64,000 nt of DNA, from contig CAVRUT010000013.1 of the NCBI GenBank assembly GCA_963724465.1, positions 64,958 through 128,957 on the forward strand, in the 5' to 3' direction. The position numbers were made by a program, and so were the translations under genes. A model generated the notes under the pieces. The model ran no database searches. It was given only the letters and a program-made list of their open reading frames with translations, and had not been told where the DNA came from. Positions 1 through 64,000 of the stretch are shown piece by piece. Position 1 is the first letter of the stretch. Each line of letters begins with the position of its first letter. Origin of the DNA: an uncultured Acidobacteriota bacterium (GTDB lineage: Bacteria; Acidobacteriota; Thermoanaerobaculia; UBA5066; Gp7-AA6).

Positions 1-794
1 GCGAGTGTCGCGACCCACTCCTCGTAGTAGGAGCCGATGCCGAACGGGACGGGCTGGACGAAGAGGTCGCCCGTCGCCGCGACCCGCTCGCGGGGCAGGA
101 AGACGACCACGTCGCCGCGCGTGTTCCCTCGCCCGAGAAAGAGGATCTCGATGTCTCGGTCGCCGCGATGGAGCACGAGCCGGTCATCGAACGTCAGGTC
201 GGGCGGCGTGTTGCGGATGGCCAGCAGCTCGGGCGCGAGGGCACGGTTCAGGGCCGCGATCTCGCCGGCCCTCCGGCGCCGGCGCTCCTCGAGGCGCTTG
301 CCGTCGTCGTCGAGGCCCGTTGCTGCCCAGCGCTCGTACCGGACGGCGCCTTCCTCGAGATCCAGGACGTCCTTCGCGCGCAGAGCGTACGTCTGAGCGA
401 AGATGTCCTCGCGCGTGTCCCGGTGGGCGATGAATTCGACGCTCGGCCAGAGCTCGCGGTACACCTCGTTGCCGCCGTGGTGGTCGTCGTGCCAGTGCGT
501 GTTGACCACGTAGCGCACGGGCCGGTCGGTCAGCTTTTTCAGCTCCGAAGCCATCGTGCGCGCCGTGGACGGAACCATTCCCGTGTCCACCACGAGCACG
601 TCGCGGTCGTTGACGACGAAGACGGCGTTGCTCTCGATGAGATCCTGCGTCGGGTCCTTCCACAGAAAGGCGTACACGCCCTCCGCCAGCCGGACGACCT
701 CGTAGGGCTTCCGGGGAAGGCCCTCGCCCCGCGAGGGCTCCACGGCTGCCGATACGGCGACGACGAAGAAGAGCGCTGCTCGAAGAACGCGCAT
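1..794 (-). CDS. MBL-fold metallo-hydrolase with signal peptide (C-terminus lies beyond window start)
   Basis: Own translation of minus strand from ATG 794..792: MRVLRAALFFVVAVSAAVEP..., then NTHWHDDHHGG (HxHxDH metal motif). Absent from ORF track because there is no stop inside the window; + strand ORF 168..893 is its antisense shadow. Confidence 0.75.
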   Translation of the reverse strand, partial: MRVLRAALFFVVAVSAAVEPSRGEGLPRKPYEVVRLAEGVYAFLWKDPTQDLIESNAVFVVNDRDVLVVDTGMVPSTARTMASELKKLTDRPVRYVVNTHWHDDHHGGNEVYRELWPSVEFIAHRDTREDIFAQTYALRAKDVLDLEEGAVRYERWAATGLDDDGKRLEERRRRRAGEIAALNRALAPELLAIRNTPPDLTFDDRLVLHRGDRDIEILFLGRGNTRGDVVVFLPRERVAATGDLFVQPVPFGIGSYYEEWVATL

Positions 795-889
795 GGTCGA
801 ACGCTATCGGCTCGGACGCCTCCCGGCGAGGCTTTCGGGACGAACCCGTCTCCCGAAGGGACGAACTCGCGCCCGAAGGGTCCCGGGCG

Positions 890-1417
890 CTAGAACGCCG
901 CCCTGCGGAATCGCCCGCCGAGCTCGTAATCGAAAAGCTCGTCGAAGCCTTCGGGATCGCGGTCCCCGTATCCTCTCAGACGCACCCGGAGCCTCTTCGC
1001 GTCGAGCCAGCGCACGGCTTCCAGGTACACGTGGGCATTGCCCGACCGCTCGGGCAGCGGGCCCAGGGTTTTCGCGAGCACGGCGTCCAGGTCGACGGGC
1101 GCCGCCGTCCCGTCCGGGCGGAAAACGAACACCGTCGAGAAATCGCCGTCAGGCCTCTCCGTGACTGCCAGCGCGTTGCCGTCGGGCGACCAGAGGACCG
1201 TCGCTCCGCGGGAAAACGACAGCAGGAGCCGCGACCTGCCGGACTTGAGGACCTTGAGATTCAAGTCGTGGTGCCCGCTCCCGTCCGCCTCCTTCGTCGA
1301 CACGCACGAGACGGCATACCGCCCCGTCGGGTCCTTCGCCTCGGCGGGGCCCGGAAAGGCCACGGGGTCGGGAGCTGCGGCGGCGACGGCCGCCAGCAGA
1401 AGCGGGAGGAGTCTCAT
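890..1417 (-). CDS. hypothetical exported protein
   Basis: Last 175 codons of track ORF 890..1903. Internal ATG at 1417 gives signal-like MRLLPLLLAAVAAAAP. ATGA overlap with the stop of the upstream dehydrogenase. The upstream part of the track ORF is Arg-rich junk. No family recognised. Confidence 0.6.
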   Translation of the reverse strand: MRLLPLLLAAVAAAAPDPVAFPGPAEAKDPTGRYAVSCVSTKEADGSGHHDLNLKVLKSGRSRLLLSFSRGATVLWSPDGNALAVTERPDGDFSTVFVFRPDGTAAPVDLDAVLAKTLGPLPERSGNAHVYLEAVRWLDAKRLRVRLRGYGDRDPEGFDELFDYELGGRFRRAAF

Positions 1418-2442
1418 GAGCCGCCCAGCACGGCGTATCGCACGCCCTCGCCCCGGGCCTGCGCCTCGAGAAAGCGCGGCAGATCCTCGAGCGCGCCGCG
1501 CCCGGCGACGAGAGGCCGTGGGTCGATCTGGCCGGATGCGAGCGCGTCGAGCGCGGCTCGCGCCTCGGTGGGCGTGTAGTGAAAGGAGCCGGAGAGCGTG
1601 ATCTCGGCGTAGTGAAGGCGCGCGGCGTCGAAGCCGACCGTCGTGCGGGGAGCGCACCCGCCGAAGAGAAGGACCTGGCCTCCGGGCCTCACCAGGTCGG
1701 GAAGGCGTTCCCAGACGAGCCGGTCTCCCGTGCAGTCCACGGCGATGTCGGGAGAAGCGCCGCTGGCGGCCACCAGGGCCTCCGGCCCCTGCCGCGTCAG
1801 GTCCACGAAGCGCGCCCCGAACCGCGCGGCGAGCTTCGCGCGCTCGGGCCGGCGGCCCGCGACGAGCACCTCCAGGCCGCGCCGCGAGGCCACCGCGGCC
1901 CACAGGAACGCCAGGGCGCCCGCGCCGTACACGAGGACCGCTCCCGAGGGCTCTCGCAGCCGACCCCAGCCGTGGAGCACCGAGGCGAGCGGATCGAGGA
2001 ACGCCGCGATCTCATCCTCGAGGCCGGCCGGTACGCGGTGCATGTTCGCGGCGACGACGCCGGCCGGCACGCGCACGTATTCCGCGAAGGCGCCCCACAT
2101 CCGATCCTCGTGCCCCGCCGCGCAGAGGTTTGCCCGGCCGCCGCGGCAGTCCGCGCAATGCCCGCAGGGCCCCGAGATCCCGGGGACCACGCGGTCGCCG
2201 GCCTTCCACCCCGTCACGCCCGGCCCGGCCTCGGCAATCTCGCCCGCGACCTCGTGGCCCATCGTCAGGGGCAGACCGATCCGAGCGTGGCCGCGCGCGA
2301 GGGTCTTCACGTCCGTGCCGCAGGTCAGCGCCGCCCTCATCCGCAGCACCACCTCGCCGGGCCCCGGAGCAGGGGTCGGAAGGTCCTGCGCCTCGAAGGC
2401 CCCGACGGCGGTCTGTACGAACGCGCGCATGAAATCGGCCAA
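1414..2442 (-). CDS. zinc-dependent alcohol dehydrogenase family (MDR) oxidoreductase
   Basis: 342-aa ORF with GHEVAGEI zinc-ligand motif, structural-zinc Cys cluster CGHCADCRGGRANLC and Rossmann VLVYGAGALA. Start could also be ATG 2430. Confidence 0.85.
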   Translation of the reverse strand: MADFMRAFVQTAVGAFEAQDLPTPAPGPGEVVLRMRAALTCGTDVKTLARGHARIGLPLTMGHEVAGEIAEAGPGVTGWKAGDRVVPGISGPCGHCADCRGGRANLCAAGHEDRMWGAFAEYVRVPAGVVAANMHRVPAGLEDEIAAFLDPLASVLHGWGRLREPSGAVLVYGAGALAFLWAAVASRRGLEVLVAGRRPERAKLAARFGARFVDLTRQGPEALVAASGASPDIAVDCTGDRLVWERLPDLVRPGGQVLLFGGCAPRTTVGFDAARLHYAEITLSGSFHYTPTEARAALDALASGQIDPRPLVAGRGALEDLPRFLEAQARGEGVRYAVLGGS

Positions 2443-2509
2443 TCACATATCACCGATCGCCTGCCTCGACGATCCCGCCGTGGTACCGCCGGGGAAAAGG
2501 AAAGGAGAG

Positions 2510-2539
2510 AAAAAAGGGGGATGCCTTGCGGCACCCCCC
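2510..2539 (-). terminator. Rho-independent terminator after the M4 protease gene
   Basis: On the minus strand GGGGGGUGCC-GCAA-GGCAUCCCCC followed by UUUUUUCUCUCC, about 28 nt downstream of the stop at 2567. Confidence 0.6.
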
Positions 2540-2566
2540 AGATCCGACAGTGGACCGACGAGCTCT

Positions 2567-5500
2567 CTAGGGATTCTCCTGGAAGCTCGAAGGCCGGTTG
2601 GTTGAGTCGAAGTACAGACGCAACCCGACTGCATTGCTGTGGCCGCCGCAGAGGGTGTTGTTCGGGTTGGTCCCGATGCGGGTGAGGACCTTGACGCTGA
2701 GAACATCCGAGCCCGAGAAGGCCGTTCCCGGGAGGGCGCCGAACGCGACGGCCACTGCCTTGGCCTGGGCCTCGTTCCTCGTCACGTCCTGGATGCAGCG
2801 GGTCAGCCCTTGCGCCACGAGATCGCCGTTCCTGTAGAGCTCGACTCGGAGGTCGAAGCGCGTTCCGATGTCGTCGCTGTTCTTCAACCCGATCCAGGTG
2901 TTGAGCGGTCCCAACGTGGTCAGGCCTCCCAGAGGCGGGGTGGACGTCCACGTCCCGATCTCCTTGAAGGGGTTGCCTCCGTTGAAATTGATGCCTGCCG
3001 AATCCCGGTACTTCGGGCTCGTAGCCGTGGGGACGGAGCCCAGGAAAAGGGTCGGCGGGTTGGCTGCGGGGCCGGTGCCACGCAGGTAGGCGGTCGTTGT
3101 CGGCAATTCGGGGATGCAGACATACACAGTCACGTCATCCACGTACCAGCCGAAGACTCCGCCGCAGCCGTCCGTGGAGATGTCCCAGCGAAGCCGGATC
3201 GTCTGACCAGCGCCGGCCAGGCCCGCCAGGTTGACGATCGTGCGGCCCCAGGTGCCGTCCACCGATCCGCCGTCCGTTCCGGACCAGGCGCGCTGCCCGG
3301 CGCGCGGGTTAGTGTTGCCCGCCGCCGCCGTGTTCAGCACCAGGTTGTGCGCGTTGTAGATGAAGTTGGCCTGGGGAACGAGCGTGTACGGGCCGCCGTT
3401 GACGCTGAGCATCAGTTGTCCGCCGTCCCAGCCCGTCTCGGTCGCGACCCAGTGCTCGAAGGTCAGAATCGGGCCGCTCGAGAGCGTCGCCGGCAGCGGG
3501 ATCGCGGGGCTCGTCAGGTGCAGCACGCCGGATTCGTCGCCGCCCGGAGCGCATGTGCCGCTCGTCGGATCCGGCCCGAAAAAGGCCTTGCCCGCGCGGC
3601 CGTCCGGCAGCGTGCTGCTGACGGACCAGTCGCGGTTGGTGAAGCCGCCTGTCCCGATGGCCTCGTGGCTGACGCTCCAGCCGGAGGTATTGCCCTCGAA
3701 GTCGTCCGAAAACAGCGTGTACTTGACCGTGTCGGGACCGCAGGCCGGGTCGGCGGGCGGATTCTGGCCCAGGAGCGGCTGGAAGTTGCACTGCGTCGGC
3801 GGGGTGCGCATCTCGACCGCCAGCATGGCCTTCTTGACCTGGTCAACGTCCGACGGCGGTGATTTTCTGGCCGGACGGGTCGCCGGTAACCAGATCAGCC
3901 AGGGGGACGCCGATCAGGTCGCGTCGCCGACTGCTCGATCGCGTCCGCGTGATCGGCGAAGTCCGAGGCCGGATTCTGGTAGACCGACTCCGCCCGGAAG
4001 TAGATGTGCGCGGCCTTGGTCAGGCCGATCCCGGTGATCGTCTGGCCGTTGTAGGTTCCGCCGTCCACGATCAGGGCGTACGCGTGGTTGGGAACGCCGG
4101 AGTTGTTGTGCACGCCGCCGCCGTCGGCAGTCCCGCAGCCGTACTGGCCGTCGGTCACCTTGCCCGGGTTGCCGTAGCAAGGGGGGTTCCACATGTCGCG
4201 GAGCGCGCCCGTGAGGCCCGCTGCCGTGTCGTCCTCGCCTATGAGCCAGCGCGTGGAGGCGTCGGTCCCCGTCTGGCCGCGCGACAGTGTCGCGTTGAGG
4301 CCGTGAGCAAGCTGAGCCTTGATCGCGTTGCCGTCGGACTGAAGGATGGAGAGAGCCGGAATCGTGACCGTGGGGTCGACGCCGGCCATGTTGACGATCC
4401 CTGAGGTGTTGTTCGCGACGATCACGCCGATCGCGCCGTTGACCTGGGCGTTCTTCGCCTTGACGACGAACCCGCAGGTGCCGCGATCGACCAATGCGAT
4501 CTTTCCGGCAACCTGCGCCGCATTGGTCCAACTGTTGGCGGCGCACACGAAGCTCGGTCCGGCGCAGCAGCCGTCGGTCAGAGTCTGGCCGCCGGCGGTG
4601 ACGCCGTCGTTAGCCACGACGACGTCGTTGGTGAGCGAAAAGCTCGTGCGGCCCCCAGGCGGCGGTGCCCGCCGCCTTGTTCCCGGCGATCGCAGCCGGC
4701 GAGTTGATGACGACAGTCGTGGGCGTCGTATAAACCGTACAGGCCGATGTCGTTCGCAGCGGATCCGTCGCGGAATTGCCGATGACGTCCCGACCGTTGA
4801 TGCGGTCGATCGTCTCGCCGAAGATGTCCGAGTAGGACTCGTTCAACGCACCCGGCTGCCACTGGTAGATCAGGCCGTGGGTGTACTGCGTATAAGCGTG
4901 CGACCACTCGTGGCCGGTTACGTCGTCGGTCGTCAGGCCGTTGCAGAAGGAGATGAACGTCCCGTTCCACGAGGCGTTGGGGCAGGAGTAGCCACGGTTG
5001 AAGATCGAGTCCATGATCGCCCCGGCGGCGTCGAAGGAGTCGCGGCCGAAGGCGTGATTGTAGAAATCGTAGGTCTCCTTCGAGGAGGTGATCATGTTGT
5101 CGGCTTCCGCCGATGAGGTCGGGAAGCCGTCCCCTTCGACCCAGAAGGGCGAGCCGGGATAGGCCGGCGGGACCGTCGGAAGGAACAAGCCGTCGTACGC
5201 CCGCCGGTACATCGCATCGAAGATGCCCGGCAGGCGATCCACGATCTTGCCCGTGTGAGCGTCCACGTAAACGAACTCGCGGATGTCCGCGCCGTTGCCG
5301 GTCTCGATCTGCCAGGTGAGGTAGTCCTCGCCCGGGATCCCGCGTGCGAGGTTCGTGTGGTAGACCATCAGGAGGCCCGACCGCGCGTAGACGTCCCGGC
5401 CCTGATTGTCATAGCTGACGGCTCGGATCGCCACGGCGGCCGCCTCCGCCGCGGTGCGCGTCGGATTGGGATCCACCTGGATCGCCGGGATCGCGTTGCC

Positions 5501-5959
5501 GTTGACCGACGTCAACTCCCCGTCGGCGTTGAAGTGCGCCCGCACCATGCCCGCAAAGACCGGGACGCCGCGGTAGGTCTGCGCGTAGCTGACGTGTCGT
5601 CCGCCGAGACCGTCGCCCCTCTCCTCGCTGACCTGCATCTCGGCGTCCACGTCGCGCAGGCCGAAGATGCCCGAGTATTCCTTCAGAAATGCCGCCGACT
5701 TCTCGCGCGCCGAGCCCGAGATCCCTCCCATCAGGTCGCCGCGTTCGCCCGGCGCGATGCCGGCGAATCTCACGGCACCGGTCGCCGCGGAGACGCTGAC
5801 CCGCGCGCGGCCGCCCATCCGATCCTCGAGCCGTCGGATCCCTGCCGGGTCCAGCGCCTTGCCTTTCCCGTTCCCCTTCTCGGCGGCCCCGGCCGACCCC
5901 GAGCCTGCTAGAAGGAGAACGAAAGTGAACGCCGAGACGAGGAAACCCATCCTTCGCAT
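2567..5959 (-). CDS. secreted M4 (thermolysin-like) zinc metallopeptidase with PA-domain insert and C-terminal beta-sandwich domains; reading frame broken at least 3 times
   Basis: Three track ORFs are consecutive parts of one protein. 4610..5959 has the signal peptide, propeptide and HEWSH...GLIYQWQPGALNESYSDIFGE (thermolysin HExxH/NExxSD). 3895..4617 has the PA domain and M4 C-terminal part. 2567..3826 has the C-terminal domains. Frame changes near the C5 run 4652..4656, near ~3920 and near ~3850. Confidence 0.8.
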
Positions 5960-6035
5960 ATCGATGCCTCCCTTCGAAAAAAAAGAAAACCCGACCGCAC
6001 TCCCCGAGACCAGACCGGAAACTTATTGGCGGAGT

Positions 6036-6467
6036 CTATAGCCGGTGGAGGGAAAGAGTAGCCACATATTCTTCGGCGCGAATTTCCCGGCCGGAGACGG
6101 GATAGGGATCCAGACGCACGAGCTGCAGCTCGAACCCGGCCACGTCCACTTCTCCGGATCCCTCCAATGTTCCGAGTTCGACGGTCTTCGGCGCCGAACC
6201 CTCGACCGAAATCTCCACGGCGATGCGGGCTTTCCCCGCGACGATGCACTGCTCCCCTTTTGGACAACGCGAATCTTCCAGAATGGAAGCGAACCGGATC
6301 ACGACCCTCTCGCTAGACATCGCCGCCTGCTGGCCCAGCTTCAGGGCAAAAGACTGTCCGAGCGAGACTTCGATCGGACTACCGCAGCGGAAGCCCGCAG
6401 CCAGTAGTGAAAAAAATGCAACGAGGAAAGGAAGCCCGGACCGGGAGCCGCGAACTGGCAGGCTCAC
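6036..6467 (-). CDS. hypothetical exported protein, last gene of the xseA-xseB-ispA operon
   Basis: 143-aa ORF with hydrophobic N-terminus LPFLVAFFSLLAAGF. GTGA overlap with the ispA stop (6464..6467). No family recognised. Confidence 0.6.
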   Translation of the reverse strand: MSLPVRGSRSGLPFLVAFFSLLAAGFRCGSPIEVSLGQSFALKLGQQAAMSSERVVIRFASILEDSRCPKGEQCIVAGKARIAVEISVEGSAPKTVELGTLEGSGEVDVAGFELQLVRLDPYPVSGREIRAEEYVATLSLHRL

Positions 6468-7381
6468 GACTTGCGCGCGCCGATGAAGCGCGCAAGCTCG
6501 GGCAGGACACCGCCGCCGCGCGGGAGCTCCTCGGCGGCCGCGACCGCCTCCGCGATGTTCTCGGCCAGGAGCGAGCGTGAGCGCTCGACCCCCCAGACGA
6601 CGGGAAACGTCGCCTTGCCCGCGGCCGCGTCCTTGTTCGAGGCCTTGCCGAGGGTCGCGGCGTCGGACTCGACGTCGAGCAGGTCGTCCTTGATCTGGAA
6701 CGCCAGCCCGATCCGGGTTCCGTAGAGGTCGATCCGCGCGAGGGTCGCCTCGTCGGCGCCCGCGAGGATCGCGCCGGTCAACAGCGACGCCCGCATCAGG
6801 CGTCCCGTCTTGTTTTCGTGGATGCGGGTCAGCAGCTCCGCCGTCGGCGCGGCTTCCTGCTCGGCCTCGATGTCCGCCATCTGCCCGCCGATCATGCCCC
6901 GCGTGCCGATCGCCTCGACGACGGTCTCGAGCACACGGACCTTCGCTGCGGCGTGGCGCTCGCCCTTCGGGTACGAGGCGAAGACGCCGAGGCCGTGCGT
7001 CAGCAGCGCGTCGCCGGCGAGGATCGCCGTCGCCTCCCCGAAGACGACGTGGCAGGTGGGCACGCCGCGGCGCAGGTCGTCGTTGTCGAGGGCGGGAAGG
7101 TCGTCGTGAATGAGCGAGTACGTGTGGATCATCTCGAGGCCGCAGGCGGGCTCGAGCACGTCCCCGGCCGGCGCCCCCAGCACCTCCGCCGCGGCGAGGC
7201 AGAGGATCGGCCGAAGGCGCTTTCCGCCCGCGAAGACGGAGTGCCGGATGGCCCGGTGCAGGATAGACGGCCAGGCGTCCCCGGGCGGCAGGAGCCGCTC
7301 GAGCGCCGCGTCCACTTCTAGACGGCGCGCCGCCAGGTACTCCGCCACGCCGTGCGTCGCGGCCTCAGCCTCGGTCGTCAT
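6464..7381 (-). CDS. ispA: polyprenyl (farnesyl/geranylgeranyl) diphosphate synthase
   Basis: First Asp-rich motif LIHDDLPALDNDDLRRG and second motif FQIKDDLLD. Classical xseB-ispA linkage. Preferred start ATG 7381 (MTTEAEAA...), overlapping the xseB end; the track start is 7411. Confidence 0.85.
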   Translation of the reverse strand: MTTEAEAATHGVAEYLAARRLEVDAALERLLPPGDAWPSILHRAIRHSVFAGGKRLRPILCLAAAEVLGAPAGDVLEPACGLEMIHTYSLIHDDLPALDNDDLRRGVPTCHVVFGEATAILAGDALLTHGLGVFASYPKGERHAAAKVRVLETVVEAIGTRGMIGGQMADIEAEQEAAPTAELLTRIHENKTGRLMRASLLTGAILAGADEATLARIDLYGTRIGLAFQIKDDLLDVESDAATLGKASNKDAAAGKATFPVVWGVERSRSLLAENIAEAVAAAEELPRGGGVLPELARFIGARKS

Positions 7382-7637
7382 CGTCGTCCTCGGCGGAGCG
7401 CCCCGGATCAAAGGGAGCCGTCTTCCACTCGCCCGCAGCTTCCTTGAGCACGATCTCGACCGATTTCTCGACCTCGCCGAGCTTCTTGTCGCAGAAGCGC
7501 GCCAGCTCCATGCCTTCCTGGAAGAGAGCGAACTGCTGCTCGAGGCCGCGGTCCTCCCCTTCGAGCTCGGCCACGATCGCCTCGAGTCGCGCCATCGCCT
7601 CTTCGAAACTCCTCTCCTTCTTGGGACGGCCCGTCAC
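7365..7637 (-). CDS. xseB: exodeoxyribonuclease VII small subunit
   Basis: C-terminal part of track ORF 7365..9209: SFEEAMARLEAIVAELEGEDRGLEQQFALFQEGMELARFCDKKL. GTG 7637 is preceded by GGAGGAGG and overlaps the xseA stop (GTGA). Confidence 0.85.
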   Translation of the reverse strand: MTGRPKKERSFEEAMARLEAIVAELEGEDRGLEQQFALFQEGMELARFCDKKLGEVEKSVEIVLKEAAGEWKTAPFDPGRSAEDDDDDRG

Positions 7638-9039
7638 GATTCCTCCTCCCGATCGGCGAAGAGCGGCCCGGCGCCGGGCAGCTTCCCCCCTTCGCGGACC
7701 ACGGCGCCGAGCTCTCCCTCGTGCAGCCGGACCCGGATGCGTTCCCCGACGGTCACCTGCGACGCCGCGGTGATCGGCGCGGCCGAGCCGGCACGGTAGG
7801 CGACCGCGTAGCCCCGCGCGAGCACGGCGAGCGGACTCAGGATATGGAGTTTGTGCGTGAACTCCTGGAGGCGGGCTCGCCGCCGCTCGAGCCGCCGGTC
7901 CGACTTCTCGACGAGCAGCGACCTCAGGCTCGCGACGCGGTCCCGGCGGCGCGGGAGCTCGACCATGCGCACGAAATCCTCGAGCAGGCGCCGCGCCGCG
8001 CCCACTCGGGCGGCGTACTCGGCGGGCCGCTGGCGCAACCGGGTCAGCAGCGCGTCGCGGCTCTGGGAGACGGTCTGCCTCCATTCCTCCAGCCGCCGCG
8101 GAAAGCCCGCGAGCGCGTCCGAGCGCCCGTACGCTGAGAGGTGCGCCCGCTCGAGCGTGAGGCGGGCCCGCAGCGCGCGCAAAAGCTGCAGCCGGCCGTT
8201 CGACAGCCTTCTCACGATCTCGTCCTTGCGCTCGACGACGAGCTCCGCTGCGGCCGAGGGGGTCGGGGCGCGCAGGTCGGCCACGAGATCCGCGATCGTC
8301 ACGTCGGTCTCGTGCCCAACGCCGGAGATCGTCGGGATCGCGGAGGAGGCCAGCGCCCGGGCTACCCTCTCGTCGTTGAACGGGGCGAGGTCCTCCGGCG
8401 AGCCGCCGCCCCGCGCGAGGATCAGCACGTCGAAACTGCCGCGCAGGTTCAGGTGTGCGATCGCCCCGGCGATTTCCGCCGCCGCGAGCTCGCCCTGGAC
8501 GCGGACCGGGTACACCGTGATCGCCAGCCCCTCGAAGCGTCGGGACAGGACGTTCAGGATGTCCCGCACGACCGCGCCGGTCGGCGAAGTCACGACCGCG
8601 ATGCGCCGGGGCAGCTTCGGGATCGGGCGCTTGCGCGCGGCTTCGAAGAGGCCCTCGGCCTCGAGGCGCGCCTTCAACTGCTCGAAGGCGAGCTGCAGGG
8701 CGCCGCGGCCCACGGGCTCGACCGCGAAGGCCTTGATCTGGAACTTCCCCTGAGGGGCGTAGAGGTCGAGCGACCCGCGCACGACGACCTCGAGCCCCGG
8801 CTCCATCCGGAACGGAACGCGTTTCAGGTCGGAGGCAAAGATGATCGCCGGCAGCGTGGACGTCCGGTCCTTCAGCACGAAGTAACCATGGCCCCCCCGC
8901 TCGTCGAAGCGGCCGATCTCGCCGACCACGGACACGATCCCGCCACGTCGTGCGCAGCACCGACGACACCTCGGCCAGCAGCTCCGTGACCGTGTACGGG
9001 CGGGGTGGCGCGGCGAGCGGGGACGGGGCGCGGAAACAT
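7634..9039 (-). CDS. xseA: exodeoxyribonuclease VII large subunit; N-terminal ~35 codons are in other frames
   Basis: ORF 7634..8935 carries GHGYFVLKD, VVTSPTGAVVRD and GRGGGSPEDL-like motifs. The conserved N-terminus PYTVTELLAEVSSVLRTTWRD sits in another frame just upstream (shift near 8935..8945). ATG 9039 is in a third frame (shift near ~8990). Confidence 0.8.
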
Positions 9040-9049
9040 CGGCGGGATT

Positions 9050-10105
9050 CTAGCCCGCATTCTCCGTGGCCGTTCCTGCCGCAGCCGCCCGGGAAAACGG
9101 GATTGCGAAGACGACGAGCGTCGCCATCTCGACCTCCGTGTCGCCGAAGTTGTACTCGAAGAGTCCCGCGACCGTGATGGCAGCTCCCGCCAGCAGCGCC
9201 CCGGTCCACAGCGGCGCGCGGCCGGGCCCGTCCCTGCGCCGCACCAGGACGATCGCGCGGGCGAGAAAGACGCCGACGATGGCAAGGTAAGCCGCCGCCG
9301 CGAAGAGCCCGTTCGCCGCTGCGATCTGGATCACGTTGTCGTGCAGGTGGGGCACGTTCCAGCGCGGCGCGTCGGGGTCCCGGTAGAGGGGGTAATAGGA
9401 CTGCACCATGTCGTTACCCAGGCCGAACACCGGGCTCTCGCGCACCATCCGCGCGCCCGCACGCGCCATCGCCAGACGGTCCCGGTTGGTGGGATCCGAG
9501 AGGTCCGCCGTCGAGCGGATGCGCTGGCGAATCCCGGCGGGAGCGAGAAGGTACACGGCTACGAGGGCCGCCGCGACCGCGGGAAGCGCCCGGGGGCGGC
9601 GCACCACGGCATAGAGCAGGAGCGCGGCGACGATACCGACGTACGCGTTGCGGGTGAAGGTGAGGAGGACGGCCGTCAGCGGGAGGACGGAGAAGAGCCC
9701 GAGGGCGCGCCAGCGCCCCCGCCCCTCGAAGGCGAAGCCGAGCAGCAGGCACGCCGCGATCAGCGCGATGCCCGAAAAGGTCATGTAGTGCGAGAGCGTG
9801 CCGCGGATGCGGCTCTGCAGGTCGCCGCCGCCATGGAAGAACTGCCAGATGCCGTAGAGCGAAAGCGCCGCCGCGCTCGCCGCGATCGACAGAAAGACCG
9901 CGCGCGCCCGCCCCTCGCTCGCGACGAGGTCCATCGTCACCGGCACGAGGAGGAAAAGCCCGAGCCCGCCGAGGTGGCGCGCGCTCGCCGCCGGATCGCG
10001 GGAGAAAACCGCCGAAAGGACGGTGAAGAGGGCGAGCAGGAGAAACAGGAAGCCGAACGGCGAGCGCAAGCCTTCGGACCGGCGCCCCGCGCGGCGCAAT
10101 TCCAC
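9050..10105 (-). CDS. O-antigen ligase (Wzy_C/RfaL-like) family membrane protein
   Basis: 351-aa polytopic membrane ORF with periplasmic loop ...NAYVGIVAALLLY...SPVFGLGNDMV... The frame stays open upstream to ~10268 and encodes another helix (LAFSLLCLFAFLTPFIAPAYIASGLLLAAWIV) without a canonical start. Confidence 0.7.
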   Translation of the reverse strand: MELRRAGRRSEGLRSPFGFLFLLLALFTVLSAVFSRDPAASARHLGGLGLFLLVPVTMDLVASEGRARAVFLSIAASAAALSLYGIWQFFHGGGDLQSRIRGTLSHYMTFSGIALIAACLLLGFAFEGRGRWRALGLFSVLPLTAVLLTFTRNAYVGIVAALLLYAVVRRPRALPAVAAALVAVYLLAPAGIRQRIRSTADLSDPTNRDRLAMARAGARMVRESPVFGLGNDMVQSYYPLYRDPDAPRWNVPHLHDNVIQIAAANGLFAAAAYLAIVGVFLARAIVLVRRRDGPGRAPLWTGALLAGAAITVAGLFEYNFGDTEVEMATLVVFAIPFSRAAAAGTATENAG

Positions 10106-10222
10106 GATCCACGCGGCCAGAAGGAGGCCCGACGCGATGTACGCCGGAGCGATGAAGGGGGTCAGGAACGCGAACAGGCACAGCAGCGAAAAGGCAAGCG
10201 AGCGGTCGACCAGGCGATCCCG

Positions 10223-10264
10223 CCGTCCGCCGTCCGCCGTCTGCCGTCCGCCGTCTTCCGTCGA
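10223..10264 (-). repeat. heptanucleotide tandem array, 6 x CCGTCYG (+ strand) / GACGGNN (transcript sense)
   Basis: CCGTCCG CCGTCCG CCGTCTG CCGTCCG CCGTCTT CCGTCGA read directly. Starts 5 nt after the trm112-like stop (10269..10271). Confidence 0.85.
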
Positions 10265-10268
10265 AACC

Positions 10269-10523
10269 CTACCGCCCCGCCGCCTCCGACCCCGGGAGAG
10301 CCTCGTCGACGAGCATCACCGGAATGTCGGAGACGATGGGATAGACGAGGTCGGCCTGGCGCGAGTAGAGGCCCTGCGTCACCACCGGCTCCTCGTCGCG
10401 GAACTTCTCGCGGTACTTCTCGACCAGCGCCTTGCGCGTCGCGTCCTTCAGCTCGATGAGCTCGAGCGGCCCCTTCGTCTTGGGGCAGACCAGAATCGCC
10501 AGCAGTTCCGGATCGACGGCCAT
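10269..10523 (-). CDS. Trm112 family protein
   Basis: [21 protein letters not shown]...[17 protein letters not shown], typical Trm112/YcaR pattern. ATG 10523 is preceded by GGAGGAGAGG. The rest of track ORF 10269..11168 is junk. Confidence 0.75.
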
Positions 10524-10558
10524 GCCTCTCCTCCGCTGTCCGAGTATACCGGCGCCCG

Positions 10559-10996
10559 TCAGAGCGAAGCGAAGATCTCCTTCGGGTGCGACTTCGGGGT
10601 GACTTTCGGGTGCGCCTGCGCGATCCGACCGTCGGGGCCGATGACGTACGTGATCCGGCTCGCGTAACCGGCCTTCGGGTCGTCGGCAGCGCCGTAGGCC
10701 ACTCCGAGCTCGCGCTTGACGTCGCAGAGCAGCGGGAAGGGATACTCGAACTTCTTCGCGAAGGCCGCGTTCTCCTCCACCGTATCGAAGGAGACTCCGA
10801 GGATCTCGGCGCTCTTCTTCCGGAAGTCGGCGTAGAGGTCGCGGAACCCGCAACCCTCGACCGTTCAGCCGGGCGTGTCGGCCTTCGGGTAGAACCAGAG
10901 GACGACGGAGCGGCCGCGATAGTCCGCGAGGCGGCGCGTGGCTCCGGTGTGGTCCTCGACCGCGAAGTCCGGGGCGGGATCTCCGACCTTCAACAT
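10559..10996 (-). CDS. bcp: Bcp-type peroxiredoxin with in-frame TGA at the peroxidatic Cys position (probable selenoprotein)
   Basis: Track ORFs 10865..11053 and 10559..10780 are in the same frame, separated by a single TGA (10865..10867): ...[13 protein letters not shown][TGA]TVEGCGFRD...[22 protein letters not shown] 10996 is preceded by GGAGGAGG. Confidence 0.75.
10837..10862 (-). promoter_or_regulatory. candidate SECIS hairpin 3' of the bcp UGA
   Basis: mRNA UGA-AC-GGUCG-AGGGUU-GCGG-GUU-CCGC-GACC: outer GGUC(G)/(C)GACC and inner GCGG/CCGC stems with a G/U-containing tip about 17-22 nt after the UGA. Confidence 0.45.
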
Positions 10997-11031
10997 CTTC
11001 GGCCTCCTCCACAGCGACTTCAGGATTCCGA

Positions 11032-11859
11032 TCACGGCCGGCCGCCTTCCCAAGTCTCCTTCGCCTCATCATACGCGGGCAGGTCCACGGGCCAGCCGTT
11101 TCGTCGACAACGATCCCACTCCCAGACCCTCGCCCACTTGAGGAAGACGCTCCAGGCCTGAAAGGCACAGAGCACGAAGCCGTGCCGGCCGTCGAGGAAG
11201 CCCGCCTGGATCACGTACATGCGCAGGAAGCGCCAGGCCGGTCGGAAGAGCAGCTCGACCGGGCCGGCGCGACGGCCCTGCCGAAACGCGTCCGCGGCGC
11301 CCCACGTCGCGTAGCGGTCGAGCTTCTCGAGGTATTGCCCGAGGGAGCGGCAAGTGTAGTGCGTCATCGGCACGAGCAGCGTCGGCGTGGGCCCCTCGGC
11401 CGCGAGGTCGACGTGCACACGACGATTGGGATAGCGCGCCGTGCCCCGCCGGATGAGCCGCACGACCTTGTCCGTGGACCAGCCCGAGTGGCGGATGACG
11501 CGGTCGAGGAAGACGTTGTCCCGGCGAACGAAGTAGTGGTCCGCCTCGGGCCCTCCTTCGAGCAGGTCGAGGATCTCGCGTGCGAGCTTCTCCGGGATGC
11601 GCTCGTCCGCGTCGACGATCAGAAGCCACGGCGTCGTCACCTGGTCCATGGCCCAGTTCTTCTGCGCCGCGGAGCCGAAATACTCGCGCTGGACGACCTT
11701 CACACCGGGGACATCGCGGGCGATCTCGACGGTCCGGTCGGTCGAGAAGGAATCGACCAGGAGGATCTCGTCCGCGAAGGCGACGCTCGCGAGACAGTCA
11801 CGAACGTTCGCCTCCTCGTTGAGCGTGGTGATGATCACTGTCAGGCCCGGTCGGGGCAT
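11032..11859 (-). CDS. family 2 glycosyltransferase
   Basis: [14 protein letters not shown]...[11 protein letters not shown]...[11 protein letters not shown] (GT2 DxD region). ATG 11859 is preceded by GAGGGGGAGAG; the track start is 11910. Confidence 0.8.
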
Positions 11860-11921
11860 CTGTTCTCTCCCCCTCAGCCCAACCTTCCCGGCGGGACAGG
11901 CACAGGGCAAGGGGCGTTCTC

Positions 11922-12704
11922 CTAGTCCACCCTCACTTGCACCCGCTCGATCTTCCGCGCCCTCCCGGTGGCCTCGTCCACGTCGATCACCGCGCCCGAG
12001 AGCCGGATGTCCTTCTTCGCCGTCTCGAAGGAGCGCGGGGTCTGCGACAGGAATTTCTCGATGATGCGGTCCTTCGAAAAGCCGATGATTCCCTCGTAGG
12101 CGCCGGTCATCCCGGCGTCCGAGAGATAGGCGGTTCCGCCGGGGCGAATCGTCTCGTCGGCGGTAGCCACGTGCGTGTGGGTCCCGACCACGGCGGAAAC
12201 GCGGCCGTCGAGGTACCAGCCCATCGCGGCCTTCTCGGACGTCGCCTCGGCGTGCATGTCGACTACGATCACTTTCACGTCGCCCGCGCGGGCGAGCTCG
12301 TCGTCGGCCACCCGGAAGGGCGAGTCCGCGTGGTGCGGCATGAAGACCTGCCCCTGAAGGTTCAGGACGCCGACCGGGACGCCCGAAGCCGTCGCCTGCA
12401 CGGTCCAGCCCCGGCCGGGGTTACCCGGGGGGTAGTTGGCCGGCCGCAAGAGCCGGTCCGAGGCGTTCAGCGCGTCGTAGATCTCCTTCTTGTCCCAGAT
12501 GTGGTTGCCCGAGGAGAAGACGTCGATCGGCATCTTCGAGAGCTCCTCGAAGAGGTCGACGGTCAGGCCGAAGCCGCCGGCCGCGTTTTCGACGTTGACG
12601 ACCGTGAAGTCGATCCGGTGGCGGTCGATCACGCCCGTGAGGGCCTCGACGAGCGCGCGCCGGCCCGGCGCTCCGACGACGTCGCCGACGAAGAGGATGT
12701 TCAC
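11922..12704 (-). CDS. ymdB: YmdB-like (TIGR00282) metallophosphoesterase
   Basis: NILFVGDVVG...VNVENAAGGFG...GNHIWDKK...VDMHAEATSEK...GTHTHVATAD. Conserved rny-ymdB synteny as in Bacillus. Confidence 0.85.
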   Translation of the reverse strand: MNILFVGDVVGAPGRRALVEALTGVIDRHRIDFTVVNVENAAGGFGLTVDLFEELSKMPIDVFSSGNHIWDKKEIYDALNASDRLLRPANYPPGNPGRGWTVQATASGVPVGVLNLQGQVFMPHHADSPFRVADDELARAGDVKVIVVDMHAEATSEKAAMGWYLDGRVSAVVGTHTHVATADETIRPGGTAYLSDAGMTGAYEGIIGFSKDRIIEKFLSQTPRSFETAKKDIRLSGAVIDVDEATGRARKIERVQVRVD

Positions 12705-12709
12705 AGGAC

Positions 12710-12796
12710 GTGAACCGCGAGCCGTGAGCCGTGAGCCGGACGCTCTGCGGGGTGACGACAGCTTCGGCTCACGGCTAACGACTTACGGCTTACGAG
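12710..12796 (-). repeat. two-armed heptad repeat element between rny stop and ymdB-like start
   Basis: + strand arm 12710..12737 is GTGAACC GCGAGCC GTGAGCC GTGAGCC. Arm 12762..12796 is CTTCGGC TCACGGC TAACGAC TTACGGC TTACGAG. The arms are reverse complements of each other. Confidence 0.85.
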
Positions 12797-12804
12797 GCCG
12801 GCCC

Positions 12805-14373
12805 TCACCGGGCATACTCCACGGCGCGAGTCTCTCTGATCACCGTGACCTTGATCTGCCCCGGGTACTGCAGCTCGGCCTCGATCTTCTTGGCCACGTC
12901 GCGCGACAGCCACAGGGCCTCGTCGTCGGTGACCCGGTTGGCTTCGACGACGATACGCAGCTCCCGACCTGCCTGGATCGCAAAGGCCTTCTGCACGCCC
13001 TTGAAGCCATCGGCGATGTGCTCGAGCTTTTCCAGGCGCTTGACGTACGTTTCGAGGATCTCGCGCCGTGCCCCCGGGCGCGCCGCGGACAGGGCGTCGG
13101 CGCCGTTGACGAGGACCGCCTCGAGCGAGCGCGGCTCGTAGTCGCCGTGGTGGCACTCCATGGCGTGGATGACCTCGTTCGACTCGCCGAATTTCTTCAG
13201 GACCTCGCGGCCGAGCTCGAGGTGGGTGCCTTCCATCTCCCGGTCGATCGCCTTGCCGATGTCGTGCAGCAAACCCGCGCGGCGCACGACCTCGACGTTC
13301 GCCCCGAGCTCCGCCGCCATGTTCATCGCGAGCCAGCCGACCTCCTTGGAGTGCTGCAGCACGTTCTGGCCGTACGAGGTGCGGTACTTCAGGCGCCCGA
13401 GCATCTTGATGAGCTCGGGATGGAGGTCCGGGATGCCGAACTCGAGGGCCGTCGCCTCCCCTTCCTGGCGGATCTTTTCCCAGAGCTCCGAGCGGACCTT
13501 CTCGACGATCTCCTCGATGCGCGCGGGGTGGATGCGGCCGTCGACGATGAGCTTCTCGAGGGCGTGCCGTGCGACCTCGCGGCGCAGCGGCTCGAAGGCC
13601 GAGATGACGATCGCCTCGGGAGTGTCGTCGATGATGAGGTCGACGCCCGTGGCCGCCTCGAGGGCCCGGATGTTGCGGCCCTCGCGCCCGATGATCCGGC
13701 CCTTGAGGTCGTCGGACGGAAGCTCCACGACCGAGACCGTCGCCTCGACGACAGTGTCGGAGGCCAGGCGCTGGATCGCCATCCCGATGATGCGCCGCGC
13801 CTTCTGGGTGGCCTGCTCGTTGGCCTCTTCCTCGATCCGGCGGATCAGGCCGGCCGACTCGAGCCGCGCCTCGTTCTCGACCGACTTGACGAGATCGCGC
13901 CTGGCGTCCACGGCCGTCAGGCCCGAGATCTGTTCGAGGCGCCTGCGCTGCTCGTCGACGACCTTCTGGACCTCGGCCTGCAGGTCCTCGAGCTTCTTCT
14001 GCTCGTCGCCGAGGGCCTTCTCCTTGCGGCTGTACTCCTCGTCCCGCCGCTCCTGCTGAGCGAGCTTTCGGTCGAGGTTCTCTTCCTTCTGCTGGACCCG
14101 TTTCTCGAGGGCGGCGATTTCCTGGCGGCGGGCCTGCACCGTCTTGTCGAACTCGACGCGGGCGGCGAGGACCTTCTCCTTGGCCTCGATGTCGGCTTCC
14201 CGGATCTTGGAGTCCGCCTGCTTGCGGGCCTCGGCCAGAGCCCGATCCGCCTCGGTCCGGATCCCGAGACGCTCCCGCTCGACCTTCTTGCGCAGGAAGA
14301 GGTAACCGATGGCCAGGAGAACCGCGGCGAGGACGAGTCCCGCCGCGATCGCCATCGCGAAAGATGTGTTCAT
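12805..14373 (-). CDS. rny: ribonuclease Y
   Basis: N-terminal TM helix, long coiled coil, KH ([15 protein letters not shown]) and HD (LLHDIGKA) domains. Preferred ATG 14373 ([12 protein letters not shown]); the track start is 14385. Confidence 0.9.
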
Positions 14374-14549
14374 TCGGCCCCCCAAAATGCCCGGGGGGCG
14401 CCACGAGCGAGCGGGCGCGGCTACACGATGGACCGGAAGCGACTGTTCCGACGAGGGTTACGCACCGTCTGACCCGGACCCTTCAACAGGACCACTCGTA
14501 TTCCTATCGTGTGTTCCCCGGATCTCTCCGGGGTGCCGACGCCTCGCCT

Positions 14550-14843
14550 TCAGGCGCCCAGGGCGTCGTCCAATTTTCGAATCAGGCGTTCCGCACGGGC
14601 CTTCGCGTCCGTGGGATCGCCCTGCCGACGTTTGTCTGCCTGGTAAAGATCATCCGCAATGTTCAGGGCGGCGAGGATCGCGATTTTCGTGGTGTCGACC
14701 GTCGCCGTCCGTTCCGCCACTTCTTTCATCCGGGAATCTACGAAGCGGGCCAGATCGTGAATGTAGCCGCTTTCGCCGTCGGCGCGGACGCTGTACGTCT
14801 GCCCGAAGATCTCGACCTGAGTCACACTGCCCCGCTTATCCAA
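14550..14843 (-). CDS. zapA: cell division protein ZapA
   Basis: 97 aa, VEIFGQTYSVRADGESGYIHDLARFVDSRMKEV...ILAALNIADDL, typical ZapA pattern. Confidence 0.8.
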   Translation of the reverse strand: MDKRGSVTQVEIFGQTYSVRADGESGYIHDLARFVDSRMKEVAERTATVDTTKIAILAALNIADDLYQADKRRQGDPTDAKARAERLIRKLDDALGA

Positions 14844-14927
14844 ATCGAGACACCGACTCCTTTCCGCCGCGAGTCTAGTTCGCCTAGGCCAAGGGAGTCA
14901 ACGGTTTAGCGATAACTCGCGGCAGGA

Positions 14928-15173
14928 CTAAGACTTCTTTTCCTCGGCGGCCTCGAGGGCGTGAATCAGCTTCTCCAGCCGCTCCCGGACCACCTCCTGC
15001 TCGCGCTCGAGCTTCTCGACCGCCCCCTTCGAGTCGCCCGCGTCCCTCTCGGCCTTTCGGGCTGCCGAGAGGTCCGACCGGAGTTTCCCGTTTTCGGCCT
15101 CGAGCTGCTTCAGCCGCCCGAGAAGCCTCTCGATCTTGCGATCCAGCGTGTCGAAGACCTTGACCGTGTCCAT
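14928..15173 (-). CDS. ZapB-like coiled-coil protein
   Basis: Small all-coiled-coil protein (LLGRLKQLEAENGKLRSDL...) directly upstream of zapA. ATG 15173 is preceded by GAGGGGGAAGG. Confidence 0.55.
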   Translation of the reverse strand: MDTVKVFDTLDRKIERLLGRLKQLEAENGKLRSDLSAARKAERDAGDSKGAVEKLEREQEVVRERLEKLIHALEAAEEKKS

Positions 15174-15197
15174 TGCCAATCCTTCCCCCTCACTGCC

Positions 15198-17300
15198 TCA
15201 GTGGCCGAACGCGACGCCCGGCTGGGAGGCGAGCTCGCCCGCCAGGCGCCGCACTTGCGTGTTGATCTCTTCCTGCTCGAGCGTGCGCTCCGCCGACCGG
15301 AACGTCAGCCGGATCGTGGTCTTGACCTTCCCGGCCTCGACGCCGGGACCCTCGTACCGGTCGAGGCACCGGAACGACTCGAGGTGCTCGAGGTTCAGGC
15401 TGCGCACGAACGCGGAGAGCTCGTCCCAGGGAAGGTCCTTCGGCTGCGCGAACGACAGGTCCGCGACGATCGCGGGCAGCGCCGGAAATTCCCGGTACCG
15501 GAACGAACGGGGCCCGGCCGGGATCGCGTCCACGAGCAGCTCGCCCGCGAAGACGGGCGCCGTCAGCCCGCAGCGCTCGCGCTCGGCCCCTGCGACGAGC
15601 CCGACGATTCCGAGCAACTCCCCGGATGCGGTCCGGACGGAGGCCGCCGCCCCCTCCGTGAAGGCCCGAACCTGCGCCGGCTTCCAGAGGAGCTCCGAGG
15701 CGGGCACCCAGGCCTCGAGCAGGGCCTCGACGAGGCCGCGCGCGTCGTAGAAATCCGCCGGGCGCAGCTTCTCGGGAACGCTCCAGTGCGAGCGCCGGTC
15801 TCCCGCGAGCGCGAAGGCGAAGCGCCTCGACTCGTAGGACTCCGGCCTGTCCGACTCTCCGGGCGCTCCGAACGCCCGGCCGACCTCGAAGAGCGCGACC
15901 TCGGAGGCGCCGTGGCGCAGGTTGCGGGCCACGGCCTCGAGGAGCCCCGGCAGCAGTGTCGCACGCAGGTGGCGGCGCGAGGCATCGAGCGGGTTCATCA
16001 GCGAGAGCGGCTCGAGAGCCGTTTCGGTCATGCGCAGCCAGTCGCCGTAGGGCGCTTCGTCGACGTCGCGGTCGACGAACGGGTAGTTCACGGTCTCGAA
16101 GAGCCCCGCGGCCGCCGCGGCGTCGCTCAAGCGGTCCTCGACGCGCCGCAGCGGCTCCTTCACTTCGCCCGCGCCGCCCGACGGCGGCAGGCGCGCGGGC
16201 AGGCGATCGTAGCCGTAGACGCGCAGCACTTCCTCCACGAGGTCGTCTTCGCGCCTGACGTCGGCGCGGAAGAGCGGGATCTTGACCGAGAGGCGCTTGC
16301 CCTTGCGCTCGGTGGTGAAGCCGAGGCGCACGAGCGCCTCCTCGGCAAATTCGAGGTTGAGGCGCGTGTCGCCCGAAAGCAGGCGCAGGCGCGCCAGGCG
16401 CAATGCCGTCCGCCGGACTCGGAAGAGGTTGCCGTGCGCGTCGAGCAGCCCCGGCGCGACCGTTCCTCCCGCCGACTCGACGAGCAGGCGTGCCGCCAGG
16501 TTCAGGGCCCCAGGGATCGCGTCGATGTCGGCGCAGCGCTCGAAGCGGTGCGAGGCGTCGGTGTGCATGCCGAGCCGGCGGGCCGTGCGGCGGACTGTGG
16601 CCGGGTCCCACCAGGCCCCCTCGAGCAGGACGTTCTTCGTCTTCTCGGTGACGGCCGTTTCGAGCCCGCCCATGATGCCGGCCAGCGAGACCGCGCGCTC
16701 GGCGTCTGCCACGACGATGTCGGACGTCTCGAGCGGGCGCTCGACGCCGTCCAGGGTGACGAGCCTCTCGCCCCGGCGGGCCATGCGCACGAAGAGCAGG
16801 CCCCCCGCCAGCAGGTCGAAGTCGAAAGCATGCAGCGGCTGACTCGTGTCCCAGAGCGCATAGTTGGTGGCGTCGACCGCGGCCGAGATCGGCTTTGCGC
16901 CGACCGTGGCCAGGCGCCTGCGCACCAGCTCCGTCGCGGGCCGGTCCTCGACCTCCCGCACCAGTCGAGCGCCGAAGCGGCGGCAGAGGTCGGGAACCTG
17001 GATCACGACGGACGTCACTTGCTCGGTCGTTTCGCCGCTCGAGTCCGGCTCCGCATAGCGCGCGGCGAAGTCGCGCAGCGCCCGGCCCGACATGGCCGCG
17101 ACTTCGCGGGCCAGCCCCCGGTGCCCCATCGCGTCCGGCCGATTCGGGGTGATCTCGGCCTCGAGAACGGTGTCGTCGCCGCGGGCCTCGGCGGACTCGA
17201 TCGGGATGCCTGCCTGCTCGAGCAGCCGCCGCACGCCGTCGGCGCCGCCGACGGCCTCGACGTTCACGAAATCCGAGAGCCAGTCGAGGGAGAACTTCAT
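15198..17300 (-). CDS. pheT: phenylalanine--tRNA ligase beta subunit (short form, no N-terminal OB tRNA-binding domain)
   Basis: MKFSLDWLSDFV...EITPNRPDAMGHRG...B3/4, B5 and FDX-ACB regions. ATG 17300 overlaps the pheS stop (ATGA). Track ORF 15198..18290 is over-extended through pheS in another frame. Confidence 0.9.
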   Translation of the reverse strand: MKFSLDWLSDFVNVEAVGGADGVRRLLEQAGIPIESAEARGDDTVLEAEITPNRPDAMGHRGLAREVAAMSGRALRDFAARYAEPDSSGETTEQVTSVVIQVPDLCRRFGARLVREVEDRPATELVRRRLATVGAKPISAAVDATNYALWDTSQPLHAFDFDLLAGGLLFVRMARRGERLVTLDGVERPLETSDIVVADAERAVSLAGIMGGLETAVTEKTKNVLLEGAWWDPATVRRTARRLGMHTDASHRFERCADIDAIPGALNLAARLLVESAGGTVAPGLLDAHGNLFRVRRTALRLARLRLLSGDTRLNLEFAEEALVRLGFTTERKGKRLSVKIPLFRADVRREDDLVEEVLRVYGYDRLPARLPPSGGAGEVKEPLRRVEDRLSDAAAAAGLFETVNYPFVDRDVDEAPYGDWLRMTETALEPLSLMNPLDASRRHLRATLLPGLLEAVARNLRHGASEVALFEVGRAFGAPGESDRPESYESRRFAFALAGDRRSHWSVPEKLRPADFYDARGLVEALLEAWVPASELLWKPAQVRAFTEGAAASVRTASGELLGIVGLVAGAERERCGLTAPVFAGELLVDAIPAGPRSFRYREFPALPAIVADLSFAQPKDLPWDELSAFVRSLNLEHLESFRCLDRYEGPGVEAGKVKTTIRLTFRSAERTLEQEEINTQVRRLAGELASQPGVAFGH

Positions 17301-18348
17301 GCCTGTCCCGAAAACTGCGACAGGAAGCGCTCGTCCCCTTCGAAGAGCAGGCGCAGGTCCGGGAAGCCGTATTTCAGGAGCGCGACGCGGTCCATCCCGA
17401 GGCCGAAGGCGAAGCCCGTGAACTCCTCGGGGTCGATCGCCACGCCCTGCAGGACGCGTGGGTGGACCATTCCCGCGCCCATGATCTCGATCCAGCCCGA
17501 GCCCTTGCACTTTCCGCAGCCGCTTCCCTTGCAGAAGATGCAGCTCATGGAGACGTCCACGCCCGGCTCGACGAACGGGAAGAAGGTCGGGATGAAGCGC
17601 GTCTTCGTGCCCTTCCCGAAGAGCTCCTCGACGAAGGCGCCGACGGTGCCCTTGAGGTCTGCCATCGAGATGCCCCGGTCCACGACGAGGGCCTCGACCT
17701 GGTGAAAGACGGGCGAGTGGGTCGCGTCCACCTCGTCCTTGCGGTACACCCGTCCCGGGACGATCAGGCGCAGCGGCGCGCCGTGGCGCCGCATCTCGCG
17801 GACCTGCACCGGCGACGTATGCGTCCTCAGGAGAAGGGGCGAGACGGCGTTGCGGTCGACGAACAGCGTGTCCTGCGAGTCGCGCGCCGGGTGGTCCGGC
17901 GGGAAGTTGAGCGCCTCGAAATTGTGGAAGTCGTTTTCGACCTCCGGCCCGTCGGCGACCGAGTAGCCCAGCCTGAGAAAAAAATCCTCGATCTGACGCC
18001 GCACGATCGTGATCGGGTGGAGGCCCCCGGCCCGCGTGCGCCGGCCCGGCAGCGTGACGTCCACCGCCGCGGCGCGGTCGCGCGAGGCCCCCTCGCGCGC
18101 CTCGAGCTCCCGCCCGAGCCGCCCGACGGCCTCCTCGATCTCGGTCTTCGCGGCGTTGGCCCGCGCCCCGAAGCCCGCGCGCTCGGCCGGCGGGAGCGCC
18201 TTCAGCCTCGCAAAGAGCTCCGGAACCAGCCCCTTTCGCGGCCGAGGTAGCGCCCTTTGAGGCGCTCGTAGTCGGCGCGCGACGACACACCCCTGCCGAT
18301 CTCCTCGCGAAAGGAGCGCAAGAGGGCTTCGACGGCGTCCTGCACCAC
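17297..18348 (-). CDS. pheS: phenylalanine--tRNA ligase alpha subunit; one frame break near 18230..18240
   Basis: ORF 17297..18064 has the catalytic core (FNFEALNFPPDHPARD, RTHTSPVQ, FGLGMDRVAL). The N-terminal helical part (VVQDAVEALLRSFREEIG...YERLKGRYLG) is in another frame from GTG 18348. The shift is at a CCCCTTT run. Confidence 0.85.
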
Positions 18349-18353
18349 GTCCC

Positions 18354-18390
18354 GCGTCTACCGTCTACCGCTTGCCGACTTCCGGCTCAC
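18354..18390 (-). repeat. single-arm heptad array filling the rplT-pheS spacer
   Basis: + strand GCGTCTA CCGTCTA CCGCTTG CCGACTT CCGGCTC ACG. In transcript sense UGA-GCCGGAA GUCGGCA AGCGGUA GACGGUA GACGCGG, running from the rplT stop to 5 nt before the pheS GTG. Confidence 0.8.
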
Positions 18391-18749
18391 GCGGTCTTGA
18401 GTGCCTGCTTGGCGACGCCGACCAGGTGCGTGAACGCCGCGGGGTCGGACACGGCCAGGTCGGCCAGCATCTTGCGGTTGATCTCGTTGCCGGCCTTCTT
18501 CAGGCCGTCGACGAGCTTGCTGTACGACATCTCGTGCTCGCGCGCCGCGGCGTTGATACGCACGATCCAGAGGCCTCGGAAATCGCGCTTCTTGGCCTTG
18601 CGGTCCCGGTAGGCGTAGCCGAGCGACTTCTCCACCTGGAGCTTCGCCATCCGGTACGACTTCGACTTGGTGCCGTAGTAGCCCTTGGCGAGCGCCAGGG
18701 TCTTCGCCCGGCGGTTCTTTCTCTTGGGTCCCCTCTTTACACGAGGCAT
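18387..18749 (-). CDS. rplT: 50S ribosomal protein L20
   Basis: [26 protein letters not shown]...[20 protein letters not shown], unmistakable L20. Confidence 0.95.
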
Positions 18750-18779
18750 TGCTTTCTCCTTGTAGGGTCGGCCAGCGCG

Positions 18780-18977
18780 CTAGGCGTACGGCAGCATCTC
18801 GCGGACGCGCCTGGTGTCGCTCTTCGAGACGGTCGTGCCCTGGGCGAGCCCGCGCTTTCTGCCGGGCGCCTTCTTGGTGAGGATGTGGCTCTTGAAGGCC
18901 TTCGCCCGCTTGAACTTGCCGGACGCGGTTTTCTTGAACCGCTTCGCGGCGCCGCGATGCGTCTTCAGTTTCGGCAT
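18780..18977 (-). CDS. rpmI: 50S ribosomal protein L35
   Basis: [36 protein letters not shown], unmistakable L35. Confidence 0.95.
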
Positions 18978-19001
18978 GTCTTCTTGCTCCTTGCGGCCGG
19001 C

Positions 19002-19541
19002 CTATCCAGCGGCCTTGGTTCCCTTTTCGTGCTTGACCGGCGACAGGATCTGGTAGAGCCGGTTGCCGAGCATCTCGGAGCGCGACTCGGCGATCGCTTT
19101 TCCCGTCAGGTCCACGAGCAGCCGGTCGAGCACCCTCTGGCCGTTCTCGCGGCGGGCCATTTCGCGGCCCCGAAACTGCACGGTGGCCTTGACCTTGTCG
19201 CCGTGCGCCAGAAATTTCTCGATGTTCTTCATCTTGAAATCGTAGTCGTGGTCGTCGATGTTCGGCCGGAACTTGACTTCCTTGACCTGCGTCGTCTTCT
19301 GCTTCTTCTTGGAGTCCTGCTGCTTCTTCTTCTGCTGGTAGATGAACTTCCCGAAGTTCATGATCCGGCAGACCGGCGGCTGGGCCGTGGGCGCGATCTC
19401 GACGAGGTCGAGCCCCGCCTCCCGGGCTTTCACGAGCGCGTCGGCCATCGCCACGACACCGAGCGCCTCGCCCTCCGCCCCGATCAGGCGGACCTCCTTC
19501 CACCGGATCTGCTCGTTGATGCGGATGTTCTTCTTATCGAT
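19002..19541 (-). CDS. infC: translation initiation factor IF-3, non-canonical ATC start
   Basis: Track ORF 19002..19454 lacks the N-domain. In-frame upstream codons [29 protein letters not shown] restore it. An in-frame TGA lies 2 codons upstream of ATC 19541..19539, which follows GGAGGTG by 5 nt. Confidence 0.85.
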   Translation of the reverse strand: MDKKNIRINEQIRWKEVRLIGAEGEALGVVAMADALVKAREAGLDLVEIAPTAQPPVCRIMNFGKFIYQQKKKQQDSKKKQKTTQVKEVKFRPNIDDHDYDFKMKNIEKFLAHGDKVKATVQFRGREMARRENGQRVLDRLLVDLTGKAIAESRSEMLGNRLYQILSPVKHEKGTKAAG

Positions 19542-21486
19542 CTTTCACCTCCGTCGTCAGTTCTCGGGCCTTTGCGGCGACCGCGCGAGCGGACGCCGCG
19601 ACGAACTCCTCGATCGACATGGTTCCGGCGTCTCCGCCGTGGCGCAGGCGGACGGCCGCCGTGCCCGCCGCGGCCTCCTTCTCGCCCACGACGAGCATGG
19701 AGGGAACCTTCTGCATCTCGGCCTTGCGAATGCGCGCGCCGAGCTTTTCGTTGCGGTCGTCGCACTCGACGCGCAGCCCCGCCGCCTTCAGCTTCTCAGC
19801 CGCGGCTCGCGCCGCTCCGGCGAACCGGTCGGACACCGGAAGCAGGACGGCCTGCACGGGGGCGATCCAGAAGGGGAAGTCCCCTCCCGTGTGCTCGATG
19901 AGAATGCCGAGGAAGCGCTCGAGCGAGCCGAGGATCGCCCGGTGCAGCACGACGGGCCGGTGCGGCTTGCCGTCCTCGCCGATGTAGGTCAGGTCGAAGT
20001 TCTCGGGTTGCGCAAAGTCGCACTGGATCGTGCCGAGCTGCCAGGGCCGCCCGATCGCGTCCTTGACGCGGAAGTCGATCTTCGGCCCGTAGAACGCGCC
20101 GTCGCCGGGCGTCACCTGGTACGGGCGTCCGGTCTTGCGCAGGGACTCGTCGAGCGCCGTCTCGGCCCGCCCCCACTGCTCGTCGGTCCCGATGCGCTTG
20201 ACGGGCCGCAGGCCCAGCGAGATCTCGACGTCGGTGAACCCGAACACGCCGTACACGAAGTCGAGGAACTCGAGGAACGCAAAAATCTCGGCCTCGACCT
20301 TCTCGAAGGGCGTGAAGATGTGCCCATCGTCCTGGGCGAACGTGCGCACGCGAGTCAGGCCCGCGGTCACCCCGGAGAGCTCGTAGCGGTGCAGCCTCCC
20401 GAAGTCGGCGAAGCGGACCGGCAGATCGCGGTAGGACCACAGCCTCGTCTGGAAGAGCAGAAAGTGACCCGGACAATTCATCGGTTTGACGCCGAAATCC
20501 CGTTCCTCCACCCGGGTGAAGAACATGTTTTCGCGATAGTTCGTGTAGTGGCCCGACGTCTTGAAGAGCTCCACATCGAAGATCTGCGGCGTGACGATCT
20601 CTTCGTAGCCGCGCTTGCGGTATTCGGAGCGCAGGAGCTCGAGCAGGCCGTTGTACAGCACCGTTCCCTTCGGCAGAAAGAAGGGCGACGCCGGAGCCCA
20701 CGGATGAAAGACGACTAGGTCGAGCTCCTTGCCGAGCTTTCGGTGATCGCGGGCGCGGGCCTCCTCGACCTGCTTCAGGTGCTCGTCGAGTTCCTTCTGC
20801 GTCAGGAAGCAGGCCGCGTAGATGCGCTGCAGCATCGGGTTCTTCTCGTCGCCCTTCCAGTAGGCGCCGGCCGTGTGCGTCAGCTTGAAGACACCGAGCT
20901 TGCCCGTGGACGGGACGTGCGGGCCGCGGCAGAGGTCGATGAAGTCCTTCTGCCGGTAACAGGACACCCGGTCGTCGGGAATGCCCCGGATGATCTCGAC
21001 CTTGAGGGCGTCCTTCTGGCCCTCGAAGATCCGGATCGCCTCCTCCTTCGACATTTCGAGCCGCTCGACGGGGTTGTCCTCGGCGACGATGCGGCGCATC
21101 TCGGTCTCGATCGCGGCAAGGTCGTCGGGCGTGAACGGCCGCTCGGGGTTGAAGTCGTAGTAGTAGCCGTTCTCGATCGCCGGCCCGATGCCGATCTGGA
21201 CCGTCGGAAACAGCCGCTTGACGGCGTTGGCGGTCAGGTGAGCCGTCGAGTGCCGGTAGAGGGACAGGGCGTCGGGCGACTTCGGCGTGACGATCTCCAC
21301 CCTCGCGTCGCTCTCGACGCGCGCGGACAGGTCCACCACCCTGCCGTCGATCTTGCCCGCGAGCGCGTCCTTCGCCAGGCGTGGGCCGATCCCCGCGGCG
21401 ATCTCCCGCAGGCTGGTCCCGGCCGGGACCTTCCTCGTCGAACCGTTGGGAAGCGTGAGGATGACGGACTTAACCAGGGCTTCCAT
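19534..21486 (-). CDS. thrS: threonine--tRNA ligase
   Basis: 650 aa with TGS domain, HSTAH editing motif, class II core and anticodon-binding domain. The stop overlaps the infC start. Confidence 0.95.
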
Positions 21487-21501
21487 TGTCTCCTGCTCTC
21501 C

Positions 21502-21533
21502 AAAAAGAAAAAAACGCGGACACCCCGCGTTTG
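21502..21533 (-). terminator. Rho-independent terminator between tRNA-Val genes and thrS
   Basis: Minus strand AAACGCGG-GGUGU-CCGCGUUU followed by UUUUCUUUUUGG. Only 16 nt separate the U-tract from the thrS ATG. Confidence 0.6.
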
Positions 21534-21543
21534 AAGAATGACT

Positions 21544-21619
21544 TGGTAGGCGCTAACGGGATCGAACCGTTGACCTCTTCCGTGTGAAGGAAGCGCTCTC
21601 CCAGCTGAGCTAAGCGCCT
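21544..21619 (-). tRNA. tRNA-Val (anticodon CAC), CCA encoded
   Basis: Hand-folded cloverleaf: acceptor AGGCGCT/AGCGCCT, D arm GCTC..GAGC, anticodon stem CTTCC/GGAAG with loop TTCACAC, T arm AACGG-TTCGATC-CCGTT, then ACCA. Confidence 0.9.
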
Positions 21620-21633
21620 GAAGTTCGAAGAAT

Positions 21634-21708
<75 letters not shown>

Positions 21709-21931
21709 GTTCTTCGATCCCGGTTTCCCGGGGGGCTAGGGGCCGGAAGCCCGCAGGGGCATTTTCATCCCGGCCTTCGTCCCTGATTGAGAAAGATCAT
21801 GCCCCGGCCTCGGGCGCCGGGACCGCGCAATCTACCAGACGGGGCGGCGGGGAGCAAACGCAGGATGCGGGAGCCGCGAAACGCCCGGGTCCCGCGGCCA
21901 GCCTCCTGCTATATTGATTTCACTCAACCGA

Positions 21932-22864
21932 ATGGAATCCGCGACCCGCAGCCCGCTCGCCTCGCTCACCCGGCGATGGGAGGCGTTGCGCGCGGCGCGG
22001 GCCGAAGCGGCCGCGGCCCGCGAATTCTGGGATGCCGGAGCGCCCGGAGAACCGGAAGACCGCTACTGGGGCTCTCAGCCTCTCGTCCGCCGCGCCATCA
22101 ATCGCCGCGTCACGGGAGACCCGAACCGCTGGCCGATGGAGTGGTTCGCCGACCGGCACGTCCCGGCGCAGCTCGCCCTCGGGCTCTCGATCGGCTGCGG
22201 CACCGGCCTGCTCGAACGAGACGTCCTCGCCAAGGACGTCTGTGAGCGGGTCGAGGGCGTGGACTTCTCGCCCGAAGCGATCGCCGAGGCGAAGCGCGGC
22301 GCGGAGGCGGCGGGCCTCGCGCGAAGGCTCGACTACCGGGTCGAGGACATCAACGCGATCCGTCTGCCGCGGCGGCGGTACGACATCGTCTTCTTCCACG
22401 GCTCACTCCACCACATCCGGGGCGTGGAGTCCGCACTCGCGGAGGTCCAGGCGGCCCTGAAGCCCGGAGGCCTGCTGTTCCTCGACGAGTACATGGGGCC
22501 CTCACGCTCGGACTGGACGGACGACCTCTGGGGGTTTGCGAGGAGCGCCTTCGACGCCCTTCCCGGAGAGCTGAAGAACCGGCCGGAGCTCGCAATTCCG
22601 CTCCCGATGGACGATCCCTCGGAGTCGGTCCGCTCCTCGGCGATCCTGCCCGCAACGCGCCGCCTCTTCGAGGTCCTCGAAGACCGCCCTTACGGGGGAA
22701 ACATTCTCTGGTTCGTCTTCCCGTGCCTCGACATGGCGCGGCTGCGCGATGACGAGACGGGGGCCCTGTCGCGACTGATCGCCCTCGAGGACCACCTCCT
22801 CGAGAAGGGTTGGGTGGAGTCGTACTTTCGGGTCGTCGTGGCGAGGACCCGTCCGACGGACTAG
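21932..22864 (+). CDS. class I SAM-dependent methyltransferase
   Basis: Motif I LSIGCGTGLLE, VEGVDFSPEAI, post-I/II DIVFFHGSLHH, PGGLLFLDEY. ATG 21932 preferred over track TTG 21914. Confidence 0.75.
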   Translation: MESATRSPLASLTRRWEALRAARAEAAAAREFWDAGAPGEPEDRYWGSQPLVRRAINRRVTGDPNRWPMEWFADRHVPAQLALGLSIGCGTGLLERDVLAKDVCERVEGVDFSPEAIAEAKRGAEAAGLARRLDYRVEDINAIRLPRRRYDIVFFHGSLHHIRGVESALAEVQAALKPGGLLFLDEYMGPSRSDWTDDLWGFARSAFDALPGELKNRPELAIPLPMDDPSESVRSSAILPATRRLFEVLEDRPYGGNILWFVFPCLDMARLRDDETGALSRLIALEDHLLEKGWVESYFRVVVARTRPTD

Positions 22865-22889
22865 GCGACCTGCCTCCCGCGTCCGGAAC

Positions 22890-23470
22890 CTACGCCCAGT
22901 CTCCCGCCTTCCTAAACAACACCGGCGCGCCCTCGAGAAGCGTGAGGATCGCCTTCGTCGTCTCCGCGACCGCGAAGAGGATGCGGTCCTCCGTTCTGGC
23001 GTACTTCTTCTGCACGGCGAGCTCGAACTGCTGGAGCAGCGGTGCGAAGTAGCCGCCGATGTTCGCGATGACGATCGGCTTGCCGTGGATGCCCATCTGC
23101 TTCCAGGTGATCATCTCGATGACCTCTTCCATCGTCCCGAAGCCGCCCGGAAACGCGACGAACGCGTCGGAGAGGTCGAACATCAGCTGCTCGCGCTCGT
23201 GCATGGTCCCGACGACCTTCAGCTCCGTGAGCCCCCGGTGCGCCGATTCGCGGCCCTCGAGGGCCTTCGGGATGATGCCCGTCACCTGGCCGCCCGACGG
23301 AGAGCACCTCGTCGGCGAGGGCACCCATCAGGCCGCGCGACGCTCCGCCGTAGACGAGCCGGATCGCCGCGCGCCGCGATCTCGCGCCCGAACGCCCGGA
23401 TCTCCTTCTCGACGGCCGCGTCCGTGTTGGGGCTCGAGCCGCAGTAGACGCAGACGCTCTTCAGGTCCAT
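22890..23470 (-). CDS. LOG family (TIGR00730) nucleotide 5'-monophosphate nucleosidase; 2 frame breaks
   Basis: MDLKSVCVYCGSS (23282..23494), MGALADEVLSVG (22912..23328) and GQVTGIIPKAL...AFPGGFGTMEEV (22890..23324) are consecutive LOG segments in three frames. Shifts near ~23365 and ~23293. Confidence 0.7.
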
Positions 23471-23516
23471 TCGCGCTATCTTACAGTTCCTCACCGCTCG
23501 AGGTCAGGAGGGCCGC

Positions 23517-24241
23517 ATGATCACCAACGCCGAATCGGGAACCAACGTCCACGAGATCGCGGACGGGATCTACCGGATCAACACTCCGCTCTCTCTCGTG
23601 CCCGGAGGGTTTTCGTTCAACCAGTACCTCGTCGTGGACGACGAGCCGCTGTTGTTTCACACCGGACTGAAGCGGATGTTCCCGCTCGTGCGCGACGCGA
23701 TCGGCCGCGTCGTGCCGGTCGAGCGGCTCCGGTACCTCGCCTTCTCGCACTTCGAGTCCGACGAGTGCGGCGCGCTGAACCCCCTGCTCGCCGCGGCCCC
23801 GCGCGCGGTCGCCGGTGTGCAGCCAGGTCGCCGCCATGGTGTCGGTCGAAGACTTCGCGGACCGCGCTCCCCGGCCGCTCGCCCACGGCGAGACGATCCG
23901 CCTCGGAAAACACACCGTGCGCTGGCTCGACGCGCCGCACGTGCCGCACGGCTGGGAGACCGGATTGCTCTTCGAGGAGACCACGCGCACGCTGCTCTGC
24001 GGCGACCTCTTCACCCAGGGCGGCACGGGAGACGCGCCGGTGACCGAATCGGACATCCTCGGCCCGAGCGAGGCGTTTCGCAAGGCGATGGATTACTACT
24101 CGCACTCGAAGAACGCCGGCCCGATCCTCGAGGCCCTCGCGGCGACCGAGCCGACCACGCTGGCCTGCATGCACGGCAGCGCCTGGCGCGGAGACGGCGG
24201 CGGCGCTGCTGCGCGAGCTCGCCCGCTCTCTCGCCGCCTGA
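23517..24241 (+). CDS. MBL-fold / ODP-like metalloprotein; about 2 frame breaks
   Basis: 23517.. frame gives IADGIYRINTP...NQYLVVDDEPLLFHTG...AFSHFESDECG. 23815..24249 continues with VCSQVAAMVSVEDF...WLDAPHVPHGWE...ACMHGSAW. Shifts near ~23810 and ~24200; likely stop TGA 24239..24241. Confidence 0.65.
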
Positions 24242-24254
24242 GGCCGTAAGCGCT

Positions 24255-24830
24255 TCAGCGACGCGACGAAGCGGCTGCCCGGCGCGTCGATCGGCACGCC
24301 CCGCCGGCAGAGCGGGCATTCGGATTCCGGCCAGGAGGGCACCGAGAGCGAGAGCAGCGACGGGCGGGCACCGCGAACGCCCCGGCCGGCAACCCCCGGT
24401 CCACGATGGAGCCGACCGCGACGACGCGGCCGCCCGGCCGCCTCGACCGCCGCGGCGGCCTCCCGCGTGGACTTGCCGGTCGTGAAGACGTCCTCGACGA
24501 CGACGACCGGCGTCCCGGGTTCGAGCGCGAAGCCGCGCCGCAGCGCGAAGGCGCCGTCCTTCCTCTCGACGAACATCGCCGGCAATCCCAGCCCCCGACG
24601 CAGTCTCGTGGCCGATGACGACGCCGCCCGAGCGCCGGCGAGACGACCGCCCGCGGGGCGAACTCGCGCAGCCGCTCGGCCAGCTCCCGGCCCGCCTGCT
24701 CCGCGCGCTCCGGCCACATCAGCAGCCGCGCGCACTGCAGGTAGCGGTCGGAGTGGAGGCCGCTCGAGAGCCGGAAGTGGCCGGTGAGAAGGGCCCCCGT
24801 CTCTTCGAAGTCCTTGAGAGTGATCATCAT
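24255..24830 (-). CDS. pyrE: orotate phosphoribosyltransferase; at least 4 frame breaks
   Basis: N-terminus MMITLKDFEETGALLTGHFRLSSGLHSDRYLQ (24255..24830 frame). PRPP loop VVVVEDVFTTGKSTREA and ...PLCRRGVPIDAPGSR are in the frame of 23617..24735. GGRVVAVGSIVDRG is back in the first frame. Confidence 0.7.
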   Translation of the reverse strand: MMITLKDFEETGALLTGHFRLSSGLHSDRYLQCARLLMWPERAEQAGRELAERLREFAPRAVVSPALGRRRHRPRDCVGGWDCRRCSSRGRTAPSRCGAASRSNPGRRSSSSRTSSRPASPRGRPPRRSRRPGGRVVAVGSIVDRGLPAGAFAVPARRCSRSRCPPGRNPNARSAGGACRSTRRAAASSRR

Positions 24831-24837
24831 CGCGGCT

Positions 24838-26208
<1,371 letters not shown>

Positions 26209-26254
26209 TGACCTTGCGTCCCGCGAAACCTGAAACCCCGGCCCAATATGCCAC

Positions 26255-26284
26255 CAAAAGAAAGCGCCCGCCGAAGCGGGCGCT
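26255..26284 (-). terminator. Rho-independent terminator after degP
   Basis: Minus strand AGCGCCCGC-UUCG-GCGGGCGCU followed by UUCUUUUGG, 26 nt after the stop at 26310. Confidence 0.6.
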
Positions 26285-26309
26285 GACCGTCACGATGCGC
26301 GGGCCGGCG

Positions 26310-27834
26310 TCAATCGCCGATCTTGACCAGGGCGAAGCGGGAGACGTTGGCGCGCGGGCTGTACACGTAGAGCTTCAGGTATTCGCCTTTCTTGGCCTTC
26401 GCGACGAGCTTGCCGAACTCCTCGGTCGTACCGACCTTCTGGCCGTTGACCTGCGTGATGACGTCGCCTTCCTGGATCCCGGCGTCGGCGGCGGCGGAGA
26501 CTTCCTTGACGCGCACCACGACGAGCCCGTCCACGTCGGCCTTGATGCGCTGCATCTGCCGCATCTGGGGCGTGAGCTCCGTGACGTCGATGCCGATCCG
26601 CTCGTGCGAGTCGTCGGAGGCCGTCTTCTCGGGCTCGCCCCTGCCGGCGGTGTCGTCCTTGCGCTCGGCCAGCGCGGCGGTCAGGGTCAGGTCCTTGCCG
26701 TCGCGAACGACGCCGAGCTGCACCTTGCTGCCCGGGGCCTTGCCCGAGACGTAACCGATCAGGTCGCGCGTGTCCTTCACGGGTACGCCGTCCACCTTGA
26801 CGATCGTGTCGCCCGGCTTGACGCCCGCCTTGTCGGCCGGCTTGCCCGGCTCGACCTGACTCGACGAACGCCCCGTCCTCGGACTTCAGATTGAAGGCCG
26901 CTGCGCGGTCGGAGTCGACGTTGACGATGTTGATCCCGAGAAAGCCGCGCGTGACCTTGCCCTTCTCGCGCAACTGCGGAAGGATCTGCTTGAGCGTGTT
27001 CACCGGGACCGCGAAGCCGATGTTCTGGGCGGGCCGGAACATCGCGGTGTTGATGCCGATGACCTCGCCGTTGACGTTGATGAGCGGGCCGCCGGAGTTG
27101 CCGAAGTTGATCGCCGCGTCGGTCTGGATGTAGTTCTCGAAGGACCGCGTCGCCGGATCCCCGGTCAGGCCCGAGCGTTCCTTGGCCGAGACCACGCCGA
27201 CGGTGACGGTCTTGTCGAAGGCGAGCGGGTCGCCGATCGCCATGACCCACTCCCCGACCCGCAGCCTCTCGGAGTCTCCGAGCGGCAGCGGCGTCAGCCG
27301 CTGCTTGGTTTCGACCTTCAGGAGGGCGAGGTCGGTGGCCGTGTCCCGGCCGACCAGCTTGGCCGCGTACCTTTCCTTGTTGTTGATCCGGACCTCGATC
27401 TTGTCGGCGCCGTCGATCACGTGGTTGTTCGTGACGATGTAGCCGTCCTCCGAGATGATGAAGCCGGTGCCGCCCTGGACCTGCTTGTGCTCCTCGTCAT
27501 CGGGCTGCTGGCCACGCCGCTGGTTGCCCGGAGGGCCGAAGAAAAACTCGAACGGATCGCCCTCGCCGAAGGGGTTCGCGTAGCGGCGGCCCTGGCTCCC
27601 CTTGACGATGTCCGTCGAGGTGATGGATACGACCGAGGGCATTGCCTCCTGGGCGATGTCGGCGAAGGAGGGAACGGAGCCCGAGCCGACGCGCGCGTGG
27701 CCCGCCGGGGTCGTCTCCCGCTGCGCCTCGGAGCGCGGGGTGATGTTCACGGAGCTCGCGACGACCATGCCGAAGACGACGGCCGCCGCGATCAGCGCGG
27801 AAAAGGAAAGGGCGCGTTTGGTGGTCTTTTCCAT
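26310..27834 (-). CDS. degP: DegP/HtrA (Do) family periplasmic serine endoprotease with two PDZ domains; 1 frame break near ~26870
   Basis: Signal anchor, catalytic TNNHVI / DLALLKV / GNSGGPL (26290..27927 frame). PDZ regions are in 26310..26795. Removing one nt in GTCGAGTCAGGTCGAG restores ...GAFVSQVEPGKPADKAGVKPGD. ATG 27834 (MEKTTKRAL). Confidence 0.8.
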
Positions 27835-27859
27835 GACGGAAGTCTTTCTCCTCACTACT

Positions 27860-28334
27860 TTAGGTCCCATTGCGGGACATGGAAGAAACGTCGGCCGGGC
27901 CGCCCGCATTCCTCGATTTCGGGGCAATTCCGAAACCCCGGTGCTCGATCAGGATGCATCGGTCCATGGCGACGCCGATTCCCGCGGCCTCGAGCCGGCG
28001 CGCCGAAGCCTCGTCCTCGACGCCGAGCTGCATGAAGAAAAACGGAACTCCGCGGGCGATCGCCTCTTCCGCCACCGGCGCGACGTACTCCGACCGCCGG
28101 AAAACGTCCACGACGTCGATTCGGACTTCGGCAGGCACCGTCGGAGAGCGACGGATAGCAGGGCTCGCCGAGGATCTGCCGGTGGCCGGGGTTGACGGGC
28201 ACCACACGGTAGCCCTGGCGCTGGAGGTAGCGCGCGACCTCGTTGGAGGGGCGCGAGGGGTTCGGCGAGCACCCCACGACGGCGACCGTCCGCGCCGCCT
28301 CGAGGGCAACGCGGATCGACTCCGGCTCGTTCAT
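27860..28334 (-). CDS. CoA-binding domain protein (YccU/YneT-like); 1 frame break near ~28140
   Basis: MNEPESIRVALEAARTVAVVGCSPNPSRPSNEVARYLQRQGYRVVPVNP (end of track ORF 27855..29543) continues as PAEVRIDVVDVFRRSEYV...FFMQLG in 27860..28309. The ATG overlaps the upstream stop (ATGA). Confidence 0.65.
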
Positions 28335-29614
28335 GGCTGCGCTCGGCCCTCCTCGGACTCTGGACGCATGTTGTAGAAGAAGGTTACGGTCACGCCCTCG
28401 CGGTCCTCGTGGAGGGCCTCTGGAAGCGGCCGAAACGGGGAGGACCTCAGGATCGCCTGGAGCGCCGCGTTGTCGAAGGGCGGGATCCCGGAGTAGCGGA
28501 TGATCTGCGCCGCCTCGACGCGGCCGTCGGCCAGGATGTAGAAGCGCACCGTCAGGCTGCCTTTCCATCCGAGGCGGGCGAGCTCGGGGACGTCCCAGTG
28601 CAGCTTGATCCGCCGCACCATCTCGGCCGCGTAGGCGCCCCAGTCGTACCACTTCGTGTCGAAGGAAATTGGGCCCGAGTCCACGAAGCCGCCGTCGGGA
28701 TTGGGCGCCGGCGCCCCGCCCTCGCCTCCCACCGCGCCGCGCGCCGCCTCCTGGATGGCGCGGCCAAGGTCGGCGAGCTTGCCGATCTCGCGGGGGCCGG
28801 TTCCCTGAGGGCGCGCCTCGCTCGGAAACTCCGAGGGCTTCTGGTCCGCGGCTTTTTGCTGGGACTGCCCCTGTTCGGCGGCGGCTTGCCGCTCTGCCTC
28901 GCTCCCCGGCCTCGGCCGGGACTGGACCGGGCCGCCGGGGACGCGCGGGCTCTTCGGCCCGGGAGCGAGGCCCGCGATCCCGGAAGACGGCGGCACGTAC
29001 GGCGTGTCCGACTTCGGTCGCGATCGGTCCCCGCCTCCGGCGCGCCGGTCGGCATCGGACAGGGGCGAGCGTTTCGGGTTCGACCGTGCAGGCCCGGGAG
29101 CATCCTGAAAGATGACGGGGATGGGGCTGTTGTCCCTTGGCGGCGGCTCGAGCATGGGGAAGAGGTCGCCCTTCGAGCCGCCGGGAATGCGCGTCGGCAG
29201 GAAGATCAGCAGCAGGACGAGGGCGACGTGAAAGAGAAGCGAGATCAGGATACCGCGCTCGATCGGGAACGGGCTCGCGGTGTGCTCCTCGAGGCCCGCG
29301 AGCTCGGCGAGCGTGCTGTGGTGCGTGAGCGCCCCGAGGAGCTCTTCGTCCTTGGCGCCCCCCGCTTTGCTCGGGACCGCCAGGGAGAGCATGGACCTCG
29401 GCGCCGGCTCGGCCGACGGCTCGGGTCCTCTGCGGCTGGCGAGGGTTTCGAGCATGCCCTGCACGGGAGGGACGTCGTCGGCTTGCCCGCCCGCGTCCCT
29501 TTCGGCATCGAGCTCTTCGTCCTTCTTCCCGAAGAGGTTCCACCGCCGGCGGGCGCCGATCGCCGCGATCGAGCTCCGCTGGAACGGTAGATCCTGCTCT
29601 TCGGGTTCAGACAC
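28331..29614 (-). CDS. TonB C-terminal domain protein (Pro/Gly-rich periplasmic linker)
   Basis: One TM helix (GILISLLFHVALVLLLIFL), long P/G/S/R-rich linker, C-terminal WKGSLTVRFYILADGRVEAAQIIRYSGIPPFDNAALQAI. Preferred GTG 29614 after AAGGGAG. Confidence 0.65.
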   Translation of the reverse strand: MSEPEEQDLPFQRSSIAAIGARRRWNLFGKKDEELDAERDAGGQADDVPPVQGMLETLASRRGPEPSAEPAPRSMLSLAVPSKAGGAKDEELLGALTHHSTLAELAGLEEHTASPFPIERGILISLLFHVALVLLLIFLPTRIPGGSKGDLFPMLEPPPRDNSPIPVIFQDAPGPARSNPKRSPLSDADRRAGGGDRSRPKSDTPYVPPSSGIAGLAPGPKSPRVPGGPVQSRPRPGSEAERQAAAEQGQSQQKAADQKPSEFPSEARPQGTGPREIGKLADLGRAIQEAARGAVGGEGGAPAPNPDGGFVDSGPISFDTKWYDWGAYAAEMVRRIKLHWDVPELARLGWKGSLTVRFYILADGRVEAAQIIRYSGIPPFDNAALQAILRSSPFRPLPEALHEDREGVTVTFFYNMRPESEEGRAQP

Positions 29615-29972
29615 GCAAATCTCCCTTGGGCGTCCTGGCCGCCTCTCTCCCGTAACGCGCTGTGTCCCGCCGGGATTCTCGGGATTGTAGACTCCGCCGG
29701 TGCCGCCGAGGAGGCTGCCGCGCGACGGTCCTGATCCGCGCCGGCCTTGCCGCAGCACCTCGCGCCCGCGGAAGCGATCGCGATCTACGGCTTCGTCCTC
29801 GGGTGCTTCTCGGCGGCTCGGCCGGCCCGGTCCTCGCCCTCTTCGCCGCCAGATTCGCGGCGCGGCTGCCGTGCCTCCCCGGCCCGCAGGCCGGGAAGGA
29901 AGCCTCCCGGTTGGCGCGCGACCGCAACCCCTGCTCCCTCAACGGCCGGGCCCCGCTCGCCGTTTCACCAGT

Positions 29973-30002
29973 TTGGCTCGACTGGCGCCCATCTGATATA
30001 AA
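29973..30002 (+). promoter_or_regulatory. candidate sigma70-type promoter of rimP-nusA-infB operon
   Basis: TTGGCT (29973..29978), 18-nt spacer, TATAAA (29997..30002). AT-rich island in GC-rich DNA. Confidence 0.35.
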
Positions 30003-30020
30003 CCCCCTGTTTCGCGCAGT

Positions 30021-30042
30021 GCGGGCTCGAGCCCGCTTTTTT
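30021..30042 (+). terminator. intrinsic-terminator-like hairpin in the rimP/nusA leader (candidate attenuator)
   Basis: Perfect palindrome GCGGGC-TCGA-GCCCGC followed by TTTTTT, ending 5 nt before the rimP ATG. Confidence 0.5.
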
Positions 30043-30047
30043 GTTCG

Positions 30048-30589
30048 ATGAAAACGCCTCTAGGTGAAAGAACGACCCTCGAAATCGAGGCCATCGCGCG
30101 GGAGAAGGGGTGCCGGTTGCTGGCCATCGAGTCGGCCGGAACCGGACGCTTCACCGTGCTCCGGGTCGTGCTCGAGCGGCAGGACGGCGGTGCCGTGACG
30201 GTCGAGGACTGCGAAGCCGTTTCGCGCGACGTCTCGCCGGTCCTCGACGCGTCCGACGAGATCCCCCACCGCTACACCCTCGAAGTCTCCTCGGCGGGCC
30301 TCGACCGCAAGCTCTACTCGCTCGAGGACGCCGAGCGATTCGTCGGCCACCGCGTCCGAGTGAAGACCGACGAGCCCGTCGTCCCGCGACCCCTCGAAGT
30401 GCCGGGCGCGAAGCCCCCGGCGATCTCGCCGGCGCGCAACTTCGGCGGACTGCTCGAGAAGGTGAACGGGGACGTGCTGACCGTCGTTGATGAGGCGGAA
30501 CGCAGAATCTATAATGTCCGTTTCGGCGATATTCGACTCGCCCGGCTCGACTTCGAGTGGCCGGAGCGGGGCGATAGGAGATCGGGTCC

Positions 30590-30593
<4 letters not shown>
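30048..30593 (+). CDS. rimP: ribosome maturation factor RimP
   Basis: 181 aa, GCRLLAIESAGTG..LRVVLER...YTLEVSSAGLDRKL, immediately upstream of nusA with ATGA overlap. Confidence 0.85.
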
Positions 30594-32032
<1,439 letters not shown>

Positions 32033-32042
32033 AGCGCGCCGC

Positions 32043-34866
32043 ATGGGAAAGATCCGAGTCGAAGAGCTCGCACAGCAGATGGGCCTTCCGAGCAAGGAAG
32101 TTCTCTTCCTGCTGCAGTCGATCGGCGTCGACGTGAAGTCGCCGCAGGCCGCGCTCGATGAGTCCACGGTCCTCGCCATCCTGCAGGGGCGCACGCACGC
32201 GCCCAAACAGCTGATCGTCCGGGACACCGAGGCGCGCGCGGCCCGGCCGCAGAAGAGCGCGTTGAACCGCATCAAGATCATCGACCGCCCGGCGCCGGCC
32301 ACGGCAGCCGAGGCGCCCGAAGGCCACGAAGCGGCGGCCCCGCCGCCCGAGCCGGAGCTCCCGCCGGCCGCCCGCAGAGCCGCGGCCGCCGCCGAAGCCA
32401 AGGCCGCAAAGGCGCGCCGCCGAACCCGCCCGGACCGCGGTCGTGCCCTCCGAACCGGAAGCCGAGGCGCCACCGCCCAAGCCCGCGCCCCCGGCGCTGC
32501 CTCGAAAAATCGTCCTTCCACCGCGCCCGACGGTGCCGCCGCGACCCGCGCCCGCGTCAGCGGGTGCAGCCCGCGCCGCGGGTCCGGTCAACCGGCCGAT
32601 GGGACCGGCCGCCGGCCGGCCCATGGGGCCTGCCGCAGGACGTCCGATGGGACCCGCCGCGGGCCGCCCGATGGGCCGCCCGGCCGGACCCTCGGTCTAT
32701 CGCCCCACCCCCGGCGGTCCGGGAGCGCGCCCGATGGGCGGACCCCCGCGCCCCGGGGCGCCCGTCGGCCGCACGGCCCCCGCCGGCCCGGAGCGCGGCG
32801 CGCCCAAGCGCAAGAAGGACGACAAGGAAGAGCAGAAGAAGGCCGCCGCCGGGAAGCGCGGCGCGCGCCCGAAGATCACGGTCGCCGACGAGGTGGACCT
32901 GCGCGAGTTCGTCGGGACGTACCAGGAGGACACCTACTCGGACATCTCGCTGCCGCTCATCGAGAAGACCGGCGAGGAGGGCGAGGCCGTGGCCGAAGCG
33001 CGCCCGGCCTCCAAGTCGGCCATCCGGCGCGCCGCCAAAGAGACCCGTACGCACGATTCGGGGAAGCTCCTCGAGTTCCGCAAGCCCGCGCCCACGGGCC
33101 CCGTGTTCTTCACCGAGGGCGTCACCGTCAAAGAGCTCTCCGAGAAGCTCGGCGTGCTCGCCCGCGACATCCAGCGCCTGCTCATGCAGCGCGGCGTGCT
33201 CGCGACGGTCAACCAGGCCCTCGACGCTTCCACCGCCGTGCAGATCGCCAAGGAAATCGGAGTCGAAGCCGCGGTCGTCTCCTTCGAAGAGGAGCTCGAC
33301 CTCTCCCGCTCAGCCCGCGAGTCCACCGAGGGCGCAATCGCCACGGAGCGCGTGCCGCGCGCGCCCGTCGTGACCGTCATGGGCCACGTCGACCACGGCA
33401 AGACGTCCTTACTCGACGCCATCCGGCAGACCGACGTCGCGGCCGGCGAGGCCGGAGGCATCACGCAGCACATCGGCGCCTACCGGGTCCAGATTCACGG
33501 CAAGCCGATCGTCTTTCTCGACACGCCCGGCCACGAGGCCTTCACGTCCATGCGCGCGCGCGGCGCCAAGGCCACCGACATCGTCGTCCTGGTCGTCGCG
33601 GCCGACGACTCCGTCATGCCGCAGACGATCGAGGCGATCGCGCACGCGAAGGCCGCGAAGGTGCCGATCGTGGTGGCGATCAACAAGATCGACAAGCCCA
33701 ATGCCAACGTGGACCGGGTCAAGAAGGAGCTCGCCGACCACGGCGTGCTGCTCGAGGCCTGGGGCGGCGAGACTCCGGCGGCCGAGGTCTCGGCGCTGAA
33801 GAAGCAGGGCATCGACCACCTGCTCGAGCTCATCCTGCTCGTGGCCGACATGCAGGAGCTGACGGCCCCGGCGGCCGAGGAGGCGCGGGGCGTCGTCCTC
33901 GAGGCGCGGCGCGAGGCCGGCCGCGGCAACATGGCGACGGTCCTGGTACAGGCCGGCACGCTCAAGGTCGGCGACGTCTTCTTCGCGGGCTCGGTTTTCG
34001 GCCGCGTGCGCTCGATGCACGACGACCGCGGCGAGAAGGTCAACGCGGCCGGCCCCGCGACACCGGTCGAGGTGACCGGTTTCGAGGACCTGCCCCAGGC
34101 GGGGGACACGTTCCAGGTGGTCGAGGACGAAACCAAGGCCCGGTCGGTCGTCTCGTTCCGCCAGCAGAAGGAGCGGGAGAAGGCGATGGCCGGCAGCTCC
34201 CGCCTCTCGCTCGAGCAGCTGTTCAGCAAGATCCAGGAAGGCAAGGTCAAGGACCTGCCCATCATCCTGAAGGCGGACGTCTCGGGCTCGATGGAAGTGC
34301 TGTCGCAGGCGCTCAAGGGGCTTTCGAACGACAAGGTGAAGATTTCTCTACTGCACGCGGGAGTCGGCGCCATCACCATCAACGACGTCCTGCTCGCGTC
34401 CGCCTCCGGCGCGGTGATCGTGGGCTTCAACGTCCGGCCCGAGAAGAAGGCGGCCGACGAGGCCGAGAAGGCCGGCGTCGAGATCCGCCTCCACACGGTC
34501 ATCTACAACGTCACCGACGAGATCAAGAAAGCCATGGAAGGGCTGCTCGAGCCCACCCTGAAGGAGGTCGCGCGGGGGCGCGCCGAGGTGCGCAACACGT
34601 TCAAGGTGCCGAAGTTCGGCGTCGTCGCCGGCTGCTACGTCACCGAGGGCACGATCCCGCGCAGCGCCCAGGTTCGCCTTCTGCGAGACAACCGGGTGAT
34701 CTACGAGGGCAAGGTCGGGTCGCTGCGCCGCTTCAAGGACGACGTCTCGGAGGTCAAACAGGGCTTCGAATGCGGCATCGGCCTCGACCGGTACCAGGAC
34801 CTGAAGGTGGGCGACATCATCGAGGCGTTCCAGGTCGAGAAGGTCGCCGGGGTGATGGGTTCGTGA
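32043..34866 (+). CDS. infB: translation initiation factor IF-2; N-terminal domain is in a different frame from the rest
   Basis: IF2_N domain [29 protein letters not shown] is in frame 32043. The Pro/Ala-rich linker, second IF2_N, G domain ([26 protein letters not shown]) and C-terminal domains are in frame 32443..34866. The shift lies somewhere in 32300..32445. Confidence 0.9.
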
Positions 34867-34952
34867 GCCGTTAGCCGGGAGCCGTTAGCCGACAGAGGTC
34901 CTGCCCCGGCTCACGACTCACGGTTCACGGCTCACGGTTCACGGCTTACGTC
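34863..34952 (+). repeat. two-armed heptad repeat element spanning infB stop to DUF503 start
   Basis: Left arm GTGAGCC GTTAGCC GGGAGCC GTTAGCC GACAGAG. Right arm TCACGAC TCACGGT TCACGGC TCACGGT TCACGGC TTACGTC. The infB TGA is inside the first heptad; ATG at 34955. Confidence 0.9.
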
Positions 34953-34954
34953 CC

Positions 34955-35242
34955 ATGGTGATCGCCTACGCCGTTTTCGACCTCCACCTGCCCGGATGCC
35001 GGGGCCTGAAGGAGAAGCGGATGATCGTCAAGAGCCTGAAGACGCGCATCCGGAACGAATTCCAGGTCTCGGCCGCGGAAGTCGCGAACCAGGACCTGCT
35101 GCAGCGCGCGGCGCTCGGCGTGGCCGCCGTCGGGAGCGACCAGCCGACGCTCGACGCGGTCCTGCAGCACGTCCTTCAGTTCGTCGAGGAAAACCTCGAC
35201 GGGGAGATCCTCGAGTATCGCAATGAGTTCATCCATGTGTAG
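34955..35242 (+). CDS. DUF503 (YlxP-like) protein
   Basis: 95 aa, VFDLHLPGCRGLKEKRMIVKSLKTRIRNEF. Conserved position between infB and rbfA. Confidence 0.8.
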   Translation: MVIAYAVFDLHLPGCRGLKEKRMIVKSLKTRIRNEFQVSAAEVANQDLLQRAALGVAAVGSDQPTLDAVLQHVLQFVEENLDGEILEYRNEFIHV

Positions 35243-35338
35243 GCCGGAAGCCGTAAGCCGAAAGCCGAAAGCCGAAAGCCCGAGCCACACCCGCTCCGGC
35301 GAGCCTCGGCTCACGACTCACGGCTCACGGCTCACGGC
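35239..35338 (+). repeat. two-armed heptad repeat element spanning DUF503 stop to rbfA start
   Basis: Left arm GTAGGCC GGAAGCC GTAAGCC GAAAGCC GAAAGCC GAAAGCC. Right arm TCACGAC TCACGGC TCACGGC TCACGGC, directly abutting the rbfA ATG 35339. Confidence 0.9.
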
Positions 35339-35719
35339 ATGAAGAAAGACTCTCGCCGCAGCCAGCGCGTGGCCGACGTCGTCCGGGCAGAACTGTCGCG
35401 GCTCGTTCTGCTCGAGACGCACGACCCGGACCTGCGCGGCGTCACGGTCACCGACGTGGAAATGCCGCCCGACTTGAGGTCGGCGCGCGTGTACTTCTCC
35501 TGCCTCGGCGGCGACGACGAGCGCGAGAAGGCGGGAGCCGCGCTGCGCCGTGCCGCGGGCTACCTGCGCCGGGAGGTCGGGCAGCGCTGCCAGCTCCGCT
35601 ATGCGCCGGAGCTGCACTTCCTCTCCGATCGGTCCCTCGAGCGCGGCGCGCGGATCGAGGAGCTTCTCCATCAGGTGCTGCCGCCCGCGGCCGAGCGCGA
35701 CGACGAGGAGCCCGAATGA
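35339..35719 (+). CDS. rbfA: ribosome-binding factor A
   Basis: 126 aa, SQRVADVVRAELSRLVL...DPDLRGVTVTDVEMPPDLRSARVYFS...LRYAPELHF. Confidence 0.9.
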   Translation: MKKDSRRSQRVADVVRAELSRLVLLETHDPDLRGVTVTDVEMPPDLRSARVYFSCLGGDDEREKAGAALRRAAGYLRREVGQRCQLRYAPELHFLSDRSLERGARIEELLHQVLPPAAERDDEEPE

Positions 35720-36642
35720 CGGCGCCCGACGCGTTGAAGCGCGGCTACCTCCTGCTTCTCGACAAGCCCGAGGGCCTGACCTCGCACGACGTCGTGGAGC
35801 GCGTCCGCAAGGCGACGGGCCTTCCGCGCATCGGCCACAGCGGGACACTCGACCCGATGGCGACCGGGTTGCTCCTGCTCTGCGCGGGGGGTGCCGCCCG
35901 CCTCCAGGGCTTCTTCACGCTCATGGACAAGTCCTACGAGGGCGTCATCCGGCTCGGCCGCGCGACGACCACGTACGACCGGGAAGGCGAGGCCGTCGGC
36001 CCCGACCGGGACGCGACGGGCGTGACTACCGCGAGGATCGCCGAGGCGGCCGAGGCCTTCCGAGGGGAGTTCCTGCAGGCGCCGCCGCCCTACTCCGCCA
36101 AGAAGGTGGGGGGCCGCAAGTTCTACGAGATGGCGCGAAAGGGCGAGGCCGTTCCGTCGCTGCCGAAGAAGGTCCGCGTCACGAGCCTGACTTTCGGCGA
36201 GCCCTCGGAGGGCCGGCTGCCCTTTGCGATCGCCTGCTCCTCGGGCACCTACATCCGCTCGATCGCCAGCGAGCTCGGCGAAAAGCTCGCCTGCGGCGCC
36301 CACCTCGATTCGTTGCGGCGCACGCGGATTGGATCCTTCAAAGTCGAGGACGCCGTGACCCTCCAGCGGTTCGAGTCTCTGTCGCCGGCCGAGCGCCTGG
36401 CGGCGCCGCACGCCCTGCCCCTGTCGCGCGTGCCCTTCCCCTTCCCGAGGGTCCAGCTCGCTTCGCTGGAGGCCTGGAAGATCCGGCGCGGCCAGGCGGT
36501 CCCGGCCCGCGGCGTCAATGCCCGGCAGGGCGACTGGGTTACCCTCGTCGGGCCCTCCGACGACATGCTGGCCCTCGGCCAGGTCAACCCGATCGGGGAC
36601 CGCGGAGTGGCCATGATCAAGCCGAGGATCGTGCTGGCCTGA
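35716..36642 (+). CDS. truB: tRNA pseudouridine(55) synthase
   Basis: LLLDKPEGLTSHDVV...GHSGTLDPMATGLLLL (catalytic Asp motif). ATGA overlap with rbfA. Confidence 0.9.
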   Translation: MTAPDALKRGYLLLLDKPEGLTSHDVVERVRKATGLPRIGHSGTLDPMATGLLLLCAGGAARLQGFFTLMDKSYEGVIRLGRATTTYDREGEAVGPDRDATGVTTARIAEAAEAFRGEFLQAPPPYSAKKVGGRKFYEMARKGEAVPSLPKKVRVTSLTFGEPSEGRLPFAIACSSGTYIRSIASELGEKLACGAHLDSLRRTRIGSFKVEDAVTLQRFESLSPAERLAAPHALPLSRVPFPFPRVQLASLEAWKIRRGQAVPARGVNARQGDWVTLVGPSDDMLALGQVNPIGDRGVAMIKPRIVLA

Positions 36643-36742
36643 TTCGCTTCCGCCTCCCGGCGGCTGGCATCCCGCCCCCGGGCTATGGTAGGCTTCGCGG
36701 CTTATTAAAAAGAGTGAGTGTTTTGAGTAGCTTGGAGGCAAG

Positions 36743-37018
36743 GTGAACGTCACCGAATACGAGTCCGGCAAGACGGATATCGTCAAGCAGTACCGGACGC
36801 ACGACACCGACACGGGATCTCCGGAGGTCCAGGTCGCGCTCTTGACCAACCGCATCGCGTACCTGACCGAGCACTTCCAGTCGAACGCGAAGGACCACCA
36901 TTCTCGCCGCGGCCTGCTGCAGATGGTCGGGCGCCGTCGCCGGCTCCTCGAGTATCTCCGGAACGAAGACGCCGATCGCTATCACAAGCTGATCGAGCGC
37001 CTCGGTCTGCGCAAGTAG
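36743..37018 (+). CDS. rpsO: 30S ribosomal protein S15
   Basis: [50 protein letters not shown], unmistakable S15. GTG start after GGAGG. Confidence 0.9.
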
Positions 37019-37040
37019 TCCGTCCGGCGCCGGACTCCCC

Positions 37041-37066
37041 CGCCGCGGCCCCGCCGCGGGCTTTCG
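37041..37066 (+). terminator. GC-rich stem-loop after rpsO / in pnp leader
   Basis: CCGCGG-CCCCG-CCGCGG followed by GCUUUCG. A second palindrome GTCCGGCGCCGGAC lies at 37022..37035. The U-tract is weak. Confidence 0.35.
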
Positions 37067-37124
37067 CCGACCTTCCCCCACGGACGGTCGTCCTCCGACG
37101 CCATTCACAAGAAGGGTGAAGACC

Positions 37125-39353
<2,229 letters not shown>

Positions 39354-39381
39354 ATTTCGGAGGTCGGATTTCGGATTTGAA
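39354..39381 (+). repeat. single-arm heptad array immediately after pnp stop
   Basis: TAG then ATTTCGG AGGTCGG ATTTCGG ATTTGAA, followed by the small hairpin GCGGC-AGAGGC-GCCGC and ACTTTTCATTT. Confidence 0.8.
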
Positions 39382-39404
39382 GCGCGGCAGAGGCGCCGCA
39401 CTTT

Positions 39405-39833
39405 TCATTTGAGCTGGACTTCGACGCGGATCCACCAGGGCGATTTCGGCGGGGAGGGGTATTTCGCCCCTCGAAACTCGGGCTCGGCGCAGCGGCCGAC
39501 GTCTGTCACGGGGTCGAAAACGACCTCCTCGGCCCGACCCGAGTCGCCGACGCGAACGAGGGCGTCGAACGAGACCGCCTGGTCCTGCTTGATTCCCTTG
39601 ACGCAACGCTCGAGGACCTTTCGCAGCCACCCGTCGAGGCTCGAGTTGAGCGCCGATTCGTAGCGCCGGCCGGCCGGGGTCTTCGCGTTCGCGTCGGCCT
39701 CCGCGCGCGCCACGGTCGGGCTCGTCTTTCTCTCCTCCTCGGCGGGGAGCGCCGCGGCGAAGGCGCCGAGCAGGACGACGGCCGCCAACCACGGCTTCAC
39801 GCGCGGGACGATACCATCCGGCGGGCGGATCAA
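39405..39833 (-). CDS. hypothetical exported protein
   Basis: 142-aa ORF. GTG 39800 would give the signal peptide VKPWLAAVVLLGAFAAALPA. No family recognised. Confidence 0.5.
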   Translation of the reverse strand: MIRPPDGIVPRVKPWLAAVVLLGAFAAALPAEEERKTSPTVARAEADANAKTPAGRRYESALNSSLDGWLRKVLERCVKGIKQDQAVSFDALVRVGDSGRAEEVVFDPVTDVGRCAEPEFRGAKYPSPPKSPWWIRVEVQLK

Positions 39834-40199
39834 TACGGCATGTCGTCGTCCTCGAGGCCGAGCATGTGGCCGACCTCATGGACGACGGTGTCCCGGATCT
39901 CGCGGACGGCCTCGCCCCGGGTCTCGCAGCAACGCAGGATGGGTCCGCGGAAGATCGCGATCTGCGCCGGAAGGCTCGTGACCATGGTCTCCCGGTCGAA
40001 GAACGGGACGCCCCGGAAGATCCCGAAGAGCTCCTCTTCGTCGGGCGTGTCGGACTCCTCGTAGTCCTCCCGCGACGGCTCCTCCTCGACGACCACGACC
40101 ACGTTCTCCAGGTACCTCCGGAACGGGCGACGGCACCGAAGCGAGCGCCTCCTCGACGCAGGATTCGAATTCGGCCGGGGAGATGCGGCGGGCGCTCAC
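39830..40199 (-). CDS. small zincin-like metallopeptidase family protein (HEVGH); 1 frame break near ~40125
   Basis: VSARRISPAEFESCVEEALASVPSP (frame of 39876..40628) continues as FRRYLENVVVVVEEEP...IRDTVVHEVGHMLGLEDDDM in 39830..40102. GTGA overlap with the tatD stop. Confidence 0.65.
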
Positions 40200-40957
40200 C
40201 GCGAGCCGAAGAGACGCTCGAAGTTCGCCGTCGTCGCTGCGGCCACGGTCGCGAGGTCGGACCCCTTCACCTCGGCGAGCCTCTTCGCCGTCTCGAGCAC
40301 GTAGGCCGGTTCGCACGGCTTGCCGCGGTGGGGAACCGGCGAAAGAAACGGCGTGTCCGTCTCGACGAGCATGGCCTCGAGGGGTAGCCCCAGGGCGGCC
40401 GCCCGGATGTTCTCGGCGGCGCGGAACGTGATCATGCCCGAAAAGGACACCAGGTAGCCGAGGTCGAGGGCCTTCTTTCCGTAGGCCGCGTCCTCCGTAA
40501 ACGAGTGAAAGACCCCGGCTCGGTCGCGCGCCCCGCGCCGGGCGAGGAGGGAGAGCATCTCGGCGCCGCTCTCCCGATTGTGGAGGAGCACCGGGAGACC
40601 GAGCCGGCCTGCACAGTCGAGCATCCACTCGAGGACCTCGATTTGCTTTTCCCGTGGCGAATGGTCGTAGTGGAAATCGAGCCCGACTTCCCCGATCGCG
40701 ACGACTTTCGGCGAGCGCGCGAGCGCCTCGAAGGCTTCGGCGTCGCGCGCCGGGTCGAAGTCCTTCGCCTCGTGGGGATGGACGCCGACGGCCGCGACGA
40801 CGCCCTCCCGCCCGGCGGCGAGATCGGCCGCCGCGGCCGAGTCCTCGAGCGTCGTCCCTGGAACGAGAAAGCGCACGACGCCGGCCGCCCGCCCGCGCTC
40901 GATCAGAAGGTCGGCGCCCGCCCCCATCTGCAGGTGGCAGTGGGAATCGGCGAGCAA
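40196..40957 (-). CDS. tatD: TatD family metal-dependent hydrolase
   Basis: LADSHCHL...AIGEVGLDFHY...LPVLLHNRES...FHSF...VETDTPFL. TTG start 40957 lies 2 nt after the metG stop. Confidence 0.85.
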   Translation of the reverse strand: MLADSHCHLQMGAGADLLIERGRAAGVVRFLVPGTTLEDSAAAADLAAGREGVVAAVGVHPHEAKDFDPARDAEAFEALARSPKVVAIGEVGLDFHYDHSPREKQIEVLEWMLDCAGRLGLPVLLHNRESGAEMLSLLARRGARDRAGVFHSFTEDAAYGKKALDLGYLVSFSGMITFRAAENIRAAALGLPLEAMLVETDTPFLSPVPHRGKPCEPAYVLETAKRLAEVKGSDLATVAAATTANFERLFGSR

Positions 40958-40958
40958 G

Positions 40959-42902
40959 CTACTTGACCTTGCTGCCCGGCGGCACGTCCGCCGGAACGTC
41001 CAGGAGCACGGGCACCCCGGCCTCGCCGACGGAAGCCGCAAGGACCATGCCGTTGGACTCGACGCCCATGAGCTTGGCGGGCTTCAGGTTCGCGACGACC
41101 ACGACGTTGCGACCGACGAGAGCCTCGGGCTCGTACTGCGCCGCGATGCCGGCCACGATCTGGCGCCGCTCGTCGCCCAGGTCTACCTCGAGGCGCATCA
41201 GCCTGTTCGACTTCGGCACGCGCTCGGCAGTCACGATCTTCGCCGTGCGCAGCCGCACCTTCTGAAAGTCCTCGATCGCGATCCGGTCGTCGGCGGGCGC
41301 GGCCGGCGCCGCAGGGGGCGTCGTGGGGCTCGTGGGTTCCGTCATGGTGGCATCCTTCTCCTTGAAGTAGGCGGCGGCGTCCACGCGCGGAAAGAGCGCG
41401 GGCGCTTCCGGCATCCGGGTCGAGACGGGCAGCCTTCCCCACGCGAGGTCCGCAGGGGTCGGGTCTTCGGCAGGCAGACCGAAGGTCTCGAAGATTTTGC
41501 GGCTCGTGACCGGGACGAAGGGCGAGAGCATCACCGCCGAGAGTCGCACGCCCTCGGCGGCCGCGGAAAGGACGCGGTGGAGCCGCGGCGACCGCGCGCC
41601 CTCGTCCTTGCGGATCTTCCACGGCTCGCGGGACACGACGTAGCCGTTGACGGCGGTCAGGAGCCTCCACACGGCCTCGAGCGCGCGGTTGAACTGGCAC
41701 TCGCGCATCGCAGCGCGCCACTCGGCCTCCGCCTCTGCGAACGCCCCGATCACTTCGCTGTCCGCGCCGACCTCGTTCGGCGTGCCGTCGAAAGACTGCC
41801 GGCACAGCGCGGCAACGCGCGAGACGGTGTTGCCGAGATCGTTGGCGAGATCGGCATTGAAGCGCGTCAGAAACGCCTCGTCCGAGAAGCTCGCGTCCTG
41901 GCCGAAAGCCATCTCTCGCATCAGGAAGTACCGGAGCGCGTCCGGGCCGAAATCGGCGACGAGCTGATCTGGCCGCACGATGTTGCCCACGGACTTGGAA
42001 ACCTTCTTCGCGTCGCGCAGCCACCAGCCGTGCGCCCAGACCGTCGTCGGCAGCGGCAGGCCGGCCGAGAGCAGGAAGGCGGGCCAGTACACCGCGTGGA
42101 AGCGCAGGATGTCCTTGCCGATGAAGTGCACGCGCTCGGCTCCGGGGTGGTCCCAGAACTCGCGGTACCGCGCGTCGTCCTCGGCGCCGAAGCCGAGCGC
42201 CGTGATGTAGTTGGCCAGCGCGTCGAGCCAGACGTACACGACGTGGCCCGGATGCCCCGGAAACGGGATGCCCCACTGCACCTTGGACCGCGAGACCGAG
42301 AGGTCGTTCAATCCGCCCCGGACGAACGAGACGACTTCGGCCAGGCGGCTCTCGGGCCGGACGAATTCGGGGTGGCTCTCGTAATGGGCGAGCAGCGGCC
42401 CCGCGTACTTCGAGAGCCGGAAGAAGACGTTGTCCTCGGATTCCCAGACGGTCGCCCGGCCGTGGACCGGGCACCGCCTCTCGGCATCGAGCTCCTTCTC
42501 GGTGTAGAAGGCCTCGCAGCTCGAGCAGTACCAGCCCTCGTGCTTCGCCGTGTAGAAGTCGCCGGCGGCCGCGATCCGGGCGATCAGGGCCTCGACGCCG
42601 CGGCGGTGGCGCGGCTCGGTCGTGCGGATGAAGTCGTCGTTCCGGATCTCGAAGGTGCGATACAGCTGGTGATAGCGCTCGACGACCCGGTTGGCGAGCT
42701 CGAGCGGCTCGATCCCCTGCGCGGCGGCGGCCTTTTCGATGTTCTGGCCGTGCTCGTCGGTGCCCGTCAGGAAACGCGTCGTCTCGCCCGACAGCCTCCG
42801 AAAGCGGGTGACGACGTCGGTGACGACGGTCGTGTAGATGTGCCCGATGTGGGGCAGGTCGTTGACGTAGTAGATCGGCGTCGTCGCGTAGAACGTCTTC
42901 AT
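40959..42902 (-). CDS. metG: methionine--tRNA ligase with C-terminal Trbp111/EMAP-like tRNA-binding domain
   Basis: MKTFYATTPIYYVNDLPHIGH (HIGH), KVSKSVGN (KMSKS), zinc knuckle CSSCEAF...CPVHG, C-terminal FQKVRLRTAKIV...VVVVANLKPAKLMGVESNGMVLAA. The track ORF is over-extended to 43844. Confidence 0.95.
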   Translation of the reverse strand: MKTFYATTPIYYVNDLPHIGHIYTTVVTDVVTRFRRLSGETTRFLTGTDEHGQNIEKAAAAQGIEPLELANRVVERYHQLYRTFEIRNDDFIRTTEPRHRRGVEALIARIAAAGDFYTAKHEGWYCSSCEAFYTEKELDAERRCPVHGRATVWESEDNVFFRLSKYAGPLLAHYESHPEFVRPESRLAEVVSFVRGGLNDLSVSRSKVQWGIPFPGHPGHVVYVWLDALANYITALGFGAEDDARYREFWDHPGAERVHFIGKDILRFHAVYWPAFLLSAGLPLPTTVWAHGWWLRDAKKVSKSVGNIVRPDQLVADFGPDALRYFLMREMAFGQDASFSDEAFLTRFNADLANDLGNTVSRVAALCRQSFDGTPNEVGADSEVIGAFAEAEAEWRAAMRECQFNRALEAVWRLLTAVNGYVVSREPWKIRKDEGARSPRLHRVLSAAAEGVRLSAVMLSPFVPVTSRKIFETFGLPAEDPTPADLAWGRLPVSTRMPEAPALFPRVDAAAYFKEKDATMTEPTSPTTPPAAPAAPADDRIAIEDFQKVRLRTAKIVTAERVPKSNRLMRLEVDLGDERRQIVAGIAAQYEPEALVGRNVVVVANLKPAKLMGVESNGMVLAASVGEAGVPVLLDVPADVPPGSKVK

Positions 42903-42955
42903 GCGGAACGCGAAAGATATCTCAGGCATCCGGAACGGGGAACCCGGGGACCGCC

Positions 42956-43660
42956 TCACAGCAGACCCGCCTCCCGGAACGACACGCAGCCCTCCCGGCC
43001 CACGACGATGTGGTCGAGCAGGCGCACTCCCACCGATTCCGACGCCGCCGCCAGCCGGCGCGTGAACTCGCGGTCCTCGCGCGAGGGCGTCGGGTCCGCC
43101 GAGGGGTGGTTGTGGTACAGGATGACGGCCGCCGCCCGTCCGACGAGGGCCCGCCGCAGGATCTCGCGTGGCTCGACGACCGCGCGGTCGAGCGTGCCGC
43201 GGTAGATGTCGGGATCGTTCTTCAGGAGCCGGTTTCGAGCGTTGAGAAAGAGGGCCCCCGTTCGCTCCTGCGTGTCGTCGGCCTGGGCCCGGCGCAGGAA
43301 CTCCTTGACGAGGCGCGGCTCGTTCAAGAGGTCGCGGCCCGCGAGCGTCTCGGCAGGCAGTCGCCGCGCGATCTCGAGGGCGGCCGCGATCGCGGCGGCC
43401 CGCGTCGGGCCGATGCCCCGCTCCGTCGAGAGCTCCGGCGCCGTGACGCCGGCCAGGCCGATGAGGCCCCCGCGCGTCGCCAGAAGGCTCCGGGCGCGGT
43501 CGAGCGCGCTCTCTCCCGGGATCCCCGTGCGCAGCAGGAGCGCCAGGAGCTCCTCGTTCGACAGCGAGCCCGGCCCCAGGCGCAGGAGCCGTTCCCGTGG
43601 CCGCTCGTCCGAAGGCAGGTCGCAGATACGGAAGGCGCGTCGCGTCGCGAGTTCGGTCAT
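42956..43660 (-). CDS. radC: RadC-like JAB/MPN domain protein
   Basis: PRERLLRLGPGSLSNEELLALLLRTG...VILYHNHPSADPTPSREDREFTRRL (JAMM motif). ATG 43660. Confidence 0.85.
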   Translation of the reverse strand: MTELATRRAFRICDLPSDERPRERLLRLGPGSLSNEELLALLLRTGIPGESALDRARSLLATRGGLIGLAGVTAPELSTERGIGPTRAAAIAAALEIARRLPAETLAGRDLLNEPRLVKEFLRRAQADDTQERTGALFLNARNRLLKNDPDIYRGTLDRAVVEPREILRRALVGRAAAVILYHNHPSADPTPSREDREFTRRLAAASESVGVRLLDHIVVGREGCVSFREAGLL

Positions 43661-43721
43661 GGTTCGTCGCCGGCGAGAACCGCCCGCGGACCCGGGGGAG
43701 GACCCGGAGATAATCGCACGG

Positions 43722-43945
43722 ATGCCGGATCCCGTACAGCCCCCCTGGCGCACGATCCTCGTCGCCATAGGCGTCGCGTTTCTCGCGCTCGGCCTCGCGT
43801 GGCCCGTGCGTGTCGCGCTTGCTGGGCAGGCTTCCCGGCGACATCGTGGTCCGCCGCGAGAGGCTGGACCTTCGCCTTTCCGATCGTGACCTGCCTGCTG
43901 CTCTCGCTCCTGCTTTCGCTTCTGTTCTGGCTGTTCCGGCGCTGA
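43722..43945 (+). CDS. DUF2905 family small membrane protein; 2 frame breaks
   Basis: RTILVAIGVAFLALGLAWP (43206..43889 frame), LLGRLPGDIVVRRE (43810..44085 frame) and GWTFAFPIVTCLLLSLLLSLLFWLF (43010..43945 frame) together match the DUF2905 pattern as I remember it. Confidence 0.5.
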
Positions 43946-43948
43946 GGG

Positions 43949-45004
43949 TCAGTCCCCGTCGGGTCCGTCGGGCGCCACGCCCTCGGGGACCAGCACGATC
44001 TTGCCGTGCTGCTCGCCCGACTCCATGCGGGCGTAGGCGGCCGCGGCCTCGGACAGGGGGAACACTCGATCGACGCGGGGCTTGAGTCTGCGCGCCGCCA
44101 CCGCGGCGTAGAGCGCTCGGAACTCCCGGTCGTTCGACATCGTGGAGCCCAGGATCGAAAGGTGCTTCCAGTAGATGAGGCGGATCTCCTCCTTGGGGTT
44201 GGGCCCGGACGTCGCGCCGCAGGTCACGATGCGGCCGGCCTTGGCGCAGGCCTTCAGGGACGTCATCCAGGTCGCCTCGCCGACCGTATCCACGACGACG
44301 TCCACGCCGCGCTTGTCGGTGTGCCGCCGGACCGCCTGGGCGACATCCTCGGACTTGTAGTCGATCACGAACTCGGCGCCGTCCTCCCGGGCGCGGCGCG
44401 CCTTTTCTTCACCCGACGTGGTCGCCAGCACGCGGGCGCCGCACAACACGGCGATCTCCAGGGCCGCGGCCCCCACCCCGCCGCCGGCACCGTGGATCAA
44501 CACGGACTCTCCCGCCCTCACGGCCGCGCGGCCGACGATCATGCGCCAGGCCGTCTGGTAGGCGAGCGGAAAGGCCGCGGCCTCCGCGAAGCCGAAACCT
44601 GCCGGAACGGGGAAGAAGTTGCGCCGCGGGAGCACGATTTTCTCCGCGAAAGTGCCCGGGGCGTGCTCGCCGACGATCCCGTACGACACGCAGAGGCTCT
44701 GCTCCCCCGCCCGGCAGAACTCGCACGCGTTGCAGTAGAGCCCGGGCTGCACGAGCACGGGGTCCCCGACGGCCAGGTCCTCGACGCCTTCGCCCACGGC
44801 GTCCACGACGCCCGCGCCGTCCGCGCCCGGGATCTGCGGCAGCGGCACGCCAGGAATCCCGTTGCGCACGAAGATGTCGAGGTGGTTCATCGCGGCCGCG
44901 CGGATCGCGACGCGCGCCTCGCCCCGCCCGGGCGAGGGATCGGGCCGGTCGCCGTACTGCAGCACTTCGTTGCCGCCGTGCCGGGTGAAGAAGATGGCTT
45001 TCAT
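43949..45004 (-). CDS. NADPH:quinone oxidoreductase / zinc-binding dehydrogenase family
   Basis: 351 aa MDR fold, VAIRAAAMNHLD, VLIHGAGGGVGAAALEIA, ...GKIVLVP. Confidence 0.8.
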   Translation of the reverse strand: MKAIFFTRHGGNEVLQYGDRPDPSPGRGEARVAIRAAAMNHLDIFVRNGIPGVPLPQIPGADGAGVVDAVGEGVEDLAVGDPVLVQPGLYCNACEFCRAGEQSLCVSYGIVGEHAPGTFAEKIVLPRRNFFPVPAGFGFAEAAAFPLAYQTAWRMIVGRAAVRAGESVLIHGAGGGVGAAALEIAVLCGARVLATTSGEEKARRAREDGAEFVIDYKSEDVAQAVRRHTDKRGVDVVVDTVGEATWMTSLKACAKAGRIVTCGATSGPNPKEEIRLIYWKHLSILGSTMSNDREFRALYAAVAARRLKPRVDRVFPLSEAAAAYARMESGEQHGKIVLVPEGVAPDGPDGD

Positions 45005-45013
45005 CGAAACCTC

Positions 45014-45041
45014 GGGGTTCGAATTTCGAATTTCGAAATTA
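45014..45041 (-). repeat. AT-rich heptad array between upstream stop and quinone oxidoreductase start
   Basis: + strand GGGGTTC GAATTTC GAATTTC GAAATTA. In transcript sense UGA-UAAUUUCG AAAUUCG AAAUUCG AACCCCG, then GAGG SD and AUG 45004. TTCGAA cores are palindromic. Confidence 0.8.
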
Positions 45042-46637
45042 TCACTTCAGGTACCCCAGCGATCTCAACTTTTCCAGGTACTCCCGGTCGCTCTCCGGCG
45101 CGGGGGCGGCCGGAGCGGCGACGCGGGGACCGTAGGTGGCCACGGTCGACCCTTCGAGCGATCCCGGAGCAAAGAGCGCAGCCACAGGTCTCCCCTCGAG
45201 GTCCCGCGCCGGCGGGACGCCGGCCCTCGAGAGGATCGAGGGCGCCGCGTCCTCGGGACGGATGCGGACGGTGCGCCCCGCCGCGGCCCCGTCGAAAACG
45301 ACCATGCGGCCCAGCGACCCGGCCGCGGTCGGGTGGCTGTCGGCGGCGAGCACGACGAGGACGCAGTCGCCCCGCGCGGCGCGGCCGATCCAGTCCGCGA
45401 GCAGCGCTTCGGCCGCGGCCACCGCGCCCCGCCTCGCGCCCGGGTCGTCGCGCGCGATGTCGCAGCCGGGCAGATAGACCGTCGCGAGCCCGTAGCCCTT
45501 TCGCACGTCTGCGTCGAAGATGCCGATCGCGACGCGGTCCGCGTCCCCGCCATCAAGCGCACGCCCGAGGACGGCGCGGTTCTCGACGACGGTCGCGCCG
45601 GGCCAGGGAGCCGCCGCCCACCAGCCCACGGAGAGGCTGGGAATGCCGGCCGAAGCCGATACCTCCCAGAAGTCGAGGCGGCGGCGGTCCGCGCCCGAAA
45701 CCGGGGCGTTGGCCACGAGCCGGAGCGCCGGCCCCACGCGGCGCAGGTACCAGGACGTCCCAAAGGGGGGCCGAAATGCGAAGGCCGCTCCCAGGGGACG
45801 GACGCGGGCCAGCGCCCGCACCCCGTGTTCACGCGGCGACGCGCCGGTCGCCAGGTCGGTCCACACCTCCGGCGGAGACCGGCGCTCGGCCGGCCACCAG
45901 CCGGTCGCGCCACCGGAGAGCAGCCGGGCCGCCTCCGCGGGCCTGCCCGCCCCGTCGAGGTCGAGGCCGTCCACCGCGAGAACGACGATCGGCAGCTTGC
46001 GCGGGGACGGCTGCGGGGCCTCGGCCGGCGGCGGCTCGCGCCGCGACGAGAAGAGCAGAATCGCCGCCACGAGTCCCGCCGCCGCCGCAGCCGCGAAGAC
46101 CCGGCGCGCCGCCCGCCCGGGCAGCGAGCCCGAATGCGCGAAGGCGCGCGCGAGAAAGCCGAGCCGGACCGCGGCCGCGAGAAAGAGCGCGGCGGCCGCC
46201 ACCGGAACGCCCCAGGCAAGCGAGCGCAGCGAGAACTCCCGCGCGAGCCCGTACGTTCCGCCAATCCAGAGCGCGAAGACCGCGGCGGCCGCGACGAGCC
46301 CCGCCGCGGTCGCCGCCAGGCCGGGCCGGCCGGAGCGGTCCGCCAGCCACGCGAGCGGGAGGGCGAAGAGCGCGGCCGCCGCGAGATCGGCGAGGAACAG
46401 GTGGACGAAGAGCGCCGCCACCGAGGCGGGCGAGCCGCCGAAGCCGGGCTCCGACGCCTCGACGGCGGCGACGGCCGCGAGGGCCGCGGCCAGTGCGCCG
46501 ATCAGAACGGCCGGGAGAAACGCCCCGCCCCGGCCCTCGAAGACCGGCCGGAAGAGCAGGCGCTCGACGCCCCCGTCGAGGTAGCCGAGCTCCTTCAGGC
46601 GCGCGCGCGCCTCCTCGAGCGTGGGCCGGGGCGTCAC
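45042..46637 (-). CDS. alkaline phosphatase / nucleotide pyrophosphatase superfamily membrane protein
   Basis: About 5 N-terminal TM helices, then PIVVLAVDGLDLD...PPEVWTDLATGASPREHG (AP-superfamily metal/nucleophile region). LGYL motif at both termini (LKELGYLD, LRSLGYLK). GTG 46637 overlaps the stop of the upstream synthase. Confidence 0.65.
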   Translation of the reverse strand: MTPRPTLEEARARLKELGYLDGGVERLLFRPVFEGRGGAFLPAVLIGALAAALAAVAAVEASEPGFGGSPASVAALFVHLFLADLAAAALFALPLAWLADRSGRPGLAATAAGLVAAAAVFALWIGGTYGLAREFSLRSLAWGVPVAAAALFLAAAVRLGFLARAFAHSGSLPGRAARRVFAAAAAAGLVAAILLFSSRREPPPAEAPQPSPRKLPIVVLAVDGLDLDGAGRPAEAARLLSGGATGWWPAERRSPPEVWTDLATGASPREHGVRALARVRPLGAAFAFRPPFGTSWYLRRVGPALRLVANAPVSGADRRRLDFWEVSASAGIPSLSVGWWAAAPWPGATVVENRAVLGRALDGGDADRVAIGIFDADVRKGYGLATVYLPGCDIARDDPGARRGAVAAAEALLADWIGRAARGDCVLVVLAADSHPTAAGSLGRMVVFDGAAAGRTVRIRPEDAAPSILSRAGVPPARDLEGRPVAALFAPGSLEGSTVATYGPRVAAPAAPAPESDREYLEKLRSLGYLK

Positions 46638-47520
46638 GAGCGTCGGTCCCGAACGACCCGCGCGAGATCGGCGAGGACCGCGGCGCGCCGGCCGAGCGGC
46701 CCGAGCGCCGCGAGCGCCGCCTCGAGCAGCTCGTCGACGAGGCGGTGCGCCGACGCCGCGCCCAGGACCGTCGCGAAATTGGCCCGGTGGGCGTCGCGCC
46801 CGGTGTCCTTGCCCATCCGCTTCGGGTCCCCCTCGAGGTCGAGCAGGTCGTCGGTGATCTGGAAGGCCAGGCCGAGGTTGCGCGCGTAGAGCGTCAGCGC
46901 GGAGAGGGGCTTCTCCCCGGCGCCGCCCGCGATCGCGCCGCCGCGGACCGCGGCCACGAAGAGGGCGCCGGTCTTCCTGGCATGAATCGCCTCGAGGTCG
47001 TCGAGGGCGACGGCCGGCGGGATCGGCCGCCAGGTCCGCGGCCTGGCCGGCGCAGCAGCCCTCGGCGCCGACGGCGGCCGCGAGCTCCCGGACGACGCGG
47101 GCGCGGGCGGCCGGCGTCATCCCCGGCGCCGCGGCGACGATCTCGAAGGCGCGAGCGAGCAGCGCGACGGCCGCGAGCTCCGCCGTCGCGACCCCGTGCA
47201 CGCGGTGGAGCGCCGGCCGGCCGCGGCGCCGTCGCGCGTCGTCCATCGAGGGAAGGTCGTCGAGCACGAGGGAGGCGGCGTGGACGAACTCGACCGCCAC
47301 GGCCACCGCGAGAGCCGCCTCCTCGGGGGCCCGGGCGATCTCTCCGGCGGCCAGCGCGGCGAGCGGGCGCAGGCGTTTGCCCGGGGATAGCGCGGCCTCG
47401 TCGATCGCGCGCGACAGCGCCTCCGCCCGGGACGCGGGAGGCGGCAGGCTCGCGCGACAGCGCCTCCTCGAGGGTGGGGCGGGCGCGACGCCGCGAACCG
47501 GTCGAACGCGCCGCCGCCCG
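46634..47520 (-). CDS. second polyprenyl diphosphate synthase (GGPP synthase-like); at least 3 frame breaks, 5' end uncertain
   Basis: SPGKRLRPL...VEFVHAASLVLDDLPSMDDARRRRG (frame of 45042..47306) and LAFQITDDLLDLEGDPKRMGKDTGRD (46634..46957). Shifts near ~47025, ~47440 and possibly ~47475. Confidence 0.65.
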
Positions 47521-47546
47521 CGACGGAGCCCGTCAGGACCGAAGCC

Positions 47547-47888
47547 CTAGCCGCGGAAGCTCGCCAGCGCCTCCGACTCCGATTCGTAGACGTCGAAGAC
47601 GGTGATGAGCTGGGTGACGGTGAGCACGTCGTTGATCTTCGGCGGAAGGTGCAGGAGCTTCAGCTTCCCGCCCTTGTTCGTCACCGACGTGTAGCAGCCG
47701 ACGAGCTCGCCGATGCCGGACGAGTCGATCGTCGTCACGTCGTGCATGTCGACCAGGATGTTCTTCTTTCCGGAGTCGACCAGCTTGTTGATCGTCTCGC
47801 GCAACTGCACGTCCCCCGAACCGATCGTGATCTTGCCCTTGAGCTCGACGACCTGCACGCCGCCGGCATCACGCACGCTCGTTTTCAT
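47547..47888 (-). CDS. STAS-domain anti-sigma-factor antagonist (SpoIIAA/RsbV-like)
   Basis: 113 aa, ILVDMHDVTTIDSSGIGELVG with the conserved phosphorylatable Ser context (DSSG). Confidence 0.85.
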   Translation of the reverse strand: MKTSVRDAGGVQVVELKGKITIGSGDVQLRETINKLVDSGKKNILVDMHDVTTIDSSGIGELVGCYTSVTNKGGKLKLLHLPPKINDVLTVTQLITVFDVYESESEALASFRG

Positions 47889-48352
47889 GCTGGGTTCTCC
47901 TCCTTCTCGTTGACCGCACCCAAATTCTTCTTCAAAACGATTTCCATGCCTCCGCTCGCGTGGCGCCGGAAGCGGACGTCATCCATGAAGGTCTTCATGT
48001 AGAAGATGCCGCGGCCCGAGGTCTTCAGCCGGTTCTCGGGCGCCAGGGGATCGGCGACCTCTTCCGGGTCGAAGCCCGGGCCCTCGTCGCGGATCGAGAT
48101 CGCGAGGGTGTCGCCGACGATGTCCATCTCGAGGTGCACGTGCTTGGAGAGGTCCTGCTGGTTGCCGTGCTTGATCGCGTTGGCCAGGGCCTCGCGCAGC
48201 GCCATCAGGATCCAGTGGCGCAGCTCCTCCGGCACGTCGCGCCCCTCCAGCAGCTTGGCGCAGAGGTGCTGCACCATCTCGATGTTCTCGAAACGGCTGG
48301 AGAGGGACATCCGGATCGGGCCGGCTTTGCTGGACGGTCGCAATGCGCTCAT
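47885..48352 (-). CDS. anti-sigma regulatory factor, HATPase_c Ser/Thr kinase (SpoIIAB/RsbW-like)
   Basis: REALANAIKHGN (N box), IRDEGPGFDP (G1), SGRGIFYM (G2). ATGA overlap with the STAS gene. The start may be ATG ~48310. Confidence 0.75.
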   Translation of the reverse strand: MSALRPSSKAGPIRMSLSSRFENIEMVQHLCAKLLEGRDVPEELRHWILMALREALANAIKHGNQQDLSKHVHLEMDIVGDTLAISIRDEGPGFDPEEVADPLAPENRLKTSGRGIFYMKTFMDDVRFRRHASGGMEIVLKKNLGAVNEKEENPA

Positions 48353-48435
48353 TCACGGACTTCTGGAGTCCGGCGGATCTTAGTCCAAAGGCCCGCCGGA
48401 AAGGAAGGCGCGATTTCGGCGTGCTACCCTCGGCC

Positions 48436-49629
48436 ATGGCTCCAAAACGCCTCGCCGGCGCGGTCCTTTTCGCCTTCGGGGCGGCCCTCCTGTCGGCGGC
48501 GACGGACCTGCTCCCCCAGCGCATCTCCGAGGTCTCCCGACAGGTCGAGGAGGTCCGGGGCAGAAAGTTCGAGCGGCCCGTCCCGGCCGCCCGAGATCGA
48601 CCAGGCCGAGGCACGCAAGGTCCTGCGCTCCAAGATCGTCGAGGCGCTGCCCGCCACCGCCGAGGAATACCTCCGGTCCCTCTCGGTCCTCGGCCTCATC
48701 GACGACGGCCCCCGCCTTCTCGACCGGCTGGTCGACTTCTACGCCTCGCAGGTCGTCGCCTTCTACGACCCCGAGCCGCGGCGCTTCTTCGTCGTGCAGG
48801 GCGCCGAGGAGCTCGTCGCCGATTCGGCCGACGATGGCCGGCCTCGCCGAGGGCCTCATCTACTCGCACGAGCTGACGCACGCCCTGCAGGACGAGGCCC
48901 TCAAGCTCGACAGCCGCATCAAAGCGCTCAAGGACGACAGCGACCGGGGCTTCGCTCTGCAGTGCCTGCTCGAAGGGGAAGCCACTCTCGTCATGATCCG
49001 CGTCGCCCTGAAGGACATCCCCGGCGCCGACGCCCGGGCCGAGGAGGAGCTTGCGCCGCTGCTGACGGCCGGCGGTCTCGAGCGCGCCAACGTTCCGAAG
49101 GACGTCCCCGCGTACTTCGTGGACCAGCTCTTCTTCCCTTACGTCGAAGGCACGGCATACGTGCGCGCGGCGTTCAAGAAGGGCGGCTGGCCCGAGATCG
49201 ACCGCCTCTGGAAGAACCCGCCCGAGTCGAGCGCCGAGATCCTCCACGGCGCACCCTACCCGCCTCCGGTGGAAGGGCTCCTGCCCTCCAACGTCGCGAC
49301 GCTGCTCGCGGGGCAGCGGCTGATCTACATGGACACGCTCGGCGAGTGGACGCTGCGCTTCCTGCTCGGGCGCGCCCTTCCGGAGGACGAGGCCGAGAGG
49401 GCGGCCGCGGGCTGGCGCGGCGACCGGATCGTCTTCTTTTGCGGCGGGGGGGCGCATCGGCTACCTCTGGCGCATCCGCTTCGACGACGGCCTCTCGGCC
49501 GCGCGCTTCGAGGCGGCGCTGCGCAGGGCGCGCACCGCGCGCCCGCTCCCCTCCCCGGAGACGATCCAGAAGAACGGCAAGGACGTCGTCGTGGCGGCCG
49601 GCCTTTCGAAGGTCCCGGATCTGCCGTAG
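48436..49629 (+). CDS. putative exported HExxH zinc metallopeptidase (family not recognised); 3 frame breaks
   Basis: Signal-like MAPKRLAGAVLFAFGAALLSA (48343.. frame), IDQAEARKVLRSKIV...FYDPEPRRFFVV (47960.. frame), GLIYSHELTHALQDE...LLEGEATLV (48834.. frame). The tail ends at TAG 49627..49629. Confidence 0.55.
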
Positions 49630-49646
49630 ACGCGGGCGCCGCCGGA

Positions 49647-50450
49647 TTACCCGGCCTGGAGCTGGTGCAGATACCAGGGGATCACGAGGAACATCTGGAT
49701 CGCGTCGAAGACACCGTGCGCCGCGATGCAGGGCAAGACGTTTCGATACCGCGCGAAGGTGACCGAGAGCACCGTCGAGATCACGAGGATACCGACGAGC
49801 ATGAGGGGCTGGCCGTAGGCGCCGTGGGCCGCGGTGAACATGAGCGTCGCCGCGACCGGGCCGACGCGCGTCTGCAGGAAGGAGCGGAAGAAGAGCTCCT
49901 CGACCACCATGGCCGAGACCACGATCAGGAGCTTCACCCAGAGGGGCCGCGAGACGAGCCACACGATCGTCGGCGAGACGCCGCGCCCGCCCGACTCGGC
50001 GCGGAAGCGGTGGGACACCAGATACCAGATCCCGAGAAGGACAATGGCGGTCACGATCGTCAAGAGCCATCCCGCGACCCCGATCAGGGCGCCGCGCGAG
50101 AGGTCGGCACCGGGGTGGTCGCTCCTCACCCGGAGAAACTCGGCGACCGACCGCCGCCCGGAGAGGGCGTAGTAGCAGGCGAGGAAGAAGAGCAGCATGC
50201 CGTGCACGGCGAACACCGAGACGAGCGACAGCTCCTTGGTCTCGGGCTGCGAGCCCGCGAGGCCGCCCGCGAAGGGGATGGCCACGGTCAGCAGCAGCAC
50301 CCCCGCGAGCAGCCCCATGGCGATCGCCCGGCGGCCCGGCTCCTCGAAGCCGTCCTCCGCGAAGACGGCGCGCGAGCGCGCCTGCGCGAACGACAGCATC
50401 ATGCCTAGGCTACCCGCCACGACGAGCAGGACGAACGTCACGGAGCTCAT
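49647..50450 (-). CDS. CPBP family intramembrane glutamic endopeptidase
   Basis: Polytopic membrane protein with VVEELFFRSF and FTAAHG...AAHGVFDA motifs (CAAX protease/bacteriocin-processing family). Confidence 0.75.
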   Translation of the reverse strand: MSSVTFVLLVVAGSLGMMLSFAQARSRAVFAEDGFEEPGRRAIAMGLLAGVLLLTVAIPFAGGLAGSQPETKELSLVSVFAVHGMLLFFLACYYALSGRRSVAEFLRVRSDHPGADLSRGALIGVAGWLLTIVTAIVLLGIWYLVSHRFRAESGGRGVSPTIVWLVSRPLWVKLLIVVSAMVVEELFFRSFLQTRVGPVAATLMFTAAHGAYGQPLMLVGILVISTVLSVTFARYRNVLPCIAAHGVFDAIQMFLVIPWYLHQLQAG

Positions 50451-50538
50451 GGGTGCGTTCGGGGCAAACGGCGCAGGTTAACTCAGGTCCCTGAAGCCGA
50501 CAAGGTCGCGTTCGGTTCGCCCCGCCCAATCGGCTAGG

Positions 50539-51486
50539 ATGTCCCCGCAAATGGCGGCCGGCGCGCTCCCCCTCGAGGTCGGAAACCTGTCGAAGTCGTT
50601 CGGCGAGCGCCGGGCGCTCGACGGAGTCTCGCTCGAGCTCGACTCCGGCGAGATCCTCGGCCTGCTCGGGCCCAACGGCGCCGGCAAGACGACGCTCGTC
50701 CGCAGCGTCGCCGGGCGCGTGGTCCCCGATGGGGGGACCCTCCGCATCCTCGGCTTCGACGCCGGCGACGACCGCGCCCGGACCGTCCGCGGCTGGGTGC
50801 CGCAGGAAATCGCCCTGTACCCGCTGCTCTCCCCGAGGGAAAACCTCTGGACGTTCGGGCGCTACCAGGGGCTCCAGGGGAAGGCCCTGGAGGCGGGCAT
50901 CCACTCGAGTCTCGAATGGGCCGGACTGGCCGACCGAGCGAACGACAAGACCGACCGGCTCTCGGGCGGTATGAAGCGGCGCCTGAACATCGCAGCGGGC
51001 ACGATCCACGGGCCGAAAGTGCTCCTGCTCGACGAGCCGACCGTGGGAGTGGACCCCCAGTCGCGGGAGCGGATCTACGCCATGATCGGGGAGCTCAAGT
51101 CGCAGGGCGTTTCGCTGCTCTACACGACCCACTACATGGAGGAAGCGGAGCGGCTCTGCGACCGCATCGCGATCATCGACCACGGAAAGATCATCGCGTC
51201 CGGCACGAAGGACGAGCTCGTCCGCAAGACGCTCGGCAACCGCCAGGCGCTGACGATCGACGCGGTCTCGCCCATTCCGGCGGCTCTCAAGGAGAAGCTC
51301 GTCCGGCGCTCGGCGGCGGTGGACGACATGAAAGTGCAGATGTCCGTGGAGGACCCGGCCGGAGAGATCCGCCAGCTGCTCGAGCTCTTCCACTCGGCGC
51401 AGGTCCCCGTGCGCGATCTCACCTTGAAGAGCGCCACGCTCGAGCAGGTTTTCCTCCAGCTGACGGGGCGGGAGCTGCGGGAATGA
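50539..51486 (+). CDS. ABC transporter ATP-binding protein
   Basis: Walker A GPNGAGKTT, signature LSGGMKRRL, Walker B LLLDEPTVGVD. Confidence 0.9.
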   Translation: MSPQMAAGALPLEVGNLSKSFGERRALDGVSLELDSGEILGLLGPNGAGKTTLVRSVAGRVVPDGGTLRILGFDAGDDRARTVRGWVPQEIALYPLLSPRENLWTFGRYQGLQGKALEAGIHSSLEWAGLADRANDKTDRLSGGMKRRLNIAAGTIHGPKVLLLDEPTVGVDPQSRERIYAMIGELKSQGVSLLYTTHYMEEAERLCDRIAIIDHGKIIASGTKDELVRKTLGNRQALTIDAVSPIPAALKEKLVRRSAAVDDMKVQMSVEDPAGEIRQLLELFHSAQVPVRDLTLKSATLEQVFLQLTGRELRE

Positions 51487-52772
51487 GCATGATCCTCGCC
51501 GTCGCGAAGAACCGGCTGATGAACCTCAAGCGCGATCGGGCCGCCTTCGTGCTCGCCTTCGTCCTGCCGGTCGCGTTCTTTTCCATCTTCGCCGCCATCT
51601 TTTCGGGCTCCGGTCGGTCGGCGACGCGCAAGGTCTCGGTCATCGTCGTGGACGAAGACGGCAGCACCGGATCGCGCCGATTCGTCGAGGGGCTGAAGGC
51701 CGAAAACGGGCTTTCGGTGGAATTGAAACCCGAGGATTACGCCGGGGCGCCGCTCTACACCGCGGCCACTGCGGAGACGGCCGTGCGCAAGGGCGAGGTC
51801 CCGGTGGCGCTCATCATTCCTAAGGGATTCGGCGAGAACCCGATCGCCTTCGGCCCGGGTACCGAGCGCGCCACCCTCTCCATTCTGGCCGACAGTGCGG
51901 ACCCGGTGGCGCCGCAGGTCGTCAACGGCCTCGTCCAGAAGGTCGCGATGATCTCGATGCCCGCCGCCCTCGCACGCACCGGCATGGCGGAGGTCGACAA
52001 GTGGAGCGGAGGCCTGACGCCGGACCAAAAAGCCCGGATGGAGCAGAGCATCGAGGCGATCGAGAAGCCGCCGGCCGAGGCAGCCTCGTCCGCCCCGACC
52101 CGGGCGAGCGGCTCGAGAGAAGGCCTCGTCTCCGTCAAGACGCGCGACATCGTCGGCGAAGCCAAGAGGAACCCCACCGTGACCTTCTACGCCGCCGGCC
52201 TCGGCGTCATGTTCCTGCTCTTCTCGGCCACCGGCGCGGGAGGGGCGCTCATCGAAGAAGCCGAGAGCGGCACGCTCGACCGCATCCTGGCGACGCGCGT
52301 CTCGATGACCAAGCTCCTGCTCGGCAAGCTCGTCTATCTCGGGGGCGTGGGGGTCGCGCAACTCACGCTGATGTTCGTATGGGGTTCGGTCTTCTTCGGC
52401 CTCGAGCTCTGGAACCACGTCCCCGGGTTCCTGATCATGACGCTCGCGACCGCCCTGGTGTCTTCGGCGTTCGGGCTCATGCTCGCCTCGGTCTGCCGCT
52501 CCCGCATGCAGCTCGTGGCGCTCTCGAACCTCTCGATCCTCCTCATGTCCGCGCTCGGCGGGAGCCTCTTCCCCAGATTCCTGATGTCCGAGAGGATGCA
52601 GAAGATCGGGCTCATCACGTTGAACGCCTGGGCCCTGGACGGCTTTCAGAAGATCTTCTGGCGCGACGAGCCCGTCTGGGCGATCTGGCCCCAGGTGGCG
52701 GTCCTGACCGTCCTCGGTGTGGTCTTCTTCCTCGTCGCCCGCCGGGTCGCGGAGCGGTGGGAGAGCGCCTGA
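51483..52772 (+). CDS. ABC-2 type transporter permease with large extracytoplasmic loop
   Basis: Real part of track ORF 50916..52772, from ATG 51483 (MSMILAVAKNRLMNLKRDRAAF). One N-terminal TM, ~200-aa loop, 5 C-terminal TMs. ATGA overlap with the ATPase stop. Confidence 0.8.
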   Translation: MSMILAVAKNRLMNLKRDRAAFVLAFVLPVAFFSIFAAIFSGSGRSATRKVSVIVVDEDGSTGSRRFVEGLKAENGLSVELKPEDYAGAPLYTAATAETAVRKGEVPVALIIPKGFGENPIAFGPGTERATLSILADSADPVAPQVVNGLVQKVAMISMPAALARTGMAEVDKWSGGLTPDQKARMEQSIEAIEKPPAEAASSAPTRASGSREGLVSVKTRDIVGEAKRNPTVTFYAAGLGVMFLLFSATGAGGALIEEAESGTLDRILATRVSMTKLLLGKLVYLGGVGVAQLTLMFVWGSVFFGLELWNHVPGFLIMTLATALVSSAFGLMLASVCRSRMQLVALSNLSILLMSALGGSLFPRFLMSERMQKIGLITLNAWALDGFQKIFWRDEPVWAIWPQVAVLTVLGVVFFLVARRVAERWESA

Positions 52773-52787
52773 CGAGGCCCAGCTCTT

Positions 52788-53423
52788 CTACTCGTACGCC
52801 CGCTCGTTGACCGTCAGCCGCTCGAGGTAGACGGTCTCGCACGAGTTGGGGCCCTCGTCCTGCCGCGACGTGCTCGTCCCCCAGTGGAAGGCCGGGTTGG
52901 TCACGCCGTCCACGTCCACGAGCCAGCCCTCCAGGCGCACATCGTCGCCCTTCGAGACGCAGGCGATCGCGCGGTGAAGGCGAGCGGTCGCGGGGATGAC
53001 GTGCGTGTTCGCCGCGTGCGAAACGATCGTGCCGCGGTCGAGCGAGCCGTCGCGGCTCCTCCAGAAAAAGAAGCGGGAGCCCTGGCTGTAGGAGATCCTG
53101 CCGGCGAACGGTGGCGACAGGAGCGGCCCCCAGGCGAGCGCCAGGTCCTCGGGGATGAGGGCCCCGGCTGCGCCAAAACGATACGGCTCCTCGCTCACCA
53201 CCCGGGCCGACTCGTCCCAGCGAAATCGCGGCGTGATCCGATACCGCTTACCACCCGCGAAGTGCTCGAACGGCGCGCGGTCCTCGGCGACCTGTCTGGG
53301 CTCTCCGCGCACGTCCGGCCGGGCCGCCGCCCGGTGTTCGAGGAGCCGGAGCTCGAGCGGGTGACGCCCGGCGTAAAGCGCGAGAGCCGCGCCCGTCAGG
53401 ATCGCCGCCGTCCGGGTTTGCAT
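52788..53423 (-). CDS. hypothetical protein with N-terminal membrane anchor
   Basis: C-terminal 211 codons of track ORF 52788..53783 from ATG 53423 (MQTRTAAILTGAALALYAG). Good codon bias. No family recognised. Confidence 0.5.
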   Translation of the reverse strand: MQTRTAAILTGAALALYAGRHPLELRLLEHRAAARPDVRGEPRQVAEDRAPFEHFAGGKRYRITPRFRWDESARVVSEEPYRFGAAGALIPEDLALAWGPLLSPPFAGRISYSQGSRFFFWRSRDGSLDRGTIVSHAANTHVIPATARLHRAIACVSKGDDVRLEGWLVDVDGVTNPAFHWGTSTSRQDEGPNSCETVYLERLTVNERAYE

Positions 53424-53456
53424 GGACGACTCATTGTCGCTCCAATCAGTTCCCTG

Positions 53457-53487
53457 TTGACAACACCGCTCGGCGGCGACGGATAAT
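53457..53487 (+). promoter_or_regulatory. candidate sigma70 promoter of the propeller/amidohydrolase gene
   Basis: Consensus TTGACA (53457..53462), 19-nt spacer, GATAAT (53482..53487). AAGGAG SD before ATG 53533. Confidence 0.4.
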
Positions 53488-53532
53488 CCGCTCCTTTCCC
53501 GGCGCCCGGACGACCCAAACAAGGAGAACGGA

Positions 53533-56500
53533 ATGCGCAAGCGGCTGCTCACGGTCTGGACGCTCCTCTGCCTGGCGCTCGGGCCCGGCCACGCACCGCC
53601 CGCCTTCGCCGCCGACCCCCCGAAAGAGGAGGCAAAGGACAAGAAGCCGGACCCCGCGGCGGACATCAACAAGCCGCGCGCCGACGCGCGCAAGATCGCC
53701 TTCGAGACGACCGAGGGAACGTGGATGTCCGTGGACGTCTCGCCCAACGGGCAGACGATCGCCTTCGACCTGCTCGGCGACATCTACGCCGTCCCGATCT
53801 CGGGCGGCGCGGCGCGCGCGATCACGAGCGGCCCGGCGTTCGACTCGCACCCCCGCTTCTCGCCCGACGGCAAGACGATCGCCTTCACGAGCGACCGCAG
53901 CGGCATGGAGAACGTCTGGCTCATGGACGCCGACGGCAAGGATCCACGGGCGCTGACGACCGAGAAGGACGCCTACGTGCGCAGTGCCGTGTGGACTCCC
54001 GACGGCAGCTACCTCGTCGCGCGAAAGGAAGACGGCAAGCGTGCCGGTATCCCGCCGGTCGAGCTCTGGATCTACCACCGCGAGGGAGGCGGGGGCATCA
54101 AGCTCACCTCCTCGGACGACGTCAACAACACCGGCGGCGCGGCCGTCTCGCGGGACGGGAAATCCATCTACTACGCCGCGCGGCAGCGCCGCTTCAACTA
54201 CATCCCCAACCTGCAGGACGGCCTCTGGCAGATCTGGCGCTACGACCGCGACCTCGCCGAAAGCTTCCCGGTGACGACCGGCTTCGGCGGCGCCGTGCGC
54301 CCGGCCGTTTCCCCCGACGGCAAGACGCTCGTGTTCATCTCGCGGCGCGACGACGACACGGTCATGGTCGCGCGCAACCTCGCGTCGGGTGCCGAGCGGA
54401 TCCTCGCGCGCGCCGTCACGCGCGACGAGGAGGAGGGCTTCGCCCAGATGGACCTCTGGCCCAACTACGCCTTCACGCCGGACGGCAAGGCGCTCGTCTT
54501 CTCCGACAACGGTCACTTGACGCGTCTCGACGTCGCGGGCGGTACGAGGCAGGAGATTCCCTTCACGGCCGCTGTCGAGCAGTTCGTCGCGCCCCGCGTG
54601 ACGTGGCAGGAGAAAGTCGAGTCGGGGCCCGTGCGCGCGCGCATCCTGCGCTGGCCCGGCCAGTCTCCGGACGGACGCTGGATCGCCTTCCAGGCCTTCG
54701 GGCGGGTCTGGCTTCAGGAGCTCGCGGGCGGCAAGACCGTCGGCACGCCCCGCCGCCTGACGAAGGACGATCCGGCCCTTCCGAGGCGAGAGTACGCGCC
54801 CGTCTTCGCCCCCGACGGAAAATGGATCGCCTACGTCTCCTGGAGCGACGCCGAGGGCGGGCACGTCTGGAAGGCGCCCGCCGTCCCCGGAGCGGCGCCG
54901 GTCAAGCTCACGAAGCACGCCGGCCACTACGCCAACCCGTCCTGGTCGCCGAAGGGAGACCGCCTCGCCGTGCTGCGCGGCTCGGGCCTCGAGTTCCGCG
55001 GCCATCAGCCCGAGGAGGAGGACTTCTTCGAGATCGGCGTGCTCGACGCGGCGGGCGGAGAGATTCGATTCGTGACGGCCGTCAAGCTCGGCGACGTGAT
55101 GAAGTTCCATCCCCAGGCCTTCTGGAGCGCCGACGGCACGCGTCTCTACTATCGAGACCCGATCGAGCCGAAGAAACCGACCGACGACCCGAAAAACGAC
55201 CTCGTTTCGGTCCGTCTCGACGGCACGGACAAGAAACGGCACATCCGGTTCCCCGCCGTGGACGACGTCGTCCCGTCGCCGGACGGGCGGTGGATCGTCT
55301 TCACGTCGCGGGACAACGTGTACGTGACGGCCATGCCGCCCGTTTTCACCAAGGAGCCGCCCGAGGTCTCTCTGAAGGAGGGCGCGGTGCCCGTCTACCG
55401 TCTTTCGGACGACGCCGGCGGCTACGTGAGCTGGGCCGACGGCGGCAAGACGATCACCTGGGCGCTCGCCAACACGTTCTACCGCCTTCCGCTCTCGGCG
55501 GCGCTCGACTTCGCCCGCGAGCAACGGCGCAAGGCCGAGGAGAAGGCGAAGGAGGAGGAAGCGAAAAAGTCGCAGCCCGACACCGAGAAAGACAAGGCAG
55601 ACAAGGAGAAGGAAAAGGTCCAGGAATCCAAGGTGCCCAAGTCCGAGACGATCGAGCTCGTTCTGACCGCGCCTCGCCCGGCGCCCGAGGGCTCGTTCCT
55701 CCTGCGGGGCGCGCGCGTCATCCCGATGCAGGGCGAGGCGGTCCTCGAGAACACCGACGTCCTGGTCACGGGCAACCGCATCGCCGCAATCGGCCCCTCG
55801 GGTTCGCTCGCCGTGCCGGCCGGCACCCGCGTCTATGACGCGAAGGGCGAGACCGTCATCCCGGGCTTCATCGACACCCACGCGCACCTGCACTACTCCG
55901 GCTTCGAGCTCTTCCCGGAGGCGAAGTGGGAGTACCTCGCCAACCTCGCCTACGGCGTGACGACCGTGTACGACCCCTCGGCGCCCTCGCTCGACGTGTT
56001 CGCTCAGGCCGAGGACGTGGAGGCGGGACTGATGGTCGGCCCGCGCGTCTACTCGTCGGGCGACGTCCTGTACGGCGGCCAGCAGGCCGACGTCTTCGCC
56101 GAGGTGAACAACCTCGAGGACGCCAGGCACCAGGTGCGCCGGATGAAGGCCTATGGCGCCCGGATGATCAAGGTCTACCAGCAGCCGCGGCGCTCGCAGC
56201 GCATCTACTTCGCCGAGGCCTGCCGGGATCTGCATATGCTGCTGACCGCCGAGGGCGCGGGAGAGCTGCAAACCGACCTGACGATGGCGATGGACGGCTA
56301 CACGGCGTGGGAGCACGCGCTGCCGGTCGCCCTCGGGAAGGACACGGTCGAGTTCTTCGCGAAGTCCACGACCTTCTACACCCCGACCCTGCTCGTCGCC
56401 TACGGCGGGCCGTGGGGCGAGCTCTACTACTGGCAGACCGCCAACCCGCACGACGACCCGAAGCTGAACCGCTTCGTCCCCCACGAGTCGCTCGACCGGA

Positions 56501-56943
56501 TGGCGCGGCGGCACCCGTGGATCTGGCCGTCCGAGTACCACTTCCCCACCGTCGCTCACGGCGCGGCCGAGATCCTGCGCGCGGGCGGCAACGTCGCGCT
56601 CGGCGCTCACGGGCAGCTTCAGGGGCTGGGTCCTCACTGGGAAGTCTGGGCCATGGCGGGCGAGGGCGCGCCGCACAAGAACTGGGCCATGACCCCCATG
56701 GAGGCCCTGCGTGCCTCGACCATCCTGGCCGCCGAGAAGATCGGCTTTGCGCCCGACCTCGGCTCGATCGAGCAAGGCAAGCTCGCGGACTTCATGGTCC
56801 TCGACGCGAACCCCCTCGACGACATCCACAACACGACGAAGATCCGGTGGGTCGTCAAGAACGGCGAGGTCTGGGAGGGCGAGACCATGAAGAAGGTCTG
56901 GCCGCGCGAGGAACCGCCGCCGAAGTTCTTCTGGAAACATTAG
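53533..56943 (+). CDS. exported TolB-like beta-propeller (PD40 repeats) fused to metal-dependent amidohydrolase domain
   Basis: 1136 aa with signal peptide, repeated SPDG/SPNG-type propeller blades, Lys/Glu-rich linker, then PGFIDTHAHLHYSG (HxH) and C-terminal GKLADFMVLD amidohydrolase signatures. Confidence 0.85.
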   Translation: MRKRLLTVWTLLCLALGPGHAPPAFAADPPKEEAKDKKPDPAADINKPRADARKIAFETTEGTWMSVDVSPNGQTIAFDLLGDIYAVPISGGAARAITSGPAFDSHPRFSPDGKTIAFTSDRSGMENVWLMDADGKDPRALTTEKDAYVRSAVWTPDGSYLVARKEDGKRAGIPPVELWIYHREGGGGIKLTSSDDVNNTGGAAVSRDGKSIYYAARQRRFNYIPNLQDGLWQIWRYDRDLAESFPVTTGFGGAVRPAVSPDGKTLVFISRRDDDTVMVARNLASGAERILARAVTRDEEEGFAQMDLWPNYAFTPDGKALVFSDNGHLTRLDVAGGTRQEIPFTAAVEQFVAPRVTWQEKVESGPVRARILRWPGQSPDGRWIAFQAFGRVWLQELAGGKTVGTPRRLTKDDPALPRREYAPVFAPDGKWIAYVSWSDAEGGHVWKAPAVPGAAPVKLTKHAGHYANPSWSPKGDRLAVLRGSGLEFRGHQPEEEDFFEIGVLDAAGGEIRFVTAVKLGDVMKFHPQAFWSADGTRLYYRDPIEPKKPTDDPKNDLVSVRLDGTDKKRHIRFPAVDDVVPSPDGRWIVFTSRDNVYVTAMPPVFTKEPPEVSLKEGAVPVYRLSDDAGGYVSWADGGKTITWALANTFYRLPLSAALDFAREQRRKAEEKAKEEEAKKSQPDTEKDKADKEKEKVQESKVPKSETIELVLTAPRPAPEGSFLLRGARVIPMQGEAVLENTDVLVTGNRIAAIGPSGSLAVPAGTRVYDAKGETVIPGFIDTHAHLHYSGFELFPEAKWEYLANLAYGVTTVYDPSAPSLDVFAQAEDVEAGLMVGPRVYSSGDVLYGGQQADVFAEVNNLEDARHQVRRMKAYGARMIKVYQQPRRSQRIYFAEACRDLHMLLTAEGAGELQTDLTMAMDGYTAWEHALPVALGKDTVEFFAKSTTFYTPTLLVAYGGPWGELYYWQTANPHDDPKLNRFVPHESLDRMARRHPWIWPSEYHFPTVAHGAAEILRAGGNVALGAHGQLQGLGPHWEVWAMAGEGAPHKNWAMTPMEALRASTILAAEKIGFAPDLGSIEQGKLADFMVLDANPLDDIHNTTKIRWVVKNGEVWEGETMKKVWPREEPPPKFFWKH

Positions 56944-57027
56944 CGCTCGAGACTCGGCCCGGGCGGCCCGGAGGGCCGCCGCCCTACGGCCGACGACTCG
57001 GACCCTTCGCGGTAGACTCTGCCGCCA

Positions 57028-57891
57028 ATGACTCCGCCCGTCTCCCGGCGCGTGGGCGTGTATCTCGCTCTCACGTTCGCCTTCTCGTCCTACTTCTACT
57101 TCCTGATCATCCGTGCGGGAACGCTCGGGGGCGGCGGCGGCCGCTGGGTCGTGGGACTCATGTGGTGCCCGGCTGCCGCGGCGATCCTCGCGTCACTCCT
57201 GACGGGACGGCGGCTGTCTGCCATCGGCTGGCGTTGGAGCTGGCGCTACGCAGGGCTCGCCTACGTCATTCCAATCGGCTATGCCGCCGTGGCGTACGGG
57301 GCGACGTGGGCGTTCGGGCTTGGCGGATTCCCTGATCCAGGATTCGTCGCGAAGATCGCGGTGCGCCTGGGCCTGGCGGGGCGCCCCGAGGCCCTCGTGA
57401 TCGGCCGGTACGTCCTCCTTCAGGGAAGCGTCGGCTTTCTGATCTCCTGCCTGTCTGCCACCGGCGAGGAGATCGGCTGGCGAGGCTTCCTCGTTCCGGA
57501 GCTCGCGCGGAGCATGCCGTTCGCCCGCGTCGCTCTCGTTTCCTCGGCAATCTGGGCGATCTGGCACTATCCGATCCTCCTCTTCGCCGACTACAACGGC
57601 GGCACGCCGCCCTGGTACGGTCTCCTGTGCTTCACGGTGCTGGTCCTCGGCATCGGCTTCGTGTTCGCGTGGATCCGCCTGAAGTCCGGCAGCGTCTGGC
57701 CGGCGGCGATCCTGCACGCCTCACACAACCTCTGGATCCAGCAGGTCTTCGATCCGCTCACGGCCGAGACCCGCCGGACGAAATGGATCATCGGTGAGTT
57801 CGGGGCCGCGCTTGCGATCGTGTCGACCGGCGTGGCATGGCTCGTCTGGCGGCGGAGCGATCTCGCGCTGCCTTTGCAGGAGGCGCGATGA
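57028..57891 (+). CDS. CPBP family intramembrane glutamic endopeptidase (second copy)
   Basis: ATGEEIGWRGFL and AAILHASHN motifs in a polytopic membrane protein. Confidence 0.75.
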   Translation: MTPPVSRRVGVYLALTFAFSSYFYFLIIRAGTLGGGGGRWVVGLMWCPAAAAILASLLTGRRLSAIGWRWSWRYAGLAYVIPIGYAAVAYGATWAFGLGGFPDPGFVAKIAVRLGLAGRPEALVIGRYVLLQGSVGFLISCLSATGEEIGWRGFLVPELARSMPFARVALVSSAIWAIWHYPILLFADYNGGTPPWYGLLCFTVLVLGIGFVFAWIRLKSGSVWPAAILHASHNLWIQQVFDPLTAETRRTKWIIGEFGAALAIVSTGVAWLVWRRSDLALPLQEAR

Positions 57892-59348
57892 AGAAGCTGC
57901 TCAAGTGGGTCTTTGGTCTGGCGGCCGGCCTCGTCCTCGTCGTCGTAACGATCATCCTGCTGCGCGCCTTCGACGCCCGCGGAAAGGCCCCGCTCGAGCC
58001 CTGGCACGGCACGCTCGCCTCGGAGGTCCGCGCCAGGGACCTTCCGCCCGCCGCGACGCTCGCCGACTACCTCCGGCTCGAGGACGCCGTCTTCGTCGAG
58101 ATGGAGAAGGTGGTCGCGGCGATGCCGGCCGCCAAGCGGACGCCCTACAACCGCTACGCGCCGGACTCGCCCGTCAACCCGCTGCGCTTCCCGAAGAACT
58201 GGAACCGCACGTACGAGATCGTCCCGGAGGGAGATGTCCGCGGCGGCGTCCTCCTTATGCACGGGCTGACGGACTCGCCCTACAGCGTCAAGGCCGCCGC
58301 CGAGGTTTACGCCCACGAAGGCTTCTACGCGCTGGCCCTCCGCGTGCCCGGCCACGGCACGATCCCGGGCGCGCTGACCGTGGCACGCTGGCAGGACTGG
58401 CGCGCCGCCGCGCGCCTGGGCGCGCGGGCCGTTCGGGCCCGCGTGGGGGCGAAGCTGCCCTTCCACATCGTCGGCTACTCGAACGGCGGCGCGCTCGCCG
58501 TCCAGTACGCGCTCGACGCGCTGGGCGACGCCGGGCTCCCGAAGCCCGACCGTGTCGTCCTGATGTCGCCGATGATCGGCGTGACGCGCTTCTCGGGGCT
58601 CGCCACCCGAATCGCCAGGCTGGTCGAGGCCGTCGGCAAGATTCCCTACTTCGCGCAGTCGCGCTGGATGGACATCCAGCCCGAGTACAACCCGTTCAAG
58701 TACAACTCGTTTCCCGCCTTCGCCGGCCAGCAGACCACCGAGATCACCGGCGAAATCCAGGCGTCGATCGAGAGAGAGGCCTCGAGCGGGCGGATCAAGC
58801 AGCTCCCGCCCATCCTCGCGTTCACGTCCCTCGTGGACTCCACCGTGGAGACCTGGGCGACCGTCGACGCGCTCTTCGGTCGGCTGCAGGACAACGGCAG
58901 CGAGCTCGTCCTCTTCGACGTGAACCGCTCGGCGGTCGCCCTGGGATTCCTGAAGAACAACTTCGACGCGCGCCTCGCGGCGCTCTTCGCGGACTCGGGC
59001 CGCCGCTACCGGCTCTCGCTCGTGACCAACGCCCGCGCGGGCGCCCCGGAAGCGGTCGTGCGGTCGCTCGCCCCGGGATCCACCGAGGTCGCCGAGACGC
59101 CGCTCGGCCTCGCATGGCCGCCGCAGATCTTCTCGCTGTCCCACCTCGCCGTGCCGTTTCGTCCGGACGACCCGCTCTTCGGCATCGCGCCGGACGTTTC
59201 GGTCAGCTACGGGCTGCGGCTCGGACTGCTCGCGCCTCGCGGCGAGCGCGGCGTCCTCACGGTGCCCATCGATCAGTGGATGCGCCTCAATTGCAACCCG
59301 TTCTTCGGTCTTCTCGAAACGAAGGTCCTCGAGGCGATCAGGAGGTAG
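57888..59348 (+). CDS. membrane-anchored alpha/beta hydrolase (lysophospholipase-like)
   Basis: ATG 57888 (MKKLLKWVFGLAAGLVLVVVTIILL) overlaps the upstream stop (ATGA). HGLTDSPYS and nucleophile elbow VGYSNGG. Confidence 0.75.
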   Translation: MKKLLKWVFGLAAGLVLVVVTIILLRAFDARGKAPLEPWHGTLASEVRARDLPPAATLADYLRLEDAVFVEMEKVVAAMPAAKRTPYNRYAPDSPVNPLRFPKNWNRTYEIVPEGDVRGGVLLMHGLTDSPYSVKAAAEVYAHEGFYALALRVPGHGTIPGALTVARWQDWRAAARLGARAVRARVGAKLPFHIVGYSNGGALAVQYALDALGDAGLPKPDRVVLMSPMIGVTRFSGLATRIARLVEAVGKIPYFAQSRWMDIQPEYNPFKYNSFPAFAGQQTTEITGEIQASIEREASSGRIKQLPPILAFTSLVDSTVETWATVDALFGRLQDNGSELVLFDVNRSAVALGFLKNNFDARLAALFADSGRRYRLSLVTNARAGAPEAVVRSLAPGSTEVAETPLGLAWPPQIFSLSHLAVPFRPDDPLFGIAPDVSVSYGLRLGLLAPRGERGVLTVPIDQWMRLNCNPFFGLLETKVLEAIRR

Positions 59349-59408
59349 GAGTTTCGCCCAGACGCTCGAGTACGTACCGCCGGATGTCCAGGCTCTGGTC
59401 TTCCATCG

Positions 59409-59990
59409 GTGCGTAGTAGCCGAAGCGGTGGACGGCGAGGACGTGCCGCGCTGGACCCGCTCGCAGATGGCAGAGATCGCCCCGGCGAGCTGATCCACGT
59501 TGACATCAAGAAGTTGGGCAAGATCAAACTCATCGGCCATCGCATCACTGGTGACCGAAGCAAACGCGCTCGAGGTGCCGGCTGGGAGTTCGTTCACGTC
59601 GCCATCGACGACGCCTCCCGCATGGCTTACGCCGAGGTCCTGCCTAATGAACGGTCGCCTTCCTCCACGGTCTTCCTCCGACGCTCGGTCGCCTGGTTCC
59701 AACACCGCGGCCTCAAAGTCCGGTCTGTCATGTCCGACAACGGCTCCTGCTACAAGGCTATGTTCGATGCTGCCTGTCAGCGACTCCAGCTCCGTCACCT
59801 ACGCACCAAGCCCTACCACCCTCAAACCAACGGCAAGGCTGAACGCTTCATCCAGACCCTGCTCCGAGACTGGGCCTACAAACGTCCCTACCCAACCTCG
59901 GCGCACCGAACTCAACGCCTCCCTCGCTTCCTCAACTACTACAATCTCAGGAGACCCCATGCTTGCCAGTCCTGGCGGTCGATGAGGGCC
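59409..59990 (+). mobile_element. IS481-family (rve/DDE) transposase remnant, N-terminally deleted
   Basis: PGELIHVDIKKLGKI...GHRITG...WEFVHVAIDDASR...VMSDNGSCY...TKPYHPQTNGKAERF...YNLRRPH. Only a trace of the HTH region (PRWTRSQMAEIAP, then a stop). GC content drops visibly. No inverted repeats found. Confidence 0.7.
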
Positions 59991-60029
59991 CCAGAACTCG
60001 ACCGCATCGGAGGAGTCGAGGCTGGGGCG

Positions 60030-60207
60030 CACCATCTCGGCGGGGTCGAAGAGGAAGAAAGTCGAGAACGTGAACGCCGCCCGGCTCCGGCAGCGTATCC
60101 GCGCGGCCGGCGCAGAACCACTCGCGGCTGAAGATCCGCTCGCGCTCGCGAGCGAAGATCTCCTCCGACAGATAGTACGCGCTCGGCAGCGACTTCTCGA
60201 GAGCCAT
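60030..60207 (-). pseudogene. 5' fragment of a Rieske-type oxygenase alpha-subunit gene, truncated at the IS remnant
   Basis: MALEKSLPSAYYLSEEIFARERERIFSREWFCAGRADTLPEPGG matches the conserved N-terminus of ring-hydroxylating/GbcA-like oxygenases. No Rieske CxH...CxxH follows. Confidence 0.5.
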
Positions 60208-60214
60208 CGCCTGG

Positions 60215-61201
60215 CTATTTGCCCTCGTGTTCGTAGTACTCGTAGGCCGACATCGGCTTCGAGTAGTCCACCCTCCACTGGCGGTTCTCCTGCGGAAGCT
60301 TGCCGAGGGCGCGGGCCATCTCGCGGACGTGGACCGCGACCGAGCCGCAGCAGGAGCCGATGTAGTTGATGCCGAGGTCGCGCGCCTGCTCGGCCCAGCG
60401 CGCCATCTCGCGCCGCGAGTGCTGGAGCGGGTCGAGCTCGAAGGGAAAGGCCTCCAGGCTCGTGAAATCCGGCCGGTCCACCGGGGTCCGGTAGCCGACC
60501 GGCTGGCAGGCGACGTAGCCCTGGACGGCCTTGCGCATCTGCTCGATCAGCGGCAGCGTCGTCTCGGGCCCCCGCAGGCAGTTGATGCCGACGATGTCCG
60601 CGCCCGCGTCCTGGAGCGCCCGGGCGCAGTCGGCCGCCGTCTGGCCGTCGGAGGTGACCGGCTTGTTCTCGAAGCAGACCGTGACCATCACCGGAAGCTT
60701 CGTCGTCTTCGCGCGCTCGACGGCGAGCAGCGCCTCGCCCAGCCACGAGAACGTCTCGCCGATGACGAAGTCGATGCCCTCGTCGAGCTGCACGGCCAGC
60801 TGCTCGTCGAAGGTCCTGCGGACGCGGTCGTAGGAGGCGGGGCTGCCGTGCTCGTACATCCACGTCAGCGAGAGGTTCCCCGCGACGAGGCACCGTTCGC
60901 CCGCGACCTCGTTGGCGATCCGCACGGCCGCGCGGTTCAGCTCCTCGAGGCGATTTTCGAGCCCCACGGTCGCCAGCTTGTCGCGGCTGGCGTAGAAGGT
61001 CAGCGCCTGGAGCACCTCGGCGCCCGCCTCGCGAAACTCCGTGTGGAGTTCCTTGAGCGCGGCGGGCCGCGTCAGAACGACCTCCGGCGTGAACGGGCCG
61101 GCGCGCACCCAGCCCCGTTTTTCGAGCTCGAGCAGGTAACCGCCGTCGCCCAGCACGGGGCCTTCGGCCAGTCGCTCCAGGATCCCTTTCTTCTTTGTCA
61201 A
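60215..61201 (-). CDS. betaine--homocysteine S-methyltransferase-like (Pfam S-methyl_trans) protein
   Basis: KKGILERLAEGPVLGDGGYLLELEKRGWVRAGPFTPEVV...FYASRDKL closely parallels animal BHMT as I recall it. Zinc Cys ligands GINCL and GSCCG. Confidence 0.8.
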   Translation of the reverse strand: MTKKKGILERLAEGPVLGDGGYLLELEKRGWVRAGPFTPEVVLTRPAALKELHTEFREAGAEVLQALTFYASRDKLATVGLENRLEELNRAAVRIANEVAGERCLVAGNLSLTWMYEHGSPASYDRVRRTFDEQLAVQLDEGIDFVIGETFSWLGEALLAVERAKTTKLPVMVTVCFENKPVTSDGQTAADCARALQDAGADIVGINCLRGPETTLPLIEQMRKAVQGYVACQPVGYRTPVDRPDFTSLEAFPFELDPLQHSRREMARWAEQARDLGINYIGSCCGSVAVHVREMARALGKLPQENRQWRVDYSKPMSAYEYYEHEGK

Positions 61202-61219
61202 ACTCGCCTCCTCGTCATC

Positions 61220-62416
61220 TCACGTATACGCCGTCGGTTCCTCGTCGCCGTATTCCCATTCGGCCTTGATCGGCCGGTTCTTCGCGAAGCGCTCCGGATC
61301 GAACGCCGCGATGTCCACGGTCTTCGCGCGCCCGTCGAGCAGGAGCTCCGACACGACGAGGCCGATCGCCGGCGAGATCTTGAAGCCCATTCCCGAGAAC
61401 CCGCACACGACGTAGAGGCCCCGCGTGCCCGGTGCCTCGCCGATGAGCGGGCGAAAATCGGGGCTGACGTCGTAGACGCCCGTCACGCCCCGCCAGATCG
61501 CGGCGTCGGCGAGCGCCGGAACGCGGCCGACCGCGCGCTCGACGAGGCCCGCGAGCGATTCCGGCGACGCCGACTGCGCGTACGAGTCCGGATCTACGCC
61601 CCTCTTTCCCCAGAAGTCGCCGACGAGGGTGAGGCCACCGACCTCGGGGCGGAAGTAGGTCGTCGTGATGCCGTCGATGCACGCCGGCCCCACGCCCGAA
61701 AGGCCTGCCGGGTTCTTCAGGACCGCGACCTCGTGATACTCGCCCTCGACCGGCAGTTCGAAGCCCACGCCGGCAAAGAGCGGCCGGCTCCAGGGCCCGA
61801 TCGCCGCCACGACGACCGGGGCGGCGACGTCGCCCCGGTCGGTCGCGACCCCCGTCACCCGGCCGCGCTCGACGCGAAACGCCGTGACCCGGGTCTGCGA
61901 GCGGTAGACCACGCCCATCTCGCGCGCCCGCTCGAGAAAGTCGGTCGCGACACCGGCGCCGTCCCCGTGGCCCGACCCCGGCTCCCAGGCCGCCTGCGGG
62001 ACGTCGTCCACGTTCCAGTCCGGCGCGATCTCGGCGAGCTCGCCGCGGTCGACGACGCGCGCGTCCACCCCGTGCTCGCGCTGCATAGCGACGTTCTTCT
62101 CGAGGCGCGGCAGCTCCGCCTCCGGGACGATGCGCACGAAGCCGGTCTGACGGAACTGGCCGTCCCGGCCCACGTAGTCCTTCCAGGTCCGGAAGATCTC
62201 GAGGCTCTTGACCGCCAGGTCCACTTCGGGAGGGAAGCTGTAGTGCATGCGGACCAGGGCCGAGGAGCGGCCGCTGCCGCCGCCGGCGACGTCGCCCTTG
62301 TCGAGGACGAGGATGCGGCCGGCCTTGCGGCGCGCGAGGTGGAATGCGATCGACGCTCCCATGACCCCGGCGCCGAGGATGACGACGTCGGCCGTCCCGT
62401 CCAGGTCGCCGCTCAC
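61220..62416 (-). CDS. FAD-dependent oxidoreductase (DAO family; sarcosine/dimethylglycine oxidase-like)
   Basis: C-terminal 398 codons of track ORF 61220..63988. GTG 62416 gives ADVVILGAGVMGASIAFHLA (GxGxxG) and overlaps the stop of the upstream gene (GTGA). Confidence 0.8.
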   Translation of the reverse strand: MSGDLDGTADVVILGAGVMGASIAFHLARRKAGRILVLDKGDVAGGGSGRSSALVRMHYSFPPEVDLAVKSLEIFRTWKDYVGRDGQFRQTGFVRIVPEAELPRLEKNVAMQREHGVDARVVDRGELAEIAPDWNVDDVPQAAWEPGSGHGDGAGVATDFLERAREMGVVYRSQTRVTAFRVERGRVTGVATDRGDVAAPVVVAAIGPWSRPLFAGVGFELPVEGEYHEVAVLKNPAGLSGVGPACIDGITTTYFRPEVGGLTLVGDFWGKRGVDPDSYAQSASPESLAGLVERAVGRVPALADAAIWRGVTGVYDVSPDFRPLIGEAPGTRGLYVVCGFSGMGFKISPAIGLVVSELLLDGRAKTVDIAAFDPERFAKNRPIKAEWEYGDEEPTAYT

Positions 62417-64000
62417 GCGACCCTCCGCTTCCAGTCGCGGAGCACCTGCCGCGAGGCGTTGTGGCCCGGCGCTCCCGTCACGCCGCCGCCCGGATGCGCG
62501 CCCGCGCCGCAGAGGTAGAGGCCATCGATCGGCGTGCGATAGCGCGCGAAGCCGGCCACCGGCCGCAGGAAGAAGAGCTGCTCCAGCGACAGGTCGCCGT
62601 GGAAGATGTTGCCCTCGGTCAGGCCGTAGGTCCGCTCGAGGTCGAGGGGCGTCAGGACCTGCCGGGCGACGACCGCGCCCGGCACGTTGGGCGCGTACTC
62701 GCCGATCTTGCGCACGACGCGGTCGCCCAGAAGCTCCCTCTTCTCGTCCCAGGTCCCCTCCTTCAGACGGTACGGCACGTACTGGACGAAGCAGGTCATG
62801 ACGTGCCGGCCCTCGGGAGCGAGGTCGGGTCCACGTTCGAGGCCACGACGCAGTCCACCCAGAGCTCCTCGGGGATTTCGCCCGAGCGGGCGATGCCGTA
62901 GCAGCGCTCGGCGAACTCGAGGGAGGGCACGAGTGTGAAGAGCGCGCGCTGCGGCTTCGTGAAGTCGCGCGGCATGCCCGGCGACGCGCGGCTCCTCGGA
63001 CAGCACGAAGTTGACCTTCGCGCAGGGGCCGTCCATCTTGATGCCCGCGACTGCCCGCCGGAACTCCTCCGGCAGCTCGCTTCGGCCCACGAGGCCGAGG
63101 AACGTGCGCTTCGGGTCGGCGTTCGAGACGACGACCTTCGCGGCGATCTCCGTGCCGTCCTCGAGGACGACACCGCGGGCACGTCCGCCAGACACGGCGA
63201 TGCGCTCGACCGGCGCGGACGTGCGGATCTCGGCGCCGAACTGCCGGGCGGCGGCGGCCATCGCCTGGGTGATCGCGCCCATGCCTCCGAGAACGTGGCC
63301 GTAGAAGCCCTGCAGCTCGTGCTCGCCGCCCGAGAGCAGGTGGAACAGCAGGCCCAGCGCCGTACCCGGGCGCGTAGGGTCCGCCGTGCTTGCCGTAGAC
63401 GTTGTTGGCGAGAAACAGCGTCTTGACCTTCTCGGACTCGTAGTTGCGGTCGAGGAAGTCGCCGAGGCTGCCGGTCAGGAACGACACCATGCGCGAGATC
63501 TCGCCGCCCGTGATCCCGCGAAACCGCCTGCCGACGCGCAGCGCCTCGAGAAGGCCGGCGAGGCCCCGCGTGTGCACGTCGGGGGGCGGCTCGAGAAAGA
63601 AGGGCTGCAGGTAGCGGGCGAGCTTCTTCAGCTCGTCGTCCACGCGAACGAACGTCCGGGCGTCGGCCGGCGAGAGCTTCGAGAGCTCCCGGACGGTCCG
63701 CTCGCGGTCCGACCACCAGGGGGCGACCGAGCCGTCGGGGAACGGGACGAGCAGAGCCGGGTCGCAGGGCACCATCCGCAGGCCGTGGCGCGCCAGGTCG
63801 AGGTCGCGGATGACCTCGGGCCGCAGCATGCTGGCGATGTACGAGGTCGTCGAAGCACGGCAGCCGGGCGCGATCTCCTCGGTCACGCACGCACCCCCGA
63901 CGATCGACCGCCGCTCGACCACCAGCGTCGACAGTCCGGCCCGGGCGAGGTAGGCCGCGGCCGTCAGACCGTTGTGGCCCCCGCCCACGACGACCGCGTC
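62413..64000 (-). CDS. CrtI/phytoene-desaturase-family NAD(P)/FAD-dependent oxidoreductase; N-terminus beyond window, at least 4 frame breaks
   Basis: VVVGGGHNGLTAAAYLARAGL... (61220..63988 frame), TKPQRALFTLVPSLEFAERCYGIARSGEIPEELWVD (62796..63890 frame), MGAITQAMAAAAR...LYLCGAGAHPGGGVTGAPG (62413..63282). Confidence 0.7.

Follow-up and report, generated by a model that had tools for sequence, protein, structure and literature searches.

Paired heptanucleotide arrays in post-stop spacers of an uncultured soil acidobacterium resemble REP-like palindromes

In Xanthomonas, GGGAATC heptamers often form two close, convergent arrays capable of a stem-loop, with 70 such pairs in X. campestris, and 89-93% of the repeats are intergenic, mostly between co-oriented ORFs and rarely between divergent ones (PMC4692102). 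These repeats are transcribed, lie on average 28 nt from the upstream ORF with some extending over its stop codon, and differ in length and sequence among species, with single arrays staying single and pairs staying paired (PMC4692102; Rehm et al. 2015). In Geobacter metallireducens, sites of five tandem MTYCTGA heptanucleotides come in pairs, one on each strand and separated by a varying interval, as between proB and proA, and a block of four GGACCGG units in tandem occurs 49 times; these sites occur in one genome only and are missing from the sister species (Aklujkar et al. 2009, PMC2700814). The TAACTGA heptamers of Beggiatoaceae and cyanobacteria and the cyanobacterial STRR heptamers lie in intergenic DNA a few nucleotides upstream of starts, in spacers without canonical ribosome-binding sites, ribosomal-protein operons included; because the unit contains stop codons, overlap with coding ends is limited, and the arrays are suspected, though not proven, to act in translation (MacGregor 2015, PMC4679880; Nostoc preprint 10.1101/2022.06.06.494920). 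An earlier note on the DNA analyzed here knew of no such element in high-GC bacteria, which the descriptions from Xanthomonas (PMC4692102) and G. metallireducens (PMC2700814) contradict.

Heptad arrays and hairpins in the window

Within the window, the whole 64,000-nt stretch that was analyzed, TRF and direct reading revealed period-7 arrays at all seven spacers named in that note, two of them short (3-4 units, at 39354-39381 and 45014-45041). A self-match scan agreed, returning eight period-7 runs (250 nt in all) and 0-1 runs each for periods 4, 5, 8, 10, and 11, so that only period 7 is enriched. The proposed eighth array after truB (36643-36684) gave no period-7 signal and was rejected; it is a non-conserved part of the truB-rpsO spacer. 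Flanking genes were named by Pfam and gene contexts were assigned by an ad hoc GC3 method (Table 1).

Table 1. Heptad elements of the window, with flanking genes and RNA fold.
Element	Position	Strand	Arms or units	Loop	Upstream stop	Downstream start	TRF period-7 calls	RNA fold	Evidence
rny/ymdB hairpin	12710..12796	-	5' arm (minus strand) 12796-12763: GTAAGCC GTAAGTC GTTAGCC GTGAGCC; 3' arm (minus strand) 12739-12710: GGCTCAC GGCTCAC GGCTCGC GGTTCAC	12762-12740	rny 12805-12807	ymdB GTG 12702-12704	12709-12738, 12761-12794	-57 kcal/mol, z -4.2	sequence, RNA fold, Pfam RNase_Y_N/HD/KH + YmdB
infB/DUF503 hairpin	34863..34952	+	left arm 34863-34891: GTGAGCC GTTAGCC GGGAGCC GTTAGCC G; right arm 34907-34950: six GGCTCAC-type units	34892-34906	infB TGA 34864-34866, in first heptad	DUF503 ATG 34955	34862-34891, 34907-34950	-53.6 kcal/mol, z -5.2	sequence, TRF, RNA fold, hairpins of other units at the orthologous junction of relatives
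DUF503/rbfA hairpin	35243..35338	+	left arm 35243-35286: GCCGGAA GCCGTAA GCCGAAA x3; right arm 35307-35338: CGGCTCA CGACTCA CGGCTCA CGGCTCA CGGC	about 35287-35306	DUF503 TAG 35240-35242	rbfA ATG 35339	35243-35280, 35307-35338	-53.3 kcal/mol, z -5.6; in the strand comparison, sense -51.9 and antisense -69.2 kcal/mol	sequence, TRF, RNA fold
rplT/pheS one-armed array	18349..18390	-	GTGAGCC GGAAGTC GGCAAGC GGTAGAC GGTAGAC GCGGGAC		rplT TGA 18387-18389, in first heptad	pheS GTG 18346-18348	18355-18370	not significant, z -1.45	sequence, frames
Single array between Trm112-like ORF and Wzy_C ORF	10223..10264	-	(GACGGNN)x6 on transcribed strand		Trm112-like ORF TAG 10269-10271		10220-10262	z -0.55	sequence, pattern search, frames
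Short post-pnp array	39354..39381	+	ATTTCGG AGGTCGG ATTTCGG ATTT		pnp 39351-39353		39353-39378		sequence
Short array before zinc-type alcohol dehydrogenase (ADH)	45014..45041	-	(AATTTCG)x3		upstream ORF 45042-45044	ADH 45002-45004	45018-45037		sequence, TRF score 40

Read directly, the arrays begin 0-9 nt after the stop codon at all seven sites, in line with the 0-11 nt claimed earlier: the distance is 0 nt for infB and rplT, whose TGA does lie inside the heptad GTGAGCC as had been stated, likewise 0 nt for DUF503, pnp, and the ORF upstream of ADH, and 4-9 nt for rny and the Trm112-like ORF. At four junctions, the array also runs to within 0-5 nt of the next start (ymdB, pheS, DUF503, and rbfA), and GGAG, GAGG, and AGGA are all absent from the 30 nt upstream of these starts, which bears out the earlier description of the four as lacking a Shine-Dalgarno (SD) sequence. 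SD motifs are present before rpsO, rplT, thrS, truB, nusA, and others in the window; the organism uses them, yet these four array-downstream genes are SD-less. The GTGAGCC family occupies four junctions of the window and is found nowhere else in it. Among 14 arrays that had not been selected for, 10 lie at most 10 nt from the stop codon they face and none in a divergent spacer. As for the smaller elements, the pattern of the array at 10223..10264 matched 6 times where 1.9 matches were expected, a conserved intrinsic terminator (39384-39399 plus T-run) lies 3' of the pnp array, and the array before ADH, whose start has a GAGG SD at -9, is the weakest member of the set.

The three largest elements are inverted array pairs rather than single arrays, with the layout (GTGAGCC)n-loop-(GGCTCAC)n and hairpins of ~30 bp. 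This inverted-repeat organization was absent from the earlier note. Across the window and its relatives, bipartite elements have fold z scores from -3 to -9.4, and their stems start at -3 to +5 nt relative to the stop and close 0-12 nt short of the next start, the DUF503/rbfA stem being flush with both. Neither a mobilizing enzyme nor a target-site duplication was found, no RAYT was seen, and the three window copies have loops without homology to one another, which argues against a classical MITE or REPIN copied whole.

Turnover of the elements among relatives

In about 30 Thermoanaerobaculia-like relatives, represented by independent assemblies, such hairpins stand at the same junctions and are made of unrelated heptads. 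The infB/DUF503 junction carries a heptad hairpin in 15 of 22 distinct relatives, built from at least five unrelated units, and the elements that L129 and L002, which are sister taxa, have there are unrelated. The CGG/CCG core that had been taken as a general feature does not extend to the relatives, which use CAGCT, ACGTT, and GGGAAT cores; a single genome holds at least five unrelated families (cores include AGCCG, GACGG, TTCGG, and CAGCT), and both array orientations relative to transcription are found. The DUF503/rbfA spacer measures 4-12 nt in 15 of 28 distinct relatives and 18 nt (two heptads) in the closest relative, L207; many relatives have 6-nt spacers without any insert, and the spacer was filled independently, in scattered lineages. 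The metG/tatD junction reads TAG-C-ATG in L002 and L004 and holds a heptad hairpin of ~85 nt in L001 and L006, and rplT and pheS of relatives overlap by 4 nt or lie 7 nt apart. Spacers that were ancestrally 0-12 nt long and without an SD have thus been filled on many independent occasions.

Changes are also visible over short distances. Strains whose flanking proteins are identical are distinguished by a single heptad or by entire insertions, as are L208 and L209, one heptad apart next to an identical DUF503 protein; one unit separates L216 from L220. Between L207 and the window, the core changed in concert in both arms (AACCG/CGGTT versus AGCCG/CGGCT), and in the window and L127 the DUF503/rbfA spacer is filled with the unit of their own infB/DUF503 junction. 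At rplT/pheS, L215 has the start of the array, GTGAGCCGGAA, in common with the window. The slots admit other occupants as well, namely unstructured single arrays (L140, L141, and L006 J2), non-heptad palindromes (L142, L144, L006, and L221) and, after pnp, a longer array of the window's family (L001), a GC hairpin (L002), or a non-heptad palindrome (L006); short infB/DUF503 spacers also form small flush stems (L004, L134, and L150). The elements are gained, lost, and replaced quickly.

Origin and possible roles of the arrays

On balance, we favor the explanation that the heptad arrays are REP-like DNA palindromes of heptanucleotide microsatellites, tolerated after stop codons, with a hairpin that preserves coupling. 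Of the readings offered in the earlier note, a REP-like family agrees best with the data: the elements can fold into hairpins, sit in transcribed post-stop spacers and not in divergent ones, are polymorphic for presence and absence, and share their slots with ordinary non-heptad palindromic repeats. At the DNA level, unit number would shift by replication slippage in 7-nt steps, and the arms may be kept alike by inter-arm copying, so that changes show in both together. Family-specific heptads would reach new sites by some copying process; local slippage alone is insufficient, since one unit occurs at loci 22 kb apart. Arrays may persist only where they are harmless, in transcribed non-coding slots right after stops (stop-to-start, stop-to-terminator, and stop-to-promoter), and this would explain the "stop-anchored" look.

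In the mRNA, we infer from sequence that an inverted pair folds into an interrupted stem of 21-40 bp, whose base would set the upstream stop ~0-12 nt from the downstream start. In the ancestral state, the downstream SD-less genes were probably translated by termination-reinitiation across an overlap or a gap of 0-12 nt, and a hairpin holding stop and start adjacent would let this coupling survive an insertion of ~90 nt. REP-type effects, such as a 3' exonuclease barrier or ribosome slowing at the stop, are likely by-products; Liang, Rudd, and Deutscher reportedly found in 2015 that many E. coli REPs lie at most 15 nt from a stop and influence how the upstream gene is translated. Termination-reinitiation, proposed earlier as what the arrays are for, remains a plausible consequence given the SD-less genes and the 0-12 nt or overlapping junctions of relatives; selection of the arrays for coupling is not supported: sense folds are no better than antisense folds, and unstructured arrays are tolerated at the same junction.

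It is tempting to regard the elements as selected RNA devices, whose hairpins bridge stop and start, tune reinitiation and protein ratios, and/or block 3' exonucleases, although we consider this unlikely. The stop-stem-start geometry recurs in almost every long spacer, non-heptad spacers and those of the outgroup L150 among them, the downstream genes are SD-less (the essential pheS among them), and a terminator scan indicated that the junction hairpins are not terminators. Moreover, most relatives have a hairpin at infB/DUF503 although its sequence has turned over completely and its arms have changed together; this and the small flush stems could reflect selection for structure at this site. 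However, co-changing arms are equally expected from inter-arm copying, many relatives lack the insert, one-armed unstructured arrays stand at the same junction in L140, L141, and L006, and the transcribed strand is not preferred. Among 21 partly related elements, a set of limited power, 9 folded better as sense and 11 as antisense RNA (Wilcoxon p=0.58), with 46 G-U pairs in the sense and 61 in the antisense folds, and the DUF503/rbfA element of the window folds 17 kcal/mol better as antisense. That both strands fold equally well suggests that the structure is not tuned to the mRNA.

The symmetry of folding energies between strands would also suit DNA-level sites, whether bound by a nucleoid protein, gyrase, or IHF/HU or adopting non-B DNA (cruciform or quadruplex) that affects replication or supercoiling. 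Binding roles of this kind were proposed for REP/BIME and for the Geobacter sites (PMC2700814), and DNA-level interpretations were given for the G. metallireducens (PMC2700814) and Xanthomonas (PMC4692102) repeats. We nevertheless hold this to be improbable: coexisting, rapidly replaced unit families are hard to reconcile with a single sequence-specific binding protein, quadruplex G-runs are missing from most units, and confinement to post-stop transcribed slots is not predicted.

Highly improbable, in our judgment, is an oligomeric single-stranded-RNA-binding protein (TRAP-, HutP-, CsrA-, Csp-, or S1-like) that reads one triplet per heptad, a reading for which the earlier note had named TRAP and HutP as precedents. 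The 7-nt spacing is like that of HutP sites, one-armed arrays stand directly before SD-less starts (pheS of the window; L140 and L006 J2), and MacGregor proposed S1, Csp, or CsrA for TAACTGA arrays (PMC4679880); however, the repeats of the major elements are mostly base-paired, core sequences differ within one genome, close relatives have exchanged one unit for another at orthologous sites, arrays run in both orientations, and no gene for a candidate protein is linked. Finally, there is next to no chance of an artifact of the long-read metagenome-assembled genome, even though indel errors have frameshifted infB and pheS and the window shows many same-strand frame switches, since many independent assemblies (Illumina-based contigs from JGI and ENA, and NCBI MAGs) have arrays of like architecture at these junctions, which refutes the artifact for the array class, the window's exact copy numbers apart.

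Comparison with described repeat classes

The elements belong to the long-known, unexplained heptamer simple-sequence repeats of bacteria, here mostly arranged as inverted pairs. Mycobacterial MIRUs, described by Supply and coworkers in 1997, are likewise said to be tandem repeats found only in intercistronic operon spacers, abutting stop and start, and thought to preserve translational coupling; their units are reportedly 46-101 bp long, contain small ORFs, and are not hairpins, in contrast to the 7-nt units and palindromic elements of the acidobacterium. TAACTGA and STRR arrays share the intergenic position near SD-less starts but are nearly all direct and one-armed (169 direct sets versus one inverted), have no predicted structure, and use a single unit in AT-rich hosts, in contrast to the multi-unit acidobacterial elements. 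Like REP/BIME/REPIN sequences, the elements are abundant extragenic palindromes, placed in transcribed spacers whose neighboring genes are co-directional or convergent; the two also share inverted doublets that give hairpins of ~100 nt, genome-specific families, and presence/absence polymorphism (Bertels & Rainey 2011, PMC3116915). A REP, however, is a fixed imperfect palindrome of 20-40 nt that is copied whole and associated with a RAYT transposase (PMC3116915), whereas here the arms are tandem 7-nt units of variable number and the loops are unrelated. The paired, opposite-strand tandem heptanucleotides of Geobacter have the same organization, with other units; they were read as sites of an IHF/HU-type global regulator, in a study without analysis of stop/start proximity or folding (PMC2700814). 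The Xanthomonas repeats share the inverted heptamer pairs, stop proximity, and co-oriented genes (PMC4692102), and the rpmI-rplT spacer of L216 even contains the Xanthomonas heptamer itself (CGGGAAT/ATTCCCG). They differ in having one dominant G-rich unit, read as quadruplex-forming, where the acidobacterial elements have several unrelated units mostly without G-runs, and in lying on average 160 nt from the downstream ORF, where many elements here are flush with an SD-less start; the host phylum here, Acidobacteriota, is also a different one. The elements are thus a lineage-specific case, in an uncultured soil acidobacterium, of an already described repeat class.

Heptad arrays behind stop codons

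Tandem Repeats Finder recovers period-7 arrays, each with 3-6 units, in all of the seven spacers for which an earlier note on this DNA had proposed them, in a window whose G+C content is 69%, and a self-match scan singles out the same period, with 8 runs (250 nt) at period 7 and 0-1 runs each at periods 4, 5, 8, 10, and 11. The eighth array suspected behind truB shows no periodicity in Tandem Repeats Finder, and in the comparison with relatives this stretch is simply where the truB-rpsO spacer varies. The spacers were studied through junctions verified with Pfam, the automatic gene map of the window being too broken by frameshifts for a full census; these junctions lie in the runs rimP-nusA-infB-DUF503-rbfA-truB-rpsO-pnp on the forward strand and thrS-infC-rpmI-rplT-pheS-pheT and rny-ymdB on the reverse strand. 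Read directly from the sequence, every array of the window starts 0-9 nt past a stop codon, which bears out the proposed anchoring: the GTGAGCC heptad encloses the stop codon of infB and of rplT; the array begins with the next base after the stop of DUF503, pnp, and the ORF upstream of alcohol dehydrogenase; and 4-9 nt lie between stop and array at rny and a Trm112-like ORF. The claim that arrays run up to start codons lacking a Shine-Dalgarno (SD) site likewise stands for ymdB, pheS, DUF503, and rbfA, where 0-5 nt separate array and start and no GGAG, GAGG, or AGGA occurs within 30 nt; such sites are present before rpsO, rplT, thrS, truB, nusA, and several other genes.

The frameshifts in infB and pheS (see table) indicate that the window assembly is indel-prone, and same-strand frame switches are numerous elsewhere in it; the two split genes, both essential, are probably the product of indel errors in a long-read metagenome and not pseudogenes. 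The arrays themselves are real, since they are found again in independent assemblies, among them short-read soil contigs from JGI. In one long-read relative (L001), tatD starts with a TTG that shares bases with the final heptad, and in another (L006) the sole in-frame ATG sits in the hairpin loop; together with the Wzy_C ORF of the window, these cases show that a heptad element can push a start codon aside or provide one.

Coordinates of repeat elements and accompanying features in the window and in relative or comparison contigs (L numbers); MFE and z score (against dinucleotide shuffles) refer to predicted RNA folds
Feature	Sequence	Position (nt)	Strand	Remarks
Wzy_C (O-antigen ligase-like) ORF	window	9050-10315	-	coding resembles membrane segments up to ~10220; no ATG, GTG, or TTG before 10105
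Array	window	10223-10264		in the open frame of the Wzy_C ORF
rny/ymdB element	window	12710-12796	-	MFE -57.0 kcal/mol, z -4.2
pheS	window	17297-18348	-	start frame (GTG at 18348) switches at ~18235, in a G run
rplT/pheS array	window	18349-18390	-	one-armed
tRNA-Val pair	window	21544-21708	-	anticodons CAC and GAC, side by side directly upstream of thrS
infB	window	32043-34866	+	split over two frames; N-terminal frame switches at ~32300-32400
24 nt tandem repeat in infB	window	32592-32687	+	four copies, giving (PMGPAAGR)n in the IF2 N-terminal region
infB/DUF503 element	window	34863-34952	+	MFE -53.6 kcal/mol, z -5.2
DUF503/rbfA element	window	35243-35338	+	MFE -53.3 kcal/mol, z -5.6
Proposed eighth array	window	36643-36684		
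rpsO leader	window	36685-36742		CTGTGGTAGGCTTCGCGGCTTATTAAAA...TTGGAGGC
Array	window	39354-39381		3-4 units only
Terminator-like site	window	39384-39399		after pnp
Array	window	45014-45041		3-4 units only
Non-heptad palindrome	L006	14404-14450		core GTCATCCCGAGCG.../...CTCGGAATGAC
infC-rpmI spacer repeat	L221	1072-1269		three copies of GGCGCCGAGTTGAAGCGGCAGAGCCGCTTAACTCGGCC...
infC-rpmI spacer repeat	L225	1140-1269		two copies of GGCGCCGAGTTGAAGCGGCAGAGCCGCTTAACTCGGCC...
rpmI-rplT inverted pair	L216, L217	1331-1500		CGGGAAT/ATTCCCG
rpmI-rplT inverted pair	L220	224-386		CGGGAAT/ATTCCCG
pheS-pheT insert	L221, L224	2951-3167		217 nt, -122 kcal/mol, not heptad-periodic
(NNAGCCG)n array	L039 (Saprospiraceae MAG)	6052-6448		56 units

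Inverted pairs and their turnover among relatives

The three large elements, at rny/ymdB, infB/DUF503, and DUF503/rbfA, are inverted array pairs in which (GTGAGCC)n and (GGCTCAC)n flank a loop of 15-25 nt, an organization that the earlier note overlooked. Their predicted RNA stems comprise ~30 bp and are broken once per heptad; the one-armed arrays of the window fold no better than shuffles. Only the heptad arms are common to the three copies, with unit numbers that vary between arms and between copies, and their loops give no convincing alignment to one another. The GTGAGCC family occupies four window junctions up to 22 kb apart, without copies elsewhere in the window.

The same operon was gathered from ~30 relatives (L001-L006, long-read ENA contigs; L127-L150 and L207-L210, independent short-read JGI soil contigs), and the rplT operon from contigs L211-L228; the nearest named relatives of the DUF503 protein are Thermoanaerobaculia (Acidobacteriota) MAGs. 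Among 22 distinct relatives, the infB/DUF503 spacer holds an inverted heptad pair in 15, another hairpin in two, and a short spacer of 25-43 nt in five. The unit at this site is GTGAGCC in the window, L001, L002, and L208, GGGAGAC in L127 and L129, GCTGTCA/AGCTTTC in L006, L130, L139, and L146, GGCGGNN in L138, and ACGTTAA in L141. The families seem to follow one pattern, a core of 5 nt joined by two positions that vary, and one unit recurs at separate loci within a genome (L127 at both junctions, L006 at two loci). In a rough neighbor-joining tree, the heptad family tracks phylogeny in part; the sister taxa L129 and L002 carry unrelated infB/DUF503 elements, and some lineages have none.

At the DUF503/rbfA junction, 15 of the 28 distinct relatives have a spacer of ≤12 nt, typically 6 nt without an SD site, and lineages scattered among the others have each filled the spacer on their own. 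Inverted heptad pairs fill it in the window (96 nt), L127 (81 nt), L137 (89 nt), and L146 (79 nt), one-armed arrays in L140, L141, and L006, and a non-heptad palindrome in L142 and L144. This palindrome, whose core is found again in L006 (see table), takes the post-stop slots of the heptad hairpins in some relatives and has no copy within the window. Other spacers vary in a similar way: metG/tatD reads TAG-C-ATG in L002 and L004, where L001 and L006 have a heptad hairpin of ~85 nt; L001 and L006 are also the only ones with a heptad hairpin in the stretch from the truB stop to the rpsO leader; and the stretch from the pnp stop to the conserved terminator is taken up by a heptad array in the window and L001, by a GC hairpin in L002, and by a non-heptad palindrome in L006. 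The window's rplT/pheS array is shared only with L215, the junction in relatives being a 4 nt overlap or a 7 nt gap. Across close relatives, conserved operon junctions come in three states: empty, with 0-12 nt; seeded, with 18-36 nt; and filled, with 70-110 nt.

The rpsO leader is strongly conserved in the window, L001, L002, L004, L006, L207, and L208, unlike the highly variable stretch right after the truB stop, and is probably a promoter plus S15 leader region. L221 and L225 encode the same L20 protein despite different copy numbers of the ~68 nt palindromic unit in their infC-rpmI spacers. The rpmI-rplT hairpin of L216, L217, and L220 is followed by a normal GAAGGAG Shine-Dalgarno site, and pheS and pheT overlap in relatives other than L221 and L224, which carry the long, highly structured pheS-pheT insert.

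Close relatives differ by whole units, as expected of long simple-sequence repeats (LSSRs), and tandem 7-nt units longer than chance are found in both the window and its relatives. L208/L210 and L209, whose DUF503 proteins are identical, lie one heptad apart in the left arm at infB/DUF503 (76 vs 68 nt) and one 30 nt insertion, containing two heptads, apart at DUF503/rbfA; L220 has exactly one unit fewer than L216 (163 vs 170 nt). The closest relative of the window, L207 (95% nucleotide identity in DUF503), carries the same infB/DUF503 element with the core changed in both arms (AACCG/CGGTT vs AGCCG/CGGCT in the window), and at DUF503/rbfA it has two heptads (18 nt) vs the 96 nt hairpin. In total, the window and close relatives hold ~55 arrays in 222 kb. 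Outside the junctions used for fetching, 10 of 14 arrays, a small sample with genes called by GC3, lie ≤10 nt from a facing stop, and none is in a divergent spacer.

Origin of the palindromes

The main rival to a DNA-level origin is that they were selected to drive or tune translational coupling or mRNA stability. In the window and relatives, bipartite elements in all spacers of ≥40 nt fold with z scores of -3 to -9.4, and their stems begin within -3 to +5 nt of the stop and close 0-12 nt before the next start. Under selection on the RNA, the sense strand should fold better, because its G-U pairs turn into A-C mismatches on the antisense strand. The 21 bipartite elements of known orientation lend no support to this expectation: the sense fold is the better one in nine and the antisense fold in 11 (Wilcoxon p=0.58), the sense folds contain 46 G-U pairs vs 61 in the antisense folds, and the window's DUF503/rbfA element folds better by 17 kcal/mol as antisense. 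The rival gains nothing from this test or from the many relatives without any insert, and is the less likely of the two readings. Without strand asymmetry, the palindromy looks like a property of the DNA.

The most likely account combines slippage, arm-to-arm copying, copying to new sites, and survival behind stop codons. Slippage would change the unit number of the DNA-level repeats, copying between arms would keep the two arms alike, some further route would bring heptads to new sites, and survival would be confined to transcribed non-coding slots directly after stop codons. Because the repeats are self-complementary, we infer that the transcribed insert folds up in vivo and leaves the stop and the SD-less start adjacent, so that an ancestral translational coupling could persist.

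A bolder reading makes the hairpins evolvable couplers and not just tolerated inserts, with some additional mechanism by which heptads specific to a genome would be copied to further sites behind stop codons. With the stem base flanked by the stop on its 5' side and the SD-less start on its 3' side, a terminating ribosome might melt it and be passed straight to the start codon, and gain or loss of a 7 nt unit, or a shift in the pairing register of the arms, could tune the efficiency of co-translation of neighboring cistrons such as infB-DUF503-rbfA, rplT-pheS, and rny-ymdB. We regard this reading as improbable. An intrinsic-terminator reading was rejected, since the junction hairpins lead into start codons and have no U-tracts or T-runs; a terminator scan of the window returned only the conserved site after pnp. 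The idea that a stop-bearing heptad closes all frames over three units is not general (0-3 sense frames closed). The elements do not fit a TRAP- or HutP-type platform, single-stranded RNA with one conserved triplet per repeat for one cognate oligomeric protein, as the main elements have their repeats in duplex, several unrelated cores coexist within one genome, and relatives differ in the unit that they carry at a given site.

The lineage offers an unusually clean natural experiment, with empty, seeded, and filled junctions, wholesale unit replacement, and concerted arm change, in inserts that precede SD-less genes, among them the essential pheS. How heptamer repeats spread, and whether bacterial termination-reinitiation can work across a hairpin of ~90 nt, are thereby made testable. 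As the elements supply stops, displace starts, and fill spacers, gene callers and operon predictions for soil Acidobacteriota MAGs will be misled.

Comparison with known repeats

Heptamer tandem repeats have been on record in bacteria since ~1990, with the STRR of cyanobacteria. Among the long simple-sequence repeats of prokaryotes, heptanucleotides are reported to be the most abundant, and slippage of the polymerase is given as the cause (Mrazek et al. 2007, summarized in PMC4679880 and PMC4692102). Runs of at least four NNAGCCG units are present in at least 120 contigs, from Streptomyces, Acidobacteriota, Gemmatimonadota, Planctomycetota, Myxococcota, Halomonas, and other hosts. Among the matches listed, these arrays are mostly one-armed and reach 56 units, the longest being that of the Saprospiraceae MAG; about 14 of 123 hint at an inverted partner, and those of other phyla show no consistent stop proximity, in a context where the GC3 caller is noisy. 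Streptomyces, Halomonas, and Gemmatimonadota often carry the one-armed form, and several arrays lie at contig ends. From the spread across phyla and the few inverted partners, the microsatellite is a generic one and its hairpin form much rarer.

Searched at the gathering threshold over the whole window, Rfam returns two tRNA matches and no family for the arrays. A REP-like reading, as first proposed, agrees with the elements in that they are extragenic, in transcribed spacers, of high copy number, and hairpin-forming; it fails on the fixed palindromic unit and the homologous spacer. REP elements are said, in work by Liang et al. from 2015, to lie near stop codons. REPs, and with them REPINs, the nearest well-studied hairpin repeats (PMC3116915), are built on a conserved imperfect palindrome of 20-40 nt that is copied whole, the two REPs of a REPIN enclosing a homologous spacer, and are associated with a RAYT (REP-associated tyrosine transposase) gene; the present elements have neither such a palindrome nor such a spacer. 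MITEs, with terminal inverted repeats, a target-site duplication, and a conserved interior, differ as well, the internal loops here being unrelated and no target-site duplication being evident between filled and empty sites at DUF503/rbfA and metG/tatD. The GGCGCCGAGTTGAAGCGGCAGAGCCGCTTAACTCGGCC repeat of L221 and L225 is MIRU-like in its intercistronic position and copy-number variation.

Closer parallels exist among heptamers. Geobacter metallireducens has paired opposite-strand sites of five tandem heptanucleotides each, for example, between proB and proA (Aklujkar et al., PMC2700814), and TAACTGA arrays lie immediately upstream of start codons in spacers without ribosome-binding sites (MacGregor, PMC4679880). 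The GGGAATC arrays of Xanthomonas include 70 inverted pairs able to form stem-loops, sit for the most part in gaps between ORFs of like orientation, next to the upstream stop or across it, with few in divergent gaps, and are transcribed and variable between species (Rehm et al., PMC4692102). Convergent pairs of this type are seen in the three large window elements, and number 21 when those of relatives are added; the siting is that of the present arrays as well. The G-quadruplex-capable unit (GGGNATC) is not shared, since a run of three Gs is absent from GTGAGCC, GACGGNN, and ATTTCGG; the Xanthomonas heptamer itself appears as an inverted pair in only one Thermoanaerobaculia relative (L216; CGGGAAT). 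The elements are thus a genuine, lineage-specific, multi-family case of heptamer-repeat palindromes, and not a new kind.

Follow-up and report, generated by a model that had tools for sequence, protein, structure and literature searches.

The 64-kb window (the whole stretch of DNA that was analysed) carries infB, a DUF503 gene and rbfA in succession on one strand (Table 1); the infB reading frame shifts near 32300..32440 in the present sequence. The infB–DUF503 and DUF503–rbfA junctions are each occupied by two inverted arrays of tandem heptads, E1 and E2, and a third copy of the family, E3, fills a spacer in an unrelated operon. All three lie between Pfam-identified genes, are 86–96 nt long and have stems of about 25–30 bp; TRF reported period-7 arrays with 4.3–6.3 copies at each. 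The window contains 11 occurrences of the pattern AGCCGNNAGCC, as compared with 1.9 expected. Besides the three heptad hairpins, the window holds three single-arm heptad arrays, of which the one after pnp has a canonical terminator downstream (39384..39399, with a tail to about 39409). E3 and the single-arm arrays had been overlooked in the preliminary description of this DNA.

Table 1. Genes, heptad hairpins and single-arm heptad arrays of the window
Feature	Position	Strand	Remarks
single-arm array	10220..10262	not assigned	(CCGCCGT)x6
E3	12710..12795	-	third copy of the family; fills the rny–ymdB spacer, an unrelated operon junction
infB (IF2)	32043..34866	+	Pfam IF-2; stop inside E1
E1	34863..34950	+	inverted tandem-heptad arrays, infB–DUF503 junction
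E1 5′ arm	34863..34891	+	GTGAGCC GTTAGCC GGGAGCC GTTAGCC G
E1 spacer (loop)	34892..34907	+	ACAGAGGTCCTGCCCC
E1 3′ arm	34908..34950	+	six heptads: GGCTCAC GACTCAC GGTTCAC GGCTCAC GGTTCAC GGCTTAC G
DUF503 (YlxP-like)	34955..35242	+	95 aa; Pfam PF04456, E 3.5e-30
E2	35243..35338	+	inverted tandem-heptad arrays, DUF503–rbfA junction
E2 5′ arm	35243..35280	+	GCC GGAAGCC GTAAGCC (GAAAGCC)x3; directly 3′ of the DUF503 TAG
E2 spacer	35281..35307	+	has its own small stem-loop
E2 3′ arm	35308..35338	+	GGCTCAC GACTCAC GGCTCAC GGCTCAC GGC; abuts the rbfA ATG (35339)
rbfA	35339..35719	+	Pfam PF02033 (RBFA)
single-arm array	39353..39378	+	ATTTCGG-type; directly after the pnp stop
single-arm array	45018..45037	not assigned	(TTCGAAT)x3; 13 nt upstream of a minus-strand ATG

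Sequence and fold of the three hairpins

In E1, the infB stop codon (TGA, 34864..34866) lies inside the first heptad of the 5′ arm, and the DUF503 ATG begins 4 nt past the last heptad of the 3′ arm. The last four of the six 3′ heptads pair with the 5′ arm; RNAfold joined 34862..34891 to 34921..34950 through 27 pairs in helices of 10+5+7+5, where a hand alignment in the preliminary description had given about 25 of 28. The MFE was −57.9 kcal/mol (z −3.85), and none of 200 dinucleotide shuffles was as stable. The extended MFE structure also pairs AUGGG with UCCCAU, thereby taking in the A and U of the DUF503 start codon. With the spacer from stop to start folded, no unpaired nucleotide is left on the stop side and six are left on the start side. 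Each E1 arm has its own separate period-14 substructure; the arms slip independently of one another.

The DUF503 stop codon (TAG, 35240..35242) falls within a degenerate heptad, GTAGGCC, ahead of the full 5′ heptads of E2 at 35246..35280. The E2 stem runs from the nucleotide after TAG to the nucleotide before ATG, with none unpaired on either side, and folds as periodic helices of 4–6 bp with small internal loops between them, much as the preliminary description had proposed (MFE −53.3 kcal/mol, z −5.24; 0 of 200 shuffles as stable). The sense strand carries A.C mismatches, and the antisense RNA is much more stable than the sense (−72.2 vs −53.3). An exact 16-mer, GGCTCACGACTCACGG, is common to the E2 3′ arm and the start of the E1 3′ arm and takes in the odd second heptad GACTCAC; aligned by eye, the two 3′ arms are alike over about 33 nt with two mismatches.

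E3 folds with an MFE of −61.1 kcal/mol (z −5.2). The rny stop (12807..12805) precedes it by 9 nt and the ymdB GTG (12704..12702) follows 5 nt past it. No SD-like motif was found before DUF503, rbfA or ymdB, the three genes preceded by a hairpin, whereas such motifs are present before nusA, infB, truB, rpsO and pnp. The earlier account of E1 and E2 stands as far as the sequence goes: the arms, the stop codons within heptads, the adjoining ATGs, the pairing of arm with arm and the placing of stop and start on either side of the stem base, free of an SD-like motif, all check out. This geometry recurs at E3 and in the heptad hairpins of relatives at the infB–DUF503 and DUF503–rbfA junctions, which have 0–5 unpaired nt after the stop and 0–12 nt before the start.

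Other identities for the elements were considered and rejected. An intrinsic (Rho-independent) terminator was discarded because no U-tract follows the hairpins; the terminator scan found sites at 30021 and 39384 only, none at E1 or E2. E1, E2 and E3 have spacers unrelated to one another, with no conserved internal sequence, and no target-site duplication was evident when filled and empty sites were compared, which disposes of both a MITE and a CRISPR. The elements are found in numerous independent assemblies produced by different projects, and an assembly artefact was likewise rejected. Against Rfam 15, only two tRNAs in the window matched at the gathering threshold, and at E ≤ 10 there were only noise matches to miRNA-hairpin models.

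Occurrence and turnover of heptad hairpins

E1–E3 belong to a dispersed family. The pattern AGCCGNNAGCCGN{8,38}GGCTNACGRCT matches all three, matched none of 100 shuffles and was found at no fewer than 119 loci, that is at least 119, in genome contigs, a scan that is biased by the search pattern itself. The matches listed include MAGs labelled Gemmatimonadota, Acidobacteriota (with Thermoanaerobaculia), Planctomycetota, Chloroflexota, Bacteroidota and others; a scan of IMG/VR gave 8 stretches only. Hairpins of the AGCCGTN/NACGGCT type are present in MAGs of many phyla, with hairpins built from unrelated heptads as neighbours. A TRF census counted 90 heptad hairpins in 1.37 Mb, and in 36 of them the units are unrelated to the search pattern. 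Thermoanaerobaculia-like DNA contributed 14 hairpins in 237 kb to this census, and 239 kb of distant DUF503 loci contributed none.

With genes called by a crude GC3/ORF heuristic, the median distance from a stop codon to the first heptad of the 90 hairpins is 3 nt. For co-directional contexts the median is again 3 nt, with 42 of 51 hairpins no more than 15 nt from the stop, and for convergent ones it is 3.5 nt, as would be expected of elements that act at mRNA 3′ ends. From the last heptad to the first possible start the median distance is 9 nt, far below the background spacers of 59–146 nt, which argues against a placing that is purely neutral and suits a link to the downstream gene. Hairpins also lie between convergent genes (18/81) and in apparently divergent spacers (12/81, some of them gene mis-calls), and the distribution of contexts (63/22/15%) is close to that of background gene-pair orientations (67/15/17%), as it would be for repeats that exist at the DNA level alone.

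Folding showed no bias for the sense over the antisense strand (27 vs 26), nor did G.U pairs (109 vs 108). This absence of strand bias weakens the case for a function at the RNA level while leaving room for one. In 28 of the 36 unbiased hairpins the 5′ arm contained more purine than the 3′ arm, an asymmetry that would not be predicted from neutral slippage; stop codons in every frame, found in 12/36 5′ arms as compared with 8/36 3′ arms, are an unconvincing cause. Depletion of SD motifs downstream of hairpins was a trend only across the class (8/39 vs 145/423, p=0.11). A T-run follows 7 of the 90 hairpins and none of E1–E3.

At the DUF503–rbfA junction, 25 sites were compared, from 24 relatives and the window. 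In 15 of the 24 relatives, all with the same gene order, E2 is lacking and the spacer is only −4 to 12 nt, a classical coupling distance; a folded hairpin would keep the stop–start proximity of these short spacers. One relative carries AACTGAT/AACTGAC units at this junction. At the infB–DUF503 junction a heptad hairpin is present in at least 13 of 18 cases, the window included, built from at least six different unit families, and it is absent from three relatives (L132–L134). Turnover is also seen between L002 and L004, in which the flanking coding DNA is 94–96% identical and the spacer about 50%. In the truB–rpsO spacer a hairpin was found in L001 and L127 only, where it follows the truB stop and leaves about 70 nt to the rpsO start. 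The preliminary description had taken E1 and E2 for elements dedicated to the nusA–infB–rbfA operon; they are instead copies of a dispersed family, and E2 is missing from most relatives that keep the gene order, an outcome which that description had itself named as grounds for refutation and which applies here to E2. A search for compensatory changes among same-family orthologues (RNAalifold) returned 0 and 3 compensatory pairs and was uninformative, because the sequences were too few and heptad indels too many.

Known repeats and coupling hairpins

Among known repeats, the nearest are the GGGAATC heptamers that form inverted pairs in Xanthomonas. These are intergenic heptamer arrays, convergent on opposite strands and capable of forming stem-loops, with 70–75 pairs per genome (Rehm et al. 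2015, PMC4692102). The arrays are transcribed, and their single or inverted type is usually kept between species while their length varies (PMC4692102). E1–E3 resemble them as intergenic tandem 7-nt units in two inverse arrays that lie close together and form a stem-loop. They differ in that GGGAATC is a single unit family with a G-tract, studied for G-quadruplexes, whereas the GTGAGCC/GGCTCAC units of E1–E3 lack G3 runs, except for one GGGAGCC, and fall short of a G-quadruplex. Furthermore, the many coexisting unit families, the many phyla and the tight abutment on stops and starts are documented for the present class.

REPs and REPINs are dispersed extragenic imperfect palindromes that mostly follow genes and have convergent or co-directional ORFs as neighbours (Di Nocera et al. 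2013, PMC3733652). A flanking ORF often takes its stop codon from the terminus of such an element, abundance varies between strains, and roles in mRNA stabilization and termination have been proposed (PMC3733652). Heptad hairpins are likewise dispersed, extragenic, placed after genes and able to supply stop codons. REPs, in contrast, are units of 20–40 nt with a conserved GTAG or CGTC tag, those with GTAG being linked to RAYT transposases, while heptad arms vary in their number of 7-mers, have unconserved spacers and lack a constant terminal tag. No transposase came to light with them either, although a window of 64 kb would seldom contain a given single-copy gene. A third parallel is offered by the direct TAACTGA heptamers of Beggiatoaceae, Cyanobacteria and Bacteroidetes (MacGregor 2015, PMC4679880) and the similar cyanobacterial STRR heptamers. 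These too are intergenic tandem heptamers that end a few nucleotides from RBS-less starts, and they sometimes overlap the upstream stop and carry stops in all three frames. Unlike heptad hairpins, TAACTGA arrays are almost always direct (1 of 170 sets inverted), and both unit and taxa differ.

For the arrangement of stop and start, the nearest parallels are coupling by RNA unfolding in phage f1 genes VII–IX and MS2 coat–lysis, for which unfolding and scanning models have been reviewed (PMC12548453). In these, as here, the hairpin ends beside the downstream start, the upstream ORF stops in or near the hairpin and independent initiation signals are weak. The geometry of RNA unfolding, with the start region occluded and the stop in or next to the stem, is found at E1 and E2, and at E3 with distances of 9 and 5 nt. 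The phage hairpins are, however, unique, conserved and proven by experiment, whereas E1 and E2 are members of a repeat family, polymorphic between relatives and known from sequence alone. By analogy only, the arrangement also recalls the shunt of cauliflower mosaic virus 35S RNA, in which a short ORF ends a few nucleotides ahead of a large stem and translation starts again just beyond that stem. That shunt is a mechanism of the eukaryotic 40S subunit, and we know of no established bacterial equivalent.

Probable origin and possible effects

We consider it on balance probable that E1–E3 are dispersed, fast-turnover, REP-like palindromes, carried as tolerated or mildly modulatory passengers, and not a conserved means of regulating infB, DUF503 and rbfA. 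Each arm is a run of tandem 7-nt units, in E1–E3 of the form NNNAGCC in the 5′ arm and GGCTNAC in the 3′ arm, probably grown through slipped-strand duplication of 7- or 14-nt units. Unit families may have spread among loci by ectopic conversion or through a hairpin-recognizing enzyme, both being candidate routes. Such elements behave like REPs: they occupy intergenic spacers right behind stop codons, and in many cases the stop codon is itself part of the element. They are gained and lost between close relatives, with several unit families together in one genome, and probably persist where the folded stem holds stop and start adjacent.

Because they carry no U-tract, the elements are presumably co-transcribed within the rimP-to-pnp and rny–ymdB transcription units. 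A ribosome that terminates 0–5 nt from the stem base should have to melt the outer heptads, which would free the complementary last heptads together with the adjoining SD-less start codon. Coupling, for which relatives would need only a 6-nt spacer, would in this way survive the insertion, through the RNA-unfolding model, the reinitiation model or both. The stem may serve in addition as a barrier to 3′ exonucleases or as a substrate for RNase III. An effect on translational coupling or on mRNA stability is plausible; as regards coupling, it is purely inferred. The persistence of a hairpin at the infB–DUF503 junction through complete replacement of its sequence could reflect selection for something more than a passenger, and that so little spacer is left over could be a sign of function instead of tolerance.

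A real, if lesser, possibility is that the hairpins are neutral or selfish palindromic microsatellites that act at the level of DNA and have no RNA function, the geometry only marking the sites at which a compact genome survives an insertion. The strand symmetry of stability and G.U counts, the A.C mismatches in the E2 sense strand, rapid gain, loss and replacement, independently slipping arms and near-background contexts would all follow, and work cited in PMC4679880 and PMC4692102 reports that mutation favours heptanucleotide SSRs in many bacteria. Leftover spacers far shorter than background, the purine-richer 5′ arm and the retention of the infB–DUF503 hairpin by most relatives speak against it.

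Possible, though we doubt it, is a role in the manner of REPs at mRNA 3′ ends, as 3′–5′ exonuclease barriers or RNase III sites, or both, that segment the mRNA and set the stabilities of the infB, DUF503 and rbfA messages. The E. coli nusA–infB and rpsO–pnp transcripts are processed by RNase III, and stems of about 25–28 bp, interrupted by single mismatches, would be long enough as substrates. Position directly after stops in co-directional and convergent contexts alike, and the truB–rpsO hairpin far from the next start, point the same way, as do the roles and stop-supplying termini credited to REPs (PMC3733652). The lack of strand bias in stability, presence/absence polymorphism among close relatives and the hairpins in apparently divergent spacers, even allowing for mis-calls, are harder to accommodate.

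That E1 and E2 are dedicated cis-regulatory bridges, at which the terminating ribosome reinitiates in a shunt-like manner on the SD-less downstream gene, we regard as improbable. The geometry is as such a bridge would require (0/0 unpaired nt at E2, 0/6 at E1), the three genes behind hairpins lack SD-like motifs, E2-less relatives have coupling-distance spacers, the infB–DUF503 hairpin outlasts its unit families and the hairpin-to-start distance is small throughout the class; this much of the hairpin-bridged termination–reinitiation put forward in the preliminary description holds. Nevertheless, hairpins between convergent genes and about 70 nt upstream of rpsO mean that reinitiation cannot be the purpose at those sites. 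E2 is missing from most relatives and E1-type hairpins from three, neither folding nor G.U pairing favours the sense strand, E2 is more stable as antisense, and SD depletion was not significant class-wide. We give still less credence to a wider version, in which register-tolerant repeat stems, with the stop and the SD-less start at their base, serve across phyla as intercistronic bridges that let a terminating ribosome unmask or reinitiate the downstream gene in a bacterial counterpart of the shunt, and selection, not insertion bias, keeps the infB–DUF503 hairpin through repeated replacement of its sequence. Transcription terminators or attenuators that lack a U-tract and act inside the operon are highly improbable: strong GC-rich stems directly after stop codons would fit, but T-runs are rare in the class and missing from E1–E3, the genome has canonical T-run terminators at 30021 and 39384, and no promoter is evident for rbfA and truB themselves, which are essential and lie downstream, the one promoter-like site in the region being upstream in rimP.

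Read as ordinary repeats, E1 and E2 explain away what looked like an operon-specific regulator. A caution for annotation is that in Acidobacteriota, Gemmatimonadota and other soil phyla a long ‘conserved’ hairpin between operon genes may likewise belong to a repeat family. The class is barely described; its parallels in the open-access literature searched are the GGGAATC pairs of Xanthomonas and the direct arrays of TAACTGA and STRR type. The class gives a handle on two questions, why bacteria favour heptanucleotide repeats and whether coupling proceeds by unfolding or by ribosome scanning, by virtue of its position just after stops, the near absence of an unpaired spacer before starts in operons, and an architecture that at one junction survives complete replacement of its sequence. 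Ready-made test constructs exist in nature as series of junctions that are filled, empty or filled by a different element, the 25 at DUF503–rbfA among them.

Inverse heptad arrays in the window

The rimP-to-pnp block of this window (69% G+C) is flanked by terminator-like hairpins with T-runs at 30021 and 39384, and the DUF503 proteins nearest to its own in public data carry the label Thermoanaerobaculia (Acidobacteriota). The preliminary description had placed a heptad hairpin, that is, two inverse arrays of tandem 7-nt units around a short spacer, at either end of DUF503 (E1, infB–DUF503; E2, DUF503–rbfA), and in position and predicted folding both were borne out. The infB TGA lies inside the first heptad of E1, the DUF503 ATG stands 4 nt past its last heptad, and E2 abuts the rbfA ATG; the minimum free energies are −57.9 kcal/mol (z −3.85) for E1 and −53.3 kcal/mol (z −5.24) for E2, with none of 200 shuffles folding as well in either case. 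Also correct was that DUF503 and rbfA start without a Shine-Dalgarno-like (SD-like) motif; nusA, infB, truB, rpsO and pnp have one. E1 and E2 are not, however, specific to the nusA–infB–rbfA operon. A third inverse pair, E3, fills the rny (RNase Y)–ymdB spacer; it begins 9 nt past the rny TGA and ends 5 nt short of the GTG of ymdB, which likewise lacks an SD-like motif (−61.1 kcal/mol, z −5.2). Single-arm arrays occur in three further spacers.

Repeat arrays and neighbouring features of the window
Feature	Position	Strand	Units or setting	Source
rimP, nusA, infB, DUF503 (ylxP-like), rbfA, truB, rpsO, pnp	30048..39353	+		Pfam
infB linker repeat	32592..32687		24-nt tandem repeat, 4 copies, encoding PMGPAAGR x4	
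E1, 5' side	34863..34890	+	GTGAGCC GTTAGCC GGGAGCC GTTAGCC	
E1, 3' side	34908..34949	+	six inverse heptads, after a 16-nt spacer	
E2, 5' side			GCC GGAAGCC GTAAGCC (GAAAGCC)x3, directly after DUF503 TAG	
E2, 3' side			GGCTCAC GACTCAC GGCTCAC GGCTCAC GGC	
E3	12710..12795	−	inverse heptad-array pair	TRF (Tandem Repeats Finder)
Single-arm array	10220..10262		(CCGCCGT)x6, in a spacer	TRF
Single-arm array	39353..39378		ATTTCGG-type, directly after pnp stop, ahead of canonical terminator	TRF
Single-arm array	45018..45037		(TTCGAAT)x3, 13 nt upstream of a minus-strand ATG	TRF
Two adjacent tRNA-Val genes	21544..21708	−	anticodons CAC, GAC	

In the window infB (32043..34866) is split over two reading frames, with the switch near 32300..32440: the N-terminal IF2_N lies in the frame of ATG 32043, and a second IF2_N, the GTPase and the C-terminal domains follow in the +1 frame, ending at 34866. 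IF2 is intact in relatives (953–962 aa). Because L003, a contig from the same metagenome sample as the relative L001, has many broken genes, the switch probably reflects an indel in the assembly and not a biological feature; since it hints at such errors, heptad copy numbers in the window may be off by one unit. The elements themselves recur in numerous assemblies that separate projects produced independently.

The same junctions in relatives

Relatives (DUF503 identity 72–92%) came from a search for encoding contigs and from a metagenome scan, and several of the metagenomic ones are short contigs. Their comparison went against a conserved E2, which is absent from 15 of 24, where the DUF503–rbfA spacer is −4 to 12 nt (e.g. 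TGAcgcgcgATG). Heptad hairpins at this junction were found only in the window, L125, L135 and L144, that of L125 being built of GGAAGAC/GTCTACC units and also ending ...GGC ATG; the junction holds direct heptad arrays in L138 and L139 and other palindromes in L140–L142. As most relatives have a short spacer without the hairpin, E2 is a recent, lineage-specific gain. At the E2 site of L140 (334..440) and L142 (4286..4360) stands another type of palindromic repeat (..TGTCATTCTGAGCGAAAGCGAAGGATC.. and ..TGTCATCCCGAGCGAAGCGAGGGATC..), which resembles a REP-like family from soil bacteria. The 3' arm of the L144 hairpin (823..905) contains AACTGAC/AACTGAT units, the same heptamer as TAACTGA, which is known as a direct repeat that adjoins RBS-less start codons, upstream, in Beggiatoaceae, cyanobacteria and Bacteroidetes (PMC4679880).

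Of the 18 informative infB–DUF503 junctions, counting that of the window, at least 13 have a heptad hairpin and two others a degenerate one. These hairpins represent at least six unit families (GTGAGCC/GGCTCAC; GGAAGAC/GTCTCCC; CTGTCCG/CGGACAG; AGCTGTC/GACAGCT; ACGTTAA/ACGTTTC; and a GGCGGGC-like family), and in L131 the arms stand in reverse order (GGCTCAC...GTAAGCG). Three relatives (L132–L134) have spacers of 27–42 nt without a hairpin, one with GGAAGGAAGG ahead of its ATG. L002 and L004 share one DUF503 protein and 94–96% identity in the flanking coding DNA, yet only ~50% in the spacers, which indicates wholesale spacer replacement. Classical covariation analysis gave no information, since heptad insertions and deletions disrupt the alignments.

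Directly after the truB stop, L001 (11607..11684) and L127 (about 5640..5720) alone carry a GGAAGAC/GTCTACC-type hairpin, ~70 nt before the rpsO start and on the upstream side of an rpsO leader that is conserved in most relatives. This spacer holds no heptad hairpin in the window and eleven other relatives; L128 and L139 have direct AAAGTCA/AAAGGNC-type repeats instead. It is the architecture that persists, and not the sequence.

Dispersal and position relative to genes

The architecture pattern AGCCGNNAGCCGN{8,38}GGCTNACGRCT matches only E1–E3 in the window and nothing in 100 shuffles. It has at least 119 loci in the GTDB species-representative collection, which are not chance matches as a set, because many carry further flanking heptads, although some actinobacterial and proteobacterial ones look like chance or coding matches. 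Among the matches listed, MAG labels include Gemmatimonadota, Acidobacteriota (Thermoanaerobaculia among them), Planctomycetota, Chloroflexota, Bacteroidota, Nitrospirota, Patescibacteria and others. Within 8-kb loci around matches, TRF shows many further inverse heptad arrays with units unrelated to the pattern (e.g. AGTAAGG/ACTCCTT, GTAAATC/GATTTAC, AAAGTGC/GCACTTT, GTAGTCG/CTACCGA, GTTACAA/TGTAACC), several families often coexisting in one genome. Two inverse 7-mer arrays around a short spacer therefore form a general class in which the unit sequence is free. A census gave 90 heptad hairpins in 205 loci (1.37 Mb), the genome scan behind it being biased towards the search pattern; Thermoanaerobaculia-like DNA contributed 14 of them from 237 kb, and the 239 kb surrounding distant DUF503 homologues of other phyla contributed none. 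Only eight stretches among 2.9 million IMG/VR viral contigs match, so phages are not notable carriers of the family.

With genes called by a crude GC3/ORF heuristic checked on the window operon, 51 hairpins were co-directional, 18 convergent and 12 divergent (background gene pairs, 67/15/17%). Abutment to stop codons is their constant feature. The median distance from stop to first heptad is 3 nt in co-directional cases (≤15 nt in 42 of 51) and 3.5 nt on both sides in convergent spacers, and from last heptad to the first possible start of the co-directional downstream gene it is 9 nt; background spacers measure 59–146 nt. At infB–DUF503 and DUF503–rbfA, 0–5 unpaired nt follow the stop and 0–12 nt precede the start. 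REP termini likewise abut, and even supply, stop codons (PMC3733652). A T-run follows only 7 of the 90 hairpins, which rules out canonical terminators.

Origin and possible function

E1, E2 and E3 are best explained as a REP-like class of heptamer-repeat palindromes directly behind stop codons, which lengthen through slippage and turn over fast by gain, loss and replacement. In E1 a period-14 substructure of its own in each arm (TRF) indicates independent slippage. The 3' arms of E1 and E2 share exact GGCTCACGACTCACGG, atypical GACTCAC heptad included (~33 nt alike at two mismatches, by eye), a sign of copying between loci that lie 380 nt from each other. GGGAATC repeats of Xanthomonas have the same architecture, with 70–75 inverted pairs per genome, and are transcribed; there the repeat type is conserved between species (PMC4692102). 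E1–E3 agree with such inverted heptamer pairs except in the G-quadruplex unit. They lack the unit and tag of REPs and the U-tract of intrinsic terminators, do not qualify as MITEs, and match no Rfam family. Among long SSRs, heptanucleotide repeats are reported as the most abundant class in many bacteria (PMC4679880). A search of the accessible literature gave no account of heptad hairpins in Acidobacteriota or Gemmatimonadota. They thus extend a type of repeat that is known but little understood.

A selected sense structure should be more stable, and hold more G.U pairs, than its antisense. In 53 co-directional cases no such bias was seen (sense more stable in 27, less in 26; G.U pairs 109 vs 108), and E2 is weaker in the sense strand (−53.3 vs −72.2 kcal/mol), where its GAAAGCC units give A.C mismatches. 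SD-like motifs were rarer after hairpins (8/39 vs 145/423 other called genes), although not significantly (p=0.11). That the hairpins are purely neutral or selfish is a serious possibility, if short of an even chance; a role as REP-like exonuclease barrier or RNase III substrate is somewhat less probable. The earlier proposal, that E1 and E2 are dedicated regulators bridging a stop and an SD-less start for termination–reinitiation, is geometrically apt but improbable as to the dedicated role, given that E2 is polymorphic among relatives, similar hairpins stand in convergent and truB–rpsO spacers, and folding shows no strand bias.

With no terminator tail and essential genes downstream, E1–E3 are presumably co-transcribed within their operons. 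A ribosome at a stop 0–5 nt from the stem base would have to open the outer heptads, exposing the 3' heptads complementary to them along with the neighbouring start. Such opening fits the models in which translational coupling works by RNA unfolding or by scanning (PMC12548453), and would explain why insertions are tolerated at junctions with an ancestral spacing of ~6 nt; we infer that coupling may be maintained in this way.

Of 36 hairpins found without sequence bias (loci L001–L144), 28 have a higher share of purines in the 5' arm than in the 3' arm. This asymmetry does not stem from the direction of transcription, because a palindrome reads alike on both strands, and the stop-codon content of the arms accounts for it only weakly.
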